A stretch of DNA of 64,000 nt from Oculina patagonica (taxonomy: Eukaryota). The stretch covers positions 19,964,001 to 20,028,000 of the forward strand of contig NC_135770.1 of the NCBI RefSeq assembly GCF_052425735.1. The letters are read 5' to 3'. Positions within the stretch are counted from its first letter, which is position 1. Each line of letters starts with the position of its first letter. Under the pieces are notes generated by a model. The model did no database searches and was not told the origin of the DNA. It saw only the letters and a program-made list of their open reading frames with translations. Both the position numbers and the translations under genes were made by a program. Of this stretch, positions 1 through 64,000 are shown piece after piece.

Positions 1-71
1 GTAAAAAGATAAATAAAATTGTAAAAATCTATGCTAATTAAGATTGGATATCCAAACCTCCTTCACAGTTA

Positions 72-104
<33 letters not shown>

Positions 105-622
105 GAAGTTAAAAACTCAAGTGGAAGTAGAGTGAAACAAGTGGTTTCAATGCAAGGTTGGACATTTATGTTAAAACCATAACTAGGGTCTAATGCAGCT
201 GCCCCTCTGCTCCTATTCATGAGTATTAGCCGATTGACACCTGGAGTATTTTGGAATGAAAACGACACATTTTTGAGACATTTTTGGCCTTTTCTGGTCA
301 GTTACCAGCTGAATTAGATCCAAGCTACTCAAAATGGCATTTGCAACGATGAAAGCATGCCTTTCTGTACATTAGCATTGTTTTATTACGTGCACAAATC
401 CAATCAAATCAAGTTGGAGCAGAAATAATTCCTACATGTAGTGTCCTCATGTTGAGGAAACCAGCGGAATTAAGTGCTGACCTGGTAACCAGCCCAGGCT
501 TAAAATCAGACTAAAAGATTCTTTATATGCATATATTTTTTAGTCAAGTACTGCATCCTTGTCAACATCTCCTGCACCACAGCCAGTTATACAGAGTAAG
601 TTATGATTTTGTTTACTTACGT

Positions 623-815
623 CAGGGCTCGAAAAAAACTTGAATTCCAATTTGCCCATAGGGCAAGTAACTCTCAAACTTTGCTTGCCCGGGCACTTTC
701 CCCCTTGCCCATGCTCTCAAACCTATTAATAATTCATGAAATTAAGTTAATTGATGGTTTGGCAGGGCCCTCGCCCGTCGGGCAAGTCAGCATGAAAAGT
801 CACTTGCCCGGCAGG

Positions 816-850
<35 letters not shown>

Positions 851-863
851 TTGGTGAGCCCTG
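623..863. mobile_element. MITE with CAGGGCTC termini
   Basis: cagggctc...gagccctg TIR, flanked by ttacgt on both sides (6-bp TSD). Internal cttgccc/gggcaag motifs. A diverged second copy lies at ~2099-2843. Confidence 0.75.
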
Positions 864-1324
864 TTACGTGTAGGCCTTTTGATGTCACATGGTGCATACT
901 ACCATTTTCAAGCTATCGTGAACTGCTTACTTTTTTCTGGGTTTTTTCACATTATAAAACATTCAAGTTTGTCTAGACAAACTGTTGCATTTTACAAGTA
1001 AACCAATTGATTTAAAAAATCCCCCCCCCCCCACCCCCCATTCATGGTAGCTCGAAAATGGAAGTAATGATTATAAGTATTCTGGTTGCTTCAAATCAAA
1101 TAAATTTTTTTGGCATTATTATTATGCTTCATAAGGGTATACTGAGTCATGGATTTAGCTACATGTGTATACTGAAGATATTCCCTTGTGTACTATTGAT
1201 CCCAGATGTCTGTTGTAATGAGTTTTTTCAAGTCAATATTCTACACACCATGGTTTTGGTCGTAGATTCAAAAACGGATCATTTGATCACAAAACATTTC
1301 TCATCAATAATGTGACTATCAAAT

Positions 1325-1641
1325 TCATACTAGTTGTGCAACGCTTTCGAGTGGTATACTATGGAATATCCCACGAGTCACTTGTATTTTCTCGGTATAC
1401 ACACGAGTCTTTAGGCGAGTGTGTATGCCAAGAAAATACAAGTGACAAGTGGGATATTCCATAGTATACCCCGAGAAAGTGTTGTGTAATATTTTATACC
1501 ATGCCATAGAAAATACGCTTACTAAATTTCGTCGAGAATACAGTCGCAGCGCACTATGGGAAGGTTGGGTTGAATACCGTCGAATATACAACGGCTTTCC
1601 TGTATTCTGATTGGCTGTATTTTCTATGGCATGGTATAAAT
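1325..1641. mobile_element. Double-hairpin non-autonomous element
   Basis: Long hairpin ~1340-1480 followed by a second inverted pair (ataccatgccatagaaaatac / gtattttctatggcatggtat), with ctgattggct near the end. Confidence 0.65.
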
Positions 1642-1844
1642 CATGGTATGATCACTTGTTTTGAATCAACCAATGAGACCAACATTGTGTGAAATGGGGG
1701 AAATCCATTTCAAAAAACATCTGGGAACAATAGTTGGCTGCAATCCTATTTGTTTACTGCTCTCTAAAAGTACACTGCAGTGACTTTACACTAACTCAGA
1801 CTTGGAGCTGACTGAATTATTGTCATTGTTGTTGTCTTTGACAG

Positions 1845-4800
1845 GTGTGCCTCATGCCCCTCCCGTGCCAGCAGCGCCACCTGCTCCACCTGCTCCTCCA
1901 GCCCCTCCTGCCCCACCCGCTCCACCGGCAGCACCCCCTGTCCCAGGAGTAGGAGGACCCCCTGCACCTCCTCCACCCCCTCCGGCACCGTCACCAGGTG
2001 GGGGCGGTGGGACATTAGCTGATCAGATAGCCGCAGCAAAATTAAAGAAGGCAGCTAAGGTAAGGGTGACCAGAAATTAGCAAGTACAGGTAACAGGACA
2101 GGGTCTGAAGAAACTTAAGTTCCAGCTTGCCCCTCTGATAAGCAACCCTCAAATAATACTTGCCTGGGGTAGTTGTATACTGTAAATGATCTAATAAACG
2201 CCCACTCTCAAATAAACGCCCCATATCTAATAAACGCCTCCCCCGAAGTGTAAAGTTTGTATTAGACGCCCCTCTCCAGTAAACGCCCCATGTCTAATAG
2301 ATGCCCTGTGTCTAATAGACGCCCCCCTCCAAGAATCATCTCAAAAACCAAGGAAATGCTCCATAGAGTAAAATCGCACAATAAAGTTAGTTTTTTGCTT
2401 GACTTGGACACCAAAGAGGCCAACAAGGCCAACATGGTTGACCCCGATGACGATAAAAACGTCGATATAGAACTATGAATGGCATCTCTGGCTTTGCATT
2501 AGCGCAGATTAGATTAGTCTCCTACTCACCAACTCTTACTCCACGAGAAAACTACCCATCCTATTTGTTTTGTTGACGTTGTTACTGTTAAATTGAAATA
2601 AACGCCTCATATCTATTTAACGCCTCCCCTACGACCCCAAAAAATTAAAAGACGCCCCGGGCGGATATTAGATCATTTATGATACTTGTGATTGTTAATT
2701 TTTTATGATTTAGTCACCAGATAACTTGCCTGGGCCCCAATGCCTTGCCCTTTGGGCAAGTGAGAATAAAAGAATAAAAAGTTACTTGCCCAGCAAGAAA
2801 ACTACTTGCCCTGGATAACCAGAAGGAACTCTTTTGAACCTCAACTTACAGTACTTCTGATCATCAAAATGTTGCGTTGTGCAGGAAAAGAAACTGAAAT
2901 GGAAAACAAGGAACCTTAACTAGTGAAATCAAAAGCTTGATACATGTCACATGTACAACTGTTGTATGTTTTGTTTTTGTGTTTTGTTTTTCATTTAAAA
3001 CCTTGTTTTTCAGGCTGAAAATGAAGGTCCCAGAACTGACAGAGCAAATTCAGCAAGTCGTGGTGGTGGGAAGGCCATTGGGGGTGGAATGGACATGATG
3101 GCAGAAATGCAAAGAAAGCTTGCGGCAAGGTGTGTTGGTAAAAGTAAAGTCTGCATTGAGCCTAAGAATGAAGCAACTAGGGGTATTTTTTCTTCCTCCT
3201 GGATGGGATAATAATCCAACTAGTATCCCTGCGATGGGGTAACCCTGCGATGGTAAGTCCATCGCAGGGTTACCCCTCAGCATTAGTTCACTGGTACCTA
3301 TTATACACTTGATTGGACAGAGGCACTCTCAGAGTAAGAACACAACACAATGATTTCTGTTGGGGGAGCAGGAATAGCGCAGTGGTGAGAGCGCTTGCCT
3401 CCCACCAATGTGGCCCGGGTTCGATTCCCGGCCCGGTGTCATATGTGGGTTGAGTTTGTTGTTAGTTCTCGTCCTTGCTCCAAGGGTTTTTCTCCGGGTT
3501 CTCCGGTTTTCCTCCCTCCACAAAAACCAACACTTCTAAATTCCACTTCGATTGGGAATACACAGCCCTACAAGCTTATAGCTTTAATTCTTGCTGTGTC
3601 TAAATAAAAGTACACGTAATGTATTTTAACCTGGCCTGCTTGATCCCGAGTCCAGCATGCTAACCATTTGGTCACCATGCCTCCCACTGTGTGTCGGCAC
3701 ATCTAACCAATACAACAACACTCACATAGTTATCCAAGTTGGGATGATCACTTAAATTTGATTGTTTTGACCTTGTCTCGTTCAATGTTTATATTGGTTA
3801 GAAAAGTGGTAAAAGTTCATAAGGCATGTGAGCATGATTCCCTTCACTTCCATTGATGTCAAATGGCAAACAGCAGACAGAAAAATGAGAAATTTTTGCT
3901 GTTGGGTGGACAAAATAAATGCTCTTTACATTCACATTTGTTTGTTTTTTGTTAAATACAAAAGTGCCTACTGTAATGCTGTTTGTTATTGCTTCTTACA
4001 CTGTACAAGTTATCATAACGAAATTAATATAATTATGTTTACTTCCCTTTTTTAGAAAAGCTAAAGAAGAGGGCAGAGAAGTGGAGGTGAGACTGTCATT
4101 ATTTTTTAACCCTTTAAGCCCCGAGGCGACTGGTCTTTTTCTTAAATCAATAAATATTAACCAGATATCTATGTATGATACGGTCCATTTGAAAGTTATT
4201 GATCAGAATAATTTATAAAACATGTCAACAAATAGTAAGAAAGTTACGGTCTTGAAAGAAATGGCTTTAAAACATAAAAATAAAAAGGTTTAAAAATGTG
4301 TGTATCTCTGTATACAAGTGGCCCCCGTTTTATGAGGTCCAAATAGGCGTAGAAATTTCTGTAGAGCTGTACGCTTCTACACATTCCATGATTCCTAATC
4401 CATAAGTGGGTAGCTCTGGAAATCATGAGTTTAAAATAGGAGTTAAAAATGAAACGTAGAGCCGTTGAAGCGTAGATTTTAAAATGAGAATGTAGAGCCG
4501 TACAAGCGTAGAGTTTAGAATGAAAATGTAGAGCCGTACAAGCGTAGAGTTTAGAATGAAAACGGAGAGCCGTAGAACCGTAGAGTTTAGAATGAACTGA
4601 AAACGTAGAGCCGTAGAAGGGTAGAGTTAAGTACATTATTAACAATTAGACGGCAAGCTCGAGGTCCGGCTGATAGTTGCGAGGGGCGAAGCCCCGAGCA
4701 ACTATCAAAAGCCGGTAGAAACCGAGAGCGAGCCGTCTAATGTGTTAGCATAACCCACTGACCGATCTATTAAACACAAAATATAGCTAGAGTTAATTAT

Positions 4801-7800
4801 TGAATGTTTTGATTGATAAAATTCAGCGAAGACTAAGCGCGCGCTCCGAGAGCCTTCTACGGATCAATAGTAGGCACCTGTGTAGCCAATCAGATTGCGC
4901 GATTACCAATAGTAGGTCAGTGTGGTTATGCTAATAGCGTATAGTACACTTCTACAAGCGTACTTCTGTATGTCAGTGTTCATTCTAAACTCTACGCTTC
5001 TACGACTCTTGAAAGCATAGAGCTGTAGAAGCGTAGAGTATAAAGTACACAGCGTAAGGACACTTCAACAAACCTGCGTGTTCATTTTAAACTATACGCT
5101 CTACGGCTATACGTTTTCTAAACGGTGCGCTTATTATTATACAACGTTATACAGCTCTACGTTCTCGTTCTAAACTGTACGCTTTTACGGTCCTACGTTT
5201 TACTTTTTAATTGTACGCTCTAAGGCTCTACGTTTTTAATCTTAAGTATATGCTTTTACGAGTCTACTTTTTTATTGTAAAGGATATGCTTCTGCGGTTC
5301 AAGTCGTTTTTATTCTAAACTGTACGCTTTTACAGCACTTCATTTTATATTGACGATAAAACGAAGTTATTTGGCAATAAACACAAGGTTTGAGAACGGG
5401 CAAAATTAATTTTCATTTGTATTACACAAGGACGAGTTAAGAATGAAAATGTAGAGCCGTAGAAGCGCACAGTTTAGAATGAAAACGTAGAGCCGTAGAA
5501 GCGTAAAGTGAGAATGAAAACGTAAAGCCGTAGAAGTGTGCAGTTTAAAATGAAAACGTTGAGCTGTAGAACCGTAGAATTTAGATGAAAAGTTGGGCTG
5601 TAGAAGCAGAGTTAGAATGGAAAAATAGAGCGTAGAACAGTTTAGATAAAAACGTGAGCGTAGAAGTAGAGTAGAAGAAAGAGAGGAGAAGGTAGAAGGA
5701 AGTAGAGCCGTAGAAGGTAGAGTAGAGTAGAGCGAGAGAAGGAGAACGTAGAGCGAGAAGGAGAGAAAGAACGTAGAGCGGAAAGAGAGAAAACGAGAGC
5801 CGAGAAGAGAGTTTAGAATGAAAACGTATAGCCGTAGAGTTTAGAATGAAAACGTTAGGTTGTAGAAGCGTACAGTTTAGAAGAAGCGTAGAGCCGTAGA
5901 AGCGTAGAGTTTTATATAATGAAGAGTAGGGCCGTAGAAGCGTGGAGTTTAGAATAAAAAGTTGAGCCGTAGAAGTGTAAGTTTAGAAGAGTAGGCGTGG
6001 GTGTAGAGTTTAATAGAATGAAAAGTAAAGTCGTAGAAGGTAGAGTTTAGAATGAAAACGTGAGCCGAGAAGCGTAGAGTTTAGAATGAAAACGTAGAGC
6101 TTTGAAGTGAAGAGTTTAGAAAGAAAAGTGAAGCATTGATAACGAAAAGTTTAGAATGAAAACGCCTGACTGTACCAATCTACGGCTATACGCATTTTCA
6201 ACAGCACTGTCTTATCTGTGAGAACTGTACAAGTAGAAGCGTAGAGCTCTACGAAAATCTCTACGCCTATTCGGACCTCATAAAACGTGCCGGGTATATC
6301 TGTATATAGTAGGTATACCCCTAAACTATAGCTTATTGTGCAGCTCTCAGGGTCCCAAGCTTAGCTTAGGTAGTCAGATCTTTTTTTGAGCTCTTTATTA
6401 CTATACCAGCACACTACATACAAATTATACAGTTACTTACACCTCTGACAATAAGTTACACTACATTACGAAACATATTTTAATTATATTGCATATATTT
6501 ACTTACTTACAAAAGATAGATAGATCAATTGACAGACAAACAGATATCTAGCAAGATGGCTAGACAGACAGACAGATATTAGGTAGAAAGACAGACAGAT
6601 ACTAGGCAGACAGACAGACAGAAAGACAGACACATGAGTCTTGATTGTTTTTAAAGATTCCAGCTTGTGGGGTCATGTAATATTTCAATACCTTGTGTAG
6701 AAACATTGACCTTATTTAGTTGCTTTTAATTAAATAATTATTATTTAATTAAAAACAACTAAATAAGGTCAATGTTTCTACACAAGGTTCATTGTAAATA
6801 TTATTTATATTACATAGTAATATTATATTGATTATCAAATTTTTCCTGTCCTCCCTTTTTCTTGTTTCAATGTCGAGTCCCAAGACAGTAATTAAATTGA
6901 CATTTTTATCTGCAGCCTGTCAGAGAAGAAGTCGAAACAAGAACAGAAAGAGCACCATCTGGTAAGTAATACCGTTGCTTGCATCTAAGCGTGAACACGT
7001 GCCGCCGAAACATGATCTAATTGGGTATCAAACGTGGCATGATTGGTCATCAAACGTTTGAAGTTTAGCAGACCATAACGGCAACTTTAGCGCCGAAACT
7101 TCAACACTTTCCGGTTTCAAAACAGTTGAAATGGCGGAAAGATTGGATATCCAGACTTTCTTCGACAAATTGATCCTGATCTGTGTCGATATGCATTTGC
7201 AGGTTCACTTGAATCACTTCTGGTGCAAAGTTTCACCTGTTCTCAGTGTTTATGGTGAGCATTTTGAGCGTGAAAGTTGCCGTTACGGTCTGCTAAACTT
7301 TAATGTTTCATGACGAAACATGCCATGTTTGATACCCAATTAGATCATGTTTTGGCGGGTCGTGTTCACGCTTAGATGCAAACGGCGGTATTCTTTTTGT
7401 TATCTTTGTACCTTCCTTGTAACTATGGTTTCACCAGATCCCTTTGGCCAATCACGGCAGATTAAAGAACAGCCAATCAGAGGCTATTAAAGAAAATCAG
7501 GGGAAAAATTAATATGTGGGGGCGGGGAGGATGGAAAACGATCTGAAAACAGTGTTTAGAAACAGTGTTTAGAACACAACCTTTAAGATGATTTCCAGTC
7601 CGTACTGCGCAGACTCAGGGTTTGTTTTCATTTTTGTTTTGAATTCGTTGAAACGGTACACTTCGGTGATAGCGTACATGAAGTTTTTTTTTAGTTCGCC
7701 ATTACGGATCGTTTCGTTGAAGAATTCACGATGAGCTAAAACGTCCGTTTGAAATACCGTCGAGCTTCTTTTACTCCTTATTATTGTTTTGCAAGGATAT

Positions 7801-10759
7801 CTGGCGTTAATAATGAAGAAAAAGGTAAGTTTTGTCCCGGAATTTTTATTTTTGCTAGTAAACATTCTTCTGTTTGTGAGACTCACAAACATTGCAGGCG
7901 GAGATTGTGCAGTACGGACTGGAAATCATCTTTAAAAGTAGAGAAAAAAGAAAAAAGTACATCAGGCCATCTTGGTTTCTGCATTAAGAAGCTACTTCAT
8001 GTACATGTGGGAGTATTTTTTCACTCCTATGCTAGTCCCCCCCCCCCCCCTCACATACACACACCAAGAGAGAGACTGTGGAAAGGAAAAATATCTTACC
8101 CAAGAAGACAACACAGTGGAACTCAGGTCACTTAACCCTAACCATTAGGCTGCTGCTCCTCCCCAAGAAATCACACTTTGATAATTAAAAATATGTCAAG
8201 GTTTCTTGTTCCAACTTTACACCCGCTTTCAGTGTTGCCTGTATAGTGACTTCCTGTCGACGTGCATATTATTTTGATGTGCTAAACATAAAAAGACTGT
8301 TCGAAATCTGCCAATCACAGCCCACTAGTACGACCTCCTGAATTTGCGCTCTCATTTGCCCGAAAATAACATCGGTATTCATTGGTTGTAGAAATATAAC
8401 TGTGCATGTAACACTGAAAGTGGGTGAAACTAGATTATATGAAATTGATTTAGCGTATGTTTTTGTGGATCTCCTTACAGCATCTCGCTCAAATGTTAGC
8501 AACCCTCCACCTGCCCCTGCGTTTGGAAACAACAATGTCAAGACAAACTTCCTGTCAACAGCAAAACCAACAAGTAATGGCGGTATCAGGTAACTCAAGA
8601 CAAACTTTTCAAGTCAAGTCATTTTATTGTCAGCTGTTTGAAATCAGAGCTTGCCATATCATAAGCTTCTCTATTGCTAGCTGCGGACTTTGCTTTCATT
8701 GCACGTTTTGTGCAATCTTCGATATTTTTAAGCAGATCTTCTTTTTATGGACTAAAACTGCAAAACAGTGTAGTCAGTGTAATTCACAGCCTTACAAAAA
8801 TCTCACTTCAGCAACAATATGCAAAGGAAAATACCGGTATTTAACGATTGCTTGGTTACGGACATTGTTCTGTTTGTCCAGCGTTTGATGTTACTTTTGA
8901 CATCTATCTTCTTTTCAAGTTTACTTTTATACGACCCTGAAAGCTTGAAGCTTAAATCTTCGCTTCAATGTTTAGATCTTTGTTTTTCTTTGGTAATCGT
9001 CGTGTCTTCGATTTCTTTGAAAATACCCATAGCGGGGCTACAATCATTGATTTGTGTTAGCTCCAGGAGACAACAGTCACTGTGGTGATCATGTCTGTTT
9101 ACTTTTTTTGCAGGAAAAACAGCAAGAGTGAAACAACTTTAAGCAATGATCAGCTTGAAGAATTAAAATTGGTAAGGCCATCCATCTTTTAATGCAGTGT
9201 AGCTGCTGCACTCTGTTTCTTGAGGTCATTTTATAGAAAGATGTTTTTCATGTGCAGCAAATTTTGCGTTATGTGATTTATCCCCTTTCCCATTTCCCTG
9301 AAAGAAGCAATAAATATATATTAGGTATTCATGACTGCCTGGCCTTCCTACTTTGAGTGGGTAAACAGATAGATGGACATACAGACGGATTTAAACAGAC
9401 AAATGGCTCAGTTGGTAGAGCACTGGTAAGGATCTACCGGTAGTCCTGAAGTCATAGATTTGAATGCATACCTAGGTCAAAAAATTCTTTGCCTCTGTGG
9501 TCCCTAATTCCCTTTCTGGGGTAAATGCACAGAAGAAAATTCCTGGGCTACATAGGTAATGGTCAAGTCTTTATACGAGCCTAGTGGCTCATCACGCTGG
9601 AGCTTATCCCAGTTTCTATAGCATGAAGCGACTAGGGGTATTTCTACACCCCCTGGATGGTATGCTAGTCCATTGTAGGGTTATCCCCAGCAGTAAAAAA
9701 TTTGCCGGTACTCATTTATACACCTGGTGAAGAGAGGCACTATGAAAATACCGGTAAAGTGTCTTACCCTAATTGTTTTCCAGCTTCTTATATAAGTGCT
9801 GTTTGGTGCAACATTGCATTTGCAATAGTTATTGTACTCTGAAAATCATGTTATCCTTGCCACAATTTACCACCTATGAATATTACCTATAACAACCTTC
9901 TCCCATGGCCTTGTAGCTCAGTTGGTAGAGCAAGGGTTGCCAAAATTGTTGCTTCAAATCCCACTAAGGTCAAAGAATTTTTTTTTTGCCTCCCCTGGTC
10001 CCCGACTTTCTGTCCAGGTGTCTAGGGTTAACAATTCTCTAACAAGCTGTTTTCGTATCCAGGAATTACTTGCTGAATTTAGACAAGAACTGGATGCTGC
10101 CAAAAGGGAAATAATTGAAGGTAAGTTTGCATGGAAAAACTGACAAGAGATTTGCAACAGAAAAATGCTGATTGCAGTGGGAAAGGCTTTATCCTCCCCC
10201 CCCCTGCCTGGCCCGCCTCTCCCTTCTTTACTCCCCTTTTGTACGTTTTTTTGTACATGTAATAAGCTTAAGTGCAAAAGATACGAATGAGATTCATGCA
10301 ATTCACTGTTTACCTTTGTTCTGCGTCATCACTGTGCCTTGTCAAGGCACCTTAACCCTGCATGCTGACTTTCTCTCCCCATTATCCAGGCATACAATAA
10401 AAACCCGTGAGTAAGTCCTATATTAAGACTTAGGTAAATTTTCTATTTTTTTATTTTTTTTAAATTTTTTCTAATTATTTTTTTTTAGAAAAAAAAAAAA
10501 ATTTGACCCAAAAAAAAAATAGAAAAAAAAGGAACAAAAATAAAATTTTTTTTAAAAAAAAAAAAAAAAAATGTGAAACATATAAAGAGAAAAAAAAAAA
10601 AAAAGGGGTAGTAGCATTTTTTTCTCACAGGACTTGTAATTAAGCATCATTTTATTTTGTTTTTCATGCCACAAGTTAAGAGGCTTTTTGTGGTTCTTAT
10701 GCAACTCTTTCATTTCTTTTCTTGCAGCTGTGAGACAAGAAATCTCCCGACTTCGGTGA
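1845..10759 (+). CDS. Ena/VASP: Ena/VASP-family actin regulator, 3' part (8 coding exons; EVH1-encoding 5' exons not found in this window)
   Basis: Exons 1845-2059, 3014-3129, 4056-4086, 6916-6961, 8481-8589, 9114-9171, 10063-10120 and 10728-10759 have AG/GT boundaries with compatible phases. They join to poly-Pro ...GGTLADQIAAAKLKKAAK (G-actin binding), GGGMDMMAEMQRKLAARKAKEE (F-actin binding) and NDQLEELKLELLAEFRQELDAAKREIIEAVRQEISRLR* (VASP tetramerisation coil), which is EVH2 architecture. Confidence 0.92.
2180..2682. mobile_element. Tc1/mariner-type MITE nested in a CAGGG-family MITE (2099-2843)
   Basis: TIR ctgtaaatgatctaataaacgcc / ggcggatattagatcatttatga, TA flanks, repeated taaacgcc subterminal motifs. 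Confidence 0.7.
3362..3610 (+). mobile_element. tRNA-derived SINE (family B) inserted into an antisense family-A SINE (~3145-3357 and ~3628-3690)
   Basis: A/B-box head (gcgcagtggtgagagcg...ggttcgattcc), central tctccgggttctccggttttcctccc domain, aataaa tail. A second copy is at ~60973. Confidence 0.8.
4326..6287. repeat. TIR-bounded element filled with a 36-bp minisatellite in alternating orientation (intronic)
   Basis: ~55-bp TIR (cgttttatgaggtccaaataggcgtaga... / ...tctacgcctattcggacctcataaaacg). Unit gtagagccgtagaagcgtagagtttagaatgaaaac runs forward at ~4450-4630 and ~5440-6165, reverse at ~4950-5340. Confidence 0.85.
4637..4935. mobile_element. Double-hairpin element nested in the minisatellite element
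   Basis: Hairpin ttagacggc...gccgtctaa, then ttagcataacccactgacc...ggtcagtgtggttatgctaa. Contains agccaatcag. Confidence 0.65.
6515..6632 (+). repeat. Degenerate (GACA/GATA)n microsatellite
   Basis: Visible gacagacagaca and gatagata runs. Confidence 0.8.
6972..7388. mobile_element. Fold-back MITE with TA flanks, 10 nt from a splice donor
   Basis: Long TIRs tgcatctaagcgtgaacacg...catgatctaattgggtatcaaac, mirrored at 7320-7388. Confidence 0.8.
7585..7931. mobile_element. MITE with TTAA-like flanks (Kolobok-like)
   Basis: agatgatttccagtccgtactgc / gcagtacggactggaaatcatct TIR flanked by ttta and ttaa. Confidence 0.7.
9560..9770 (-). mobile_element. Family-A SINE fragment; separate tRNA-like SINE heads at ~9403 and ~9906
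   Basis: Aligns by eye to the complete SINE at 14035-14326. Confidence 0.7.
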
Positions 10760-11536
10760 ACTACCACCACACCTCTCATAAGATGTAATTGAATTAAGAG
10801 GTGAACCTCTGATTAATGGAATGGAATAAGATGCTTTTTCCTTGGCTGAGATCATAAAAAAATGTCGAAAAAAACTGTGAGCACACTCCAGACAGTCGAC
10901 TTCTTCTAAAGTAGAATTTTTACTTCGTAATTGAAATATCTGACATAATTTTTGGGGTGTACTGAAGCCCCTTGTAATAAAGGACAATTAAAACAATAGA
11001 AGTGCCTTACTAGACGCTTAAATAAAAAAAATATGTATGTTAATACATCAAGGTGATTTAACCTTAGATTACGCAGGACATGTAGAGTGAAAAACTAATA
11101 AATTCCTTTATATAGATTTATGCAAGGTTCAGGATTGTTAGATTTTCTCCACATTTTAAGTGTGGGGTGCAAGACTTATTTTTATGCATTTGAACCCCAA
11201 ATAATGTGATGGAAAACTGTTGAATATTTCCTCTCCTAGTTGAAATTCATTAATGGTCAACTTGGAGCATAATTAGGGGCCCCAATATTTTCTCAGTGGT
11301 TTGAAGACACTTACACAGTATTTCAAACAAAATTAATTTGCATGTGAATAGCTGCTACAGATACCATTCATTCCCTGTTAGGAAGTGTTAGCATCAGTAA
11401 AAAGGTTGGTCTGTTGTATTTGAGCAAGTCAGTCATACATTACTACATGGAATATTGCCATACCACAGTGATCGTGCAGGTTCTAAAAGGTGATTAATGT
11501 AAAAAATGGAGTTTACAGGGTTACTTTCCTGAGTTA

Positions 11537-11788
11537 ACAGGGACCTTCAAATCAAAGTACAAGTACAACGGATTGAGTACAATTTACTATAAATACAACT
11601 TTTCAAACCTACTGCTTATACTTATGATTATCACATTTCACACCCGGTCTTGTACAGATAGTCTCCTTATTCAACTGGTCAGCAACAGGGAGGAGTCAGG
11701 GCTCTTGGAATGAAACTGGATATAAATTCAGAAGTCATACTCATACCCAATTTCGTACTTATACTCTGACTCTGATGTGAAGGTCCCT
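11537..11788. mobile_element. Degenerate MITE
   Basis: agggaccttca / tgaaggtccct TIR with gagtac/gtactc subterminal motifs. Confidence 0.55.
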
Positions 11789-12420
11789 AATCTACTTGTG
11801 GATGGAGACCGTTATCGTACTTTGTTGCTTTTACATTGTATGAAACACTTACTGCTCCTCTGGTTTCCAAGAAGATTGTGGCTCTGACAAATTCTCATTC
11901 ATTTGTTACTTTTTCGTACTAGAAACCTTTTTCAGTCTAGCCTTTTTCCTGATCTCTGCTATCTAGTAGGAAATTAATTTTTGTTATGTATGGTAAAACC
12001 TTTGTTGAGATTTGATTATAATGTAAGATAATTAATTGAGTTAATTTCATTGTTTGGGCAATGAGAATGTTATTTTTGATTTATTTTCCTACTAACACTA
12101 TTCTAGATACGATTACCATAACTACCTTTTTTTGTTCTAGTTTACCAAAACTACCTACAATACTTAATATTGTTCTAGTTTACAAGTTGTAATGGAATGC
12201 CTCCCTGTATCAACCTGCAAATTCTCCCCACTGGTCTCCATACATTTACATTGTACTAGCTGGGAGAATTTGAGTTATCATCTTAACATGTACATCCCTG
12301 TGGTGATCAGTTGCTCTATTCTTCCTACCTACATATCTGATTTTGTATTCAACTGAAAATTTGAGAACTGAGGAGAAATATTCTCTTTGAAGGGCAGTCT
12401 TTTCTTTACATCTTGTATTT

Positions 12421-12765
12421 GGGCTGGTTTTTACTTAGTGACAGAGTCGGAGTCAAACACAAAATGTATTAGGATCTAGAAAAAATAAAGCCGAAGGAGT
12501 CTAAAGGGGTATTCCATTTCCATTGATCTTGTGAAAACTAGATTCTGCTTGGGACTCTAACAATCTAGTTTTTACTGGATCATAAGCGATGGAGTCATAA
12601 GCAGAATCAGAGGAAAATTGAAACATTCTGATTCTATCGACTCAGATTGCTCAAGCATATGACTCTGCTTACGACTCGGATTTTCAATTTTCTCTTAGTC
12701 GTAAGTGCCCTTATGACTTTGATTATGATTCCTACTCTGACTTTGTCGCTAGTGAAAACCAGCCT
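12421..12765. mobile_element. Degenerate MITE (PIF/Harbinger-like)
   Basis: ggctggttttt...agtgacagagtc / gactttgtcgctagtgaaaaccagcc TIR. Confidence 0.6.
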
Positions 12766-13859
12766 TTAGAAATTTGCATAAAAAAATCTTTGTTTCCATA
12801 ATTTTAATGCAGTTCTTGTTGGTAATTTTCCCCGTGGTGATCATATCCCTCATTCCTGTGATCACATGCCTAACTGGTAGCTTTGTTTTTATGTCTTATG
12901 AGAACTTGGCTACTGAACAACCCAAGGGCTTTGGGTTACAGAGGTACTATAATACTCTAAGGTATATGTAATTATTTTTTGTTCAACAAAACAACAGTGT
13001 TCTTTTTGTATTTGTAGTTAATATTCATAATCTTGTGGGAATGAATCATACCCAGACAAAAATAAATTGTTTCAAGCAAACATTGAGATTCATTTATTTT
13101 ATTTTCACAAGCTAGTGTAGTCCAGTTTTGAGCATGGTGTTGTATGACAGTGTAGCGTAACATTGCGTGACAGTATGAACTTAATTCAACTTGCAAAGTT
13201 GCCAAACATCAACCTTTCTCAGTCTCTGGTAATTATTGCTTTTTTAGATGTAACAGTAAGTCAATGATCTCCAGAAGATTTTGAGATTGTGGGAGTTAAA
13301 AAAATATGACATTAAGACAGTAAAATGTGATCTGAAGCCCTTTTAAAAGTAAATGTTTTGGAAAACCTTTCACGTGCATTGCACACTACAATCCACCTTT
13401 CAAGAAACATTTTTAAAAAGTAAAATCTACATGTTAACTCTAATCAAAGGTATGGACAAGGTTACCCATGAAGTTTTGTTCTTCCCCACCCCTAGTCAAT
13501 GTTGATTTACTCAAGGTCGTACTGCGAGGTTGACAGCATTTTACAAAATAACAATATCACGTTCACAGGATTGATAGTCCAAAGTACTCCCTTCCTATCT
13601 CAATCCCAACCTTGTTCCCTGGGTCTCTCTCTCTCCCCACGCCCAAGAGCTAGAGATCTTGTGGGTGGGGAGAGAGACCCTGGGAACGAGGTTGCCTCAA
13701 TCCAACTCAAAGTTTCCCCATGTTAACCCCTGGGGTAACTTATAATAATAATGATATTATTTTAAACAGGGGGTCCATTTCACCGCAGTGCTTTTCAATG
13801 GAGCCCTGTATAAAATAAATAAAAAATATATCTGACATATATACTTGATTATTATTCAA

Positions 13860-14940
13860 CTCATGAGCACACTGCCCATATATGGTCAAAATGTTAACGT
13901 TATCTGTCATCCGTACATAACATATATCCTGTGATATATGTAGGTTGCGAAGATTCGTCCGAAATCTCGTAAAACGCTGCATAATTACAGTTTTTCTATC
14001 TGCAAAATGTGTTTCGTTGACAATTTGTTGAATAGGTAAAGTCTGCTTCGAGCCTAGTGGCCCATACAGGCCGGAGCTTATCTCGGTTTCCGTAGCATTA
14101 AGCGACTAGGAGAATTGTTACTCCCCCCTGGATGGGAAGCTAGTCCATCGCAGGGTTACCCCCCACAGTAAATTCGCCGGTACCCATTTATACACCTGGG
14201 TGGAGAGAGGCACTGTGAGAGTAAAGTGTCTTGCCCAAGAACACAACGCAGCGCCCCGGCCAGGCCTCGAACCTGGGCCGTTCGACTTGGAGGCGAGCGC
14301 GCTAACCATTAGGCCACTGCGCCTCGAATTTGTTGAATAATAAAACAATTATCCTGCTCAATCTTGTGGAATATCCTCTGATTTTAGCCAACTTGGCCAA
14401 CGGCCTCGTCGGCTAAGTATCAGGTGATATTCCGCGCGATTTTGCAGGATAATTGTTAAATATATAACATATAATGAATATAGCCCACCCGGGACTCACT
14501 CCACTAGTGCCATGGTGTCTGAGGCACCCATTGAACTCCCGTACCATTTACTTGTGGGTTCCCCACCTTAAGCCGGGTTTACACAGGCAATTTTCATTTG
14601 ACAAATCGAAATATATTCAATATATTTGTAATTATTATCCAACAGATGCGTACGCTGCCCATATATGGTCAAAATGTTAACGATATCTGTCATCCGTACA
14701 TAACAGATATCCTGCAATATTTGTAAGTTGCGAAGATTCGTCCCAAATCTTGTAAAGCGCTGCATAATTACAGTTTTTCTACGTGCAAAATGTGTTTTGT
14801 TGACAATTTGTTGAATAATAAAACAATGATCCTGCTCCATCTTGCGGAATATCGTCTGATTTTAGCCAACTTGGCCTACGGCCTCGTCAGCTAAGTATCA
14901 AGCGATATTCCGCGCAATTTCGCAGGATAATTGTTAAATA
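13860..14940. repeat. Two direct copies of a ~300-bp hairpin-ended element (13860-14460 and 14640-14940)
   Basis: catatatggtcaaaatgttaacg...ggataattgttaaata occurs twice. The first copy is interrupted by a SINE. Confidence 0.8.
14035..14326 (-). mobile_element. Complete tRNA-derived SINE (family A)
   Basis: Minus-strand head with A box tggcctaatgg and B box ggttcgaggcc, CORE-like cttgggcaagacactt region. 13-bp TSD aatttgttgaata (14022-14034, 14327-14339). The empty site is visible in the paralogous copy near 14805. Confidence 0.9.
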
Positions 14941-16115
14941 TTTGTTGTGTCATCTACATTAACAAATTAATTCCTATTTAGCACTCCAAAGTGTATTGCG
15001 CCAGTAATGACCTATAGTGTTCAGTGGGAATTTGGGGACCACGTATGTTGATGCAATATTTGCCACATTTTATGTGGCAAATATTTTGTCACACAAGAGG
15101 TAACTCTCCAGCTTGTCAACGAGTATATTTGTCACATAAAAATTGACTAGTTTTTCTCATCTAAATGAACAAATAAGTCACATGAAAATTGCTTGTGTAA
15201 CCTCGCCTTTAGAAATCCTCCTTGCCATCTTTTCTTCTCCCACCTCCCATCCCCTCCTCCCCCTATTTTCCAGGCTTCCCCCCGCCACTTACACATTGCT
15301 TGGTAGGTTAAGATCTACTTCCTTGAGACAAACTGCTAGTCCAGGAGTTTTCCTGCATTCTGAAGATATGATATGCTAGGTTTCAGCAACTCTTGCTAGG
15401 TCCTTATCAAAAAGTTAAGGGTTTAGATATTGGAGCAGATCCTCCCTGTATTATAATTTTTTGAGTACCCTCCCAAACCCGGAGGCCAACAAGTATCGGT
15501 AACACTGTCAGTTTTGTATAGCACTGCCGTGCCCCATTTGGAGGTGAATTACAATATAAAAGGCAGTGGAATAACTATTTCCACCAAACAACAAATTGTT
15601 TCTCACAGTTCTATACTACAAAAGTCAAAACTGAAAAGGTGTATATCAAGTGCACATAACAGTTTTCACTGGTCAGTAATTTATCTGGTAGATACATGGA
15701 GGGTGGATACCAGGAGGCCGTTCACCTGGTGGTTTGACCTGGGCGCAAAAAGTGGCATTCTGAGCAAAAAACATGATGCATTTCTTTTTTTTCATATTCT
15801 AAACAATAACATAGTTCTGTTCAAAACTAGAACAAACAATAACAATTTCCCAATTATTTCACTTCACATGTGATTGCTGACTTGTTCATAATTCTCTTAA
15901 CATTCTTCGCTCACGCATGGGACCAAAAATGGCCTTAAGGATATCATCTTAGACATACATGTAATCATAAAAAATTAATGATAAACAAAACATTTCAAAT
16001 TTGCTTCTGTAAACTTAAAGGTGTTGCCTTTGAGTTTTGTTCACCTACAAATCCAACTGGCACTGTTCAATCGACATTAACAAAAATACAAATTGCCGAT
16101 TAAGGTTTGGAGAAT

Positions 16116-18489
16116 TTACTCTCGAAATGGTGAGTCTTTAGACAGCAGGAGAGACCATCCTTGAAATGGCTGAACAGACACTGAATCTGAAGTGTCGTCA
16201 GTATGGATGGTAAAACCCGGCATTCCTGCCACAAGTTTGGCAGTGTCAGTCACACCATCCATGTGATTGATGTCGACACCAGCTGGTTTTCTGAGCTGGA
16301 GTGGTAAACTGACCAGGCCGCTCGTCATCTGGCTGATATCCATGTCATCTTTCCTGCCCTCCAAAAACTCGGTTATCCATCCCCTGTAACGATACTTGCC
16401 CTCAATGACCATCCCCGAGCCGTAAGCATTCTCATAAGTGATAACATGACTCCACCATTTCCGATCTGGCTTGCCCTTGTAAGTAGCCAACAATTTGCTG
16501 AACACTAGCTCCACAACATTCCACCACTCTGATGTCAAGCCAAGATTGTACTGTATCGGTTCAAGCAGTGTTCGCAGTACCTTCAGTTTGGATTTTAGTT
16601 TTTTCCAGTCATCTTCAGTGCCTAGCATCTCAATTGCAGGGATTCCGCAACCTCCAAGCATGCTGTAAATAAAATACTCTTGAACTGAATACATCAATGT
16701 GATCTGCGAAACGATCTTCTGTACTGCAGTTGTGGTGCTGAAGTCCGCCGTCATTCCATCCACGAACTCAGGTACTTTGACATTCTCTTGTATTCCCTTC
16801 CCTATTTGATCAAAGAACCAACTGTAGTCAACGGTATAGATGCTTCGATCAGGTACTTCCACTTCAATGGTTTTCTATAATAACAATATTAATATTATTA
16901 ATAAAATGATGATGATGATGGTGTGTCTTAAGTCCAACTTTTTATTATGCAAATTCCGCAAAAACATGTTTTATTGTTTTGTCAACCAACATGGCCGCCT
17001 TGTCACGTGGTTGCAAACCAAGAATTGAATTTTTTCCCGGTTCTCGGTTTCTCGTTCTCCGTTACTCTGTTTAGTAACACCCCTCATGTGTATTTAAAAG
17101 CTTACCTTTCCCTCGTGATCAACAAACATCTTGCGAACGGACTCTTCCTTCGCGTTTCTGTCGATAGCCCCGACGATTCCAATCAATGAGTATCAATAAT
17201 CAATAAAATCAATAGTTATCAATAATAATCAATTGATTGATATTGATTGATATTGATAATCAATTAAAATCAAAGCCGCAATGTTGAGTGATTTTCGATT
17301 TTCATTGATTTTCATTGATTGCCATTGATTGTCATTGATTTCTATTGAAAACTTAAATCGGTTTTATTTTTATTTTTTTTTTTAATAAATCTCACGGACG
17401 AGGACAGAGACCCAATTTTATTTCTGATATCCGATTACTGAAGTAAAGTACCACAGAAACAACAGTAATAATTAACAGTAACTTTTTATTATATTCATTT
17501 CTTTGCTGTATCATCCTATTGACATGTATTGACAACTATTTCAAACATGCATTTCCTGCAATTTAGTTGGTGTGTTCGTTTATATGACATTAACAATAGC
17601 GTTACTCGAACTAGACTTCAATATTGTTTCGTTTTCTCAATTCTAGATAGATCAGTGCAATCAAACAGAAACAATTTAACAATTTAATAAAATTTAACAA
17701 TTTAATAAAATCGACTACACAAGAAATAGAAATCTTCACAGACATGGCGCCGATGATGTGTTTCAGTGTGTTTGCAAACGCGCCGGGAAACGCGTTAAAT
17801 CAAGCAAATGCCTTTGTAGCCGGGTTTTTACTGTTGCACAATCAGCTATTGATTATCAATTAAAATCAATGAAAATCAATGAAATTAAGACGGCTCGGTG
17901 AGTGATTTTCGATTTTTATTGATTATGTAAATTAATCAATATCAATCAATTGATTACTATTGATTAATATTGATTATATTGATTGAAATCAATGATTGAT
18001 TTTCATTGATTGAAATCGTCGGGCGATAGCGCAAGCCACTCGTCTGATAACACTGAACCACCAGTCATCTGGGGAGGTTCGTAATTTCCAGTGGTTGTTG
18101 TAGGCTGTCAGAACGGCAGAAAACAATCCGCAATTTCCAAGCGAATAAATGCTCTCCGTTGATCCCAAGGCGGCAATCATATCTTGTGGAAGAGAGTAAT
18201 TTACCCCCGTATTTGGATGGTAGACAGCTCTTATTTCTCGTTCCGAGGATTGACCCAGCGAGTAATCCTTGATCAACTGTTTTGCTTGGCTGGGTACAAG
18301 TTTGCTGTCTTCGACTTTGACTGGAACCAGATTGATGGCAAGAAGGACAGAATTGACACTCACTCCATCGACCGTGGTGTGTTGACTAATAACAGGAGCC
18401 TTAGCTTTGTTCTTAGCCATCGTGCAAACGGTAAACAAGCAACAGAATTTTCCAACAGTCAGAACAGCCAGAAATCACACTTTGAGCAT
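16116..18489 (-). pseudogene. DUF4419-like copy 1 (two exons, MITE-disrupted, stop in signal peptide)
   Basis: Exon 2 16116-16874; GT-AG phase-0 intron 16875-17105; exon 1 split by a MITE at 17169-18023, and the frame is restored if the MITE and one TSD are removed. Leader reads MLKV*FLAVLTVGKFCCLFTVCTMAKN. Family motifs AYNNHWKLRTSPDDWW, ADFSTTT, CGIP and YRGWITEF are present. Confidence 0.8.
17169..18023. mobile_element. MITE inserted in the copy 1 coding exon
   Basis: TIR cccgacgatt(c/t)caatcaatga, 7-bp TSD cgatagc, subterminal attgat/atcaat arrays. Confidence 0.9.
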
Positions 18490-20519
18490 CACTTTAGCAT
18501 CGCATGTGACCACTGAGCCGAGAGGAGAATGGGTTCCACTGGTCTTAACGCGGGAAATTTTTGCGCGGGAACGCACGAGACTTCACCCATTTGCGCGCGT
18601 TTTGGACGCGTTTTACAAGACCGCACAAGTTGCTCGGCAACTTTTTGGCAACTTTTCATACTTCGAGCAACTGTTTTTTCCCCAAGAGCATTTTTTTTTA
18701 ATTTCGAACAACTTCTTGTGTTCGGAACAATTTCTAGACCGAAGATTGTCCGAGTGTTGTTCGAAGGTGATATGCACGTTTGGAACGTCTTTCGACCTTT
18801 TTCGAAGATTTGTGAGCTGAGGTTTACTAAAGACTTCCGAAGAATATCCGAAGAGGCACGTTTTGAATATTTTTAGAGCAACTTTTTGGGAAATTTCGAG
18901 CAACCTATGAACAGCCCTACTCCTCAGAACATCCAAGAACTCAGGTGAAAAGAGTTGCATTGTACTTAAATACAGAAAACAGGTAAGCTTAATATAAAAC
19001 TGATGTTGAAACTTGCTTTTCAGGTCAAACTTTAACTGTCGTTTTCACATGTTCACCCAAGGTTGAACTAGGAACAAATTTAAAGCACTCTAAAAAGAGT
19101 CATGGGCTCCAGCTAAAAACAGCTGGTTCCATCAAACATTTTTCCTTTTCAAAAGTTGTATAGGCCTGGTCGGAGACTTATAACAAAATTCAAGTTTTAG
19201 AAGCCATCTGGAGTCATAATCGGTTGTGGTTCCTGAAGTCATGGTTAATAATTGATTAAGTTCCTAGGCCTCTATTTTCGTCGCGGTCAACACAGTTCCG
19301 GTTCGTCACGAAACAAGTAGTAACGTCATAGGACCGCGAACACCTGGGAAAAAGCCGACAGGAACTAGGCAAGGTTATAAATAAGGGCAGGTGCCCCAGG
19401 AGGGGGTGGTGTCTTTAAAAGAAACAGTACATGGTGCCTCAACATGGTAAAGTTGAGAACGTGCTTTTTTGAGCTCAAGCAACACTCAAAGTTATTATGA
19501 CACCTCATAACCATGGAAACAACCTTGAAAACAAAGCCTCGTTGATAGTCTACCAATACAAACAAAAACCTTCTTTGCCTCCACTCTCGTAAGCGACTAA
19601 CTCCAGTTATGACCACCATTGTAAGGATAGTGAAACCCTGTTTCAATTGTCACTCAACATAAGTAATTTAAAGCACTCATAAGCAAAAAAAGTGAACATT
19701 AAGTCATGCGCATCTTTCTAGCTTTTCTCTGGAATACACCTACATGGGCAGTATAAGGAAAGAATATAGATGACGAATTTTTGAAAGGGGGGGGGGGGCA
19801 GGGGGTTAGATGTTAAAGTAGCATGAGTCACAAGTATGTTGTGTTATACCTAATTATTATGCCTTGTTGAGGCACTTTGGCACCAATTTTTTTAAGTCCA
19901 TATAAGATTAGTCAAGTATTGATGCACAGATGCAGCCTGGGGAAGGGCGTTGAGTTGGCGAAAGTGCCCTGAGAAGATTGGTGGAGTATGTTAAGCTTCC
20001 TGAAACCATTACCGTTTCAAATCAAAACACGAATTTCCCTACCCTACTGAAACTTGATCCAAAAATTGATACGCTATTTCAGATCTATCAAAACAGCTCG
20101 AAACCATATCCTTTAGAGCTGCACATACCTGTAAACTGATTGATACGAGTGAGAACTACCTCAAGGTGATGCATTTTGTGTTTATATAAACAAACTACCG
20201 GTAAGACATTTACATCCACTTTGATATGAATCTGAAATCTATTTTTATTTTGAATGTGTGTTTGCTGGTACAAAAGGTTGGAGCAGTCAATAACAACTGA
20301 ATTGCAAAATGAAACTGATGAGTTTCGATCACATCTGCTTCCTTCAGTTCAAAGTTTTTGTTGCCTTTCTTTCACCCACTAAAACTGTCACTTTTGAGGA
20401 ACTAATCTCTACTTAAACAATATACTTTAACAAAACTCCAAATAATTTAATTCAAGCGTTCCTCTTATCCTCTTGGTAGTCCAGATTACCTTGTTTGAAT
20501 AAGTCTTTACTCAGAAGCT

Positions 20520-21713
20520 TTAATACTTGCAAAAAGGAGAGTCTTTAGACAGCAGAAGAGACCAGCCTTGGAATGGCTGTACAGACACTGAATCTGAAGT
20601 GTCGTCAGTATCAACGGTAAATCCCAGCATTCCTGCTACAAGTGTGCCACTGTCCTTCACACAGGAGACAGGGTCTTCAATGGTCAGCGGAACAGTAACA
20701 ACACCAGTTGACATGTCGTCAATTTCCAACAGGTCCTTCTTTCCCTCCAAAAACTCGGTAATCCAGCCCCTGTAAGATTTTTGCCCGCCTGACCCAAAAC
20801 TTTCCTGGTAGCTGATAATATGACTCCACCACTCCCTATCTGGTCTCCCGTGGTAAGTAGCCAATAACTCGCTGAAGACTTTCTCCACCAGATCCCACCA
20901 TTCCGATTCCAAACCAAGATCTTTCTCTATCGGTTCAAGCAGTGTTCGCAGTATCTTCAGTTTGGATTTTAACTTGCTCCAGTCGTCTTCAGTGCCTAAC
21001 ATCTCCACTGCAGGGATTCCACAGTCAAGTATCATTTTAAAATGAAAATACTCTTGAACTGAAGACATCAATGTGATCTGCGAAACGATTTTCTGCACTG
21101 CAGTTGTGGTGCTGAAATCTGCCGCCATTCCATCCACGAACTCAGGTACTTTGACATTCTCTTGTATTCCCTTCGCTATTTGATCAAAGAACCAGCTGTA
21201 GTCGACGGTGTAGATGCCCTGGTTAGTTACTTTCACCTCGATGGTTTTCTTTTCTTCGTGATCAACAAACATCTTGCGAACGGTCTCTTTCTTCGCATTT
21301 TTGTCGATAGCGGAGGCGACTCGTTTGATAACACAGAACCACCAGTCATCTGGCGAGGTTCGTAGTTTCCAGTGGTTGTTGTAGGCTGTCAGAACGGCGG
21401 AAAACAGTCCGCAATTTCCAAGTGAATAAACGTTCTCCGTTGATCCCACTGCGGCAATTACTCGATTAGGAGAATCGATTTTACCTAGCATCGAACCTAG
21501 CAGCTTCCTCTCAATCGCTGAGGCTTCGTCATTTGTGTTTTGAGAATCTTGCGCGTACTCGTTGAACAATTCTTTGGCTTGGCTTTGTACAAGCCTGCTG
21601 TCTACAAACTTAGAAGGAACGAGGTTTTCGGCGAGAACAACACAAGTGATTTTCAATCCATCGGCGGTCGTGCGCTGACTGATAAGAGGCGGCTTCGTTT
21701 CGTAGTTACCCAT
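20520..21713 (-). CDS. DUF4419-like protein copy 2, intronless, ~397 aa (starts MGNYETK)
   Basis: Uninterrupted ORF with first in-frame ATG at 21713. Motifs AYNNHWKLRTSPDDWW, FSTTT, CGIP and GWITEF match my recollection of DUF4419 (PF14388); needs an HMM check. Confidence 0.85.
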   Translation of the reverse strand: MGNYETKPPLISQRTTADGLKITCVVLAENLVPSKFVDSRLVQSQAKELFNEYAQDSQNTNDEASAIERKLLGSMLGKIDSPNRVIAAVGSTENVYSLGNCGLFSAVLTAYNNHWKLRTSPDDWWFCVIKRVASAIDKNAKKETVRKMFVDHEEKKTIEVKVTNQGIYTVDYSWFFDQIAKGIQENVKVPEFVDGMAADFSTTTAVQKIVSQITLMSSVQEYFHFKMILDCGIPAVEMLGTEDDWSKLKSKLKILRTLLEPIEKDLGLESEWWDLVEKVFSELLATYHGRPDREWWSHIISYQESFGSGGQKSYRGWITEFLEGKKDLLEIDDMSTGVVTVPLTIEDPVSCVKDSGTLVAGMLGFTVDTDDTSDSVSVQPFQGWSLLLSKDSPFCKY

Positions 21714-22007
21714 CAGTCGGGTGAGGAGCAAGAAAACAAAACACAAGACGAGAGCTACCGAGGACTGATAACGTAGGACTGATAACGTAGAGTGAGAAAA
21801 TATTCACAAAAGGTAGGAGAATTTTTTTATGGAATGAGGTCGACTGCCTGCTCTCGCGGTAGGTACGTTATGTATGGAAATTTTTGTGTCCCCAGATCCG
21901 CTGAGCGAGGTGAGCGCAGGCGATGGATCCCTCCTCGCGTCTCACGTGACCGACCCTGCGTTTTTTCCGCGGTGCCGTCTGAAGTACACCCACGCGACGT
22001 TTATGTG

Positions 22008-22705
22008 ATGAAGTCTTTGTAATTTTTTGTCGTTTTTTTGTTTTATTTCAATCTTGCTTTCTGCCAAGCCTTGCTTGTCAAACTACACTGGTGCAGTCTA
22101 CGAGCATGTTACATTCTTTGTCGTTGAAAACAAGACTGAATTAACTCACCCAGCTAGCAGCTTTGGAAGTCATGCAGAAGAACCTCGACGTTTACCTTAT
22201 TGTTATTTATTTTCGCGGGACTTAATTTTCGCGATTTTCAAAAAATCGCAAAATTAAAGACCCACGAAAATTTATTTCAAACGTTTCTATTGTACTTTTT
22301 ATGTTAATTTCGTATTTTTGGCCAAATCGCGAAAATTAAGTCCCGCGAAATATTCCCGTTCTATTTTCGCGAAATTAAGTTCCCGCGAAAATAAGTAGCA
22401 ATAAGGTACCAAACAGAGGCAGTCCTGGCAAAATCCAAGGGTGCCGACATCAAAGTCTTTCCAGAGGATGGTTTGTATGGCTTTTACTTTACACGCGAAC
22501 AAATCTTTCCTTTTCTTGAAATTATCACGGATCCATCAAAGATGGAAAATGTTGGATTCCCTGCAGAGATCCCGATCGTTTCGACAACACTGAAGTGTTA
22601 GGGGAGCTGAGCTGCATTGCGCAAAACTCTTCCATTGCGGTGGTTGCTAACATGGGCGATGTGCAGTATTGTGACAAGTCGGATCCACACTGCCCCGATG
22701 ATGGC
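22008..22705 (+). pseudogene. Truncated vanin/pantetheinase pseudogene
   Basis: Near-identical to 34241-34722, with a stop at codon 5 (ATG AAG TCT TTG TAA), small indels, a MITE insertion, and truncation after CDKSDPHCPDDG. Confidence 0.9.
22195..22406. mobile_element. Tc1/mariner-type MITE in the vanin pseudogene
   Basis: ccttattg...ttcgcggga / tcccgcgaa...caataagg TIR with TA TSD. The empty site is seen in the intact gene (gtttaccaaac, ~34421). Confidence 0.9.
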
Positions 22706-23561
22706 TGCGGGGGCAATAATAAAAAAACGCTTTATTTAACCACAATCTGTATTAAAGCAAATATATGCTCGAGGGGTCGTGTGTACGTGTGACTTACTAC
22801 TTACCTAAGAAAAATTAATATTACACTGTAATAAAATGAAATGAACGATATTATATTTTAACAAGAAGCTCTCAAAGCTTAAAACTGACGTGACCAGCCT
22901 ATGGGAAAATTGTGGGGAGACAAAAAAATGCACCCCCCCCCCCCTCCGCCATGCCCATTATCCGCGTCATTTGTGTTGCGACTTACAAACAAAAGGTAAG
23001 AAGACACCTTGTGTGACATTTCATGGTTGACGAGTTCCATCTGCAATTAATTATTTTTCTTATATTCTAATGCTGGCCAAATTTTATCCCCACGATCCTG
23101 ATCCGTGAAGCCAAAAAGTCTATTAAACCAGCATCCAGTGCTGTATCGAATTGCTGCTTAAACATTGAATAACTCGATCTAAAAATGGAAAATTGAAGCA
23201 GATAATTAAATCAATTTTTTGCTGAACTTCTTCCTGGTACACGCGGAAGAATAGTTCGGAATTGATCTTGCGTGATGACATGTCTTTCAGTGACAGCTTA
23301 GAGGACCAACAACTTAACTCAGCCAATGAGTATGTTTTATTGCCAGCCCAATATTTCGAATTATTAAAGCATAGACGGCAACTCATTTGCAGATTATTCG
23401 TTTCTAATAATCAATGAGCCAGCAATTTCGACATAAGCCTACCGCCTTTAGCTGCTATTAAAAGCTGCTGTTCCTACTTAAAACTAAAAAGAACTAAAAA
23501 GTGGAACTCAGTGAATGTAGGCTGTGGCATTGCTTGGGGGTTACTCTCCCTATAGAAGCTA

Positions 23562-24128
23562 CAGTCAACTCTCTCTAAGACGGACACCTTCGGGACCGGC
23601 CGCAGCTGTCCGTCTTGGAGAGGTGACCGCTCTGTAGAGAGTCGAAGTAACACGACACCAGTAATTCTGAGATAATAAAGCTAAACCTTTGCACAATGCA
23701 ACAAACCTTTGCTAACTGCAACAAGATTACAATAATAAAAGGACCGTATTTGCTTGTTAAAGCAAAAATTGAGAGCTTCTACGCAAACTGTAAAACTGTA
23801 ATTAGAAAATGACCTGTGCGACCTCTTAACTGCCCATACACGTAAGCAGAAAAGTGATGTTTTTGGTTAGTAAGCTTGGTATACACGTATTCTTAGGTCG
23901 CTGACTAACTTTGCTTTAGGTCAATACGAAGTTTGGAAGTATTTTCACTAACAAAACATGATAAAAAAAATTTCTCAAGTGTCCGTTAATGATTTTAAAG
24001 TGTCCGTTGTCCGCAGTAGAGAGGTGTCCGTCTTATAGGGAGTTTGGTTACAGTAAAATGACAGAAAAACGGCAGGGACCGTCACCAGGTGTCCTTCTTA
24101 TAGAGGTGTCCATTAAGAGAGTTGACTG
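23562..24128. mobile_element. Tc1/mariner (pogo/Tigger-like) MITE
   Basis: cagtcaactctc / gagagttgactg TIR with TA TSD. Empty site in the paralogous spacer near 52271. A shorter copy is at 46031-46220. Confidence 0.9.
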
Positions 24129-24487
24129 TATAATATTGTAGTAACTAGGGAAATAAAGTCACGCTATCGTGTTTGCTACACATAATATTTAGAGACTATT
24201 TTAAAACTGGCCATTACGTAAGGCAGCTTTCATTTCGAAAAATAAACTTAACCTTTTAGAATCTGGCTTTAACCACTGGTTAAATTTGTCATAATTGAAA
24301 GCAGCCTCTTGAGTATCGGCAGAATTCAAAGCTTTTGTTGCCTTAATTTTGCCAACTAGTAAAGTCTCTATTTTGTCGTCTGTATGTGCTTAATCCACAT
24401 AAACAAAGCTAGAAATTGTCCAACTGTTTCTTCTGGCAATTCAGATTACGTTGTTTGAATAAGTCTTTGGAGACACGTCGTTGGAGC

Positions 24488-25636
24488 CTACTTGAGAAAT
24501 GGTGAGTCTTTAGACAGCAGAAGAGACCATCCTTGGAATGGTTGTACAGACACTGAATCTGAAGCATCGTCAGTGTGGACAGTGAAACCCAGCATTCCTG
24601 CGACAAGCTTGGCATCATCCTTCACACAAGAGACGGGATCTTCCATGATGAGTGGAACAGTGACAAGGCCAGTCGTCATGTTATAGATTTCCGTGGGACT
24701 TTTCTCTCCTTCTAGGAACTCGGTAATCCAGCCCCTATACCCTGAGGTTCCACCTGACTCCCAAGCACGTTTGTAGCTCATAATATGACTCCACCATTTC
24801 CTATCTGGTATCCCCTGAAAAGTAGCCAGTAACTTGCTGAAGACGTTTCCCACTAGATCCCACTACTCCGATGACAAACCAAGATCTTTCTCTATGGGTT
24901 CAAGCAGTGTTCGCAGTACCTTCAGTTTGGAATTTAATTTGCTCCAGTCCTCCTCAGTGCCTAGCATCTCCAATGCAGGGATTCCGCAGAGAGTCCCCAT
25001 CCTAAAGTCGAAATACTCTTGAACTGCATGCATCAATGTGATCTGCGAAACGATTTTCTGTACTGCAGTTGTGGTGCTGAAATCCGCCGTCATTCCATCC
25101 ACGAACTCAGGTACTTTGACGTTATCTTGTATTCCTGTTGCTATTTGATCAAAGAACCAGCTGTAGTCGACTGTATAGATGCTTGTGTCGGGCACAATCA
25201 CCTCGATGGTTTTCTTTTCTTCGTGATCAACAAACATCTTGCGAACTGACTCTTTCTTCGCGTTTTTTTCGATGGCGCAAGCGACTCGTTTGATAACACA
25301 GAACCACCAGTCATCTGGGGAAGTTCGTAGTTTCCAGTGGTTGTTGTAGGCTGTCAGAACGGCAGAAAACAATCCGCAATCTCGAAGCGAATAAATGTTC
25401 TCAGTTGACCCCAAGGCGGCAGTCATTTCATTAGGACGATCGAATCTGTTCTGTTTTAAGTGTTTTCTTTCTTGCGCGTACTCGTTGAGCAATTCCTTCG
25501 CTTGGCTTTGTACAAGCCTGCTGTCTTCAAACTTAGAAGGAACGAGTTTATTGGCGAGCACGACACAATTGATTTTCAATCCATCGGCCGTCGTTCGCTG
25601 ACTGATAAGAAGCGGCTTGGTTGCGTTGTTGCCCAT
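24488..25636 (-). pseudogene. DUF4419-like copy 3, single nonsense codon
   Basis: TGG>TAG at 24863-24865 (SE*WDLV versus SEWWNLV). The rest is in frame and very close to copy 4. Confidence 0.85.
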
Positions 25637-26523
25637 CGTGTGAGGAGCAAGAAAATAAAACACACCACGGAAGCTACCGGGGGCTGATAATGTAGAATGA
25701 GAAATTATTCAAAAAGCTTTTAAATATTCACAAAAGGTTTCAGGAGAAATGTAGTTGAAAACACCACACGCAGCCACGCGCACAGTTCTGACTTCCTCCT
25801 GTCCGCTGAGCGAAGTGATTGCAGGCGATGGATCCCTCGCTTTCGCGTGACCCACCATGCGTGTCCCTGCGTGAGCCGAAATTAGTCGACTAGACACACG
25901 CGACGTTAGACTTGCCCCAAGTCGCTCGTTTTTTAATCGGGCGGGGCCTGGGCCCGATTCATAATCTGCACAGAATTTTTAACCGGGTGGGGGTCTGTGC
26001 CCCCCGGTTCATAATCTACCTTCGGTTTTTTTTTTTTTAGTTTTTTTGTCGGTAGGGCATTGAAGGTCACGCATGTTGATTGGCTTAAAACAGGTCATCT
26101 TTCATCACCCACTGAAATGCCAGTGGAGGAAGGAGGGGAGGGGAAATGTTTTAATTACTTGCCACTTGAGGGATTAAAATTACGTGCGTTATACGCGTTT
26201 TCCGTGTGTTTAACTCAACAACAAATCATCGCTTAGACCACAGAGCAAAATAGAATTGCTGCTCAGTTAGAAATGACCGAATATATGAGAGTCAAGTTAT
26301 ATATTATGCGTTTTAAAAGTAGAACGAAAACAACTCTGATATCTCTACCTTCAAAGTCTTCAAAAGCGATCAAAGTGCCTTTGACCTTTAACACTGATGG
26401 CCGAGTATCGTATATCGCATGTCACGCTTCAACATAACGCACTTCTTGTTGAACAGCAACAAAAGGAAATAAAACGCTACTGGGTATACGTCTAAAAGCC
26501 TTAGGCTTTCTTGTTAGCTAAAA

Positions 26524-26553
26524 CATAGTTAGTAGAGGTGACTACTAACTATG
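26524..26553. mobile_element. 30-bp TIR-only remnant (P-element-like excision footprint)
   Basis: Perfect 12-bp TIR catagttagtag/ctactaactatg around a 6-bp spacer, with a 7-bp TSD gctaaaa. Confidence 0.75.
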
Positions 26554-28850
26554 GCTAAAAGAGTGGTTAAACATTAACCACCCGGTTTCGAGCTACTAAG
26601 TAGCTTCTTGTTTTTTTTTGTCGGTAAATCGATCCAGACCAACGCGGCCCAGCCGGCTCTTCTGTCACGGTCACGCAAGATTTAATATTTAATAGCGATC
26701 AGCCGATCACTCGCGTTTAACATGAACACTCTGCTCTCTGAAATGTATAATTTTGTTTCATTCCATATTTTACAAAAAGAGAGGGCTGAATATATCACAT
26801 AGCGAAAACAAAGACCGCTTGGACATGTCCAAGCTATTTAAAACTACCACTACATCATGCATCAGACTCATGTCACGCGATCTCTCGCTTGTAGCTATAA
26901 ATAATCATTCACCTATTTTCTGTTTGAATACTCTGCGCTCTGTTTGTGTGAAATATTTATTGTTGTGTTACTCAAGCGTTTGGCTCGGAGCGATTACAAG
27001 TCGTACAATTTACCTGGAACGTGTTAAATATTGCAAAACGACGACTTATTTTCTAAATATCCCAATTTTTGTTTTGAGTTTACGGTATTTTGAGAATCGA
27101 AACGTTATCGAAACGTAAGTTGCAAGCTCAGCAAGAATGTGTCAAAGCACGGGATACACGTCGTCGCGCCAGGGGAATTACCAAAAGCTTGTCGGAAGAC
27201 GCTAAACGGAGAAACACAATGGGATGGCCTTAGTCTACTTTTTATTTTGGCGTGATTTGGCTTTCTTTTAAATGAACTGGTTTGGGTTTATTTTATTGAA
27301 CATTCGGAACAAAATAAATATTTGCATGCGTAAGCAGGCATTTTTCCGGCTAGGCATGTGGTTTTAAAAAGCAAAAGATGACGTGGTAAAGGAAATTCAT
27401 GTCACGTTCACTCCGTGACCACAGGGAGCCCAGGCTCACGCTTTGACAACTCGGTCAAAATGGCGGCTTCAAAATTATAAAGATTTGTATGAAACATTAT
27501 AGGAAAAAATCAGATCGAAAGAAAATATAATAAACCGCTAGTAAAGTTCACATTTCATTTCATATGTTGTCTATGTGACGTTTCTTGACTGTTCTAAAGC
27601 ATTTAAACCCTATTTAACCGATATTTTTAATTTTAGTTTACTCTTACCTAAATATATGCAAGGGTGAACACTTCCGACGCTAGATAAACACCACTGTTCG
27701 ACACAAATGAGCCAAAAATTGCTTTTAATTTGATCCACTCACTCCAAAACTTCGCATGGGCATAATTCGAAGACCATTCTTTTACTGCAGCAAATTTTTG
27801 ATTCGCCTGCCACTCTCCGCGATTAAAGAATACGGGAAAAATGACCAAGGTTTGCAAACTTTTGGCTTTCTCCAACACCTTGAACCAGAGAGAGTAGACG
27901 CATTTTTAATTAGCCTTGACTTTCACGTGCAGCCTCACGCTATGATTGGGCGATGGTTGTCAGGGCGACGATACTTTTTTCCCGTGGGGGAAGGAGGCAA
28001 ACGAGACTGTCAAGGGTGCTCTGCCTTACACAAGTACACTGGCCCGAGCTCCCATAGGGTAATTTTGCCTCACATACAATTCTAGAATCACAGGTATACC
28101 GTGACGGAATTTTGCAGAACCCTGCATATTAATATTCGTCGTTAAAACCGGGAGACTGATCAACTGACGGACAAAAATAACTAAAAGAGTCCTAAAACCA
28201 GGCGCTAATCAAATGACTTGTTACTCTGTCAGTTTTTCCGTGAGATTTCTGTTTCTCGTCGTGAGATTGAAGTGAAAACCGTGAGTCTCAGGACAAAATC
28301 GTGAGACTTGAGAGGTCTGCAGATGCTGTTTACACTGACAGTTGCGTTTATTTTTAAGCTTTTTGTTTGTTTTTCTTAGTGATAAAAGCAATCACACGAG
28401 ATTCCCACCATTCTAGTCATATTAGTCAATCAGATAATAGCTACCGTTTCGTGAGAACAATGTGTTTTATGATTTTGGTACAGCAACAGGGGAAAAGCAT
28501 GTCTTAAACAGGGTTGCGCCTTACAGAACTGTAGGTATGTCGACCGACAATATGTCAGGAAAACCTTTTTTTGCCGTTTCCATTTTTGATTAGATCCGAT
28601 TTCAAAGATGTAATAGACCGTAGTAGTCGAACCACATGTGTGCCTTTACTTCAGTTGACTAGCTAGCTTAGGCAAGTTAGAATTTGTGCTGATTAAACTA
28701 GTTCAAAACAACTGATCCCGTGGACATTATTTTCCTTATGTGTCTTCAATTTGAGTATCACTCGAAAACACACGCGAAAGGTCAACCATGAAACTTTGCT
28801 TGGTAGTGTGCGTGAGATTATTGAAACGTGAGGCTGAAAACGTTCTTATC

Positions 28851-29769
28851 CAGGCGTAGTCAATCGATAGAAATCGATATCGGAAATCAATCGATACAAT
28901 CGATATCTATCGATATCAATCGGTGATTGATATCGATTGAAATCGGTAATCGATAACAATCGAACTCACAGAAAAATATTATTATCGATTGTTATCGATT
29001 GAGAAAATCGATAATAATCGATAGCAATCGACAGTAGTCGATAACAATCACTAATCCCAAGAAGCCTCTGGAGGTGTATTCGTTTCAAACATATTCTAAA
29101 GATGGCGTTACTATTTAGTAAAACAATACGACACCGGCGTTTAAATGGTGAAACATTTTATTAATTCAGCATCTAGTCCTGCCGAAGTCCAGTCTGGGGT
29201 CCAGGCAGAATGTTTTCATAAAGATTCTCGGGGTCCATTCAACCCAGGCAGCGGTCAGAGCGCTGTCGATTGCTTCTCCATTATGGCATTCAGTTCTTGC
29301 GTTGGTGAAAGTTCAACTCGATCCAATAATTATATGCACGGACATTGTAGCCCTCCCAAATGATTCCATCTTTTTGCTTCATACAATGCATTTATGACGT
29401 TGTTATAGCGAGACTAGAGGGTTGCGCACCGCTACATATTGTTCTTGTTCTTTTAGTACAAGTTTGGTAATATTTGCATTACATATCCACGATTGAAGAA
29501 CTCAATACACCCATAAAACAACATCGTGTCCATGTTTAACATGAGGAATTGACATAAATAACTTCCGATAAAAATCGATAACAATCAATAGCAATCGATA
29601 AACCAATCCTTATCGATTTCCGATGTCAATCGAACTCACAACTTTTTTTCTTTATCGATTCCTATCGAGTGGTATCGGAAATCGATATCAATCTTCCTTG
29701 TCAATCTTCGATTGATATCGATTGCTATTGATTGTTATCGATTATCGGTTTATCGATTGACTACGCCTG
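28851..29769. mobile_element. hAT-like MITE with ATCGAT subterminal arrays
   Basis: caggcgtagtcaatcgata / tatcgattgactacgcctg TIR; 8-bp flanks ttcttatc/gtcttatc. Confidence 0.85.
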
Positions 29770-30149
29770 GTCTTATCAGTCACAGACACAAAACAACAAA
29801 GGAGAATCTGTGACTTTGTTGACCTTTTTAAGATATTTAAGAATTATCTGTGACAGATAAATGCTTATGAATCTGTGTGTGTCTGTATTCTTTTTGTGCT
29901 GTTATCGGAGTCCTATAACTGTTCAACGGCTACATGCTGGAGTGTACTTTGAATTTAAGTCAAGCCTGCTTGGAAAAATCGCTTTTGAAAAGGTGTCGGA
30001 AACAAGTCGCGTGACAATAATAAGTACAAACATTATCCGCCTGACAGAAATAGCAACGATCAATTAGAATGAATCAAGATGGACGCTTAATTACCGTGAT
30101 TGTGATCGGAATGGATACTATTAAGGCATCGATTTCAAAACTTTAAGCA

Positions 30150-30510
30150 TGTAATCTTATACAATAATTAAAGATAGAAACTTCACGGACAGTTACTCAG
30201 AGTTTCACGCACGATGCGATCATCAGACTGTGTCGTTAGATGCGGTGAAATACAATTTAAACTACGTTCATGGAGGACGGTTGGAACGATCCTGTCTCTG
30301 ATTGGCCGTGTAGTACTTGTTTTCGTGCCTGCACTTGGTAACAAGCTCAGATCTTTTGTTCAAGAAGGTGGATCTGTCAGCTGATAGTATGCAGAGCTTC
30401 TCCGTCAGAAACAAATTGCAGCGTGACGGGTTTCCGCTGTAAGCGCTTGCTCTCGTGACAATGGACCACATGATCGAAAATTCGGTGTTGTTGTCTTTCA
30501 GGTCCCAAAT
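30150..30510 (-). mobile_element. Penelope-like retroelement 3' fragment (end of GIY-YIG region plus terminal repeat sequence)
   Basis: WDLKDNNTEFSIMWSIV...CNLFLTEKLCIL...LNKRSELVTKCRHENKY resembles Penelope-like endonuclease C-termini and is followed by a hammerhead motif. Confidence 0.8.
30189..30231 (-). ncRNA. Minimal type I hammerhead ribozyme
   Basis: Minus strand reads acagu-CUGAUGA-ucgcaucgugcgu-GAAAC-ucuga-GUA-acugu: stem I, full catalytic core, stem II cgca/ugcg, short palindromic stem III and a GUA cleavage triplet. Confidence 0.85.
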
Positions 30511-30923
30511 CTTATATATATTTTTTAGTTGGATTTTAAGCCTTTCGCGTGAGAACCTTTTGTAGTTGGAATAAACCTTTGTTTTTATCTTTAACTGTGA
30601 AATCGTGAAGTTCAGCGCAAGCATTCACGACAAAGGTTTCTGAATTGACAAGTGAATAAAGAGTTTCGTATATCGTGTTGTGAATGTCACAACTTTTATC
30701 GAGCGACAAAAGTAGCTTTAGTTTTAGTTTAAATTTTAGGGGTGAGGAGTCTAAATGTTTCTTTATGTTAGATGCACGCTTTTTAATTTTCGATATCTTT
30801 ACAAGCAATAAATAGACGTGAAGAGCGGTCTATTTTCAAATAAATCAAACTCTGAAAAGAGTCACAAGACAATAAGCCCAGAGGGCTTTTGATCTAAAGA
30901 TTTTACTGTGCGGCGCCGTGCCT

Positions 30924-33734
30924 TTACAACAACAACAATTTATTGAGGTATTTCCATAAAAATACATGGCATTACCTACTTACACTTGAGAAATTACAAG
31001 TAGTATCAGAAATAAAACAAAAATGCGATTTTATCATTTGGAAAATAAAGTTTCATGTCTAAGAGACATAGCTTGAAAAACAAAAGCAGCAGTTGATCGA
31101 CAAACAGCAGGATCAATGCTGTTACAAAGAAATAAAGATTTTGCATTAATATCAAACTCGTTAAAAATACTATATTTGGCGGTTATTTCATTAAAGAACT
31201 TTAAACGTATGTTTTCGTATAGCTTGCATGAAAATAAGAAATGCATTTCGTTTTCAATTTCATCCGAATGGCAGAAAGAACAGATTCTCAAATTAATAGG
31301 AGTCTTGGGTATTGTGTGTCTACCAGTTTCGATACGTAATTTGTGATTCCCAAGTCGAAATTTGCTAATGGCAGTTCTGTGGTGAGGATTGTTGATTGCG
31401 TCCAGAAAACTAGATTTTTTGGTATCTTTTTTAAATGAATGATAAAATTGTAATTTTCTGTTTGTGCTAATTAGTTTTAGTTGATGAGCTATTAACGCTT
31501 TGCTAATGTTTTGCTTAATGTAAGAAGTAAAGAGTTTTCCGTTGTTTTCATTTAATATTAAAGAGCTCGAGTTGTATTTATTGCATAACTGATTCATTTT
31601 AAGCATTAGACCTGTCTGGGTTTTATCAGCCATCTCCTTAGAAAGCTGTAGACATTGCTTAGCGATGTTATTTTCTGGTAAGCTCTGAAGATGAATCCAA
31701 AATTTTACTATGGAGGTTTCGATGGCTAATTTTAGAGGAAGCCTTCCAAGTTCATTTCTGGTTGCAACATTTGGGCATTGTTTATTCACTCCTAAGAATT
31801 GTTTGCAAAAATATATGTGTGTTTTTTCGATGTCATCTTTCTCCCAATTGTTGAAATCATCTTTATCGTAGATACCCCAAACTTCTGAGCCGTACAGTAA
31901 AATAGGGAGAAAGAGAGAATCAAAGAGTTTATTTGTGACACTAAGGGACAATTTTGAAAAATCCAAGTAACGGCGAGTAGCAAAGATGGATCTTCTTGTT
32001 TTATCTTTTAAGTTTGATTTACAGTCTCTAAAGCTTCCGTTTGCAGAAAAATTTATACCAAGATAAGTGTAATTGTTGACAATTTCAATTTTGTCATTGT
32101 TTATATGAAAATAATGCTTGTCGAGTAAAGATTTCCTGCATTTCTTTTGGAAGATGACAACTTTCGTTTTCTTTGGATTAACGGACAGCAGCCAATCGTT
32201 ACAGTATTTTTCAAGAATGGAAAGTGCCTTCTGCAGACCTTTAGCTGAGTGAGAGATTAATACTAAGTCGTCTGCGTAAAGTAAACAGTTTAAATTGGAG
32301 CCGTTAGGTAGAGCGATAGGATCTGTGTCTTCTCGGTCTAGTAAAAAAGGGATTTCATTTAAGTATAAATTAAATAACATGGGCGACAGAATGCAGCCTT
32401 GACGTACACCTTTCTGATAATCGAAAAATTCAGTCCTTTGGTCACCATACTTAACAGAACATTTAGTTTTTGAGTAAAGATTTTTAATCAAATCATAGAA
32501 ATTTCCACCAATCTTATAATGTAAAAGTTTGTAGAATAGTCCATCATGCCAAACCGAATCAAAAGCTTTCTTGAAGTCAATAAAACAAGTGTACAGTTTG
32601 CCTCTTGCTGTATGACTGACATATTTATCCACTAATGTTCTTAGGGTAAAAATATGATCTGATGTGCGATGATTAGGTAAAAAACCGATTTGAGCTTGAT
32701 GTAATATGTTTTGTTGAAGTACATGATTTTTCAACCTGGCATTGAGGACCGAGGTAAAAAGTTTTCCGAGACAGCTACTAATGCATATTCCCCTGTAGTT
32801 AGAAGGGTCGTTTTTATTTCCCGATTTATAAATTGGTGTAATTAATCCTTCGCACCAAGTGCTAGGAAAGAAACCGCTTTTCAGAATAAGATTAAATAAT
32901 TTGCAAAGGGCAGTGATAAAATATTGCATTCCAGCTTTTAGCATTTCATTGCGAATCTTGTCAGGACCGGGGACTTTCTTTGATCGAAGTAATTTTGTCA
33001 TAGATTCTATTTCAGCAGGTGTAATAATTGTATCTAAATAATTGTGGGTGGTTTTTGTTTCTTCTAAGCTGAAGAGTTTCTCCCCTAAAATATTATTGCG
33101 AGGTAATAATGATGAGGTATTTATGGACGAATGTAAATCTTGAAAATGGTGATACAACTTGTCAACAGGAATATCATGATTGTTGGAAGGGGGGTTGTGG
33201 CCTTCCTTCATTAATTTGAGGTTATCCCAAAATTTATGACTGTCTTTGTGATTAACAAGGTCTTCAATTTGGGAATTGAGATGTTTCGATTTTTTGTACT
33301 TAATCAATTTCTTGAATGTTTTGCGAGTCGTATGGTAATCATGTCTAAGTTTTGCATCGTAAGGATTTCTATGTTTTTGGTTGGAAAGCATACTGAGATT
33401 CTTTCGCAGAAGTGCACAGTCTTTATCAAACCATAAGTTATGTTTCTTTGTTTTCTTTTTAGGACAAGCGATTTTGAGAGATCGTAAACATGTATCAGTT
33501 ATGATTTTAGTGAATTGTTCTGTTGCCAAATCAATTCCTTTACAATCAAAGGTAAAGTTAGTCTTCTCAAAGTTCGATAGACGTAAAAGAACGTCATCTT
33601 GTTTTAAGGCATTGCGAAAATTTTCAAAGGATGATTGATCCCAGATGAACTGTTTTGGATTATTGAAAGTTTTTACATTTGTATGACTGGTAGTTTTGGA
33701 AGAGGCTGGTGTTTGGAGATTTAACCAGCAGATG
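30924..33734 (-). mobile_element. 5'-truncated non-LTR retrotransposon (probably RTE-X-like clade)
   Basis: Open ORF2 from the end of the endonuclease through RT; 3' aataaa followed by a (TTG)n tail at ~30924-30943. No clear TSD. Confidence 0.88.
31034..33529 (-). CDS. LINE ORF2 reverse transcriptase with C-terminal CCHC zinc knuckle (5'-truncated; frame open to ~33730)
   Basis: PGPDKI, NYRGI, FIDFKKAFDSV, GVRQGCILSP, LLYADD, YLG and HKLRIETGRH...CSFC...HFLFSC motifs with no stops over 831 aa. Confidence 0.9.
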   Translation of the reverse strand: MATEQFTKIITDTCLRSLKIACPKKKTKKHNLWFDKDCALLRKNLSMLSNQKHRNPYDAKLRHDYHTTRKTFKKLIKYKKSKHLNSQIEDLVNHKDSHKFWDNLKLMKEGHNPPSNNHDIPVDKLYHHFQDLHSSINTSSLLPRNNILGEKLFSLEETKTTHNYLDTIITPAEIESMTKLLRSKKVPGPDKIRNEMLKAGMQYFITALCKLFNLILKSGFFPSTWCEGLITPIYKSGNKNDPSNYRGICISSCLGKLFTSVLNARLKNHVLQQNILHQAQIGFLPNHRTSDHIFTLRTLVDKYVSHTARGKLYTCFIDFKKAFDSVWHDGLFYKLLHYKIGGNFYDLIKNLYSKTKCSVKYGDQRTEFFDYQKGVRQGCILSPMLFNLYLNEIPFLLDREDTDPIALPNGSNLNCLLYADDLVLISHSAKGLQKALSILEKYCNDWLLSVNPKKTKVVIFQKKCRKSLLDKHYFHINNDKIEIVNNYTYLGINFSANGSFRDCKSNLKDKTRRSIFATRRYLDFSKLSLSVTNKLFDSLFLPILLYGSEVWGIYDKDDFNNWEKDDIEKTHIYFCKQFLGVNKQCPNVATRNELGRLPLKLAIETSIVKFWIHLQSLPENNIAKQCLQLSKEMADKTQTGLMLKMNQLCNKYNSSSLILNENNGKLFTSYIKQNISKALIAHQLKLISTNRKLQFYHSFKKDTKKSSFLDAINNPHHRTAISKFRLGNHKLRIETGRHTIPKTPINLRICSFCHSDEIENEMHFLFSCKLYENIRLKFFNEITAKYSIFNEFDINAKSLFLCNSIDPAVCRSTAAFVFQAMSLRHETLFSK

Positions 33735-34240
33735 AGTTAAGCCAAAGCACTGAAAGAGGTCAGGTGGTCAAACATTACCCGCACGATTATAAACTGCTTG
33801 CAGTTCTTGTTTCTTTGTAAGACTTTGTGCAACATGTTGCGCGCAACAACACTTTTTTTTATTTATTCACCCTTGATAGGAACACTTGAGCAGTTTGAAG
33901 ACGAGTTCTGTTTTCGATTCTGTTCCCAGACACGTTGTCTAGCCATGTCTGCTCGATTCCACATCACTTCAGCAAAATATCGTTCATAGTTATTCATTGC
34001 TTATGCATAAGCTCTGAAATAGAAAAAGAATAACAATTTCAGTATTTGTTAACGGTTAAATTAAGGATTTATCGTGGAAAAAGCCATCTCGTTAGTTCGT
34101 GACTATAAATCCGAACCTTTCAGCTAATTACTCTTACGGTTTGTTGCGGTTTGGTCTCGCATCTGATTGGTCGCGAAACAATAAACAGTCCAAAAATAAT
34201 TTTTGGCGTCACGCTTTTATGATTTTCACTGGAATATGCG

Positions 34241-35803
34241 ATGGAGTCTTCGCAATTTGTTGCCGTTTATTTTTGTTATATTTCAATCTTGCTTTCTGTC
34301 AAGCCTTGCTTGTCGAACTACACGGGTGCAGTTTACGAGCATGTTACATTCTTTGTCGTTGAAAACAAGACTGAGTTAACTCGCCCAGCAGCCTTGGAAA
34401 TTATGAAAAAGAACCTCGATGTTTACCAAACACAGGCAGTCCTGGCAAAATCCAAGGGTGCCGACATCATAGTCTTTCCAGAGGATGGTTTGTATGGCTT
34501 TGACTTTACACGCGAACAAATCTTTCCTTTTCTTGAAATTATCCCGGATCCATCAAAGCTGGAAAAAAGTTGGATTCCCTGCACAGATCCCGATCGTTTC
34601 GACAACACTGAAGTGTTAGGGGAGCTGAGCTGCATTGCTCAAAACTCTTCCATTGCGGTGGTTGCTAACATGGGCGATGTGCAGTATTGTGACAAGTCGG
34701 ATCCACACTGCCCCGAAGATGGCAGATACCAGTTTAACACTGATGTGGTCTTCGATACAGACGGCACATTACTAGCAAAGTACCACAAGCAACACTTGTT
34801 TCACGAAGATCAGTTCAACACTCCTCAGAAAGTAGAAATCGTGATTTTTAAGACGTCGTTTGGTGTGACGTTTGGAGTGTTCACTTGTTTTGACATGCTT
34901 TTCTATGATCCTGCTATTGTGCTTGTCGAGAAGTTTGGTGTTCGCAACATTGTGTTCCCAACTGCATGGATGGATGGATTTCCCATCCTGGCCTCAGTAG
35001 AGTATCAACAGGCATGGTCAATATTGACATGTGCCAATCTTCTAGCAGCCAATCAGCATGTACCCCGGTTGGATATTGTTGGGAGTGGGATTTACTCTTG
35101 CGGAGAAGCATTATCGTATGTCTATGACTTGAAGACCGATGAAGGGCATCTTTTGGTGGCAAGTTTGCCTAACTTAGAGATGCACCCAAAACTACCTCTG
35201 GAGCATGACACCTGTCAATCAAACAATGTGCAATCTAATTTGCCACTGTATGATATGAAGCATGAATCCTGTCAATCAAAGAATGTGCCATTCAACTTGC
35301 CAGCGAATGACATCAAACAGGCAAGATCAATCTTTCATTCGAAGCTGCTTCATGACATCTACACGTTCGTCAAAATTGATGGTGCTGAGGGCAATGCTTC
35401 AGTTTGTGCTAATGAGTTTTGCTGCTATGCAAGTTACACCTTGCCAAGTCAGCAACCTTTGGATAATGAACTTTTTGCATTAGGAGCTTTTAACGGACAC
35501 CATGACTCATACAGCTACATCATCCAGGCTTGTGTTTTGATAAAATGCAACAGCATGTTGAAAGATTCCTGTGGGACGGCGACGCTAACTTCATCAACAA
35601 TATTCAATTCATTCCAGCTAATGGGGAACTTTTCATCAAAGGCTTATGTATTTCCTGAGGTTCTGGCATCCAATGTGGAGCTAATCGCAGCGAAGGAAAT
35701 CTCAATCTCTGGGAATGTTAATATGAGTGTAAACTCATTTGAAAAACCTTTGCTGTCAGCTGTTCTTTTTGGCCGGATTTATGAGCTTGATCATGTTGAA
35801 TAG
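34241..35803 (+). CDS. VNN: Vanin/pantetheinase-biotinidase family amidohydrolase (nitrilase fold), secreted, single coding exon, 520 aa
   Basis: Hydrophobic signal peptide, then AVYEH, IIVFPEDG (Glu), YHKQHLF (Lys), FTCFDMLF (Cys) and FPTAW, followed by a Cys-rich base domain ending LFGRIYE. No hydrophobic GPI tail. Confidence 0.93.
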   Translation: MESSQFVAVYFCYISILLSVKPCLSNYTGAVYEHVTFFVVENKTELTRPAALEIMKKNLDVYQTQAVLAKSKGADIIVFPEDGLYGFDFTREQIFPFLEIIPDPSKLEKSWIPCTDPDRFDNTEVLGELSCIAQNSSIAVVANMGDVQYCDKSDPHCPEDGRYQFNTDVVFDTDGTLLAKYHKQHLFHEDQFNTPQKVEIVIFKTSFGVTFGVFTCFDMLFYDPAIVLVEKFGVRNIVFPTAWMDGFPILASVEYQQAWSILTCANLLAANQHVPRLDIVGSGIYSCGEALSYVYDLKTDEGHLLVASLPNLEMHPKLPLEHDTCQSNNVQSNLPLYDMKHESCQSKNVPFNLPANDIKQARSIFHSKLLHDIYTFVKIDGAEGNASVCANEFCCYASYTLPSQQPLDNELFALGAFNGHHDSYSYIIQACVLIKCNSMLKDSCGTATLTSSTIFNSFQLMGNFSSKAYVFPEVLASNVELIAAKEISISGNVNMSVNSFEKPLLSAVLFGRIYELDHVE

Positions 35804-35924
35804 TAGATCAGATAACAGATGAACAGGGGCAGATTTGCGGGGGGGGGGGGGGGGAAGGCAAAAGCCCAAAATCTCTGTTTTTCCCTGTCAATTAAGGTCC
35901 TCCAACATTACATTTACATTGCCA

Positions 35925-36097
35925 CAATACCCGATTCCCTCTATAGCGCGCGCCTGCAGGGAATCACGGTAGTTGTATTCATCAAACCCTGCGCGCGACT
36001 CAGCAGCGATGCGCGTTGTTGAGTCGCGCGCAGGGTTTGATGAATACAACTACCGTGATTCCCTGCAGGCGCGCGCTATAGAGGGAATCGGGTATTG
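35925..36097. repeat. Near-perfect 173-bp palindrome just downstream of the vanin stop codon
   Basis: ~78-bp perfectly complementary arms, extended by 8 more pairs (two G-U in RNA) around a 5-nt loop. Confidence 0.95.
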
Positions 36098-36156
36098 AAT
36101 ACTGACTGTATTTTAAGAATAGTTATCTTAATAAATTAGCTTTTAAATGTAATTTA

Positions 36157-36834
36157 AGAGCCGGTCATAATTAAAGTACAGAGGGAGGTGCATGGGCTAT
36201 AAAAAATTGGGGGTGGGCCACTATTTTTCAACATGTCAAAAAGGGTGGGTCAGGAAAAATAATACAATTTATTAGGGGTGGGTCATGGTTAAATAAATTA
36301 TTATTCATTTAACAGCATCTATAAAAGTGCAAACATTCTATCAGGATGCCTAAAACAGAGTTTCAGAGGTGCTTAAGCTGTAAAAATTTAAATTTTCCCA
36401 GGGGAGCATTCCCCCGGACCCCTCTACTTTGCCAAGGGCTCCTGACTTAGCTTTGTACAAACATCATTAACTCAAAACCACCAACTATTAGTATCCCTTT
36501 AAACTACAGAGACTACATCTACAACAGTATAAAAATTCTACCAGAATGTCTAGAATGGTAGGATTCTAACACTGACATGATTAAAACTTTCGATCTTGAA
36601 AATGTTTTGGAGATTCTGGCCAAAGTAGTAAGCCAATGTTCCCTATGTACCTATCTACATTACTGATTTTGGTTGGGGGGGGGGGGGGCACTAGGTTTTT
36701 CTGTGCCACTCCAGGGGTGGGCTGCCCCAATTTTGTCAAATAATTCAGGGTTGGGCCACTGAAAATCAGTACTTACAAAAAGACTGAAAAATTCACAGCC
36801 CGCCCCCAACCCCTGTACTTTATGACCGGTCCCT
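36157..36834. mobile_element. PIF/Harbinger-like MITE
   Basis: ccggtcataa...aagtacag / ctgtactttatgaccgg TIR with TTA/TAA-type flanks. Confidence 0.65.
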
Positions 36835-37569
36835 TAGCAATTAATTGTTGGCCAGTAATTTAGCCCTCACTATGTTTATGTCACCATTATTTTAATATTT
36901 TGTCATATTGTACCTACCGGGTAGTTTCAATTTTTTTTCATTCTTATTGTTGTAACTAGCTTTTAATTATTTTAGTATTGTGTGGTTCCAAAAAATGTCC
37001 ATACCTCCCCGCAGGAGGGATTGGAAATTCCTGTGGGTGTGAGGGGTCTCAAAAAGGGCAAAAACGTTAAGGAAATTAATGTATGAAGCTTAATTGAAAA
37101 ATCCCTTCCGTGGGGGAGCTATACATGTTTTCTGAAAGTACTACACATATAATTTCTAACTATATTGATATGTATTTTATCAATTGAAATAAAGAGACAT
37201 CATCCTCATCATTGGTTCCGGAAAAACCATGCAGAAAATCTAACTGGGCTACGCCAATCATATCATTTATTCCAAGATTATTCAATCTAAAGAAGGTACA
37301 TAGTGCAAAATTTAATTAAGAAACTAAACAGATGATCGGTATATAATTGCAAAACCTAAATAATTACATTGTTTAAAGCCTGAGTTACAGTACTGAACAC
37401 TTACTTCTTTCACGATATCCAATCAGATTGTTTTACAGTATGTTCAAGTAAAAAAAAAAAACAGATCGAAACAGGCTAGAAAAACGGCAGAAAATGGGTC
37501 AGCAACGAACGTGTTCTCAGTGAGAATATCTGTAAAAAGCTACTTGTCCAAGCTCAAAGGTCAATTAAC

Positions 37570-37972
37570 CCCAGGGGGGTACTCCGGCTTGTAAATGATG
37601 GGGATGATCGAATGGAGGCAAAACTCAGGACCCAAAAAAATCCCTTAAAGTCTTCCGACATTACCCAAAAAAATCCCTGAACCAAATATGACTCCCAAAA
37701 AAATCCCTTGTCAAATTACCCCTAAATTGCCAGGAGGGGCAATAATATAACACAAAGAAAATCATAAAAAATTGAACGCTCGTGATTGTTTATTCATCAT
37801 ACCATAAATATGCCAAGGCCGCATCAAGGCACTTTAGTTCATTTTAATCAAGTCACCCAAAAAAGTACTTGCCAAATTTTCCAACCCAAAAAAATCCCGG
37901 AATCGAAAATTTCAAGCCCAAAAAAATCCTTCGATCATCCCCGTCATTTACAAGCCGGAGAACCCCTCTGGG
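37570..37972. mobile_element. MITE with CCCAGGG termini and 8-bp TSD
   Basis: TSD caattaac; same family as 55409-55846. Confidence 0.85.
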
Positions 37973-39532
37973 CAATTAACCATAGTGGTTATGCAACAAT
38001 GTCAATCAAAAGCTATTTACAAAATCAAATGTCAATTGTTCATATATAAATGGAACAATCATCATCATCATCATCATTATTATTATTTCTGGAAAGTTCA
38101 GTCCCTATTACTGAAGCAGACAAGGGTCCACTCAACTCAGGGCTCTTTTGTGAGAAACAAAGGGAAGCCTTCCCTTGTATATATTTCTCAGTAAGAGCTT
38201 ACTGAGAAATATATGCCACTGTTATGTGACTGCAAATTAATTAGCCCCTTTTGACTGGTAAGGGGGATTAATAGAGAAAACATGGTATATGACTGAAAAT
38301 GAATTCATACATGTATAGTGTATGTGATGTACAATTATTCCCAATATTGATGGCACATCACTGTCAGGAATCAAATGCCGAAAACAGATAAGCAATGTTA
38401 AAACAGTCTGTCCTATATTAATAATAAAGAGGTTAATGGAGCTCACTTGAACATATTTTGTCATCAGGTCAACAAACAGATTGTCGCAACGTTTTGGACA
38501 GAAGAAACCCTGGCACTTTATAAATAGCTTTTTTTAGCTAATTCAATAAAACAAAATGAAGGGAAGGGGGTTTGCACCATAGTGAAGATGGTTTCTCTGT
38601 GTGATAAAAATAATAGGTACACAAAACTCCCAATCAGGAAGAATAACTAATTAATGCATGAAGCTATTGTATTTTGAAATCACACGGAAAACCCACCTTC
38701 GCCATGTTCTTGGTGTAAATTCCTTCCATAACGGCCAAGGAAAGACACAGGCACATAGGTTTAATAAAATATTCATTTCTTTTTATATTAGAATAAATAA
38801 GCTACTTAGCACCAGTAATTGATTAAGAGTTCCCTGTGTTTTGGATGTGTTTTTACCTTGCAGGTCCAACTTGGACTTCAAAGCTCTAGTGCAATAACAC
38901 CCAAGAACTCAGGTAAAAAGAACAGATAGCTCCCATAAAACATGTTTATTCTTTTTCATAAATTGACTAGGTTTGGTCAGGGATTATTTACAAAATTCAA
39001 GTTCGGTCATCATGAGGAGCCATATTCGATTATGAACGACAACAACAACTTCATTGGTAATTTTTTACAGAAAATGGCTGCCCAAACTAACTTTATGGAC
39101 TAATTTAAAACTGGGCGGCCATCCTTAGTGATTGCATCTTCTCAAGAAGTCCTGGCTTGTTAGAAATGGGGTCTTTAAAAGATGCAGTATTTTTTATTTT
39201 ATTTCCACTTATTTACTTAGTTTTCATTTTTTGTATTTTTTTTTCTCTTGGAGCTAATTGATCACAACATATATTACAGTAGTGGCTTGCCTAGAATAGC
39301 TTGGCTACCTTTGAGCTACTAAGGATCTGTAAAAAAAAAATCTGATGAAAATAAAATTACTGTTTACTGTTATTGGTTACTGTCATATGTGGTGGTGCCT
39401 AAACTGAGCACAAGCTGGTAGTTATCACGAGGGTCTGGATGAAAAAAAAAATGTGGTGTCTGAACCAGGCTTTTAGCCACGATTTTAAAAGTGGGAGTCC
39501 AAAATTTTTATAAGGCCTGACTTTGTCCCCAT

Positions 39533-42500
39533 CTCTATCTCTATATCTCTCCATGCCATAAAGCACATAAGGCTTTGGCATTCTCTTTCCACCCACTACG
39601 ATTTGCTGCAAGGGCTCTGACATTCGCCCATGACTGCCACCCAGCTGTTTGCCTTTCATCTTCAACCATCCTCCTCCATGTTGTTTTCGGTCGACCCGGT
39701 CTTCTTCTCCCTTCTGGCCTCCACTCCAAAGCTGTGACACAATGTTCCTCTCTGCCTTTCCTCATTGTATGACCAATCCAGTTCCATCTTCGGCGTCTGA
39801 TCTCATCGCTCGTTCTGTTCACTCCTGTATTCTCCTGGATTTGTTGGTGGGATATGGTCTGAGGCCACCTTATTCTTAGAATCCTCTTCATGCACTTGTA
39901 TTTGAAACCGTCCAGCTTCTTTGCTTCTGTTTTCGTAAGTTTCCAAGCCTCACATCAATACATCAAAACTGACCTAACAATTGTTTTAAACAATTGTACC
40001 TTCGTCTTCCTTCCAATCTCACTGGTGTCCCATAATCTTCGCATCCTATAGAAAGCCTGTCTAGCTTTACTTAGCCTATGTCCTTGGTTGTACCGCCTTC
40101 TTTGTCCACCAATGCACCTAAGTACACAAATTCTTCCACCTCATCTACCTGCTCAACATTAATCTCTAGTCGTTGGTCGTTTCTGGCATTCACTCGCATG
40201 ACTTTTGACTTCTTGCATTGACCTTAAGACCGACTCTTGCAGCTTCATCGACTAGCCTGCTGGTCTTATCTCTTATGTCGATGTACCTGGACGACAACAA
40301 AGCGATGTCGTCTGCAAAGTCCAGGTCTTCTAAGACCGAGGTGAACTTCCATCGTATACCAGTTCTTCTACCTTCCGTAGACCTGCTCATGACCCAGTCA
40401 ATTGCAAGTAGAAATAGGAAACCAGACATGACGCATCCTTGCTTTACTCCTGACTGGACTTCACTAAGCCGCGGTATTGCAGAATATACAGATTAGACAA
40501 ATGTCAATTTACAATGTTATATATTGTGTATAAATTTACGTTGGTGTCTATTCTCGAAATTACCATTACATACACTCTGTATACACTTTTGACTTTAGAC
40601 GTAAATAGACGTCTAAAGTGTATAATTATACACTTTATACACAATAGACAGAATAGACACGAGGATATAGAGTCAAGACCGAGAATATACACTTTATACA
40701 CTTTTGCCTTTAGACGTATAATAGACGTCTAAAGTGTATAATTATACACTTTATACACAATAGACAGAATAGACACGAGGATATAGAGTCAAGTCTGAGA
40801 ATATACACTTTATACCCTTAGGTATGTTGTAGAAGCTTTTGACTTTAGACGTATAATAGACGTCTAAAGTGTATAATTATACACTTTATACACAATAGAC
40901 AGAATAGACACAAGGATATTGAGTCAAGTCCGAGAATATACACTTTTGACTTTAGAAACATAGTAGATGTCTAAAGTGTATATTATTTTCGGACTTGACT
41001 CAATATCCTCGTGTCTATTCTGTCAATTGTGTATAAAGTGTATAATTATACACTCTAGACGTCTATTATACGTCTAATGTCAAAAGTGTATAAAGTGTAT
41101 ACTGATATACTTCGTTTTTTGAAAAATAACACTATACACTTTTGACTTTAGACATCTAATAGACATCTAAAGTGTATAATTATACACTTTCTACACAATT
41201 GACAGAATAGACATGGAGATGTAAGGTTAAGATTGAGAATATACACTTTATACAGGTTTGACATTAGACATCTAATAGACATTTAAAGTGTATAATTATA
41301 CACTTTATACACTTTATACAGAATAGACATGGAGATATTTGGTTAAGATTGAGAATATACACTTTATACAGGTTTGACATTAGACATCTAATAGACGTCT
41401 AAAGTGTAAAAAAACTTGTGCAGAATATACAGAATAGATAGCTCGTGTTAAGAGTGTATAAATATACAGCAATAGACATATATTGTTGTATAATTATACA
41501 CTTTATACCTCAGAGATATAAACTGTCTATTCTGCAATACCGGGCCTCACTCCTGAACTTGAAACCATTCTGTTGTTCCACCCTCATCCAAGACTGCGCA
41601 TTCGAAGTTGTTGTACATCGCCTTCACCAATGCGATAAGCTCTTCTGGGATTCCGTACATTGACATGATGTTCCACAGACTTTCTCTATGTACAGAATCG
41701 AATGCTTTCTCAAAGTCTATGAAATGGGTGTACAGAATTGCGCTCCATTCGTTGACTTGTTCCAGTATGTTCCTGAGAGCAAAGATCTGATCAATGGTAC
41801 TTCTGTTCTCTCGAAAGCCTGCTTGTTCCTTCCTCAGGATGTTGTCAACACCATTTTTGATTCTACTTATCAACACTCTTCCAAAGATCTTACTGATAAC
41901 TGGTAACAGCGTAATGCCCCTCCAATTCGTACACTCGCGTAGGTCCCCCTTCTTGGGTAACTTTACTATCAATCCTCTATTCCAGCTTTTTGGTACTACG
42001 CCCTTTTCCTTCACCTTGTTAAACAGCTTTGTCAGCTCCTTTGTTCTCTCATCTAGATCTGTTTTCAGGAGTTCTGCTACTACGTTATCAAGTCCAGCTG
42101 CCTTCCCATTTTTCGTTGATTTTATAGCTCTTTTCACTTCGGCTGGTTGAAATGGTCCAGTGTCAAATTCTATGTCATTTTGCCTTCTTTCCAATTCATG
42201 GGGCTAAATAGGACTTTCAGGTGGTTCTTTGTTGAGTACTGCCTCAAAGTGTTCTTTCCAGATCTTCAGTCTTTCACTCCCCTCATTTGTCGGTCTTCCG
42301 TTTTTATCGTTTACTGCTGTACTCGCTCCTTTCTTCTCACCCGTCAAGGTCTTCACTATTCGATGTAATTCCCCAGTTCTTCCATTTTCTGCCGCTCTCT
42401 CAGCATTGCCTGCCATCTCATTCAACCAGCGCCTCTTGCCTTCACGTGCACTCCTTTTCACTTCCCGGTCCTTTCCCTTATACTGCTCCCTTATTCTTTG

Positions 42501-43910
42501 TTTGACTCTTTCTGAACGTGTACTTTCGAGCTTCAGTTGTCTCCTTTCTTCTACTTTCTTCCACGTTCCTCCACATAACCAAGGTTTACTTGACCTCTTG
42601 GCTGTGCCCAGTACCTCTTTAGCAGTTGCAACATAGATGTTCTCCATTCTGTTGTTCTTTTGATCGGCATTTTCTTCTTCTTCCAATCCTTCTAGGACCT
42701 GGAATCTGTTTCTGACCTCAATGTTGGATTTGTTGCGTATTTCTTCATCTGCCAGTTTTTGCATGTCAAATCTTGTTCGACCTTCCTTTTCCCTTGGGCT
42801 TCTCTTTAACTTCAGCTTAAGCCTAGTCTCCACTAGATAGTGGTCACTTCCCACGTCTGCACCTCGCCGAACTACAGTGTTCATGACTGATGATCTATAT
42901 TCCTTAGCAATCATTGTGTGGTCTATCTGGTTTTTAGTTCTGCCGTTTGGTGATGTCCATGTTGCTTTATGAATTTCCTTATGGGGGAAAATCGTTCCTG
43001 TAATGACTAACCCGTTCATCTCACAGAACTCACACAGCCTTTCACCATTTTCATCCCTGACTCCTGTGTCATGTTGTCCCATCACTTCTCTTTCTTCAGT
43101 TGATCCTTTCCCTACTGTAGCATTAAGGTCTCCAGTAATAATCAGGATGTCGTGTAATTCTGTTGCATTTTTGTACCGTACTTTCTAGTTGCTCGTAGAA
43201 TTCATCTTTGCTCTCCACGCACGCGTCATTGGTCGGGGAGTATACATGTATCAATGTCAGTTTCCTATACTTTGAATAGAACCTTGCCCTGATGATCCTA
43301 CTACTTTCGGGTGTCCACTCCATAAGGCATTTAGCCGCTTGCTGGGACATCATAATTGCCACGCCTCCTTGATGAATCTCTTCACCACCGCTGTAAATTA
43401 TTACCTGCCCTGTGCTAAGTTTTGATTTTCCGCTTCCTCTCCACCTGCATTCGCTAATACCCAGAATATCCAGCTTATATCTTTCCATCTCTCTTGCTAC
43501 TTGGCCAGCTTTTCCGGTCTCAAACATTGTTCTAACGTTCCAATTTCCTATCCTGGTTTCGAGCTTCGGATTCACGATCGAAGCTATCGGCCTTTGGGTT
43601 TCATTTCGGCTTTGACCCAAATGCGTCATTCTGCTACTATGGGCCCTCGTCGCTTCACCGATGTTGGTAGTAATTTGAATGTCATCCGTTTCTGTAATAA
43701 ATTTGTTTTTTACAGGAGTGGTTATCAACCCCCAGCCCAACACCCAACCTGGAGGACCAGGGAGGTCACACTTCGTCTGGTCTCTACCCTTCGACCTGTT
43801 CGGCATGGGTGACCCTGCCAGGAGTACAAGACTCCAGCCGATATAGCTCTAAGGGTCACTGAGACACACAAACCATCCCACCGCGATAAGGTGGTGACCC
43901 CATGGGATAG
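39533..43910 (-). mobile_element. Full-length but frameshifted RTE-clade LINE
   Basis: 14-bp TSD gactttgtccccat (39519-39532, 43911-43924). EN fragments (IGNWNVRTM, LGISECRW, NQIDH, GSDHYLV), RT (FIDFEKAFDSV, GVKQGC, LDFADD), C-terminal GRRRPGRPKTTW, short microsatellite tail. ORF pieces at 43123-43806, 42204-43085, 41547-42194, 40190-40429 and 39541-39891. Confidence 0.93.
40468..41545. repeat. TIR element filled with a ~116-135-bp tandem repeat, inserted in the RTE RT domain
   Basis: cggtattgcagaata / tattctgcaataccg ends. Units contain the palindrome aaagtgtataattatacacttt; one unit is inverted at ~40985-41100. Confidence 0.85.
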
Positions 43911-44811
43911 GACTTTGTCCCCATAGGAGAGCCTAAAGGAGCATGCAAGGTGTTTTTCTGCAGTTACGAGTGCAAAGGTATCAAAAGATTTCCAAATTTG
44001 CTCAAAAAACGTCTGTATACAGTGAAAAGTGGCCGTCCATAGGACTCCTGGACTCCCACCTGGCTAGCTAAGAGCCTGGTCTGAACTTTGCAGAATGCAG
44101 ACTTAAAGAAATATATTGTGTTGCCTTAATTACCATTATTGAAAGCTCGTAACCGCCCCCCCCCAAATCACAACATGGTAATAATCAATCGCGCCGGGAT
44201 CGCGGTTATCGCAGTGCAATCGCGCTCACTTACAATCGCGTCGCACATGATTGCGTCCCAATGGCAACAAATCACGGCCATTGCAGCGCGATCGCAGCCA
44301 CAAAATTTTTACAAGGGCTATCCCTAAACAGGCTAACCGAAGTGCTATTTAGGCTAACCGAGTGAAAAGTTCACTTAGCCTACTATACACTCCGGTTAGC
44401 CTGTTTACGGTTAGCTGATTTTGTATTCAGCCACAATAAAGAACGAAATAAGGAGTGAGAGCATGCGATATTTGTTACTGGTCACCATGTAATTGGACAC
44501 TTGAGCTACATGCGCTCCAATTTTATGAAAAATAGGGTGTACTAAGAACCAATCAGATTCAAGAATTTTGTTATTGTTATCAATCCGTATCTTTCTGTGT
44601 GAGTGTGGTCATTCAATGTAGCTTTCTATCGATTCAAAGCTATGCCAAAACTGCAACAAGATGCAGAGCTTTATGTTAACAAAAAAAGTTGCAACAATTG
44701 TTGATACAAAACATCAGATTAGCTTTTCTACAGTAACAAACAAAATGGACAAACAAACATTCAATTAGCAACTAAATTTCAAAATAAAACCAGAGTCTAG
44801 ATTCGCCACAT

Positions 44812-45970
44812 GGGGGAAAGGGGGTACTATTAAATGGCCTATGCGGGGAGGCTCCTCCCATAAGGGGTACCTTTTTCAGGCTTCAGGTATATACAAGGGT
44901 AGGGATTTCACAAGTTTAGGTCTAAGAAAGGGTAGCAAAATCTATCCTTTAGATATTGAAAAGGGCCTTAATTGAAATATTTCAAACAGACACACCTTAT
45001 GGCTGTATCATTTTAATTTATTAAGGTCGCACATGACGCTTGCTCATTAATATTCATTAGCCAAATTTCTTGCCGAGGTGCTATCTCGTAATGCTTTAAT
45101 TCGCTGCATTTTGAACAACGATTCCTCTAAAAATTATCAAGGATATAAGGGGATGCTGGAATTACATAATGATTGTCCTTTTACTGAGAGATGACCGTTG
45201 TCTGTGATGTTACAAGCTCTTAAAAGTTTAACTGCAGATAATGCGATTTTGTGTCCAAGTTTTCAGCTAGAAGAGCGCACCGAAATAAATGATTTTATAA
45301 CCTACAGATAAATCATAACCTCTTTTATGTTCTGACAAGAACGAAATTTTCGATTTCAAAAAGTACTAGAAGATAATATATCTAAAGGTAGTAAAAATGT
45401 TAACTCTTAACTTTGAAACGTGCTGTCTTCATTTTGAGAAGGACTTTTCAAAATTCGCTCTTGTCAGAACACAATAGCGTACACCAAGTTTATGTTCCTA
45501 ACGAATCAACTCCTGAAATTCTATATCGGCGGAAGAAACTTGGACACAAAATTACAAGTTTTTACGCTTCCGAAGACCTTCCCAGTCAATGTTTACAATA
45601 ACGTGCGCTAAATTTAAAGCTATGAATCTAATTATGATAATTCGCTTTGTTCCAGCGCACGGGGCACAAAGCTGAGAACAATAACTCGTAATTACTTGTA
45701 CAAAGAACTTTAAGAAAACAATTCTCATGAATATTTCGTTTGCTGTCGGCTTCAGTCGTCGCATTTCGTGCATGCTCTTTAAATAAATACATAAATAATG
45801 ATTTCAAGGGTCCTGCGCGACCTTAAACGTTGTTTTATTTATATTAAGACTAATGAAAGGCATACGAAAAGGGAAAAGAGTACCGCTTCCATCAAGATGG
45901 TATAAGGGTAAGGGGTCATGGTAGATCTCCGGGTGGAGCCTCCCTGTTTAAAACTTATTTCAGTAGCCCC
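44812..45970. mobile_element. Degenerate CCCGGG-family MITE with an internal insert
   Basis: ggggtact...ggggaggctcc...tacctttttcaggcttcaggtat and ggagcctccc ends match 61603-62023 in reverse orientation. Confidence 0.6.
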
Positions 45971-46030
45971 ACAAGCCATTTCCTTTATTCAGTTTAAAGT
46001 TTTTGTTGCCTTGTTTTGCTCACTAGTGTA

Positions 46031-46220
46031 CAGTCAACTCTCTCTGAAATGGACACCTGGGACCGGCTCCAACTGTCCATCTTAGAGAGGTGTCCGTCGT
46101 CTTTTTAGTGAGTTTAGTTACAGTAAAATGGCTGAAGAACGGCAGGGACGGGACCAACACCAGGTGTCCGTCTTATGGAGGTGTCCGTCTTATAGGTATC
46201 CATTAAGAGAGAGTTGACTG
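46031..46220. mobile_element. Short pogo/Tigger-like MITE in the copy 4 3' UTR
   Basis: cagtcaactctctc / gagagagttgactg with TA TSD. Confidence 0.85.
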
Positions 46221-46279
46221 TAATCACTATTCTGCCCTATTTGAACAATCTGTCCAGCTGTTAATGAGTCTTCAGGAGC

Positions 46280-47428
46280 TTACTTGCAAAATGGGGAGTC
46301 TTTAGACAGCAGAAGAGACCAGCCTTGGAATGGCTGTACAGACACTGAATCTGAAGTGTCGTCAGTGTGGACAGTGAAACCCAGCATTCCTGCGACAAGC
46401 TTGGCATCATCCTTTATCCTAGACACGCGATCTTCAATGATGAGTGGAACAGTGACAAGACCAGTCGTCATGTTATAGATTTCCGTGGGACTTTTCTCTC
46501 CTTCCAGGAACTCGGTAATCCAGCCCCTGTACCCTGAGGTTCCACCTGACTCCCAAGCACGTTTATAGCTCATAATATGACTCCACCATTTTCTATCTGG
46601 TATCCCCTGGTAAGTAGCCAGTAACTTGCTGAAGACGTTTTCCACTAGATTCCACCACTCCGACGTCAAACCAAGATCATTCTCTATGGGTTCAAGCAGT
46701 GTTCGCAGTACCTTCAGTTTGGAATTTAATTTGCTCCAGTCGTCCTCAGTGCCTAGCATCTCCACTGCAGGGATTCCACAGAGAGTCCCCATCCTAAAGT
46801 CGAAATACTCTTGAACTGCATGCATCAATGTGATCTGCGAAACGATTTTCTGTACTGCAGTTGTGGTGCTGAAATCCGCCGTCATTCCATCCACGAACTC
46901 AGGTACTTTGACGTTATCTTGTATTCCTGTTGCTATTTGATCAAAGAACCAGCTGTAGTCGACTGTGTAGATGCTTGTGTTGGGCACAATCACCTCGATG
47001 GTTTTCTTTTCTTCGTGATCAACAAACATCTTGCGAACTGACTCTTTCTTCGCGTTTTTTTCGATGGCGCAAGCGACTCGTTTGATAACACTGAACCACC
47101 AGTCATCTGGCGAGGTTCGTAGTTTCCAGTGGTTGTTGTAGGCTGTCAGAACGGCAGAAAACAATCCGCAATCTCGAAGCGAATAAATGTTCTCAGTTGA
47201 CCCCAAGGCGGCTATCATTTCATTAGGACGATCGAATCTGCTCTGTTTTATGTTTTCTCTTTCTTGCGCGTACTCGTTGAGCAATTCCTTCGCTTGGCTT
47301 TGTACAAGCTTGCTGTCTTCAAACTTAGAAGGGACGAGTTTTTTGGCGAGCACGACACAAGTGATTTTCAATCCATCGGCCGTCATGCGCTGACTGATAA
47401 GAGGCGGCTTGGTTTCGTTGTTGCCCAT
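46280..47428 (-). CDS. DUF4419-like protein copy 4, intronless, ~382 aa (starts MGNNETK)
   Basis: Uninterrupted ORF with all family motifs; ATG at 47428. Confidence 0.88.
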   Translation of the reverse strand: MGNNETKPPLISQRMTADGLKITCVVLAKKLVPSKFEDSKLVQSQAKELLNEYAQERENIKQSRFDRPNEMIAALGSTENIYSLRDCGLFSAVLTAYNNHWKLRTSPDDWWFSVIKRVACAIEKNAKKESVRKMFVDHEEKKTIEVIVPNTSIYTVDYSWFFDQIATGIQDNVKVPEFVDGMTADFSTTTAVQKIVSQITLMHAVQEYFDFRMGTLCGIPAVEMLGTEDDWSKLNSKLKVLRTLLEPIENDLGLTSEWWNLVENVFSKLLATYQGIPDRKWWSHIMSYKRAWESGGTSGYRGWITEFLEGEKSPTEIYNMTTGLVTVPLIIEDRVSRIKDDAKLVAGMLGFTVHTDDTSDSVSVQPFQGWSLLLSKDSPFCK

Positions 47429-47429
47429 C

Positions 47430-50400
47430 GTGTGAGGAGCAAGAAAACAAAACACACCACGGAAGCTACCGGGGACAGATAATCAAGAAAGTCAGCTCAG
47501 TTCGAGGTCGTCGAGAGTATTTAAGGCATTCACTGCTGCTTAAAACGCTTTGAGGACTTTTTAGACTTTTTAGACGTCCAAACACGGATGTCTTATTGGT
47601 CATGTTACAGTATCTAATAATAAATATTACGACATAAAATTTAACCACGTATAAGGTCGGGACGTGACTAGTCGACAGGTTTCTGCGACAAGTCGTGTGT
47701 ACTGCTTCAAGCCGCTGTCACAAGGCGCTTGACACACAGCGAATTTTATTTGGAATAGTGGGAATATGAACTAAGTCTACACACGCTGCGTCAACCTGCT
47801 TTCGCTCATTTTGTCGCTGCTACCAGTCGCACGAATTCAAACTGGGTTGAATTCCTGCGACTGATCGCAGCGACAAAATTCTAATTCAAGAGAGTAGCAT
47901 TTAATTTCAGATCGAATGAAAGAAGTGTTTTACCGTTGCGAGTATTTTTCAGTTTGCTGGTTCGTCTTAATTTTCTATGGGAACACTTATAGCAACACTA
48001 AACTTTACAGGAGAAAGTTGTCATGATCTGATGAAAGACCTGACAGTGTTTCCCGTCGCAGCGCGATTATACGGCACGTGATTCATTAATTATCTTTATG
48101 TCGCAGACTTTTGCCACGCTATCACGTTTGCTAAACAAAACTTGAAATCCTTAGATGTAGTTGGTGATCTGTTCGATATAGTTAAGTACTGTAATGTCTA
48201 AAGTCAAAGCCGGCCTTAACATATGTCTTGCTAGAAAACGGTAGTACGTGATGCACTTAATGTGAATATTTGGACCTTTACCACTAAACTGAAACTACTT
48301 CCTGTTAATTAAACGTGGAAGAAATATCTACGACGATCTGTTCGCTAGAGTTAAGTACTGTACTGTCCGAAGTCAAAGTAGGTCTTAGTTTGCGTACGTG
48401 ATGCACTTGAAAGTAAATATTTGGGCCCTCTAGCTCTCTGCATGCTAAACTACTTCCGCGTGTAACAGGAAGTAGTAGCTAGAAACGCTTCGCGTGATGA
48501 AATGTCTTGTTTTGACAGCTTAGAAGACCAATACCTTAACTCAGCCAATGAGAATGTTTTTTGCCGGTCCAATATTTCGAATTAAAGCATAGACGGCAAC
48601 TCACTTGCAAATTATTCGTTTCTAATTATCAATGAGTCAGCAATTTCGACATAAGCCTACCGCTATATATAGAAAGCTGGTGTACCTACTAAAAACTAAA
48701 AACTAAAAAGAACTTAAACTTAGTATGTGTGGGCTGTGGTATTGCTTGAGGGATACTCCCCATGTAGAAGCTATAGCTTTTAGTAATTAGTCTCTGAAAG
48801 TCACGCTGTTGTGTTCGCTACACATAATATTTAGGGACTTCAAGCAACCATGACAGCGACGCTGAGGACAACGTTCATTAAAATATGAATTACTTTACCT
48901 TCGAATCTTGCGCGATAATCTAGATCCATTCTGTTTATCTATAATGGTTAGAGCTATTTCAGAACTGGATATAATGTAAGACAGCGTTCATGTCGAAAAA
49001 GAAAGTTGACCTTTTTTTAGTTTTTGTCATAATTGAAAGCAGCCTCTTGAGTATCGACAGAATTGAAAGCTCTTGTTGCCTTTCTTTTGCCAACTAGTAC
49101 AGCCACTATTTTGTCGTATGCATGTGCTTAATCTACATAAACAAAGCTAGGAATTGTTCAACTGTTTCTTCTGGCAACTTCAGATTACGTTGTTTGTATG
49201 AATAATTCCAGTAAGTCTACGGAGTTTTCTTAAGAAATGGCGAGTCTTTAGACAGCAAAAGAGACCAGCCTTGGAATGGCTGTACAGACACTGAATCTGA
49301 AGTGTCGTCAGTGTGGATAGTAAATCCCAGCATTCCTGCTACAAGCTTGGCTTCATCCTCCACGCAAGAGATGGGATCTTCAATGGTGAGTGGAACAGTG
49401 ACAAGACCAGTTGACATTTGATTGATTTGCATGAGGTCTTTCATTCCCTCGAGGAACTCGGTAATCCAGCCCCTGTACCCTGAGTCATCACCTGACTTGA
49501 AAGCTTCTTTGTAGCTCATAATATGACTCCACCATTTTCTATCAGGTATCCCCTGGTAAGTATCCAGTAACTTGCTAAACACTTTTTCCACTAGATTCCA
49601 CCACTCCAATTCCAAACCAAGATCGTTCTCTATGGGTTCAAGCAGTGTTCGCAGTACCTTCAGTTTGGATTTTAGTTTGCTCCAGTCGTCCTCAGTGCCT
49701 AGCATCTCCACTGCAGGGATTCCGCAGCGAGTCGTCATCTTAAATTTGAAATACTCTTGAACTGAAGACATCAATGTGATCTGCGAAACGATTTTCTGCA
49801 CTGCAGTTGTGGTGCTGAAATCCGCCGTCATTCCATCCACAAACTCAGGTACTTTGACGTTCTCTTGTATTCCCTTCGCTATTTGATCAAAGAACCAGGT
49901 GTAGTCAACGTTATAGATACTTCTCTCAGGTACTACCACATTGATGGTTTTCTATAATAACAATTTTAATATTAATAACATTAATAATTGATGATGATGA
50001 TGATGATATTAAAATAAACAGATACAGCATTAATAAAAATTTAAAAAAAATTACGTAAGATTAACCTTACGAAATTATTAAATTTTAAAAACACAGTGAC
50101 ATTGTACACTAATGAATGACTGTTTCCAAAGGAAACAGCTAATTTTGTTTCCTGAGAATCTAAATGTTTCCCGAGGCGAAAAGGGAAACAAAATTAACTG
50201 CTTTCCTGAGGGATCAGTCATTAAGTGTTTTATTATATAGCTCGTTGGTCAACATTTGTGGGCAACATTGTAATGTTACCCTCTGACGTCAGAGATTTTG
50301 GCGGGAAACAGTTTGGGAAACTTTCAACCTCGTTCCCAGGGCTTTTCCCTGGAAAAGGGAAACTTTTAGCGGAAAACAGCCTTTTTAATTCTACAATGTC

Positions 50401-52715
50401 ATGTGACCTCGAACAAGCCAATAACAGCGCGCCCTGTTGGGAAAAATTCTAAATATTATAACGATAACACTTAATGAAAAGGCTCATATAATTTATAAAT
50501 TAAAAGCTAACCTTTCCCTCGTGATCAACAAACATCTTGCGGACGGACTCTTTCTTCGCGTTTCTGTCGATGGCAGAGGCGACTCGTCTGATAACACAGA
50601 ACCACCAGTCATCTGGTGAGGTTCGTAGTTTCCAGTGGTGGTTGTAGGCTGTCAGAACGGCAGAAAACAATCCGTAATCTCCAAACGAATAAACGTTCTC
50701 CGTTGACCCCAAGGCGGCTATCATTTCATTTGGACGATCGAATCTGCTCTGTTTTATGTTTTCTCTTTCTTGCGCGTACTCGTTGAGCAATTCTTTGGCT
50801 TGGCTTTGTACAAGCCTGCTGTCTTCAAACTTCGAAGGAACGAGTTTTTTGGCGAGCACGACACAATTGATTTTCAATCCATCGGCCGTCGTTCGCTGAC
50901 TGACATAAGGCGGCTTCGTTTCGTTGTTGCCCATCGTGTGAGGAACAAGAAAACAAAACACACCACGGAAGCTACCGGGGACAGATAATGAAGAAAGTCA
51001 GCTTAGTTCGAGGTCTTCCAGAGTCCAGGGTCCAGAGTATTAAAAAGGTTCACTGCTGCTCAAAACGCTTTAAGGACTTTTTAGACGTCCAAACACGGAC
51101 GTCTTATTGTCTTGTTACAGTGTCTAATAATAAATATTACGACATAAATTTTAACCACGTATTAGGTCGGGACGTGACTAGTCGACAGGTTTCTGCGACA
51201 AGCCGCTGTGACAAGGCGCTTGACACACAGCGAATTTTATTTGGAATAGTGGGAATATGAACTAGTTTTCTAATTAACTATGGCAAAAATACATAAGTCT
51301 GCACACGCTACGTCAACCTGCTTTCGCTCATTTTGGCGCTGCTACCAGTCGCACGATCGCGAATTCAAACTGGGTTGAATTCCTGCGACTGATCGCAGCG
51401 ACAAAATTCTAATTCAAGATAGCAGATTATTGTTATGTCATTTAATTTCAAATCGAATAAAAGAAGCGGCCATTGCGAGTATTTTTCAGTTTGCTGGTTC
51501 GTCTTTATTTTCTATGGGAACACTTATACCCACACAAAACTTTACAGGAGAAAGTTGTCATAAACTGATGAAAGACCTGACAGTGTTTTCCGTCGCAGCG
51601 TGATTATACCGAACGTGATTCATTAATTATCTTATGTCGCTATCACGTTTGCTACCCAAAACTTGATTTCCTTAGATATAGTACGGTGATCTGTTTGCTA
51701 TAGTTAAGAACTGAAATGTCTAAAGTCAAAGCCGGCCTTAACATATGTTTTGCTAAAAAACGGTAATACGTGATGCACTTGATGTGAATATTTGGACCTT
51801 TACCTCTAAACTGAAACTACTTCCTGTTAAACGCGGAAGAAATATCTGCGACGATCTGTTCGCTATAGTTAAGTACTGTATTGTCTAAAGTCAAAGCCGG
51901 CCTTAACATATGTTTTGCTAGCGAACAGTAGTACGTGATGCACTTGAAAGTAAATATTTGGGCCCTCTAGCTCTCTGCTGAACTTCTTCCTGTTACACGC
52001 GGAAGTAATAGCTTGAATCTCCTTGGGTGATGAAATATCTTGTTTCGACAGATTAGAGGACCAATAATTTAATTCAGCCAATTAGAATGTTTTATTGCCA
52101 GGCGGCAACTGATTTGCAGATTATTCGTTTCTAATTATCAATGAGTGAGCAATTTCGACATAAGCCTACCGCTATATATAGAAAGCTGGTGTACCTACTA
52201 AAAACTAAAAAGAACTTAAACTCAGTGTATGTGGGCTGTGGTATTACTTGAGGGATACTCTTCTTATAGAAGCTATAATATGGTAGTAATATGGCAAATA
52301 AAGTCACGTTATCGTGTTCGCTACACATAATATTTAGAGACTTCAAGCAACCAGGACAGCAACGCTGAGGACAACTTCGATTAAAACTGAGTTATTTTAC
52401 CTACGAATCTTTCTCGATAATCTAGATCCATTCTGTTTATCTATCATTGTCAGAGCTATTTCAAACCTGGATATTATGTAACACAGCGCTCATGTCGAAA
52501 AAAAACTTTTTTGAATTTCGCTTGAATCAATTCGTGATAATTGAAAGCAGCCTCTTGAGTATCGGCAGAATAGTGAAAGCTTTTGTTGCCTTTATTCTGC
52601 CAACTAGTACAGCCACTATTTTGTCGTATGCCGCTTAATTTACATAAACAAAGCTAGGAATTGTTTAACTGTTTCTTCTGGCACCTCAGATTATGTTGTA
52701 TGTATGAATAATTCC
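47430..52715. repeat. Duplicated intergenic spacer (47430-49215 versus 50935-52715) defining a ~3.5-kb tandem unit
   Basis: Collinear, highly similar non-coding sequence including an internal ~170-bp dimer. Partial copies at ~23250-24480 and ~60860-62350. Confidence 0.9.
49217..50934 (-). CDS. DUF4419-like protein copy 5, two exons, ~385 aa (starts MGNNETK)
   Basis: Exon 1 50512-50934 (...VDHEGK), GT-AG phase-0 intron 49952-50511, exon 2 49217-49951 (KTINVVVPERSIY...). The spliced frame is open. Confidence 0.85.
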
Positions 52716-52718
52716 AGT

Positions 52719-54407
52719 CTACGGAGTTTTCTTGAGAAATGGCGAGTCATTAGACAGCAAAAGAGACCAGCCTTGGAATGGCTGTACAGACACTGAATCT
52801 GAAGTGTCGTCAGTGTGGAGCGTAAAACCCAGCATTCCTGCGACAAGCTTGGCAGTGTCCGTCACACCAGACACGAGGTCTTCAATGGTGAGCGGAACAT
52901 TGACAAGACCAGAAGTCATGTCACGGATTTCCATCAAGTCTTTTTTCCCCTCTAGGAACTCGGTAATCCAGCCCCTGTACCCTGAGGAATCACCTGACGC
53001 GAAACGACGTTTGTAGCTCATAATATGACTCCACCATTCCCTATCTGGTCTCCCCTGGTAAGTAGCCAGTAACTTGCTGAACACTTTCTCCACTAGATTC
53101 CACCACTCTGATGTCAAACCGAGATCATTCTCTATGGGTTCAAGCAGTGTTCGCAGTACCTTCAGTTTGGATTTTAGTTTGCTCCAGTCGTCCTCAGTGC
53201 CTAGCATCTCCACTGCTGGGATTCCGCAGCGAGTCTTCATCTTAAAGTGAAAATACTTTCGAACTGAATACATCAATGTAATCTGGGATACGATTTTCTG
53301 CACTGCAGTTGTGGTACTGAAATCCGCCATCATTCCATCCACGATCGAACTCGGGCACTTTGACGTTCTTTTGTGTTCCCTTCGCTATTTGATGAAAGAA
53401 CCAGCTGTAGTTGACTGTGTAGATACTTTGGCCAGGCACTGCCACGTTGATGGTTTTCTTTCCCTCATGAACAACAAACATCTTGCGAACGGACTCTTTC
53501 TTCGCGTTTTTGTCGATAGCGCAAGCGACTCGTTTGATAACACAAAACCACCAGTCATCTGGGACACCCCTCTGTAACAGACCTGGTGACACCTGATTTT
53601 CCACCAGGTTTTCAACACAAAATCGACCAGGGAAGTCAAAAATCCACCAGGTTGATTACTTACTTTTTGTATGCAATACACTTACACACTTAGCGGGGTA
53701 ATCGTGCACAATTCTGAGCCGCGCGCGCTGTTCAATTCGCTCTGAATCATTCACAAGCTCGTATTACATACAGAAAAGGAAACATATCTGTTTTGTCTCT
53801 TTAGTGACCTGCATGACAGCAGAACAAGCGACAAAAACAATAGAACAAAGTTAACAATTACTTTTTGCTATATTTACATCAAGTTATAGTCAATTATTAA
53901 ATCATGTATATTTTTGCCGCGCGTCGTTTTCTTCTGTTTATAGAGATTTTGGTTGATATTTTCCTGCCCAGGTAAACAAAATTCCTCACCGGGGAGAAAT
54001 AAAATTGACCAGGGATTTTTCAGATAATCACCAGGGAACAGGGAGGACAAATTTCCACCAGGGAGGGCAAAATAACCCACCAGGTCGAGTTTCACCAGGT
54101 CTGTTACAGAGGGGTGTTCTGGGGAAGTTCGTAGTTTCCAGTGGTAGTTGTAGGCTGTCACAACTGCAGAAAACAATCCGCAATTTCCAAGCGAATAGAT
54201 GTTCTCCGTTGATTCCAAGGCGGCAGTCATTTCTGTAGGGAAATAGAACTCGGCTTTGAGCAACTCCTTCGCTTTGCTTTGTACAAGCTCACTATCTTCA
54301 AATTTAGAAGGAAGGAGGCTATTCGCAAGCACGACAGAATTAATTTTCAATCCATTGGCCTTCGTTCGCTGGCTGATTGGACTTGACTTGGTTTCGATAG
54401 CTTCCAT
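52719..54407 (-). pseudogene. DUF4419-like copy 6 (MITE insertion plus 4-bp frameshift)
   Basis: MITE at RTSP^DDWW; a 4-bp insertion near 53343 shifts the frame after VPEF. Confidence 0.88.
53564..54117. mobile_element. Young MITE in copy 6
   Basis: Perfect 26-bp TIR acacccctctgtaacagacctggtga; 6-bp TSD tctggg. Confidence 0.92.
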
Positions 54408-55408
54408 CGTGTAAGGAGTAAGAAAACCAAACACACCACAAGAGCTTCCGGGTGTAGATAATGTAGAGTGAGGGAATATTCACGAAAGGCGGTTATTTGA
54501 GCCCTTGCTACTAAACAACTTCCTGTTTGCACGTGCTGATACATCAGTCATGCTCTGACAGCTTAAAGTGGCCCACAATGAGCTCTCTTGTAATCTGGAT
54601 TACCGGCTTACAATAATTAAATATTTCGTTGAAAGATTTTCGTACAAACTACATGTACATGCACTGGTCCGTAAAAAATATCGTGGGTATAAATGCTTAT
54701 AATCATTTGTAATGTTTCTTCAGAATGGTTTCCTTTTCAACTGAATGCGTTTAATTCGCAATTATGTTTGGTCTGTTTGGCTTCTTTTCATTAATAAATT
54801 CGTTACTAAAACACTTTTAGTATCCGGGGATCATTCAATTATCTGGATTTTAACAAACGGGAAACGAAAGGCGAACGACTTTAAGTAGGTTTATCTATGA
54901 CATCTATACGGGTAACATACAAATAATGTTTTTAATAGTTTCTTTATATCTTTTTTTTAGTTTTGGCTTTATCTCTGTAATAGCTGGCTTAATAGGTTTT
55001 TTAAACTGTTCTTCCGTTTCCATCCTATTTTATTATCCATGTCATTCGGCATAAAACGGCATGAAAACAAATTTAGACATTTTACCATAATTTCCGTCGT
55101 GGTTTGATTGCAGAACAAACACCACATGTTAACAACAAGAATTTTTCCTAAGAAATTTTCCACACTCAGTAAAGATACAACTGAGAAAACGTGTTTAACT
55201 GCTATAACAAAGAAACCGAACCCTCCCACAATTGCTTTGGCAAGTTCAGAATGAGATGACCGGCTCATGCTCCTTAGAGGTATCCGCTTACTACCATGCC
55301 GATGAATGCTTTGCAAGTTGTGAGAAGACCTATTATATAAAGCAGCGATAATTCGAATCAAAGTCTCTTCGAGATATCGACGTTTTTGCATGAAGTATGA
55401 GTCGAAGG

Positions 55409-55846
55409 CCCAGGGGGGGGGGGGGGGGGGTACTCCGGCCTGTAAATGACGGGGATGATCGAATGGAGGCAAAACTCATGACCCAAAAAAATCCCTTAGT
55501 CTTCCGACATTACCCCAAAAAATCCCTGGACCAAAAATAACCCCCACAAAAATCCCTTGTCAAATTACACCTAAATTGCCAGGAGGGGCAATAATATAAC
55601 ACAAAGAAAATCATAAAAAATTGAACGCTGTTGTGTGTTTATTCATCATACCATAAATACGCCAAGGCCCCGTCAAGGCACTTTAGTTCGTTTTTAATAC
55701 CCAAAAAATCCCCTATTTTAATCAAGTCACCCAAAAAATACTTGCCAAATTCTCCAACCCAAAAAAATCCCCGAATCGAAAATTTCAAACCCAAAAAAAT
55801 CCTTCGATCATTCCCGTCACTTACAAGCCAGAGTACCCCCCCTGGG
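55409..55846. mobile_element. MITE with CCCAGGG termini and 8-bp TSD
   Basis: TSD gtcgaagg; same family as 37570-37972. Confidence 0.88.
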
Positions 55847-56797
55847 GTCGAAGGTTTATCCTGTGCATTGTTCTTCGAACTTAACATTACAGTTTCTTTG
55901 TAGTTTAGTTTAACAATTTCCTATCTTCGCGGAGGAAATGCAGCCATATAATTTTGTCAAAAATGGCTCGTCCGCGCCGGGTATTTATACACATATTCCT
56001 TAACATTACACAAATAAACAGTGCAAATTTCACCGAGATCTGACAATTCTATACTTTAAAATTGCAAGGACCTTTCGAGGCAGTCGATTACGGCAGCGAA
56101 ATTAGCAAATGAAACAGCAAAATATGCGTTCGACGCTTTGTTTTTGCGACGCCATATTTGAATTGTTATAGCCGGGTAGACCGCTGTTCAATGTGTTGAA
56201 GGTCGTATCGTTACGATTGCTCCACGAAAAAGCACGAAAAAAAATACGGATATTTCCGACTACTGTCGGAGAAAACATTGCGCATATAATTGGGTCGTAA
56301 ACAAATCGTTATACTCAAGCTGCGTTTTGTCAAGGCTCTGCGAGGGTTGGATATCAAGATCCAGGATTAAACAAAAGCCATATATACAGTGAATGCTTTC
56401 GAATTATATTTGAAGATGAAATACGAAAGAATTTTGCTGTCTTTGACTGAAATTCCACTCGAACTGCGTAGATACGATCGCATGTTGTAAAGCCGATTCA
56501 TGCAACATTGCTGTCATTCCCTGTCAACGCGAGGTCACGTCCCTAACGACCTAGGCTGATGACGAAATAGAGTTGCGCTTACATGTAGCGACCAAATTTG
56601 GCCTAATTTTTAACCGCTCCTAAGCTAAAAGAAGCCCCCATCTCTTGCATTTGTTTTAACTTCAATAATATCTTTGAAAAGAGCGAGTTTTTTGGTATGG
56701 TTTATTTTTGACGTTTGTAATTTTTAAACGATGTAAGTGCTAGTGATTATTTATTCGTGTTTTAGTTACGCAATCCATTGTTTGTGCGACGCTTTGG

Positions 56798-56925
56798 GAA
56801 ACGATACTCGATTTAGAAACGAGCCTCGATTTAAGAAACGAGACTCGATTTAGAAACGAGCCTCGATTTAAGAAACGAGACTCGATTTTGGAAACGAGAC
56901 TCGATTAAGAAACGAAACTCGAATT
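56798..56925 (+). repeat. ~18-20-bp minisatellite (gaaacgagactcgattta)
   Basis: About 7 head-to-tail units with no unique spacers. Confidence 0.85.
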
Positions 56926-57839
56926 GAACTCCATCAATAACGAGTGGTAAAAAGCAAATCGTTAAACGAGTGATATTTTATCGAGTGTGTCTTAAAACGA
57001 GTGCTTTGTGATAGGTTTCCCAGAAACGGCGAGTGATCCACGCTTTTTATAGATCGCCTTTCAGACACACGTGCGTTGAGATAAGAAAGCTGACATGTCA
57101 CTTTTAAAATTGTTATATAACGTTTGTAAATGTGACAAGTCACGTTTTTTTCACGAGATCGCAAGTGATCACCCACAGCGGAAAGTAATCCCTTGAGAAA
57201 TAAAAACAGTCCCTTGATAAATTAAAAAAGTCCCTTGAGAGTTTACAAATATGTGGTTCCAAATTTTGTCCACTAACCCCTATTCTACGTTTTTAGCTTG
57301 TAAACAAGCAAAAACGTCGAAAAAAGGAACTTATCCTTTTAACAATTTGTCGTAATTGAACGGCAGTGTCTTGAAGATCGACAGAATTCAATGCTTTTGT
57401 TGTCTTTATTTTGCCAACTAGTACAGTCACTATTCTGCTGTATGTGCTTAATCTGTAAGTTCCATTTCGTATTCGCTACATGAAATAGAATATGTAGGCG
57501 CCTTTCTTCTCGCCATGTGAGCGAACGGATTTCTAAGTTTGTACCGCGATCGTCGGAATGTAAGCACAATAACTTGTAAGTATAGCTTTCGCTTGGTTGT
57601 TTTGCTTGTATTTCTATATTGTACGCAAGGTTTGTAAGCTAGCGTATCGTTTTCTTGTTGCAGCGAATCTTTCAGTCCTTTCAGTCATTTCAGACGTTGA
57701 GATTTATTTATTTAAGGATTCGTACAAGTACAGGTGCTTAACAATAGGACAGAAGTCCCCTACTTGGTTAAAACACCCACACCCAGCCCCCTAAAAAATA
57801 TCCCGATAAACCCTTCCCTGACGCGACTAAACTACAAAT

Positions 57840-58150
57840 CAAATAAATCTAAATAACACAAATACAATCTGAAATATGCTAATCAACTTTTAAAACAAGT
57901 ACAGACAGAGAAAATATTAACACGGCGACACTTAGGACAAATTAATTTAAAAGAACGAAAATTGTCACCATCAAAAACATTTAAAAGTCTAGTAAAAGAA
58001 ATTTGACTTAAGTTTACTTTTAAAAGAGCTTATAGTGTCGGAATCTTTGATATTTTAAGGTAATCTGTTCCATATCAAAGTTATTCTGTTGAAGTAAAAG
58101 TCTCGGAAGGAAGACGTACGACTAACGTTTGTCTTACGTCTCAATTTGAT
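57840..58150 (-). mobile_element. CR1/L2-type LINE 3' fragment
   Basis: Minus translation SRTSSFRDFYFNRITLIWNRLP*NIKDSDTISSFKSKLK resembles the CR1-group ORF2 C-terminus. Confidence 0.65.
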
Positions 58151-58307
58151 ATTAAATGTGTGTTAACCTGAATGAATACGAGTTATTGGCCTGGCCCAGC
58201 GTAGTTGGCCGCTACATAATCTACATAACCAATAAATAAAGCTAGAAATCGTCCAACTGTTTCTTTTGGCACTTCAGATTACGTTGTTTGAATGAATAAG
58301 GCATAGT

Positions 58308-60120
58308 TCATATAAGACTTTTAAGCTTACTTACAGGGTCTTTAATGGTGAGTGGGACAGTGACAAGACCAGCTGTCATGTCACGGATTTCCGTGGGGCC
58401 TTTTTCTCCCTCCAGGAACTCAGTAATCCAGCCCCTGTACCCTGAGGTTCCACATGACGCAAAAGGACGTTTGTAGCTCTTAATATGACTCCACCATTCT
58501 CTATCTGGTCTCCCCTGGTAAGTAGCCAGTAACTTGCTGAACACTTTTTCCACTAGATTCCACCACTCCGATTCCAAACCACGATCGTTCTCCAGTGCTC
58601 CAGTCCTCTTCAGTGCCTAGCATCTCCACTGCAGGGATTCTGCAGCGAGTTGTCATCTTAAAGTCGAAATACTCTTGAACTGAATACATCAATGTGATCT
58701 GCGAAACGATTTTCTCCGCTGCAGTTGTGGTGCTGAAATCCGCCGTTATTCCATTCATGAACTCAGGTACTTTGACGTTCTCTTGTATTCCCTTCGCTAT
58801 TTGATCAAAGAACCAGCTGTAGTCGACGGTATAGATGCTTTTGTCATTTTGTCTTTTTGTCTGAATCTCGAATGCCTCATGTTTGCCTCATGTTGTTAAT
58901 TTAATAAACAGACAACAGTCGCAATAACAGCGATTTTTCGGCTTCTCGGTCTCATTTTGATCTCAATTTCGTCGCTAAAATGGATCGTGACTACCTCGCG
59001 AAATTTAAGACGATACGATATGTCATCATTAGCGATAATTTTTATCGCTTATGATGACGGTTTTGCATGGAAAGAATTCTTCTTCAGGTATATGTCTGAA
59101 CGCTTATTAAATAAGCGGACTTAGGATGACTTGGTTTGACTTAGGCTAAGACAGACTTAGTGTGTAGTGTGAACCCAACATATAATAGAGCAGCTCAAAA
59201 CAGGAAGTTAAAAATTTCTTTTTCCACCAAGAACGATCAGAATGCGAAAAATGTGCCAATCACAACAACAACATCAACAACAACCATTTTATTTTGCCAA
59301 ATTAAATAGATAATTAATTACAGCATAACATAAATTAACTAAAATAGGCAAAAAACCAACCCAGAATAGAAACAAACTAAACGAGCTGAGTAGTTACAAA
59401 ATAAATTTAATTGCTTTGACAAGGTTGTACATAAAAGAAGACAAAAGTAAAATAAGACAAGTAATAAGTAATTAAGTACCATGCAACAACGGCGTTTTAG
59501 CGAAATTTTGGGTTAAAAAAGAAATAATCAAGCTACATGGTTAATTATTAACAGTTAATTAACTGACAACTGACAAATGGCCAAAATTTTAACTGACAAC
59601 TGACATTTGTACTCCCCCATCCAGACCCTCTCGATTGTTTTCCTTCCCTCATGATGAACAGACATCTTGCGAACGGCCTTTTTCTTCCTGTTTTTATTGA
59701 TGGCGCCGGTGACTTGATTGATAACACAGAAACACCAGTCATCTGGCGAGGTCCGTAGTTTCCAGTGGTTGTTGTAGGCTGTCAGGACGGCGGACAACAA
59801 TCTGCAATCTGTAGGTGAATAAATAGTCTCCGTTGATCACAGGGCGGCAATGATTTTTTTGGAGTGTCACTTCTCCGTTTTACTCCGCCGCAACAACAAG
59901 CGAAAATTCGTCTACGTTGACTGGCTCTGTCAGACGCCAAACTGTACCAAAATTTCATGAGTTACTCTTTCGCTTGGTTAGCACGAAGCAATGCAAAGGA
60001 TTTGCTATCTTCGAGCTTAGAAGGAACGAGGTCATCGGCGAGTGAAACAGAATTGACTTTTAACCCATCGGCTGTGATAAGCTGACTCATAGCAGGCAAC
60101 ATGGTTGTATTCATGGCCAT
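58308..60120 (-). pseudogene. DUF4419-like copy 7, heavily degraded
   Basis: Insertion at ~58846-59630 after KTIE, an internal deletion near 58590, C-terminal truncation after KDPVS, and frameshifts in the 5' part. Confidence 0.85.
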
Positions 60121-60156
60121 TGTACAAGGAGTAAAATCAATAAACAGTACTAATTA

Positions 60157-60821
60157 TACCTAATCGTACCTTTTTGGTACGCTTTGGCGGCATATCAGGC
60201 GAATTTGGTCGAGCCATGGTTCGTATTTTGGCGAGACGCAGTACCCATGGCGAGACCAGACGAGCCAGATATGCCGCCGAAGCGTACCAAAAAGGTTCGA
60301 TTAGGTATTTACCGGCCCGAATTGGACAAAAAATCCAGTGAAATTTTAGTAGTTAAGTTGATGAAATCTGTCACGCGTCTCCCCGTGTGGCCCGCGAGAA
60401 GCATTTTTGTGTCTTTGACACTTTTATCAAGTTCCTCTTTTGAATTTTTTTTTGACTCGTTATTCTCTACATTTTCATAATCAAAATTTAACGAGAACAT
60501 TACGAACTTCGACTTTAGTCTGTATGTTTCAGTACTCTTCGGCAAACATCGCGCAACTGGGGAGCGCGCACAAGTTTAGCCGGGTTTGGCGGGAAAGTTT
60601 TTATTCCTTTTACGACCGCGGTAAACAACAGCTAAACTTAATGCCTCTTTTACCAATAAACTTATTGGTAAAACCTCTTTTCTTTTCATCGCACAGTAAC
60701 ACTACTTAACTTGAAAGTGGGCATGGTATCGTGGCATATCAGGTCAGTGACTTGATATCGTAGGATATCAGGACAGTAGATCGCGCTTCTGATTGGCTAC
60801 TTGCGAATTTGGGTACGGTAA
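60157..60821. mobile_element. Double-hairpin element inserted in the copy 7 leader
   Basis: Hairpin tacctaatcg...cgattaggta (60157-60308), then an imperfect pair ttaccg...aatt / aatt...cggtaa with ctgattggct. The paralogous leader motif gctaccggagacaga resumes at ~60848. Confidence 0.7.
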
Positions 60822-60972
60822 GGTAGAAAATCAAGCCTACCACGATAGCTACCGGAGACAGACAGTCACGCTATAACGTTTGCTACACAGAACGTGATAT
60901 TCTTTGGTGTAGTTCGACGATCTGTCAGCTAGACTCTGGTACTGTACTGTCGAAGTCAAAGCCGGCCTTATA

Positions 60973-61230
60973 GGGGAGCAAGGATGGCTCAGTGGTGAGA
61001 GCGCTCGCCTCCCACCAATGTGGCCCGGGTTTGATTCCCTGACTCGGCGTCATATGTGGGTTAAGTTTGTTTTGCTCCGAGGGCTTTTCACCGGGTTCTC
61101 CGGTTTTCCTCCATCCACAAAAACTAACACTTCCAAATTCCAATTCGATCGGAAATACACGGCCCCGCAACCTTATAGCTCTAATATATTACCTATACGT
61201 GAATAGATATACGTGTCTAAATAAAGGTAA
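60973..61230 (+). mobile_element. tRNA-derived SINE (family B)
   Basis: Closely matches 3362-3610 and is absent from the paralogous spacers. Confidence 0.82.
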
Positions 61231-61602
61231 TTTAACAGTAGTACATGATGCATATATGCATGTGCAAATTCTTCTAAACAACTTCCTGTTACACGCACTA
61301 AAAATATCTGGAAACACCTTGCGTGATTAATATAATTAATCACGTTGTTTTGATAGCTTAGAGGACCAATATCTAAACTCAGCCAATCAGAATGTTTTTT
61401 GCCGGTCCACTATTTCGAAGTATTTAAGCATAGACGGCAACTCATTTGCAGATTATTCGTTTCTTAATATCAATGAGTCAGCAATTTCGACATAAGCCTA
61501 CCGCTATAAAAAGCTGGTGTACCTACTAAAAATACTAAAAACTAAAACGGACTTAAACTCAGTATTTGTGAGCTGTGGTATTGCTTAAGGGATACTCCCC
61601 AT

Positions 61603-62023
61603 CCCGGGAAGGGGGGGGGGGTACTCAAAAAAGTTTTATACGGGGAGGCTCCGCCCCGAGTTCTAACCCCTTACCCTTTTATATACCATTTTGACAGAAA
61701 TTGTACCCCTTTCGTATACCTTTAACTGAAAAAAGGTACCCTTTTCATATACCTAAAAGACGTGGCGTGGACTTAAAACAGGACGTTTTCTTGTCATTTT
61801 TATGTAGCGCTTAATAAATTTAAATAATACAGCCATAAATTGCGTCTGTTCGAAATATTTTAATTAAAGGCACTTTTTAATACCTAAGTGACAGATTTCC
61901 ATACCCTTTCATATGCCTAAACTCGTGAAATCCCTACCCTTTTATATACCTGAAGCCTTGAAAAAGTACCCCTTTCGGGCGGAGCCTCCCCGTATAGGCC
62001 ATTATAGGGAGTACCCCCCCGGG
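61603..62023. mobile_element. MITE with CCCGGG termini and 8-bp TSD
   Basis: TSD ctccccat; empty site gatactccccatgtagaagct at ~48752. Confidence 0.92.
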
Positions 62024-62359
62024 CTCCCCATGTAGAAGCTATAGTTTTGTAGCAATATGGCAAATAAAGTCTCCGAAAGTCACGATATCGTGTTCGCTAC
62101 ACATAATATTTAGGGACTTCAAGCGACCATGACAGCGACGCTGAGGACAGCGTCGATTAAAATATGAATTATTTTACCTACGAATCTTGCGCGATAATCT
62201 GAAATCACTCTGTGTGTCTATCATTGTCAGAGCTATTTCAAAACTGGATATTATGTTAGACAGCGTTCATGTCTGACCTTTTCGAATTTGGCGTTAACCA
62301 TTTTCTTATAATTGAACGGCAGCCTCCTGAGAATCGGCAGAACTGAGAGCTTTCTATTG

Positions 62360-63739
62360 CTATTTAGTACAGTCAGATTTCGGGCACTTCAGATTACGTT
62401 GTTTGAATATGTCTTCGGGAGCTAGCTTGCGAAATGGCGAGTATTTAGACAGTAGAAGAGACCAGCCATGGAATGGCTGTACAGACACTTCTGGGGAGTC
62501 GTCAGTGTGAATAGTAAAACCCATCATTCCTGCTACAAGTGTGGCATTGTCCTTCACACAAGTACCTTCAATGGTAAGTGGAACATTGACAAGACCAGAA
62601 GTCATGTCACTGATTTCCATCACGTCTTTTTTCCCCTCTAGGAACTCGGTAATCCAGCCCCTGTACCCTGAGGAATCACCTGACGCGAAAGCATCTTTGT
62701 AGCTCATAATATGACTCCACCATTCCCTATCGGGTCTCCCCTGGTAGGTAGCCAGTAACTCGCTGAAGACGTTTTCCACTAGACTCCACCACTCCGATTC
62801 CAAACCAAGATCGTTCTCTATGGGTTCAAGCAGTGTTTGCAGTACATTCAGTTTGGATTTTAACTTGTTCCAGTCCTCCTCAGTGCCTAGCATCTCCACT
62901 GCAGGGATTCCACATAAAGTTAGCTTATAGCCAAAATACTCTTGAACTGAATACATCAATGTGATCTGCGAAACGATTTTCTGCACTGCAGTTGTGGTGC
63001 TGAAATCCGCCGTCATGCCATCCACGAACTCAGGTACTTTGACGTTCTTTTGTATTCCCTTTGCCATTTGATCAAAGAACCAGCTGTAGTTGACGGTGTA
63101 GATGCTTGTGTCGGACACAATCACCTCGATGGTTTTCTTTTCCTCGTGATCAACAAACATGTTGCGAACGGACTCTTTCTTCGCGTTTCTGTCGATGGCG
63201 CTGGCGACTCGTTTGATAACACTGAACCACCAGTCATCGGGGGAAGTTCGTAGTTTCCAGTGGTTGTTGTAGGCTGTCAGAACGGCGGAAAACAATCCGC
63301 AATCAGTTCCACGAATTGAATAAATATTCTCTTCTGATCCCAGGACGGGAATCATTTCATAGGGGATATCGTCGAAATGGGGGGAATCGATGCGAGCATT
63401 AAAATCTCGGCGGGCAATTGCCTTCTGTAGGAACCACTTCGCTTTCCCTGACACAAGATTGGTATCTTCGACTTGAGCTGGGACAAGGTTATTGGCGAGT
63501 AAAACATAAGTGATATTTAAACCATCGGAGGTGGTACGTTGACTAACATTAGGTGGCCTGGTTTCGTTTTTGGGTAACTCATTCGCTTGGCTTCCTACAG
63601 AGTTGTCGACGAGTAAAACAGAAGTAACATTCATACGCTGACTAACAGCAGGGGACTTTGTTTCGTTCTTGGCCATGGTATAAGCAGTAAAATCCTTTAT
63701 CAGCAGACAGATAAGCAGACAAGTCACAAAAGGTGCCAT
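62360..63739 (-). CDS. DUF4419-like protein copy 8, intronless, ~459 aa, predicted secreted
   Basis: Open ORF. The likely start MAPFVTCLLICLLIKDFTA is a signal peptide (an upstream ATG exists at 63787). Duplicated N-terminal segment, seven N-glycosylation sequons and an extended C-terminus. Confidence 0.87.
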   Translation of the reverse strand: MAPFVTCLLICLLIKDFTAYTMAKNETKSPAVSQRMNVTSVLLVDNSVGSQANELPKNETRPPNVSQRTTSDGLNITYVLLANNLVPAQVEDTNLVSGKAKWFLQKAIARRDFNARIDSPHFDDIPYEMIPVLGSEENIYSIRGTDCGLFSAVLTAYNNHWKLRTSPDDWWFSVIKRVASAIDRNAKKESVRNMFVDHEEKKTIEVIVSDTSIYTVNYSWFFDQMAKGIQKNVKVPEFVDGMTADFSTTTAVQKIVSQITLMYSVQEYFGYKLTLCGIPAVEMLGTEEDWNKLKSKLNVLQTLLEPIENDLGLESEWWSLVENVFSELLATYQGRPDREWWSHIMSYKDAFASGDSSGYRGWITEFLEGKKDVMEISDMTSGLVNVPLTIEGTCVKDNATLVAGMMGFTIHTDDSPEVSVQPFHGWSLLLSKYSPFRKLAPEDIFKQRNLKCPKSDCTK

Positions 63740-64000
63740 TCTATAGCCCAAGGGAAGGAGTGAAAGCCTAATCGCCGGGAAATGCACGTTAGAATGCAGG
63801 ATTAAAACATGAACTTATGCTGGAAAGCACAGCAGATGGAGTAAAATGAAGGAGGCCGGACCGGAAAATGTTATCATTTGACGAGATGATGTTTGAGATG
63901 ATGTTTCAGATTGTAATTGGTCAATAATATAAAACAAGAAGTTATTAGAACTTATAACCGCGCTGTAAAAAAAGCGTCTATTTCAATTACTTTAGTTTTG

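Follow-up and report, generated by a model that had tools for sequence, protein, structure and literature searches.

From our analysis of a 64,000-nucleotide window on a chromosome of the stony coral Oculina patagonica (C13:19,964,001-20,028,000 of a 529-Mb assembly; this is the whole stretch analysed, and positions without a chromosome label are counted from its first letter), we identified a genuine tandem array of genes of the DUF4419 family. The reading that we favour, with moderate confidence, is that the array evolves by duplication, conversion, and decay, and that its copies are maintained by selection and encode enzyme-like products that vary in the compartment to which they are directed. 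The array itself is an ordinary tandem gene-family expansion with transposon-driven gene death.

Organisation and decay of the array

In a tblastn search with the 391-residue c04 frame as the query, we recovered eight co-oriented DUF4419 copies on the minus strand between 16116 and 63787, in agreement with the eight paralogues in about 48 kb that had been noticed in a sequence-only reading of the same DNA. Copy-by-copy lesion mapping upheld the tally of that reading, with four of the eight copies intact (c02, c04, c05, and c08) and four dead (c01, c03, c06, and c07); the duplicated spacers that it described are likewise real, 47772-49953 matching 51294-53459 at 85% identity. Its count is right for the window but understates the extent of the array, which runs on outside the window for about 20 kb, as far as about coordinate 83600, and comprises 15 units over about 67 kb, six of them intact. 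It is very unlikely that the array as a whole is a haplotype artefact, because the paralogues differ by 5-25% in DNA (a near-identical block, described below, aside), which is well beyond allelic difference, no alternative contig carrying array genes is present in the assembly, and no N runs occur in the window or its flanks.

Three of the intact copies are open single exons with a PF14388 match, namely c02 (20523-21713, minus strand, 397 aa, starting MGNYETK), c04 (46280-47428, minus strand, 382 aa, starting MGNNETK, the source of our structure model), and c08 (62360-63739, minus strand, 459 aa), which has a duplicated N-terminal segment and a hydrophobic N-terminal leader. The fourth, c05 (49217-50934, minus strand, 385 aa), consists of exon 1 (50512-50934) and exon 2 (49217-49951), separated by a 560-bp interruption (49952-50511) that starts with GT, ends with AG, and lies in phase 0 at codon 150/151. 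Since c01 is interrupted at the same codon by 231 bp with identical splice-site flanks, we interpret the two interruptions as a shared spliceosomal intron rather than a lesion or a transposon insertion. The description of the genes as mostly intronless is borne out. The junction 49951>50512 occurs in contigs from X5 and X17, two runs presumed to be RNA that derive from separate studies and organisms, and is absent from a DNA control (X2); the depth within the c05 intron is about zero in the two presumed RNA runs, though not in the control. The NCBI model of the twin copy c09 (381 aa) has the same splice. As the contigs cannot separate c05 from this identical twin, the junction is indicative that at least one of the two is transcribed and spliced, in RNA sets whose status is presumptive. 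In a raw poly(A) run from a sister organism, no read fell on the array genes.

The four dead copies, all on the minus strand, are at different stages of decay, as had been proposed. Copy c03 (24491-25636), with 93% amino acid identity to c04, carries a single nonsense mutation (TGG to TAG at 24863-24865) as its sole lesion. Copy c01 (16116-18441; coding pieces 18441-18022, 17201-17106, and 16874-16116; intron 16875-17105) is disrupted in exon 1 by an 820-bp non-autonomous TIR transposon (17202-18021; TIR CCCGACGATTyCAATCAA; 7-bp TSD GCTATCG), and full-length copies of this element with 96-99% identity on other chromosomes indicate that it was recently active. Copy c06 (52722-54434) combines a 4-bp frameshift insertion near 53345-53348 with a 545-bp MITE (53572-54116; perfect 26-nt TIRs ACACCCCTCTGTAACAGACCTGGTGA; TSD CCCAGA), of which the genome holds at least 385 candidate copies. 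Copy c07 (58320-60147) has decayed through stops and frameshifts and is missing its C-terminus.

Between c03 and c04 lies a gap of about 20 kb that contains an intronless vanin-like gene and a pair of LINE-like elements. The first element, which interrupts the array, has an ORF of 831 aa (31034-33529, minus strand) with the reverse-transcriptase motif YADD in its translation, and the second appears in the ORF list as three consecutive ORFs (41547-43806, minus strand). The vanin/pantetheinase-like gene (34241-35803, plus strand, 520 aa) matches PF00795 and PF19018. A 5' fragment of a vanin-like gene, split in two by about 210 bp of inserted sequence with an inverted repeat, also lies head-to-head with c02 (22002-22705, plus strand); this fragment is a piece of the intronless gene from the c03-c04 gap.

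A block of about 6.6 kb (49740-56370) has a second copy, of about 100% identity, located 17,374 bp downstream and mostly outside the window. At its edges the identity falls sharply, on the left flank to about 87% for about 1.2 kb and then to about 50% on both sides, and these boundaries imply that exon 1 and the intron are common to c05 and its twin c09, which differ in exon 2. Either the block was duplicated or converted very recently, or it is an assembly error. Such near-perfect identity with abrupt edges is what could suggest that this part of the array is an artefact, i.e., a false duplication; however, the two block copies are flanked differently on both sides, including the distinct second exons, and the divergence of the other paralogues, the lack of an alternative contig, and the lack of N runs also tell against it, making a false duplication quite unlikely in our judgement.

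Family membership and origin

The DUF4419-like identity proposed from the sequence was confirmed by hmmscan, in which c02, c04, and c08 matched PF14388 with E-values of 3e-59 to 3e-61 and 201-208 bits, against a gathering cut-off of 25 bits. There are 24 matches above this cut-off in the genome. Other loci were located at C13:18.53 Mb, with three genes, at C13:19.50 Mb, with a single gene, and at C12:23.55 Mb, where there is one array-derived copy; three Oculina DUF4419 loci lie within 1.5 Mb of one chromosome. The array has the motifs NNHW, PDDWW, DFSTTT, CGIP..GT..DW, WWS, and GW in common with the family. Its subfamily matches positions 2-214 of the 303 in the PF14388 profile only, because its C-terminal beta-sheet region has diverged, whereas the gene at C13:19.50 Mb matches the profile over its full length.

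Using an exhaustive search, 5,102 DUF4419 clusters were found (50% identity, E<=1e-3), and the family occurs in animals, fungi, protists, bacteria (a member from Bacteroides thetaiotaomicron was matched as a control), giant viruses, and insect DNA viruses. In BFVD there were 14 significant viral model matches (Foldseek E 8e-17 to 1e-4), which include LbFV ORF1 and proteins of the Anomala cuprea and Diachasmimorpha entomopoxviruses, Catovirus, Tupanvirus, Yasminevirus, Pithovirus, and Marseillevirus; the contigs that encode two distant relatives are giant-virus-like and made up of orphan genes. The viral proteins have the same predicted fold as the coral proteins but only 14-21% identity with them, and they are encoded by single genes in the viral genomes, in contrast to the coral array. 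The assignment of viral proteins to DUF4419 has been reported (PMC5381508, PMC7125106). Literature on the family is almost lacking, with two papers in all found to mention it; they contain no function and no description of a tandem array with pseudogenes, and the gene identifiers of the coral orthologues appear in no searchable paper. In long DUF4419 members we found tandem DUF4419 domains and, apart from one C1 domain, nothing else, and neither domain fusions nor gene neighbourhood nor literature offered a clue to the biochemical role.

It had been suggested that the array is of horizontal origin. According to this explanation the donor to the coral lineage was a giant virus, a protist, or a bacterium, with amplification of the genes afterwards; such a history would be in keeping with the mostly intronless genes, the patchy occurrence of the family across life, its abundance in giant-virus contigs, and the existence of the bacterial member. 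However, homologues occur in Nematostella and across many stony corals (we found them in Acropora, Montipora, Porites, Orbicella, and Desmophyllum), the tree with Nematostella as the outgroup resolves four old stony-coral subfamilies, three of the Oculina loci are grouped on one chromosome, a spliceosomal intron is common to two copies, and the surrounding sequence is ordinary animal DNA, including LINEs and a vanin gene. Any transfer could therefore only be ancient, and we regard this origin as decidedly improbable; a recent transfer is unsupported, because the family is found throughout Anthozoa and a parallel array exists in Desmophyllum.

Turnover and selection among the paralogues

The parallel array is a cluster of co-oriented tandem DUF4419 genes in Desmophyllum pertusum (OS493_007276-007285, contig MU826828.1) that belongs to the same subfamily as the Oculina array and has one gene with a hydrophobic leader like that of c08. 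Within this subfamily the genes of Oculina and Desmophyllum fall into separate clades, which is indicative of independent duplication or homogenisation since the two lineages split. The leader shared by c08 and Desmophyllum P0006 (MA..CL..LL.KDFTA.T) is found in no other listed homologue, and yet the AU test rejects the cores of the two as a clade (p 0.0125, for a group picked after the tree had been seen). Moreover, c05 and c09 are a mosaic pair, and the synonymous divergence is uneven, with a pS of 0.05 at residues 186-255 versus 0.5 at residues 256-324. The conflict between leader and core, the identical block, and the uneven pS together point to gene conversion alongside birth and death. 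As gene conversion mimics the pattern left by lineage-specific gain and loss, the species-specific clades are ambiguous evidence for the latter. The turnover that had been proposed agrees with the decaying pseudogenes, the species-wise clades, and the near-identical 6.6-kb block in two copies. Probably, new units arise via unequal crossing-over, are partly homogenised via gene conversion, and die via transposon insertions and nonsense and frameshift mutations.

The pairwise dN/dS among the copies ranges from 0.30 to 0.51, and sliding windows over the core give 0.04-0.3. Only one window with plentiful synonymous change exceeds 1, an indel-rich linker at residues 50-63 (about 1.1); the window at residues 236-255 reaches 1.07 owing to a very low pS. 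The surviving copies are under purifying selection.

These values bear on the suggestion that the array encodes a family of innate-defence or host-microbe effectors which, in an arms race, diversifies to recognise pathogens or symbionts. Rapid turnover with species-specific clades, relatives in giant and insect DNA viruses (two entomopoxvirus DUF4419 entries are named apoptosis inhibitors), and variable patches (residues 50-63, 196-215, and 286-304) in which pN/pS is 0.7-1.2 would all suit such a role. The gene-wide dN/dS of 0.3-0.5, with the linker as the only well-supported window above 1, argues against it, as does the apparent lack of a signal peptide in most copies, a short hydrophobic leader being present only in c08 and its Desmophyllum counterpart. 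PADLOC had no match for the coral protein and, among four distant relatives, a single marginal one (P0229 to MTase_II, E 0.0097); PHROGs and NCBIfam returned none. Nor did we find a published experimental basis for the viral names ‘inhibitor of apoptosis’ and ‘eEF-3 like’. For a putative link to the baculovirus protein Apsup, which database names had suggested, we found no support in the literature, and no baculovirus protein is among the 14 significant BFVD matches. The defence or effector role is thus unsupported by the dN/dS, the scarcity of leaders, and the database searches, and we consider it unlikely.

In its architecture the array resembles families that evolve by birth and death or in concert, such as immune and chemoreceptor clusters, with which it shares co-oriented units, duplicated spacers, pseudogenes of different ages, species-specific clades, and conversion-like mosaics. 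It differs from those clusters in that we saw no sign of diversifying selection, in that no recognition function is known for it, and in that its products appear to be intracellular.

The predicted protein and its significance

The AlphaFold2 model of c04, built with 69 sequences, is confident (pLDDT 81.8, pTM 0.81), and the C-terminal half alone reaches a pLDDT of 93. No solved structure resembles it. Foldseek searches against the PDB and Swiss-Prot models, with the whole protein and with the C-terminal domain, gave nothing at E<=1e-3; VIA-align over 48,161 chains gave a best Z of 5.1 (7.0 for the domain), confined to a helical hairpin of about 50 residues; and a profile search against PDB sequences found no match. 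All significant structural matches are other members of the family, DUF4419-named or unnamed. In the AFDB clusters, DUF4419-named models are among the top matches (E 1e-26 to 1e-10, TM 0.5-0.65), and an ESM Atlas search placed a DUF4419 cluster in its top row; a search of the Atlas by features gave no match outside the family. The structural check proposed earlier thus yielded a confident model, but its matches were DUF4419 models and not solved structures.

Several residues are near-invariant (His100, Asp109, Trp111, Arg132, Cys217, Asp230-Trp231, Trp282, and Gly302-Trp303). The tightest constraint among the paralogues is on PEFVDGMTADFSTTT (pN/pS 0.04), which falls in a poorly modelled segment. 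The N-termini are hydrophilic (M[GAE]xN..), and c02-c05 start with MGxxxTK or MGxxxSK, a myristoylation-type start, although only about a quarter of the coral homologues have an MG start. Such features suggest an intracellular, partly membrane-tethered protein that is enzyme-like or binds a ligand.

What the array proteins do biochemically we can only infer. The products would be intracellular alpha/beta proteins of about 380 residues, in which the conserved His, Asp, Arg, Cys, and Asp together with several Trp most likely form an enzyme-like or small-ligand-binding pocket. The paralogues would differ mainly at the N-terminus, with the myristoylation-type start in c02-c05 and the hydrophobic leader in c08, and the array is probably a means of providing a single activity, in variable dosage, to different membranes or compartments. 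The recurrence of the family in giant and insect DNA viruses suggests an accessory role, related to stress or to host-microbe contact, rather than a housekeeping one.

A further-reaching proposal, to which we give little credence, is that DUF4419 is a cell-autonomous factor of new fold in host-virus or host-microbe conflict, that DNA viruses have copied it, and that the coral array is the host side. If this were true, a conflict factor (e.g., in the control of cell death or stress) would be common to cnidarians or protists and to giant or insect DNA viruses, and the differently targeted N-termini of the coral array would belong to the host side of that conflict. The array had also been put forward as the best candidate for an undescribed system in the window; the locus is real, but it belongs to a known uncharacterised family and is an ordinary expansion. 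DUF4419 is nevertheless a large family without a function or a solved structure and with almost no literature, and this locus offers several intact paralogues, natural N-terminal variants, and a confident model without a solved structural match. In essence, the intact paralogues, their N-terminal variants, and the model make the Oculina array a practical starting point for solving the structure and studying the biochemistry of the family.

Organization and divergence of the array

An intronless vanin/pantetheinase-like gene lies at window 34241-35803, and a 5' fragment duplicated from it (87-97% identical) is found at 22002-22705, divided by an insert of ~210 bp with an inverted repeat. This fragment stands head-to-head with the intact DUF4419 paralogue c02, ~290 bp apart. 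Since the sequence upstream of c02 is common to the pseudogene c03, the ancestral unit of the array may have been a divergent DUF4419-vanin pair. Among the paralogues, synonymous divergence (pS) varies tenfold along the gene, from 0.05 at residues 186-255 of c04 to 0.5 at residues 256-324, a pattern suggestive either of conversion tracts or of nucleotide-level constraint.

Repeats are also present in the window, namely a satellite of ~20 copies of a 34-36-bp unit (4440-6164) and a tandem repeat with a 116-bp unit (40570-41408) adjoining the second LINE-like element. Immediately 3' of the c04 stop codon, at 46001-46200, every run shows a sharp rise in depth, by 100- to 1000-fold, and numerous short joints; this segment looks like a very high-copy repeat.

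Intron and spacer of c05

The intron of c05 is 560 bp long as against 231 bp in the pseudogene c01. In contigs of the DNA control run (X2), alternative joints with 316-bp skips occur within the c05 intron (window 50008-50396), and letters are replaced at 50314-50396; these features suggest that an indel polymorphism or a nested repeat is behind the difference in length. In the two presumptive RNA runs the intron is empty, whereas the c05-c04 spacer (window 47260-49288) is spanned end to end by contigs from both, among them one of 2,021 nt from run X17. This coverage may mean that c05 transcription reads through into c04, or that c04 has a long 5' UTR.

DUF4419 genes beyond the array

On the same chromosome (C13 of the O. 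patagonica assembly, G000), we found a cluster of three DUF4419 genes (G000:C13:18528164-18542152) and a single gene that matches the full-length profile (C13:19504742-19505605). Another copy, on a different chromosome (C12:23545950-23546612), nests within the array clade and appears to be frameshifted. Distant DUF4419 relatives, at L013:10001-11101 and L015:2968-4059, were found on two metagenomic contigs, of which nearly all the content is orphan genes. On one of them a Pox_VLTF3 gene lies two genes upstream of the DUF4419 relative, and on the other the relative has an ankyrin gene in its vicinity; both contigs are probably from giant viruses.

Follow-up and report, generated by a model that had tools for sequence, protein, structure and literature searches.

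A young intron shared by non-sister DUF4419 paralogues in a coral gene array suggests transfer by gene conversion

An intron present in two non-sister members of a tandem DUF4419 gene family in the scleractinian coral Oculina patagonica is a gain of the Oculina lineage, and we lean towards the view that it came to be shared by conversion-mediated transfer after that single gain. Recent intron gains are rare in animals and their mechanisms are debated, and transfer by recombination between gene copies is a rare but known route of intron spread. The two carriers, c1 and c5, lie within the 64,000-nucleotide stretch of DNA that we analysed as a whole (the window). What we infer in this account is that the sharing between c1 and c5 reflects transfer and not retention of an older intron.

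By tblastn, the window holds eight DUF4419 copies (Pfam PF14388) on the minus strand, the number given in the preliminary description; the array itself runs on outside the window and comprises at least 14 copies or fragments, and several of its members are pseudogenes. The PF14388 profile matched c4 and c8 with an E value of 3e-59 and 201 bits, relative to a gathering cut-off of 25. A search of PDB sequences gave no meaningful match, and literature on the domain was limited to mentions in passing. Intact, intronless reading frames are found in c2 (20520..21746; 408 aa), c4 (46280..47455; 391 aa; the reference for CDS nucleotide numbering throughout) and c8 (62360..63787; 475 aa). The c3 copy (24488..25663) is intronless with one in-frame TAG, and c6 (52719..54434) is intronless at the site discussed here and carries a frameshift and an insertion of ~545 bp elsewhere. 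The degenerate c7 (58320..60147) is contiguous where its sequence passes from HEGR to KTI, with a 778-bp insertion (58846-59623) four codons downstream of the intron site. The tblastn matches cover 20526-21713 in c2, 24491-25663 in c3, 46283-47455 in c4, 52731-54434 in c6 and 62426-63568 in c8. Of the two carriers, c1 (16116-18441 by tblastn) is interrupted by both the intron and a transposon, and c5 (49229-50961 by tblastn) consists of two open exons around the intron: exon 1 (50512..50934; MGNNETK…VDHEGK) and exon 2 (49217..49951), which is covered by RNA-like contigs. As had been noted from the sequence, exon 1 of c5 is nearest to c3 and c4 (93-94% in nt 1-230), and no other copy within the window is as divergent as c1. 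Two further copies outside the window are central to the argument, namely c13 (L032:5370-6559), an intronless sister of c1, and c9 (L031:2606-4335), a third intron-bearing copy. The earlier statement that only two copies carry the intron thus holds inside the window and not for the array.

The c1 intron, predicted from sequence (16875..17105, minus strand; 231 bp, GTAAGC...TTATAG), and the c5 intron (49952..50511, minus strand; 560 bp, GTTAGC...TTATAG) are both in phase 0 and split the same two lysine codons, AAG from AAA, in the context CAC GAG GGA AAG followed by AAA ACC (HEGK, then KTI); this lysine-lysine boundary lies in an A-rich run. In c1, the flanking sequence consists of exon 2 (16116..16874; tblastn amino acids 151-389, frame -3, with an ORF at 16116-16862 to the stop codon) and the last 63 nt of exon 1 (17106..17168; …AIDRNAKEESVRKMFVDHEGK). 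Both introns fit the U2-type GT-AG class, with a pyrimidine-rich 3′ region (GTAAGC/GTTAGC ... TTGTTATTATAG). Their ends are homologous, as first described, both at the 5′ side (GT(A/T)AGCTTTTAA...) and at the 3′ side (...(CAT)5...ATTAATATT(A/-)A(T/A)ATTGTTATTATAG). With nested repeats removed, the intron cores of 139-177 bp align with a score of 107.5, compared with 43.7 ± 7.4 for shuffled sequences, and the alignable ends are about 90% identical, in agreement with the divergence of the surrounding exon tract.

The intron is spliced in c5 and c9. In two probable RNA runs from different studies, X1 and X2, contigs join position 49951 directly to 50512 and skip exactly 560 nt, with a depth at the joint of 188 in X1 and 42.5 in X2; the joint reads CT..AC on the plus strand, equivalent to GT..AG on the strand of the genes. 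Across c5 in these runs, depth is 60-416 in the exons and 0.7-4 in the intron, so that intron depth relative to the exons is about 5% in X2 and, for the repeat-free part of the intron, less than 1% in X1. Raw poly(A) reads of run X23 covered no part of the 6-kb stretch and therefore bear neither way on splicing. It is this exact joint, together with intron depth far below exon depth, that establishes splicing of the c5 intron, and a GenBank model annotated for c9 (ACROYT_G040972, P0002) splices the same junction. The preliminary description had named a lack of spliced products as the sign that both interruptions were simple insertions, and spliced junction contigs for c5 do exist. One could still suppose that the interruptions merely disrupt pseudogenes in decay and that the joined contigs stem from DNA, namely an allele or copy that lacks the intron, as the transposon in c1, the pseudogenes in the array and the fact that the RNA nature of X1 and X2 is a guessed run type might suggest. 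However, the spliced 66-mer has no contiguous match above 86% in genomic DNA, X2 coverage of c5 is patchy and transcript-like, intron depth is low in both runs, and the open exons of c5 are brought back into frame by splicing to encode a full-length 381-aa DUF4419 protein. We therefore regard such an artefact as very improbable.

The distribution of the intron points to a gain. Among outgroup copies, all 16 whose sequence covers the site (ten from Desmophyllum pertusum, three from Orbicella faveolata, one from Nematostella and two from a further coral) are contiguous and intronless, which answers the question about outgroups raised at the outset. Within the window, the other six copies are contiguous across CDS nt 450/451, as reported before, including c6, whose context is identical to that of the carriers (GAGGGAAAG followed by AAAACC) yet contains no intron; approximately 14 further Oculina copies and fragments spanning the site are likewise contiguous. 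Because the outgroup copies and the other Oculina paralogues are intronless, the intron is a gain in the Oculina lineage and not an ancestral intron. A search with the spliced c9 protein found nothing outside Oculina nearer than 75-76% identity, which limits how closely the gain can be dated. Homologous intron ends occur only in c1, c5 and c9 in the 529 Mb genome, and this restriction, combined with the homology of the ends, indicates a single origin of the intron in these three copies.

Under this account, a U2-type GT-AG intron would have been born once, in one copy of an ancestrally single-exon DUF4419 array, by insertion between the two lysine codons in the A-rich run, with non-repetitive DNA as its source. 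The only full-length genome match to the c1 intron is the intron itself, and genome searches with the whole introns otherwise yielded nothing but the nested repeats. The repeat-free cores matched c1, c5 and c9 and, beyond these, AT/CAT low-complexity sequence in many registers as well as one short GA-rich segment on C9, and a blastn search of the 88-kb extended array for a source of the cores matched only the introns themselves. The insertion is precise, with a 2-nt AG overlap at its junctions, and neither direct repeats nor a donor sequence for the gain were found. One Desmophyllum copy has a 1-nt deletion within the same A-rich run.

Transposon-derived sequence is present inside both introns, and this raises the alternative that one and the same mobile element able to generate introns, either an introner or a MITE, inserted independently in two paralogues at one site, for which the A-rich run could be a preferred target. 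The c1 intron contains the left half of a MITE of ~175 bp (intron nt 79-170; 16936..17027, minus strand), with at least 242 candidate genome copies that are 95-99% identical and full elements elsewhere of about 175 bp with inverted ends. The c5 intron contains MITE-like dispersed repeats (intron nt ~34-416; 50096..50478, minus strand), with visible inverted repeats and 406 candidate matches genome-wide. However, these repeats are nested, interior and of different families, and they account for the difference in size between the 231-bp and 560-bp introns. The boundaries themselves lack TIRs and, apart from an AG overlap of 2 nt, any target-site duplication, the homologous ends are confined to three copies in the genome, the weak matches that remain are low complexity, and two insertions at the same position, in the same phase and orientation, would be an improbable coincidence. 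Double insertion is thus already largely refuted and scarcely credible. The locus resembles introner systems in that an aquatic organism has recently gained an intron and that the introns contain MITE sequence, but its core is restricted to one gene family with three genome copies, its ends lack the TIRs and target-site duplications of such elements, and its MITEs are secondary, nested and drawn from two families. In the single-gain account, separate MITEs would have landed in the c1 and c5 introns later.

How a single intron came to be present in c1 and c5 is a question of the history of the exons around it. Sliding windows place c1 with c13, and c5 with c3 and c4, outside CDS nt ~390-650, and the partners swap inside. 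The mosaic tract of c1 (approximately 16677..17163, minus strand; CDS nt ~393-648 plus the intron) is where its likeness to its sister c13 stops, and in that of c5 (approximately 49862..50566, minus strand; CDS nt ~396-540 plus the intron) the nearest copy is c1, not c3 or c4. Maximum chi-square analysis with permutation (p<0.002) placed the segments at nt 393-634 in c1, 396-540 in c5 and 398-527 in c13. For trees, we used partition boundaries that were picked after viewing the sliding windows. Outside nt 391-590, c1 and c13 form a clade with support of 100/99, and a c1+c5+c9 clade is rejected outside the tract (AU p 2e-4 with outgroups, and 1e-47 for nt 591-1173); inside the tract, c1+c13 is rejected (AU p 0.0004 and 0.013), with weak support for c1+(c5,c9) (ultrafast bootstrap 52-61, SH-aLRT 85-87). 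The tract tree requires one change of intron state and the tree of the rest of the gene requires two. These results bear out the earlier argument that a single gain on a simple duplication tree is insufficient and that one has to invoke either gene conversion or precise losses that recurred, and they provide no whole-gene clade of c1 and c5, the pattern that had been named as evidence to the contrary.

Third-position differences before, in and after the tract follow the same pattern: 0.27, 0.12 and 0.35 for c1-c5; 0.10, 0.26 and 0.19 for c1-c13; 0.08, 0.32 and 0.15 for c5-c4; and 0.29, 0.10 and 0.33 for c13-c4. Inside the tract, c1 and c5 are each unlike the copies to which they are otherwise related. 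This swap of partners makes gene conversion across the intron site a well-supported reading of the alignments. The specific link between c1 and c5 within the tract is moderately supported. The two copies are reciprocal nearest neighbours at tract third positions (6/50), by a small margin over the next-nearest copies (8-10/50). A single tract position, nt 495, is a synapomorphy exclusive to c1+c5, most of their likenesses there being shared ancestral states, and in the tract tree c1 is about equally close to Desmophyllum copies and to c5. A Sawyer-type test of the pair gave p=0.03 uncorrected, which is not significant after correction for 91 pairs, and in a GENECONV-like scan of all pairs many were significant in nt ~264-650, with c1-c5 not among the top pairs.

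It is because the c1-c5 link is only moderately supported that we favour transfer while keeping a second history in view, in which an older intron predates the divergence, within Oculina, of the c1/c13 lineage from the c5 lineage, was erased repeatedly from most copies, and survives in c1 and c5/c9. Either intronless paralogues would have served as donors for gene conversion, or reverse transcripts would have mediated the losses. The c13 tract (nt ~264-594) carries a haplotype of the c4/L008/L007 type (p=0.0008; 2-5/50 third-position differences), and conversion of this kind would erase an intron precisely. The same tract haplotype is common to c3, c4, c8, c13, L007, L008 and L009, across otherwise distant clades, and the ancestral nature of most c1-c5 likenesses in the tract also fits this history. 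However, this history needs about 6-10 independent precise losses on the rest-of-gene tree, including losses in c2, c6, c12, L006 and L010, which are without the common haplotype. Moreover, on that tree c1/c13 parted from c5 no later than from the Desmophyllum copies, all of which are intronless. At third positions, c1 and c5 diverge far less inside the tract than in the flanks, and the intron ends retain about 90% identity. We consider an older, repeatedly erased intron a possible but rather unlikely history.

In the transfer model, a short conversion tract would have carried the intron from the c5 lineage to the distantly related c1/c13 lineage or the other way round, together with roughly 60 nt of exon upstream and 100-200 nt downstream, and the c13 tract would later have been overwritten by an intronless donor of the c4/L008 type. 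A more specific version, in which the intron is younger than the Oculina-Desmophyllum split, arose de novo from non-repetitive filler DNA and then moved to a distant paralogue on a conversion tract of ~0.4-0.8 kb, is one on which we are about evenly divided.

We favour the interpretation that this locus adds a further case to the established model of intron transfer. Transfer between paralogues was described for Chironomus globin genes (Hankeln et al. 1997, as recounted in PMC3443670), and that 2012 review listed only three unambiguous cases between paralogues (PMC3443670). As in the globin genes, a homologous intron occupies an identical position in non-sister members of a clustered, otherwise intronless family, the relatives of the carriers lack it, the flanking exon has a history unlike that of the rest of the gene, and the model accounts for spread and not for origin. 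In contrast to the globin case, the genes here are DUF4419 genes of a scleractinian coral, exon-flank support for the c1-c5 link is modest, and one carrier, c1, is now a transposon-disrupted pseudogene. The locus also recalls the model in which an intron is lost when its gene is converted by an intronless copy or a reverse transcript (Derr & Strathern 1993, as outlined in PMC3443670), in that the c13 tract from an intronless donor lies exactly across the intron site; however, c13 is at most a putative former carrier, and a one-intron gene gives no scope for a 3′ bias or for loss of adjacent introns. The locus unites a young intron with transcript support and a clear intronless ancestral state, and it has carrier and non-carrier sister copies with conversion tracts visible across the site, making it a usable natural example of a new intron spreading, or being erased, within a gene family. 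If transfer is correct, it would be one of very few documented intron transfers, and a metazoan one with transcript support. As it bears on the spread of the intron and not on its birth, and as DUF4419 is a domain of unknown function, its value is that of a case study and not of a new principle.

Later events would have altered both carriers. Exon 1 of c1 contains an 855-bp non-autonomous TIR element (17169..18023, minus strand), read directly from the sequence, with a 21-bp TIR (CCCGACGATT(T/C)CAATCAATGA) and a 7-bp target duplication (GCTATCG); the 5′ part of the exon, from the ATG, lies at 18024..18420. Because of this element, which would have entered after the intron, c1 is probably a pseudogene. 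The c5 copy was duplicated, intron included, as part of a 7.2-kb block that gave rise to c9, presumably through a very recent recombination-mediated event. Over 6.6 kb, c5 and c9 are 99.9% identical, and 92 of their 98 differences fall within the final 600 bp of that block, a clustering that indicates ongoing recombination in the array. We also considered whether c9 could be an assembly artefact, which is made less likely by this concentrated 600-bp patch of differences and by the annotated protein that c9 has of its own.

The window's contig, C13, is chromosome-scale and part of a 529-Mb genome. Eight DUF4419 gene copies (PF14388, E 3e-59) lie in the window, c1 to c8, all on the minus strand. 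The ORF is single and intact in c2, c4 and c8 and contains one in-frame TAG in c3; frameshifts and insertions disrupt c6 and c7, and c1 and c5 are interrupted at an identical codon boundary. The preliminary description of these two breaks was accurate: they span 16875–17105 in c1 (231 bp) and 49952–50511 in c5 (560 bp), both fall in phase 0 between AAG and AAA of HEGK|KTI with GT...AG borders, and their ends are homologous (5' GTWAGCTTTTAA; 3' (CAT)5 ... ATTGTTATTATAG). The remaining six copies are, as it had stated, contiguous at the site, c6 with an identical nucleotide context; the 778-bp insertion in c7 lies four codons downstream and is unrelated. Unspliced, c1 and c5 both reach a TAA four codons into the intron.

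A six-frame whole-genome search, together with retrieval of the next 24 kb, showed that the array runs past the window. There, c5 and c6 recur in duplicate as c9 and c10, c11 comprises a 5' fragment (CDS nt 3–503), c12 is apparently contiguous, and c13 (L032) carries frameshifts; the array also holds additional fragments, and C13 has paralogues at 18.5 and 19.5 Mb, with one more on C12. Copy c9 shares the 560-bp intron of c5. No further genome copy beyond c1, c5 and c9 is interrupted at the intron site, and a genome-wide search recovered the intron ends only in these three. The duplicated block that holds c5 and c6 (7.2 kb; 49128–56369, corresponding to extended-array positions 66499–73739 and to L031:2499–9739) is 99.9% identical over 6.6 kb, and 92 of its 98 differences crowd into its initial 600 bp, where the 3' part of the CDS lies; this places a recombination breakpoint inside exon 2. 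The right end of the duplicate abuts the truncated c11. The arrangement suggests that the c5–c6 duplicate inserted into, or recombined with, an earlier-existing copy; an assembly artefact is also possible.

The c5 intron is spliced. Read contigs were examined over 46200–52199 (c4 and c5), with runs X1 and X2 coming from different studies and their type given as 'RNA?'. The spliced junction expected at c5 was found in contigs of both runs, which join 49951 to 50512 and skip exactly 560 nt; the joint reads CT..AC on the plus strand, hence GT..AG on the gene strand. The joint is covered at a depth of 188 (X1) and 42.5 (X2), and the repeat-free part of the intron at 0.7 (X1) and 2–4 (X2), with exon depth at 60–416. 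In X15, a run with DNA-like behaviour, contigs connect the intron with each of the two exons. No contiguous match to the spliced 66-mer exceeds 86% in the genome, and c6, the nearest intronless paralogue, differs from c5 at 9 of 60 positions flanking the junction; the joined form is thus a product of splicing and not another gene copy. GenBank model ACROYT_G040972 (P0002, 381 aa) splices the same junction in c9. Separately, the ~1.45 kb that follow the c5 stop codon (47772–49229) are 85% conserved with the region downstream of c6 (51294–52731); RNA-like contigs cover them about as deeply as exons, suggesting a long 3' UTR within the duplication unit.

Homologues outside Oculina are single-exon. 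All 16 outgroup copies checked, 10 from a syntenic array in Desmophyllum pertusum, three from Orbicella faveolata, two from another coral and one from Nematostella vectensis, are contiguous at the intron site; absence of the intron is ancestral, and the intron was gained on the branch that leads to Oculina. The single-exon Nematostella homologue (L073:5001–6185) is nested within an intron of a RecQ-type helicase gene.

Aligned with the c4 CDS as anchor, the copies show mosaic structure. The nearest relative of c1 is c13 (86–93% over nt 1–450 and 85% over nt 801–1173), and those of c5 are c3 and c4, but around nt 450/451, the site of the intron, sliding windows show these partners exchanged. 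Identity between c1 and c13 falls from 95% to 78–83% in nt ~391–590 and then returns to 90–93%; in the same interval c1 and c5 are mutual best matches (90–92%), and c13 matches c4, L007 and L008, the last two being Oculina paralogues, at 92–94%. Maximum chi-square tests with permutation (p < 0.002) delimit tracts of 393–634 for c1 against c13 and c5, 396–540 for c5 against c4 and c1, and 398–527 for c13 against c1 and c4. Third-codon-position differences before, in and after the tract are 0.27, 0.12 and 0.35 for c1–c5; 0.10, 0.26 and 0.19 for c1–c13; 0.08, 0.32 and 0.15 for c5–c4; and 0.29, 0.10 and 0.33 for c13–c4. Against Desmophyllum they are 0.20–0.38. In maximum-likelihood trees, whose partitions were fixed after the sliding windows had been viewed, c1 and c13 group outside the tract with support of 100/99. 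A whole-gene clade of c1 and c5, which would have accounted for the shared intron, fails there, with c1+c5+c9 rejected (AU p 1e-47 for nt 591–1173; 2e-4 with outgroups). Inside the tract the AU test instead rejects c1+c13 (p 0.0004; 0.013 with outgroups), and the best tree joins c1 with c5 and c9, weakly (52–61/85–87). The tract tree requires a single change of intron state, the tree of the rest of the gene two.

Any scenario requires at least two conversion events. The best supported is that of c13 by an intronless donor of the c4/L008 type (p = 0.0008; 2–5 of 50 third-position differences), which means that a precise 'loss' mechanism acts across the intron site itself. The link between c1 and c5 is weaker. 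At silent sites in the tract each is the other's nearest neighbour by a small margin (6/50 versus 8–10/50), they exclusively share one derived site there, and a Sawyer-type test gives p = 0.03, which holds only since the pair was named beforehand. We somewhat favor a model in which the intron would have been gained once and then moved between paralogue lineages by gene conversion. Retention of an old intron with repeated erasure elsewhere appears less likely: although the c13 event is of the kind it invokes, it needs 6–10 independent precise events, including in copies without the common haplotype and in the whole Desmophyllum clade, and intron ends that are ~90% identical fit an old intron poorly and agree with the tract silent divergence of 0.12. 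Under transfer and erasure alike, gene conversion, not the duplication tree, governs the intron's distribution, as had been proposed from the sequence at the outset.

The common haplotype, 'EVIVP(D/N)TS' (CDS nt ~264–600), occurs in c3, c4, c8, c13, L007, L009 (C13, 18.5 Mb) and L008 (C12). Over the remainder of the gene its carriers are distant from one another; some lie 1.5 Mb off and one is on another chromosome. This sharing suggests either long-range homogenisation or strong constraint that may confound the test.

Single gain followed by transfer fits the 'intron transfer' model, which was put forward for globin genes of Chironomus. That model is one of seven intron-gain mechanisms listed in a review of 2012, when three unambiguous events were known, and it accounts for propagation, not origin (PMC3443670). 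On this reading the DUF4419 locus would be a fresh example of this known kind; the mechanism itself is not new.

The difference in intron size, 231 versus 560 bp, is secondary. Nucleotides 79–170 of the c1 intron (16936–17027) are the left half of a ~175-bp MITE with long inverted ends, a very young, high-copy element with at least 242 candidate copies that are 95–99% identical (L035–L043 among them), and nt ~34–416 of the c5 intron are other dispersed MITE-like repeats. The repeat-free cores (139 bp in c1, 177 bp in c5) align with a score of 107.5, versus 43.7 ± 7.4 for shuffled controls, and their alignable ends are ~90% identical. An introner origin was rejected, since the cores have no other genomic copy, lack inverted termini and, apart from a 2-nt AG overlap, show no target duplication; 3'-end matches elsewhere in the genome are multi-register AT/CAT low-complexity sequence, not real copies. 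A 1-nt deletion in the A-run (GGAAAGAAAACC) of one Desmophyllum copy (L054:14617–15509) matches the Oculina intron site, so this A-run may be a fragile spot.

Exon 1 of c1 also contains a recent insertion, an 855-bp non-autonomous TIR transposon (17169–18023, minus strand) that cuts the ORF short; it has a 21-bp TIR, CCCGACGATT(T/C)CAATCAATGA, with (ATCAATNN)n-like repeats in its interior, and its 7-bp target duplication, GCTATCG, is intact. Between array members lie two non-LTR retrotransposon remnants on the minus strand (31034–33529 and 41547–43806), one an 831-aa reverse-transcriptase ORF and the other a string of endonuclease/RT ORFs. The DUF4419 copies also adjoin a vanin/biotinidase-like gene (CN_hydrolase and Vanin_C; 34241–35803, plus strand; a 520-aa single ORF), and a vanin-like neighbor at another coral's DUF4419 array (L074:20197–21155) indicates that the locus is syntenic.

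Follow-up and report, generated by a model that had tools for sequence, protein, structure and literature searches.

Major histocompatibility complex (MHC) class I/II, the mollusc FREPs and the sea-urchin Sp185/333 proteins are multigene recognition families whose copies have diversified through birth-and-death evolution and gene conversion. Positive selection on their variable sites is well documented.

The DUF4419 domain (PF14388) is described in Pfam as an uncharacterised domain only. The family comprises 5102 representative clusters at E ≤ 0.001 and is distributed over animals, fungi, protists, bacteria and large DNA viruses. A full-text literature search for DUF4419, PF14388 or IPR025533 yielded passing mentions only, and no account of tandem arrays, of hypervariable loops or of a role of the cysteine. 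The viral members include ORF1 of LbFV and homologues reported from an entomopoxvirus, Catovirus and Tupanvirus (PMC5381508, Table 2; PMC7125106). By published description they share the Pfam domain with the coral copies considered below; they are single genes, and arrays or variable loops are not reported for them.

The window, that is, the whole stretch of 64,000 nucleotides analysed here, comes from the stony coral Oculina patagonica. Using ORF translations and tblastn, we found eight DUF4419 gene copies (A to H) in it, all on the minus strand. The array extends past the window. Four copies (B, D, E and H) are intact; the other four (A, C, F and G) are disabled. Residues are numbered according to copy D, whose protein is identical to the database protein P0001. 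The features of the locus are as follows.

16116..18420, minus strand: copy A, identified by tblastn pieces and sequence reading
17162..18023, no strand assigned: MITE-like insertion (~860 bp) within the first exon of copy A, identified by terminal inverted repeats and a target-site duplication
20520..21713, minus strand: copy B, intact intronless ORF, 397 aa (PF14388, E = 3e-61)
24488..25636, minus strand: copy C, sharing 93% identity with D; codon 258 (24863-24865) is a TAG stop
31034..33529, minus strand: LINE-type retrotransposon reverse-transcriptase ORF between array copies (PF00078, E = 3e-41)
34241..35803, plus strand: vanin/pantetheinase-like gene inside the array (PF00795 and PF19018)
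41547..43806, minus strand: second LINE-type retrotransposon with broken ORFs (PF00078, E = 7e-16 over 41547-42194)
46280..47428, minus strand: copy D, intact intronless ORF, 382 aa (PF14388, E = 3e-59)
46976-46996, minus strand: patch 1 of copy D (residues 145-151)
46781-46801, minus strand: patch 2 of copy D (residues 210-216)
46778-46780, minus strand: Cys217 codon of copy D
46532-46564, minus strand: patch 3 of copy D (residues 289-299)
49217..50934, minus strand: copy E, intact, with two exons (50512-50934 and 49217-49951) and an open spliced translation of 385 aa
52719..54407, minus strand: copy F, pseudogene, identified by tblastn pieces in differing frames and by sequence
58320..60147, minus strand: copy G, degraded pseudogene, tblastn pieces with internal stops
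62360..63676, minus strand: copy H, intact intronless ORF, 438 aa (PF14388, E = 3e-59)

The intact coral copies match PF14388 at E ~1e-60, and the scores of B, D and H (208, 201.3 and 201.2 bits, respectively) are above the gathering score of 25 bits. The only continuous match runs from profile position 2 to 214 (of 303), and the C-terminal third is thus divergent. In copy H, the alignment reveals a partly duplicated N-terminus and the deletion of one residue before CGIP. The intron of copy E (49952-50511) is a phase-0 GT..AG intron sited between K and KTI.

The disabled copies carry diverse lesions. Copy A consists of exon 2 (16116-16874), an intron (16875-17105) and exon 1 in two parts (17106-17161 and 18024-18420); its frame is open over 404 codons after removal of insert and intron. 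It was probably put out of action by the transposon inside exon 1. The arms of this element (17169-17200 and 17992-18023) are inverted, 32 nt long and 88% complementary, and the target-site duplication GCTATCG flanks the insert on either side. The stop codon of copy C appears as SE*W in the tblastn alignment. Copy F lacks the K|KTI intron and has a MITE at 53558-54117 within RTSP|DDWW, with inverted arms of 29 nt (53564-53592 and 54089-54117; 97% complementary), as well as a 4-bp frameshift near 53343. Copy G combines stops, frameshifts, a gap of ~780 bp and a change of CGIP to CRIP. As for the other genes of the region, the vanin/pantetheinase-like gene is a neighbour only, with no sign of belonging to the DUF4419 system; a fragment of a second such copy lies at 22033-22735, head-to-head with copy B.

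The exons of D and E are covered by contigs of the public runs X1 and X2. A contig of X1 joins 49951 to 50512 in copy E with CT..AC ends, a junction consistent with a loose end in X2. At least the E type (E or a near-copy E') is thus spliced into RNA and D/E are transcribed, provided that X1 and X2 are RNA runs, a guess resting on the splice junction only. The poly-A RNA raw-read runs X23 and X24 have practically zero coverage on D/E and no bearing on expression.

Amino-acid variation in the array is concentrated in few segments of a conserved scaffold, and likewise in the arrays of other corals. The motif strings on which the original prediction was built were all found in the ORF translations and tblastn alignments. 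They are IYSMLGG, ENAYGSGMVIEGKYR and EVEVPDR in copy A; HFKMILD, QESFGSGGQKS and EVKVTNQ in B; DFRMGTL, KRAWESGGTSG and EVIVPNT in C and D; KFKMTTR, KEAFKSGDDSG and NVVVPER in E; HFKMKTR, KRRFASGDSSG and NVAVPGQ in F; and GYKLT-L and KDAFASGDSSG in H. NVVVPER and EVEVPDR lie beyond a genuine GT..AG intron, absent from the other copies, and can be read only by crossing it. The blocks described as near-invariant, ADFSTTTAVQKIVSQITLM and YRGWITEFLEG, are without any change across the window copies. Three of the copies compared in the prediction (A, C and F) are disabled.

The patches before CGIP and before YRGW each rank first among ~300 windows of equal length within the domain, whereas the patch after KTI is less extreme (rank 14-40). 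The proposed set of three patches is incomplete, as two more patches (residues 310-320 and 330-342) and the N-terminal 72 residues are equally variable. The variable columns cluster beyond chance (runs test, p ≤ 0.0004), and the patches adjoin the family-invariant motifs F-x-[YF]-x-x-x-x-x-C-G-I-P and G-S-G-x-x-x-x-Y-x-G-W. Patch residues alternate with conserved, buried hydrophobic ones. Hypervariable positions of fixed length directly before the cysteine are common to the Oculina array, the independent arrays of other corals and distant homologues; in 49 of these homologues the same positions are variable and the least conserved family-wide, with zero indels before the cysteine. The observation of variable loops beside a conserved cysteine is confirmed.

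Family-wide conservation of the CGIP cysteine was upheld, though it is not absolute. Of 99 distant homologues, 92 retain the residue and six have Ser, Tyr, Asn or Ala in its place, and the intact-looking paralogue L010, elsewhere on the same chromosome, has Ser at this position. Gly218 is found in 96 of 97 distant homologues, I/L219 in all, His100 in 88 of 91, and Asp230 and Trp231 in 95 of 96 each. Conservation exceeds 90% for each of Cys217, His100, Asp109 and Asp230. The intact coral copies share the family-wide residues His100, Asp109, Trp111, Arg132, Phe186, Cys217-Gly-Ile, Asp230-Trp231, Trp282 and Gly302-Trp303, and the C-G-I motif, His100, Asp230 and Trp231 are present in copies A-F and H. 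Such a pattern supports a family-wide importance of the CGIP cysteine.

Two AlphaFold2 models have pLDDT of only 28-65 over residues 140-220, which contain Cys217, patch 1 and patch 2; the second of these models was built from a larger alignment of better coverage, and the region stayed at low confidence. Of the three patches, only the third falls where the models are confident, in a loop between strands (pLDDT 76-92). The top matches among AFDB fold clusters are DUF4419 proteins (E 9e-27 to 1e-13, TM 0.5-0.63), and the ESM Atlas returned DUF4419 clusters only. No fold match was found by Foldseek against PDB (best E 0.09), by VIA-align against 48,161 PDB representatives (best Z 5.0) or in AFDB Swiss-Prot (best E 0.08). 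Phmmer and profile searches of PDB sequences and a search of NCBIfam yielded nothing outside DUF4419, and a language-model atlas with PF14388 excluded yielded nothing. The domain fusions of longer homologues were uninformative (repeated DUF4419 and one C1_2 only), and no consistent partners flank the genes of two distant homologues encoded on metagenome contigs. No signal peptide was detected in the array proteins, which are probably intracellular. N-myristoylation as a family feature was considered and rejected: the pattern MGNxET fits B-E, while A, F, H and many relatives begin with MA or ME, and copies from other corals have Lys following Gly.

Gene conversion between the copies is pervasive, as seen from discordant segment trees and significant shared tracts, one of which (F/H, residues 291-313) includes patch 3. 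Synonymous divergence is raised in the patches as well, and hence the patches appear older than their flanks.

The original prediction proposes a diversifying substrate or ligand pocket around a possibly catalytic cysteine. As a model, this means that the patches would border the pocket and be driven apart by positive selection, as in host-pathogen or recognition arms races. The presence of DUF4419 in insect and giant viruses (PMC5381508, PMC7125106) would suit such a conflict setting. Comparison of models M1a and M2a with segment-specific trees agrees with the prediction: the LRT is 30.1 for 13 copies (p = 3e-7), 20.0 for 10 intact copies and 19.2 for the independent arrays of other corals (p = 7e-5). 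About 5% of sites are fitted at omega ~3, and both data sets have their highest-ranking sites in the same patches. Candidates for a minority of positively selected sites are residues 147, 210, 214, 297 and 314 in the Oculina set, and the three residues preceding CGIP and the residue preceding GYRGW in other corals. Recent pairs point the same way, since their amino-acid differences are 2.5-3.6 fold enriched within the patches; L033a and L033b are 95% identical and yet differ at seven of nine nucleotides in the three codons preceding CGIP. Finally, the two-residue core of patch 3 in other corals, a post hoc choice and the only element of that set nominally above 1, has zero synonymous change (beta > alpha, LRT 5.6, p = 0.018).

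However, the gain of M2a shrinks to 2dlnL of 2.3 (13 copies), 0.5 (10 intact copies) and 1.8 (other corals) once synonymous rates are allowed to vary, in tests whose power is low with only 9-13 sequences. Synonymous-rate heterogeneity is strong (2dlnL 86 in the Oculina set) and is the expected product of gene conversion in tandem arrays. In a parametric bootstrap simulated without positive selection, the statistic has a median of 26, and 38% of replicates attain the observed value of 32. In the Oculina set, omega is 0.45-1.0 for the patches and 0.20-0.30 for the blocks; in other corals the corresponding ranges are 0.45-1.8 and 0.10-0.30. No patch is significantly above 1 in either set, and whole-gene omega is 0.23-0.48. 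No robust window above 1 was found by sliding-window NG86 dN/dS, the few that exceed it reflecting near-zero dS or the poorly aligned N-terminus. Clustered multi-nucleotide differences are a pattern that short conversion tracts yield as well. On the strength of the synonymous-rate models, patch omega and the bootstrap, we rejected the M2a result as evidence of selection. The recombination-aware site test suggested with the prediction is thus significant under segment trees but not robust to synonymous-rate variation, and the term diversifying is not borne out. Within their low power, the tests show loops drifting at an approximately neutral rate rather than diverging under selection. The interpretation offered in the prediction is partly supported overall, and we regard the selected pocket as unlikely.

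A further explanation is plain decay: the cluster would be redundant and partly dead, and the patches would be functionless surface loops in drift, incidentally close to CGIP. The disabled half of the window copies, a patch omega indistinguishable from 1 and the family-wide low conservation of the same positions are what this explanation predicts, and the alternation of variable and conserved hydrophobic residues resembles exposed strand or loop residues. It is at odds with the strong constraint on the core of the intact copies (omega 0.2), with the splicing of the E type (E or E') into RNA and the coverage of D/E exons in the same runs, with the fixed, indel-free length of patch 2 even in very distant homologues and with the recurrence of the same hot spots in independent arrays.

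The L006-type subfamily of coral DUF4419 proteins also bears on this point. It has the same domain and the same invariant motifs, is intronless, and is also present in the Oculina genome (a copy at G000:C13:19.50 Mb); P0040 and its relatives represent it across many coral species. It differs from the array type in that patch 2 (R-F-G-M-K-C-G before CGIP) varies little between species, and neither does its patch 3, which is longer (NVYASGxYFVPGEYRY). The patch-to-background diversity is 3.4 and 1.7 for patches 2 and 3 in the L006-type versus 4.7 and 3.7 in the array type. Since this single-copy-like type, at similar background diversity, shows distinctly stronger conservation of patches 2, 3 and 5, these are not constraint-free by nature, and we consider plain decay quite improbable. 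An artefact of misalignment, pseudogene noise or mis-joined exons is hardly credible: three of the sequences compared in the prediction are indeed pseudogenes and two of the strings span an intron, but invariant anchors flank the patches, patches 1 and 2 are ungapped, the analysis of 10 intact genes and the single-exon genes of other corals contradict it, and the spliced contig confirms the intron junction.

We give a somewhat better than even chance to an explanation in which the DUF4419 genes form a tandem array that evolves by birth and death, with a constrained core and near-neutral patches. The core is kept by purifying selection (omega 0.1-0.3) and partly homogenised by gene conversion between copies. 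The patches evolve at close to the neutral rate (omega 0.45-1.0) and are shuttled among copies by short conversion tracts. Judging from conservation across the family, Cys217 together with His100, Asp109, Arg132 and Asp230 could form a functional site common to all members, and the variable residues beside it may give each paralogue its own partner or substrate preference. The divergence would then reflect loosened constraint or paralogue specialisation after duplication, and not demonstrable recurrent positive selection. Several points weigh against this birth-and-death explanation. Both the site and the specificity are drawn solely from conservation; the death of half of the window copies is equally compatible with plain decay; at the low power of the tests, a minority of positively selected sites is conceivable; the intact-looking L010 has Ser instead of Cys; and the RNA nature of X1 and X2 is a guess.

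In practical terms, the coral arrays are a natural mutagenesis experiment on this family. They single out untouchable positions (the C-G-I-P, DFSTTT, GT..DW and G-W motifs) and the short stretches beside these motifs that tolerate or exploit change, both of which are targets for first biochemistry. They also provide a warning on method: standard M1a/M2a p-values of 1e-5 to 1e-7 in two independent sets are fully accounted for by synonymous-rate heterogeneity.

We speculate, as a long shot, that the coral DUF4419 arrays are an unrecognised intracellular recognition or effector family, in which conversion tracts swap cassette-like loops around a reactive cysteine and create a repertoire of specificities. 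The targets could be, for example, DUF4419-carrying viruses or symbionts. Selection would then keep the loops diverse even as the scaffold becomes homogenised, and it is this preservation that could make the loops look older than their flanks though omega does not exceed 1. Unlike in MHC, FREPs and Sp185/333, positive selection was tested for in the coral array and not found, and the protein fold is unrelated. The resemblance to these families lies in the organisation of the locus: tandem copies with many pseudogenes, mosaic conversion tracts, and a conserved scaffold in which variation is concentrated in short segments, seemingly older than their flanks.

The window is sparse in ORFs, has a GC content of about 40% and contains LINE-type reverse-transcriptase ORFs. 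Using the longest intact ORF as a tblastn query, we found eight copies (A-H) of one gene on the minus strand between 16116 and 63787; the intact copies match the Pfam family PF14388 (DUF4419) with E-values of about 1e-60. The array extends approximately 20 kb past the window, and more copies are present both on this chromosome, at 18.53 and 19.50 Mb, and on a different one.

Array copies and neighboring elements
Copy A, minus strand: intron as in copy E; 860-bp insertion in exon 1 (terminal inverted repeats, 7-bp target duplication)
Copy B, 20520-21713, minus strand: intact, single exon
Copy C, minus strand: 93% identity to copy D; TAG at codon 258
Copy D, 46280-47428, minus strand: intact, single exon
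Copy E, 49217-50934, minus strand: intact; one phase-0 GT..AG intron (49952-50511) between K and KTI
Copy F, minus strand: 560-bp insertion with 29-nt inverted ends, and a frameshift
Copy G, minus strand: heavily degraded
Copy H, 62360-63676, minus strand: intact, single exon
22033-22735, plus strand: fragment of a second vanin-like copy (amino acids 10-171; 77-88% identity, four tblastn pieces), head-to-head with copy B
31034-33529: LINE-type retrotransposon between array members, with a reverse-transcriptase ORF of 831 amino acids
34241-35803, plus strand: full vanin/pantetheinase-like gene (CN_hydrolase and Vanin_C) inside the array
41547-43806: second LINE-type retrotransposon between array members, ORFs broken

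The insertions in the coding exons of copies A (about 860 bp, 17162-18023) and F (about 560 bp, 53558-54117) are two different MITE-like elements, both with terminal inverted repeats and flanked by target-site duplications GCTATCG and CCCAGA, respectively. A repeat of the block containing copies E and F (49128-54848) lies about 17.4 kb downstream, just past the window (loci L012, L015 and L017; about 20,030,000-20,036,500 of the same chromosome, G000:C13). Over 3.6 kb that include the MITE and the frameshift, the F part of the repeat has 99.97-100% identity; the E part has 96-97%, its coding sequence being divergent past residue 250. The repeat arose by segmental duplication very recently, or else it is partly a duplication in the assembly. 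The N-termini of copies B, C, D and E, and of L009 and L010 outside the window, fit the N-myristoylation consensus (MGN(N/Y)(E/A)TK or MGTSNSK); since the remaining copies start with MA or ME, this signal, if real, is not family-wide. In the DUF4419 array of another coral, a short ORF with a Death-domain match (L033:16570-16845) is located about 5 kb from two tandem copies.

The only carriers of the phase-0 intron between K and KTI are copy A (16875-17105), copy E (49952-50511) and E', a near-identical copy of E outside the window. Between A and E the intron has homologous ends, and its interior differs by large indels. Because all other copies of this genome and all copies examined in other corals lack it, the intron looks like a lineage-specific gain or a transfer via gene conversion. 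In the public sequencing run X1, one contig connects 49951 directly with 50512, matching the predicted splice sites of E precisely; X1 and a second run, X2, both cover the exons of D and E. Hence at least the E type, which includes the near-identical E', is transcribed and spliced, the RNA nature of the runs itself being inferred from this junction.

The original prediction described three hypervariable patches beside a conserved CGIP cysteine, and its quoted strings were all found in the window copies. We aligned 13 copies from this genome (seven in the window and six outside, ten of them intact), with the lesions of A, C and F skipped or masked; residues are numbered as in copy D. The variable columns form clusters (runs test, p<=0.0004). 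Compared with about 300 domain windows of equal length, the patch before CGIP (210-216) takes first rank, as does the one before YRGW (289-299), whereas the patch after KTI (145-151) ranks only 14th-40th; other variable stretches, which the prediction did not list, are 310-320, 330-342 and the N-terminal 72 residues. Among 49 distant homologues, entropy exceeds 3 bits at positions 145, 147, 149-151, 210, 212-216, 289-291 and 296-299, which alternate with conserved hydrophobic residues, and no indels occur in the stretch before the cysteine. By this comparison, the variability is not peculiar to the array. The cysteine is indeed conserved: 92 of 99 distant homologues have it, and 96 of 97 have the glycine after it. 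Fixed-length hypervariable stretches abutting an almost invariant Cys-Gly-Ile-Pro are thus a real and general pattern in a very large uncharacterised family, and the coral tandem arrays amplify it. The intact-looking L010 (G000:C13:18541274-18542374) has serine at the CGIP cysteine, with other invariant blocks also changed (ANFSTTT, GTAD).

Recombination between the copies has to be allowed for, since the trees of four gene segments are discordant and several pairs contain mosaic tracts that are significant when runs of shared polymorphic sites are tested by permutation. Among these pairs, copies E and E' are identical to about residue 250 and divergent beyond, and the F/H tract spans residues 291-313, carrying the patch before YRGW. 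The tree of residues 88-205 is one quarter to one half as long as those of other segments. In this most conserved third of the gene (46814-47167 in D), synonymous divergence is only 0.1-0.3 vs. 0.6-1.7 elsewhere, and its tree groups L007, located 1.5 Mb away, with C and D; together these suggest long-range gene conversion or nucleotide-level constraint.

The hypervariability had been attributed to a diversifying substrate or ligand pocket around a possibly catalytic cysteine. Whole-gene pairwise omega is 0.23-0.48. In sliding NG86 windows the patches have raised dN together with raised dS (to 1-1.7), the dS of the invariant blocks being only 0.1-0.3. We used Goldman-Yang codon likelihood with segment-specific trees, branch lengths fixed from M0 and coarse grids. 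The comparison of M1a and M2a was significant for 13 copies (LRT 30.1, p=3e-7; 4.8% of sites at omega 3.2; top sites 58, 147, 151, 203, 210, 214, 297 and 314), and the LRT was 20.0 for the ten intact genes. However, the constancy of synonymous rate assumed in these models fails badly (2dlnL 86 when it may vary), and simulation of 60 data sets under the fitted model without positive selection on the same trees gave a median constant-alpha statistic of 26, the observed 32 being reached in 38%. Synonymous-rate heterogeneity would thus produce just such a site-model signal, and we rejected the signal as evidence of selection; the heterogeneity is most simply explained by gene conversion. When each region is given a single alpha and a single beta, omega is 1.0, 0.59 and 0.45 in the three patches (0.76 pooled) and 0.20-0.30 in the conserved blocks. 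Once alpha varies, allowing beta > alpha on an (alpha, beta) grid gains only 2dlnL 2.3 (13 copies) or 0.5 (intact copies), so diversifying selection is not supported by the tests that account for both recombination and synonymous-rate variation, whose power is modest.

The Oculina result is repeated in nine distinct single-exon genes, located on seven contigs, that we took from tandem DUF4419 arrays of other coral assemblies. The M1a/M2a LRT is 19.2 (p=7e-5), with top sites directly preceding two motifs, CGIP (three residues) and GYRGW (one residue), but with synonymous-rate variation the gain is 2dlnL 1.8. The patch before CGIP has omega 1.0, alpha and beta each being 2-3 times the local average; in the patch before YRGW only a post-hoc two-residue core reaches p=0.018. 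Across six recent pairs, amino-acid differences are enriched 2.5-3.6 fold in the patches. The genes L033a and L033b are 95% identical, yet seven of the nine nucleotides that encode the three residues before CGIP differ between them, a difference that short-tract conversion could have caused, or else intense selection.

Two AlphaFold2 models, based on 60 and 95 aligned sequences, have the same topology (pLDDT 81, pTM 0.8). The patch before YRGW forms an inter-strand loop where the models are confident; residues 140-220, which hold the other two patches, the invariant DFSTTT block and the cysteine, are unreliable in both (pLDDT 28-65). No similarity emerged to any solved structure, Swiss-Prot model or curated family, matches being confined to other DUF4419 proteins, and the literature on DUF4419 yielded only two passing mentions, on viral or amoebal homologues. 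Most likely, the patches are exposed segments beside a conserved putative functional site, where paralogues would diverge at a near-neutral rate; the setting is most likely a birth-and-death array that gene conversion would have shaped.

The patches are probably not entirely functionless, judging from comparison with the L006 type, another subfamily in corals. The two types have similar background divergence, but in the L006 type both the segment before the cysteine (RFGMKCG-CGIP) and a longer counterpart of the patch before YRGW (NVYASGxYFVPGEYRY) are largely conserved across many species. Because the L006 type conserves these two patches, such segments can be under constraint, from which the array type has been released or has moved away.

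Follow-up and report, generated by a model that had tools for sequence, protein, structure and literature searches.

The best reading of an array of DUF4419 (PF14388) genes in the coral Oculina patagonica is that its paralogues share one conserved domain and diverge in the first few codons, which are predicted to set the destination of the product, with a split between cytosolic and secretory forms. We put at about 60% the probability that this coral array is a case of paralogue relocalization, i.e. of one domain whose predicted destinations are set by the type of N-terminus. The initial annotation had proposed that the domain is deployed outside the cell and on the cytosolic face of membranes; a predicted cytosolic/secretory split stands, while a two-way division does not, since many paralogues with Ala or Glu at residue 2 have neither feature.

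In the proposed scenario the ancestral gene would have been cytosolic, with x-x-N-x-[S/T]-K after a conserved Met. In copies 2–5, Gly at codon 2 would produce M-G-N-x-x-T-K, an optimal N-myristoyltransferase (NMT) substrate once Met is removed; in copies 1, 6 and 7, Ala or Glu at this codon would leave the protein without acylation. In the lineage that led to copy 8 and the Desmophyllum orthologues, the T-rich leader may have been converted by an ATG in frame with the gene into a hydrophobic extension, likely an ER signal peptide. The N-terminal unit of copy 8 would also have been duplicated and have gained N-glycosylation sequons, with parallel Lys-to-Asn changes in the module creating N-[IV]-[TS]. 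We infer myristoylation, ER entry, cleavage of the signal peptide, glycosylation and the direction of signal peptide gain from sequence; the sequence features themselves, their coding conservation and their spread across the family are observed directly.

The window, i.e. the whole analysed stretch of 64,000 nt, contains eight DUF4419 copies, all on the minus strand (tblastn and Pfam). Every copy matches PF14388, with HMM scores of 201–208 bits for copies 2, 4 and 8 (the gathering score is 25 bits); coral proteins match the profile with E about 1e-59, and the domain is present in 120 of 120 homologues among the matches listed. Values of dN/dS between window copies are 0.30–0.47. The tandem array runs on beyond the window end. 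Beyond the window, immediately upstream of copy 8, there are two further copies, which rules out a position of copy 8 at the array head in both species. The DUF4419 tandem array, of which the window shows a portion, is of the birth-and-death kind.

Three of the eight copies have Ala or Glu at codon 2, and no acylation is predicted for them. Copy 6 (52719..54407, start MEAIETK) has its core disrupted inside the conserved SPDDWWF motif, as well as a frameshift; its annotated product of 282 aa skips the domain core. Copy 7 (58320..60120, start MAMNTTM) consists of degraded, frameshifted fragments (tblastn pieces in three frames) and lacks the C-terminal part. Copy 1 (16116..18420, start MAKNKAK) is probably intact, with three exons and an annotated product of 403 aa. 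Copies 8 and 1, which read MAKN at the conserved Met, had both been credited with an upstream signal peptide, said to be broken by a stop in copy 1. A signal-peptide-like sequence is borne out for copy 8, where the upstream sequence is hydrophobic and conserved as coding, but not for copy 1. The copy 1 leader is non-coding, and only its T/G-rich composition makes it read as hydrophobic; it has an in-frame TGA with no ATG after it, and an intact orthologue in another coral (L006/P0024) has the same TGA at the corresponding position. With the TGA shared and the gene otherwise intact, we discarded the idea that copy 1 is a secreted copy in decay.

Gly2 in copies 2–5 and in coral homologues

Copies 2–5 begin, as read directly and as initially annotated, with MGNYETK, MGNNATK or MGNNETK at the first in-frame ATG. 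Copy 2 (20520..21713; MGNYETK, Met at 21713) is intact and intronless (397 aa), and an identical protein is present in a second O. patagonica assembly. Copy 3 (24488..25636; MGNNATK, Met at 25636) is colinear with copy 4 (dS 0.083) apart from a premature stop at codon 258 (24863–24865). Copy 4 (46280..47428; MGNNETK, Met at 47428) is intact and intronless (382 aa). Copy 5 (49217..50934; MGNNETK, Met at 50934) is intact and has two exons, 50512–50934 and 49217–49951, separated by a phase 0 GT..AG intron (49952–50511, splice sites read directly); the spliced CDS is free of internal stops. Protein P0002 was rejected as the copy 5 product; only exon 1 is identical, and the gene for P0002 is a recent duplicate that lies beyond the window.

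NMT favours uncharged, non-bulky residues at position 3, S/T/A/G/C/N at position 6, and at position 7 no Pro and preferably a basic residue. The MGN starts fit this consensus, as the initial annotation had it for Gly2 and residues 6 and 7, and residue 3 is permissive as well; all three starts match a PROSITE-style myristoylation pattern. The Gly2 codon is GGT or GGC in copies 2–5, so that Gly is retained at dS about 0.4 with a synonymous difference; copies 1, 6, 7 and 8 do not have it. In the AF2 model of copy 4 (pLDDT 78.6), residues 1–6 are at pLDDT <50 and form a flexible tail before the folded domain. From their start motif, copies 2–5 are predicted to be co-translationally myristoylated.

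Classical N-myristoylated proteins of the M-G-x-x-x-S/T-K type are recoverin and NCS-1-type calcium sensors, ARFs and calcineurin B. The coral copies resemble them in Gly2, a small uncharged residue 3, S/T6, Lys7 and the flexible tail before the domain; they differ in having an unrelated domain and no second membrane signal, as the MGNNETKPP start has neither a nearby Cys nor a polybasic patch. Because a second signal is absent, stable membrane binding of these copies cannot be assumed, and placing them on the cytosolic face of membranes went beyond the sequence. Another difference is that Gly2 is conserved in the classical families but not between close coral relatives.

Across the family, Gly2 was found in 25 of 107 full-length homologues, with S/T at position 6 in 23 of the 25. 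Here we used Gly2 plus S/T6 as the myristoylation criterion in place of the PROSITE-style pattern, which we judged too strict: it bars Lys at position 3, so MGKNESK-type starts fail. Known myristoylated calcium sensors start with MGK. Among the 61 homologues starting at the conserved Met, S/T6 is present in 20/21 Gly2 sequences versus 14/40 others (Fisher p=5.6e-6, a value that takes no account of phylogeny). In phylogenetically independent pairs S/T6 moves with Gly2 in five, against it in none and is unchanged in five, a borderline result (median p about 0.06).

Gly2 is highly labile across the family and is not a stable lineage split. It toggles at least 12–19 times among the 107 coral homologues and is placed nearly at random on the tree (19 changes versus a mean of 22.6 for shuffled labels). 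Some sister sequences are told apart by residue 2 alone (MGNSRSK and MESNRSK; MGKNNSK and MEKNSSK). This behaviour could also arise if the split had no functional meaning: codon 2 would drift among GGN, GCN and GAR with only its first base (the Kozak +4 G) constrained, S/T6-K7 would be kept for some other reason, and MG copies would be myristoylated adventitiously or not at all. Such neutral drift agrees with residue 2 being mostly Ala (28), Gly (25) or Glu (19), all with G-initial codons, with S/T6 persisting in the 14 non-Gly2 members and with K7 kept in nearly all of them. However, S/T6 is lost in 26 of the 40 non-Gly2 members and no independent pair runs against Gly2; Val (GTN) is absent and Asp rare at codon 2; and clades with new N-terminal extensions begin again with MGxxxSK. 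NMT specificity, moreover, predicts acylation of such N-termini whether selected or not. We consider neutral drift an unlikely account, and prefer paralogue relocalization with the type of N-terminus setting the predicted destination.

The N-terminal extension of copy 8

Copy 8 (62360..63739) is intact and intronless and encodes 459 aa, as judged from the ORF, the Pfam match and orthologue comparison. It reads MAKN at the conserved Met (63676), and an in-frame ATG at 63739, 63 nt upstream, adds a 21-residue hydrophobic extension (63677..63739, minus strand; MAPFVTCLLICLLIKDFTAYT), a putative signal peptide. The protein begins with the signal-peptide-like extension; an N-terminal module formed by duplication comes next, then the domain and, at the C-terminus, a short tail unique to this copy. 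Kyte–Doolittle 11-mer means from residue 4 are 3.23 in copy 8 and 2.86 in the Desmophyllum orthologue P0006, the top two of 107.

Comparison with Desmophyllum indicates coding sequence. DNA homology of the orthologues begins precisely at the upstream ATG, indel lengths are all divisible by 3, and dN/dS is 0.37 over the 21 extension codons and 0.32 for the orthologue pair. The same extension is present in a second Desmophyllum copy. The extension of copy 8 is real, conserved, coding and signal-peptide-like. At its 3′ end, over the roughly 25 nt that precede the conserved ATG, it matches paralogue 5′ leaders, which makes copy 8 a clean example of a signal-peptide-like extension related to leader sequence.

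The N-terminal module (63440..63676, minus strand) consists, by alignment, of two partial copies of the family's N-terminal unit and holds five of the seven sequons of copy 8. Our recount of sequons gave the same numbers as the initial one (seven in copy 8, none in copy 2, three in copy 4). Copy 8 and its Desmophyllum orthologue, with seven and five, are the top two of 107 (family mean 1.45, maximum 4); as orthologues they represent one evolutionary event. The excess in the module over shuffled sequences has p=0.014 in copy 8 and p=0.002 in the orthologue, and it lies wholly within the module, with no enrichment in the DUF4419 domain of copy 8.

Several features would suit an extension that is not a cleaved secretory signal, i.e. 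one that stays as an uncleaved N-terminal membrane anchor or is bypassed by initiation at the inner Met to yield a cytosolic MAKN protein. There is no Lys or Arg before the core, hence no basic n-region; the hydrophobic core is short (11–13 residues); the conserved A-x-T at residues 19–21 fits the (−3,−1) rule loosely and is not its commonest form; and the domain, as noted, is not enriched in sequons. Internal initiation in copy 8 is possible because the inner Met is kept in a perfect Kozak context (ACCATGG), as it also is in the second Desmophyllum copy. Against bypass, the inner Met is deleted in P0006, where the extension must be translated; against an anchor, a transmembrane span would need more than 11–13 hydrophobic residues. 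Purifying selection on the extension, module sequons that are enriched and positionally conserved in both species, and the classic signal-peptide-like N-termini of many distant DUF4419 proteins speak against both. We judge such an outcome quite improbable; most likely, the extension acts as an ER signal peptide.

A word-based search with residues 1–130 of copy 8 for further orthologues of the signal-peptide type returned only copy 8, and a Protein Atlas feature search with its N-terminus gave scores of at most 0.54 and no lead. Gene conversion involving copy 8 and the cytosolic copies next to it was examined at 22 diagnostic sites, whose pattern was mixed and favoured neither answer.

The translation start of copies 2–5

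MGN is very probably the real N-terminus of copies 2–5, given the lack of an upstream ATG, a leader that is not conserved in frame, a short spacer to a divergent vanin pseudogene and gene models across the family. The statement that no in-frame ATG precedes the start was borne out in all four copies: none was found between the nearest upstream in-frame stop and the conserved Met, and in copy 2 the 300 nt upstream of the start Met have no ATG in any frame. That the leader is not frame-conserved also proved correct, as copy 2 has a 4-nt insertion relative to copies 3–5. A vanin/pantetheinase pseudogene fragment (22002..22735, plus strand; tblastn, and blastn to the intact vanin gene) stands head-to-head with copy 2, and the spacer between it and the copy 2 ATG (21714..22001, about 290 bp) has no ATG on the copy 2 strand. 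With the pseudogene so close, an upstream coding exon would hardly fit. Copy 3 has as its divergent partner an intact, single-exon vanin/biotinidase-like gene (34241..35803, plus strand; CN_hydrolase and Vanin_C by Pfam), with a LINE insertion between the two (LINE RT at 31034–33529).

A candidate AG acceptor 37 nt upstream of the ATG in copies 3–5 makes a 5′ UTR intron possible there. It is very unlikely that a hidden 5′ exon spliced at this AG makes MGN internal and supplies another N-terminus, perhaps with a signal peptide: TAG after a pyrimidine-rich tract does occur at −37 in copies 3–5 (and at a similar place in copy 2), with the 12 codons from AG to ATG open in copies 3–5, but the AG-to-ATG distance is 41 nt in copy 2, so that frame is not conserved, the ATG-free region and nearby pseudogene of copy 2 stand against it, conservation in the copy 8 orthologue pair ends at the ATG, a 1.6-kb JGI contig (L004) has an in-frame stop six codons upstream of MGKNESK and no upstream ATG, and gene models from Nematostella and many corals, some of them RefSeq-style ‘uncharacterized protein LOC...’ entries, begin at the same Met.

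DUF4419 outside corals and comparison with known systems

Subcellular relocalization of duplicated genes is a documented phenomenon (PMC2397506; PMC3879971; PMC4202327). As in those duplicates, the domain is kept in the coral array while short N-terminal targeting information diverges, leading to different (here predicted) compartments. Unlike them, the array contrasts predicted N-myristoylation with an ER signal peptide, adds a third class with neither, and has localization predicted from sequence. Because such relocalization is already well documented, the general surprise is modest: this is an ordinary kind of paralogue divergence in a little-studied family.

The RhoGAPs of parasitoid-wasp venom are reported to be duplicates of an intracellular protein recruited to secretion by signal peptide gain (bioRxiv 10.1101/2023.06.05.543686). 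Copy 8 would be similar, with a duplicate of an intracellular protein gaining an N-terminal hydrophobic signal and the domain still recognizable. It differs in that its signal apparently came from a T-rich 5′ leader with an upstream ATG in frame, in its duplicated N-terminal module and gain of glycosylation sites, and in that nothing about copy 8 points to a venom or effector role.

DUF4419 members occur in fungi, amoebae, bacteria and other eukaryotes. Coral copies share the Pfam domain with them; the coral-specific addition is a conserved N-terminal unit with the start motif. For DUF4419 no structure has been solved, no fold relative could be detected and there is next to no literature. A profile search against PDB sequences gave no match; Foldseek against PDB and Swiss-Prot gave nothing usable (TM about 0.1); VIA-align wide yielded only helical membrane proteins at Z<5. 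AFDB cluster models matched at probability 1.0 and returned only other DUF4419 proteins. Close paralogues with three predicted fates (lipid-anchored or cytosolic; plain cytosolic; secretory) provide a first handle on where DUF4419 acts.

In AFDB models of DUF4419 the domain begins at about residue 2, and many distant proteins have their signal-peptide-like N-termini directly before the first domain strand. Distant representatives include both such starts and MG+S/T6 starts; those of the first kind come from mRNA-sized metatranscriptome contigs, with no names on record. We raise tentatively a broader possibility, that DUF4419 is an ancient domain working on both sides of membranes, with a labile N-terminal code. 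This code would combine a one-base, repeatedly flipped Gly2 myristoylation switch with at least one de novo signal peptide from an upstream ATG in a T-rich leader, after which the N-terminal unit would have been duplicated and glycosylated. If true, the expanded arrays of corals would amount to a natural experiment in fast re-targeting of one domain; DUF4419 forms >5,000 representative clusters at 50% identity and is strongly expanded in reef corals.

The DUF4419 array

With one copy as tblastn query, eight related minus-strand genes were detected across the window, in DNA of ~40% G+C containing no N; the array copies match Pfam DUF4419 (PF14388) at ~200 bits. Copy 1 (c1, 16116–18420, start MAKNKAK) is probably intact, with three exons and an annotated product of 403 aa. 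Copies c2 (20520–21713, MGNYETK, 397 aa) and c4 (46280–47428, MGNNETK, 382 aa) are intact, as is c5 (49217–50934, MGNNETK), which is interrupted by a single 560-nt intron (GT..AG, phase 0). A premature stop occurs at codon 258 of c3 (24488–25636, MGNNATK), the core of c6 (52719–54407, MEAIETK) is disrupted and c7 (58320–60120, MAMNTTM) is in fragments. The last copy, c8 (62360–63739), is intact; its 459-aa product carries an extension followed by MAKNETK. Pairwise dN/dS values among c2, c3, c4, c5 and c8 are 0.30–0.47 and thus indicate purifying selection on these copies. The array runs on past the window, with two further copies just upstream of c8, one starting MEAIETK and one, which encodes protein P0002, starting MGNNETK.

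The initial annotation divided the paralogues into secreted (c8, c1) and N-myristoylated (c2–c5) versions of one protein. This observation is largely real, with c1 wrongly placed. The part of the division that stands is a predicted cytosolic, probably myristoylated class vs a copy predicted to enter the secretory pathway; a two-way split does not hold, as a third class would have neither feature.

Subcellular relocalisation is a well-documented route of divergence of duplicates (PMC2397506, PMC3879971, PMC4202327), and recruitment of cytosolic proteins to secretion via signal-peptide gain is likewise well documented. The Oculina locus would be a new instance of duplicate relocalisation, predicted from sequence, in an unstudied family. 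A literature search for DUF4419 gave two mentions, both incidental, and no credible relatives were found by Foldseek against PDB and Swiss-Prot, by VIA-align against 48 161 chains or by a profile search of PDB sequences. Two details are possibly worth recording: the high lability of Gly2 as a switch, and the match between the ATG-proximal end of the signal-peptide-like extension and the 5′ leaders of paralogues.

Gly2 and the start of copies 2–5

Glycine at codon 2 (Gly2) is present in 25 of 107 full-length homologues and is a very labile trait: on a tree from which the N-terminus was left out it switches a minimum of 12 times across 60 sequences and 19 times across 107, with clustering hardly above that of shuffled labels. 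A serious rival to use of the N-myristoyltransferase (NMT) motif is neutral toggling of codon 2 between GGN, GCN and GAR under the Kozak constraint for G at +4; we consider it unlikely, though far from negligible. On the other side stands position 6. Ser or Thr occupies it in 23 of the 25 Gly2 homologues and, among the 61 proteins starting at the conserved Met, in 20 of 21 with Gly2 as against 14 of the 40 without it (Fisher p = 5.6e-6, uncorrected for phylogeny). In 10 phylogenetically independent pairs differing in Gly2, position 6 changed the same way in five, the opposite way in none and was unchanged in five (median sign-test p ~0.06). Clades with a new, longer N-terminus start again with MGNGNSK, MGKVTSK or MGKSNSK, and a Nematostella homologue starts with MGSQQS. 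The NMT motif is otherwise intact where Gly2 is present, which suggests that it is in use.

On the established view, stable membrane binding of myristoylated proteins needs two signals. Since MGNNETKPP contains neither Cys nor a basic cluster, lasting attachment at the cytosolic face of membranes, the site originally proposed for c2–c5, is not implied. An AlphaFold model (pLDDT 78.6) falls below pLDDT 50 in residues 1–6 only, and its first strands begin from residue 11. Six proteins of an Acropora-like clade (P0022, P0084, P0088, P0091, P0118 and P0119) have a longer N-terminus starting MWCPCLG ahead of the old start motif; this Cys-rich start is reminiscent of S-palmitoylation sites.

Several independent lines indicate that MGN is very probably the real N-terminus of c2–c5. 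The start heptapeptides and conserved Met codons were read correctly in the initial annotation. Reading upstream from the Met of c2–c5, no ATG is met before the first in-frame stop; in c2, no ATG occurs in any frame across 300 nt upstream. The leader is pyrimidine-rich, with no AG from the pyrimidine tract to the ATG, and a 4-nt insertion in c2 relative to c3–c5 bears out the earlier remark that it is not frame-conserved. Only ~290 bp separate the c2 ATG (21713) from the point where a divergent vanin pseudogene (22002–22735) begins; this spacer and the divergent vanin partners of c2 and c3 leave next to no space for a coding exon further upstream. The same aligned Met starts homologue gene models in Acropora, Montipora, Orbicella, Porites, Desmophyllum, Oculina and Nematostella, and on a 1.6-kb JGI contig the gene of an MGKNESK homologue lacks any upstream ATG, with an in-frame stop lying six codons before its start. 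That the MGN codons are internal, behind an unrecognised 5′ exon, is very improbable: the pyrimidine tract with TAG at −37 could be an acceptor of a 5′ UTR intron, but the TAG-to-ATG distance is 37 nt in c3–c5 vs 41 nt in c2, which disfavours coding continuity through it.

The extension of copy 8

We aligned the 5′ region of c8 to that of its Desmophyllum pertusum orthologue P0006 (DNA record L003, 10001–11374). Similarity is absent before the upstream ATG and starts exactly there; all five indels downstream of it are multiples of three, and one removes the inner Met (the family's conserved start), so that the extension must be translated in P0006. The 21 extension codons have dN 0.23, dS 0.63 and dN/dS 0.37 (0.32 for the whole gene). 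A second D. pertusum copy (L003, 13783–15716), 2.4 kb downstream of P0006, has an identical 21-residue extension and keeps the inner Met.

Among 107 homologues c8 and P0006 have the highest N-terminal hydrophobicity and the most sequons (7 and 5; the rest average 1.45, maximum 4), a likeness that, the two being orthologous, counts as one evolutionary event. The sequon counts first noted (seven in c8, none in c2, three in c4) proved correct. The excess is confined to the N-terminal module (five each; p = 0.014 for c8 and 0.002 for P0006 in composition-preserving shuffles), with none in the DUF4419 domain. This module arose by partial tandem duplication of the N-terminal unit found across the family, and in each of the four units that the two species have together the usual Lys of G-L-K-[IV]-x is changed to Asn, giving N-[IV]-[TS]. 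Its reading as a signal peptide has weak points: the extension has no basic n-region, a hydrophobic core of 11–13 residues and only A-x-T as a candidate cleavage site, and the inner Met of c8 is retained in good Kozak context.

Desmophyllum P0039 (OS493_007276) combines an MG start (MGKNASK) with a duplicated N-terminal unit bearing NES and NVT sequons. The duplication thus also occurs outside the signal-peptide type and may reflect recombination between array members.

A broken signal peptide had also been assigned to c1. This fails, since an in-frame TGA precedes the hydrophobic stretch and no ATG follows the TGA. An intact intronless c1 orthologue from another coral (P0024, on Tara metagenome scaffold L006) has this TGA upstream at the corresponding position. 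We rejected c1 as a signal-peptide carrier; its hydrophobicity is that of a translated T/G-rich leader. Comparable 'hydrophobic' read-throughs precede several other homologues over-extended by the ORF caller (P0010, P0046, P0074).

As for origin, AFDB models of DUF4419 proteins from amoebae, fungi and bacteria begin the domain at about residue 2, none of the remaining coral and Nematostella homologues listed has the extension, and in c8 the final ~25 nt ahead of the conserved ATG show clear homology with the c7, c6 and c4 leaders. That a T-rich leader gained an upstream ATG would therefore be the more parsimonious direction. Among distant representatives (36–48% identity, on mRNA-sized marine metatranscriptome contigs), many have an N-terminus that resembles a classic signal peptide and immediately precedes the first strand, and a few have an MG start with Ser or Thr at position 6; both kinds of start recur in the family. 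A0A6S7G638, an AFDB cluster match of 899 aa named chitinase-3-like isoform, has DUF4419 at residues 369–682 (54% identical to c4), which reflects either a real fusion or two genes joined in one gene model.

Introns, neighbours and repeats

The c5 intron (49952–50511) has a counterpart at the same position in c1 (16875–17105), phase 0 between two Lys codons (VDHEGK|KTIE); c2, c3, c4 and c8 have no intron there, a presence/absence polymorphism among tandem paralogues. A second gap in c1, of ~860 nt, runs from 18019 to ~17165; the L006 orthologue is intronless. Just beyond window position 64000 on the same chromosome, DNA record L007 carries a recently duplicated pair of c6-like and c5-like copies (1960–3648 and 5432–7137). 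Exon 1 of P0002 is 100% identical to that of c5, the rest only 86%.

DUF4419 and vanin/pantetheinase genes form a divergent head-to-head pair that is duplicated (21713–22735 and 25636–35803). The partner of c2 is a decayed fragment (22002–22735), that of c3 an intact gene (34241–35803), now parted from c3 by a LINE insertion. The minus strand also holds remnants of two non-LTR retrotransposons with reverse-transcriptase ORFs (RVT_1), one with an 831-aa open frame (31034–33529) and one split into three ORFs (41547–43806). An inverted repeat at 22193–22408 (arms ~22193–22234 and 22367–22408; 22211–22350 self-complementary) may be a small hairpin element inserted in the vanin pseudogene.

Follow-up and report, generated by a model that had tools for sequence, protein, structure and literature searches.

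The stretch of DNA analysed here (the window) comprises 64,000 nucleotides of Oculina patagonica (contig NC_135770.1, positions 19,964,001 to 20,028,000) and is free of any N. Single-exon DUF4419 genes form a tandem array in this coral, with at least eight copies on one strand, several of them broken; eight copies lie inside the window and further copies beyond it. As we show here, the DUF4419 genes of the window form a tandem array of the birth-and-death kind, and a derived vanin paralog is lodged inside it. The features on which the argument turns, all coordinates being those of the window, are the following:

20520..21713, minus strand: DUF4419 copy 2, an intact single-exon open reading frame of 397 aa (PF14388, E 2.7e-61)
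21714..22007, no strand: unit-2 spacer, 294 bp between the divergent ATGs at 21713 and 22008, CpG-island-like
22002..22705, plus strand: vanin pseudogene, comprising the first ~483 bp of coding sequence and the 6 bp upstream of it; its counterpart is 34235-34723 of the intact vanin
22197..22406, no strand: MITE of 210 bp, bounded by terminal inverted repeats and interrupting the vanin pseudogene
24488..25636, minus strand: DUF4419 copy 3, with one in-frame premature TAG (24863-24865 on the plus strand)
25637..25907, no strand: unit-3 spacer (core 25802-25862), which runs up to the break and has CACGCGACGTT as its last letters
25908..34234, no strand: transposon nest, 8,327 bp between the unit-3 spacer and the intact vanin, with at least seven transposable elements
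34235..35803, plus strand: intact vanin/pantetheinase paralog, a single-exon reading frame (34241-35803, 520 aa); homology with the pseudogene starts at 34235
46283..47428, minus strand: DUF4419 copy 4, tail-to-tail with vanin; linkage on that side is common to another coral

The PF14388 profile match reaches 208 bits against a curated cut-off of 25, which places the gene in the DUF4419 family, with 5,171 representative relatives at E <= 0.001. The predicted model (mean pLDDT 70) gave no usable fold match, either with Foldseek (best E 0.12 against the PDB and 0.07 against Swiss-Prot models) or with VIA-align (best Z 4.7); in the literature we found DUF4419 mentioned in passing only and no coverage of coral pantetheinases. 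Within the array, copies 2 and 3 share ~80% identity over their gene bodies, and copy 3 has a closer relative than copy 2: it is a mosaic, with a body 94-100% identical to that of copy 4 and flanks that resemble copy 2. Copy 2 is itself 84-85% identical to copies 5, 6 or 8.

The intact vanin carries a CN_hydrolase domain (PF00795, E 1.8e-14) followed by a Vanin C-terminal domain (PF19018, E 9.5e-31), matches solved pantetheinases at E 1e-124, and has FPEDG (E81), YHKQHLF (K183) and FTCFD (C216) stretches that align to the same motifs of pantetheinase 7SLV; we take E81, K183 and C216 to be the Glu-Lys-Cys catalytic triad. By these domains and motifs the gene can be read from its sequence as a vanin/pantetheinase of the nitrilase superfamily. 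With the vertebrate vanins and pantetheinases (VNN1, VNN2, VNN3 and biotinidase; 4CYF, 7SLV) it shares the domain architecture, the aligned PED, YHKQxLF and FTCFD motifs with their triad, and a hydrophobic, signal-peptide-like N-terminus, and the family's tendency to expand by local duplication is seen elsewhere as well (for example, two vanins lie head-to-head on Tara scaffold L033). It differs from them in being single-exon and in that the array copy is a derived paralog outside the SMP/C2–vanin–acetyltransferase neighbourhood. That neighbourhood surrounds a vanin on another chromosome of Oculina (C9) and is common to three other coral assemblies (L011, L012 and L013/L014), in each case free of DUF4419; the C9 locus is the ancestral vanin, and the array vanin is derived. 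Ka/Ks of the intact vanin against the C9 paralog is 0.215, and an exact-protein look-up of the array vanin returned no record. Ka/Ks values that involve DUF4419 copy 3 were set aside as unreliable, its in-frame stop having shifted the codons out of alignment.

Two deletions (2 bp and 1 bp) and a 4-bp insertion give the pseudogene early stops, and its sequence ends after about codon 161. Its two pieces have diverged unevenly from the intact gene: 22002-22196 is 87.3% identical and 22407-22705 is 96.7% identical (19 mismatches in 191 aligned bases versus 9 in 299; Fisher p 0.002).

The sequence-only reading of this DNA had placed the ATG of copy 2 about 295 bp from that of the pseudogene and had noticed that the GC-rich spacer between them recurs upstream of copy 3. 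The distance is in fact 294 bp, and the recurrence is confirmed: the conserved core of the unit-2 spacer (21897-21961) matches that of unit 3 at 83% identity (E 2e-10), with a local score of 73 versus ~18-20 in shuffle controls (other pairs of similar length). Both cores are flanked by weaker collinear similarity, and both spacers end in CACGCGACGTT, which in unit 2 occupies 21991-22001. A search of the whole 529-Mb genome found the spacer at these two places only, and copies 2 and 3 alone among the window's eight DUF4419 copies have it. From 21850 to 22001 the GC content is 0.59 and the CpG observed/expected ratio 1.38, versus 0.40 and 0.83 for the window. Unit 2 resembles the bidirectional CpG-island promoters of animals in that its ATGs, used here in place of transcription starts, stand head-to-head within 1 kb of each other, and the spacer between them is rich in CpG, with an observed/expected ratio of 1.3-1.4; it differs from them in that the coral arrangement is not conserved across species and neither unit has two intact genes, no intact pair standing on either side of a spacer today. 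The spacer is most likely the promoter of DUF4419 copy 2 and may once have driven both genes. Coverage was read from contigs of sequencing runs presumed to be RNA (none is recorded as such, and they carry no strand information): those of run X1 tile 20400-21849 over copy 2, the unique intergenic bins are empty, unique pseudogene sequence is without clear cover in X1 and X3, one low-depth contig of X5 (likewise presumed RNA and strandless) spans 21836-22155, and over the 210-bp MITE the contig depth is very high in every run.

Homology between the two units is collinear (20474-21821 with 24434-25748, 21897-21961 with 25802-25862, and 22002-22705 with 34235-34723), in agreement with the earlier claim that a head-to-head pair was duplicated: the units are collinear copies of DUF4419, the spacer and the 5' end of vanin. 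The losses were reciprocal, as had also been proposed, with an intact DUF4419 gene beside a dead vanin in one unit and an intact vanin beside a DUF4419 gene with a premature TAG in the other. The ~8.3 kb of mostly repeats that had been noted ahead of the intact vanin measures 8,327 bp, all but 66 bp of which (25908-25928 and 33814-33858) can be assigned to dispersed repeat families, nested as follows:

25929-25980, 26605-27419, 30893-30926 and 33737-33813: TE C, ~1 kb, in four pieces, reconstructed from four full copies
25981-26604: repeat D, inside TE C
27418-28148: repeat E, inside TE C
28141-28850 and 29771-30893: repeat A, inside TE C, split by the TIR element
28851-29770: TIR element, inside repeat A
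30926-33741: LINE, inside TE C, with an 831-aa reverse-transcriptase reading frame (RVT_1 match)
33859-34234: TE G, MITE-like, ending exactly where the pseudogene/vanin homology resumes

The site of this nest can be seen empty. Both the pseudogene unit and the vanin ortholog of another coral (L037) carry an unbroken GACGTTTATGYGATG, which in the intact unit is split into GACGTT (25902-25907) and TATGCG (34235, before the ATG); an uninterrupted target site is thus found in a paralog and in an ortholog, and the dispersed-repeat insert ends at the break. The short spacing of the ATGs is therefore ancestral and not the product of a deletion, and ~295 bp is the original state, since the nest split the intact unit later. 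Copies of the LINE elsewhere are 99.6-100% identical, and its arrival must therefore have been very recent. The opposite history, with an ancestral pair ~8.6 kb apart and a secondary loss of DNA from unit 2, is a formal possibility only, with 66 bp of the interval outside any repeat family, and we consider it extremely improbable: the interval consists of nested dispersed repeats, with the break in homology falling at their outer ends, an independent species has an uninterrupted GACGTTTATGCGATG, and the LINE inside the interval is a newcomer. A deletion specific to the pseudogene, which the sequence-only reading had allowed as an outcome fatal to its own proposal, is contradicted by the empty site in unit 2 and L037. 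No similarity was found between 33700-34234 and either spacer; we considered this as an argument against co-duplication and rejected it, because the stretch is TE G.

More was claimed for the pair than its duplication, namely that DUF4419 and vanin share a bidirectional promoter and form a functional module, duplicated because they work as a unit. The divergent ATGs over a CpG-island-like spacer, the persistence of the core at 83% in the two units against the decay of other intergenic sequence, and a linkage of array vanin and DUF4419 common to two coral species all speak for such a module, which we nevertheless judge quite unlikely. The linkage in the second species is tail-to-tail: L036/L037 is the sole relative examined in which an ortholog of the array vanin (86% nucleotide identity) adjoins DUF4419, and L037 is collinear with the window at 38.1-39.2 kb and 44.6-44.8 kb and then in DUF4419. 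(A stretch at 13.8-14.9 kb, left of copy 1, matches L037 1432-1740 but was rejected as synteny, being a high-copy repeat.) Neither DUF4419 nor the spacer was found within 9.2 kb upstream of the L037 vanin, whose homology to the array vanin stops 12 bp before the ATG; a search of Oculina with its upstream sequence turned up transposons and, on a different chromosome, a Sulfotransfer_4 array, but nothing else. In the stretches read of the DUF4419 arrays of three other corals (L019/L020 from Desmophyllum, L034 and L035) no vanin was found, nor was one found at the other DUF4419 loci of the Oculina genome, and the spacer, sought on both strands of L019, L020 and L034-L037, gave noise-level scores only. 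Of the synteny across corals, linkage to the array vanin thus stands in one relative, but the head-to-head contact with its spacer was found in no other species examined, and this arrangement appears not to be conserved among related species. The ancestral vanin locus is without DUF4419 in four corals, a different partner was lost in each unit after duplication, selection has let 8.3 kb of transposons come to separate the spacer from the intact vanin, and the pseudogene side is the one that X1 and X3 (presumed RNA) leave without clear cover. A related proposal confines the promoter to the Oculina lineage: the join of DUF4419-upstream sequence to vanin at -12 would have created a new divergent CpG-island promoter, bringing vanin under DUF4419-type regulation, with the spacer still active across the nest and both proteins acting in one pathway. 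We hold this to be very unlikely; if true, it would be the first functional lead for DUF4419.

Another way to produce the two units would be to copy only the spacer and the vanin 5' fragment (~930 bp) and paste them, as filler DNA or by conversion, upstream of a DUF4419 gene that was already there. Copy 2 is at least as close to copies 5, 6 or 8 as it is to copy 3, and the left edge of the unit-specific homology merges into sequence common to all array copies, both as this would predict. Against it, the homology in each unit extends unbroken out of the spacer, across the 5'UTR and on into the gene, the 3' flanks align too (20348-20508 of copy 2 with 24325-24468 of copy 3), and the low identity of the bodies is explained by copy 4 overwriting copy 3. 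We therefore regard copying of the fragment alone as unlikely. Because the bodies of copies 2 and 3 are so dissimilar, co-duplication of the DUF4419 gene itself rests on the flanks, the collinearity and the proposed conversion.

The contact between DUF4419 copy 2 and vanin is a local rearrangement in a gene array and not a conserved functional pairing. As a whole, array turnover, with a copied unit and with the nest and gene conversion coming later, probably accounts for the locus, the pairing itself being accidental. In the Oculina lineage, a DUF4419 gene and the ~290 bp of CpG-rich sequence upstream of it abut vanin at a point 12 bp ahead of the vanin ATG, the two genes being divergent. A ~2.3-kb unit, made up of DUF4419, spacer and the initial 490 bp of vanin, would then have been copied once, probably by local tandem duplication. 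The original junction survives in the left-hand unit only, as copy 2, the spacer and the truncated, frameshifted piece of vanin. In the right-hand unit the MITE-like element and the ~1-kb element landed between -7 and -6 of the vanin ATG, and later insertions, including the very young LINE, piled into the ~1-kb element, leaving vanin 8.3 kb away from the spacer. Gene conversion would then have reshaped the copies: copy 3 appears to have had its body overwritten by copy 4, and the pseudogene to have been homogenised with vanin in its 3' part. No homolog of 22706-24324, the sequence beyond the end of the pseudogene, was found downstream of copy 2, and the geometry of a simple tandem duplication is therefore only partly recovered. 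The pairing would be an accident of array turnover rather than a selected module.

In having eight or more copies in tandem on a single strand, of which several are broken, in its conversion-typical mosaic identity, and in a fragment of a neighbouring gene carried along by segmental duplication, the locus resembles other birth-and-death arrays; it differs from them in that the family here is DUF4419, without known function or fold match in the searches run. It provides a clean, fully reconstructable case of a tandem array taking in a piece of an adjacent gene and duplicating it, and it demonstrates that what looks like a “bidirectional pair” can mark the junction of a rearrangement and need not be a module. 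An attractive functional lead for DUF4419 that lacks support is thereby removed, and the family is still without a function. At the same time, the ancestral coral vanin locus can now be told apart from the paralog embedded in the array, a distinction that is useful for the annotation of coral genomes.

The window (G000:C13:19964001-20028000), which is free of N, carries DUF4419 (PF14388, E 2.7e-61) as a single-exon gene in eight tandem copies (c1 to c8), all of them on the minus strand; the array extends beyond the window. Smaller DUF4419 clusters lie elsewhere in the Oculina genome; the family, for which 5,171 representatives were counted at E ≤ 0.001, has undergone wide expansion in stony corals. 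An intact vanin sits between c3 and c4; it aligns to solved pantetheinases (E 1e-124), the Glu, Lys and Cys motifs included. The genes are as follows:

16116-18420, minus: DUF4419 c1, split
20520-21713, minus: DUF4419 c2, intact
22002-22196 (87.3%) and 22407-22705 (96.7%), plus: vanin pseudogene, matching vanin 34235-34723
24488-25636, minus: DUF4419 c3, with one TAG
34241-35803, plus: intact vanin, 520 aa, single exon, CN_hydrolase and Vanin_C
46283-47428, minus: DUF4419 c4
49229-50934, minus: DUF4419 c5
52731-54395, minus: DUF4419 c6
58320-60120, minus: DUF4419 c7
62426-63565, minus: DUF4419 c8

An AlphaFold2 model of c2 (mean pLDDT 70, pTM 0.72) had no credible fold match in the PDB or the Swiss-Prot AlphaFold models; its residues 196-230 are modeled with very low confidence although their sequence is strongly conserved. 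In a literature search DUF4419 was mentioned in passing only, and no link to pantetheine metabolism was found.

The sequence-only reading proposed that DUF4419 and vanin had been duplicated as a head-to-head unit whose two copies then lost opposite partners, and this is supported: the two units are collinear, the site between the genes is empty in one of them, and one has a dead vanin, the other a DUF4419 with a premature stop. The elements it had noted (the proximity of c2 to the pseudogene, the recurring GC-rich spacer and the mostly repetitive interval of ~8.3 kb) are all present. Collinearity runs from ~170 bp 3′ of the DUF4419 stop (20348-20508 with 24325-24468), through the gene, 5′UTR and spacer, to vanin nt 490. 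The spacer core at 21897-21961 is repeated at 25802-25862 (83%, E 2e-10), flanked by weaker collinear similarity on either side, and the terminal CACGCGACGTT is identical in both copies. Only c2 and c3, two of the eight copies, have this sequence upstream, and a whole-genome search returned these two sites only.

The weak point of whole-unit duplication is that the gene bodies of c2 and c3 are only ~80% identical, which speaks for an alternative in which just the spacer and a vanin fragment were pasted beside an existing DUF4419 copy. In a sliding comparison, however, c3 matches c4 at 94-100% identity over the gene body, whereas both c3 flanks are like c2 and unlike c4. Identity between c3 (24488-25697) and c4 (46275-47489), which lie 21 kb apart and flank the vanin region, is 95.5% and confined to the gene body; the TAG is present in c3 and absent from c4. 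Judged from these alignments, the mosaic has the look of a gene-conversion event in which c4 overwrote c3, along a tract that looks recent, and such conversion would account for the low body identity. We therefore consider the pasted fragment improbable and favor duplication of the whole unit, the exact geometry of which we infer, since the expected homolog of 22706-24324 was sought downstream of c2 and not found.

The short spacing in unit 2 (294 bp from the pseudogene ATG at 22008 to the c2 ATG at 21713) is not a deletion specific to the pseudogene. The junction sequence is GACGTT-TATGTG-ATG in unit 2 and GACGTT-TATGCG-ATG at the orthologous vanin of another coral (locus L037), whereas the intact Oculina unit has GACGTT at 25902-25907 and TATGCG-ATG from 34235 on. 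Because the site is uninterrupted in both unit 2 and L037, the 8,327 bp represent later insertions and the ~295-bp spacing the older state. Searches against the Oculina genome identified 25908-34234 as a nest of dispersed repeats, assigned except for 66 bp (25908-25928 and 33814-33858) and built around TE C, a ~1 kb element rebuilt from four full copies elsewhere in the genome:

25929-25980, 26605-27419, 30893-30926 and 33737-33813: TE C, in four pieces
25981-26604: repeat D, inside TE C
27418-28148: repeat E, inside TE C
28141-28850 and 29771-30893: repeat A, inside TE C, split by a TIR element
28851-29770: TIR element, inside repeat A
30926-33741: LINE, inside TE C, with an intact minus-strand ORF (31034-33529, 831 aa, reverse transcriptase)
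33859-34234: TE G, right of TE C, MITE-like, with ends TTACAGTC…GACTGTAA

Other copies of the LINE, on several chromosomes, are 99.6-100% identical; very recent activity of this family seems likely. The last base of TE G (34234) is the exact point at which homology to the pseudogene unit resumes. Neither spacer resembles the stretch that immediately precedes the intact vanin (33700-34234); this alone would speak against co-duplication, but the stretch belongs to the nest. At least the proximal 640 bp of the nest are also present in a second Oculina assembly, which is 99.4% identical.

In unit 2 as it stands today, DUF4419 is live and vanin is dead: the pseudogene is interrupted by a 210-bp MITE (22197-22406), carries three frameshifting indels and ends after about codon 161. 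Mismatches to vanin are unevenly spread over it, with 19 in 191 aligned bases 5′ of the MITE and 9 in 299 bases 3′ of it (Fisher p 0.002), probably because the live vanin went on converting the pseudogene on one side of the insertion. This MITE and the element at 23545-24135 are both short TIR elements of very high copy number: in all four runs their contig depth exceeds that of unique sequence by a factor of 100 to 1000. The element at 23545-24135 also exists in shorter variants, since many contigs join across 23580-24017. Unit 3 has a premature stop in DUF4419, and its vanin lies 8.6 kb off, behind transposons.

The further suggestion of a shared bidirectional promoter, and perhaps a functional module, is not supported: the contact is so far found only in Oculina, the ancestral vanin locus is without DUF4419, and at present no spacer in Oculina has intact genes on both sides. 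The spacer is CpG-island-like, with a GC of 0.59 (window 0.40) and a CpG observed/expected ratio of 1.3-1.4 (window 0.83). Expression material consisted of contigs, from which strand and ends are unreadable, of runs guessed to be RNA, over 20400-26399. Contigs of run X1 tile c2 from before 20400 to 21849 (136 nt past the ATG) and leave unique intergenic bins empty, a pattern consistent, for a run only guessed to be RNA, with a c2 transcript whose start is a short way downstream of the conserved spacer core. Contigs of X1 and X3 did not cover unique pseudogene sequence, and X5 has one low-depth contig at 21836-22155.

Oculina has three vanin loci. The one on chromosome C9 (L016/L002/L009, G000:C9:12.64-12.66 Mb) is 81-85% identical to the window vanin in protein (the value varies with the tool) and 84.5% identical at the nucleotide level when only the CDS is compared. 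It is flanked by an SMP_LBD/C2 gene and a GNAT acetyltransferase, an arrangement common to Oculina and three other coral assemblies (L011; L012; L013/L014), and no DUF4419 was found at this locus in any of them; this neighborhood is the ancestral vanin locus. Each of its vanins is a single uninterrupted ORF. Ks between the window and C9 copies (0.37) is about equal to Ks against L011, and the protein tree does not resolve the position of the window vanin relative to these two; Ka/Ks against the C9 copy (0.215) indicates purifying selection on the window vanin.

Comparison across corals found the linkage of the vanin paralog to the array in one other species, and the head-to-head contact in no other species examined. 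On another contig of the L011 species (L036/L037), a vanin 86% identical to the window copy adjoins DUF4419 genes, and intergenic blocks downstream of it align in the same order with 38.1-39.2 kb and 44.6-44.8 kb of the window; it is thus orthologous by position, and vanin and array were already linked before the two species diverged. That contact is tail-to-tail, the counterpart of vanin and c4 in Oculina. Within 9.2 kb upstream, the L037 vanin is preceded by a Sulfotransfer_4 gene and transposons, with no DUF4419 and no spacer, and homology to Oculina stops 12 bp before the ATG, so that the head-to-head contact is a rearrangement junction at -12. Searched in Oculina, the L037 upstream region matched only repeats and, on another chromosome (G000:C3:19168665-19214891), a sulfotransferase array in which at least eleven Sulfotransfer_4-like sequences stand in tandem. 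Three other DUF4419 arrays (Desmophyllum pertusum, 47 kb read; L034; L035) contained no vanin. A frameshift near 9881-10031 breaks the L037 vanin (9273-10765) into two ORFs that overlap; the gene is a pseudogene, or else the long-read assembly is in error. A Tara metagenome scaffold (L033) carries two vanins head-to-head ~275 bp apart (438-1927 minus and 2202-3704 plus), one broken into three ORFs; the pair represents a separate, independent local duplication of vanin, in a further coral-associated assembly.

Thus, the history of the locus is one of ordinary array turnover, through segmental duplication, conversion, pseudogenization and transposon nesting, and the reconstruction of that history for DUF4419 and vanin is an unusually clean one.
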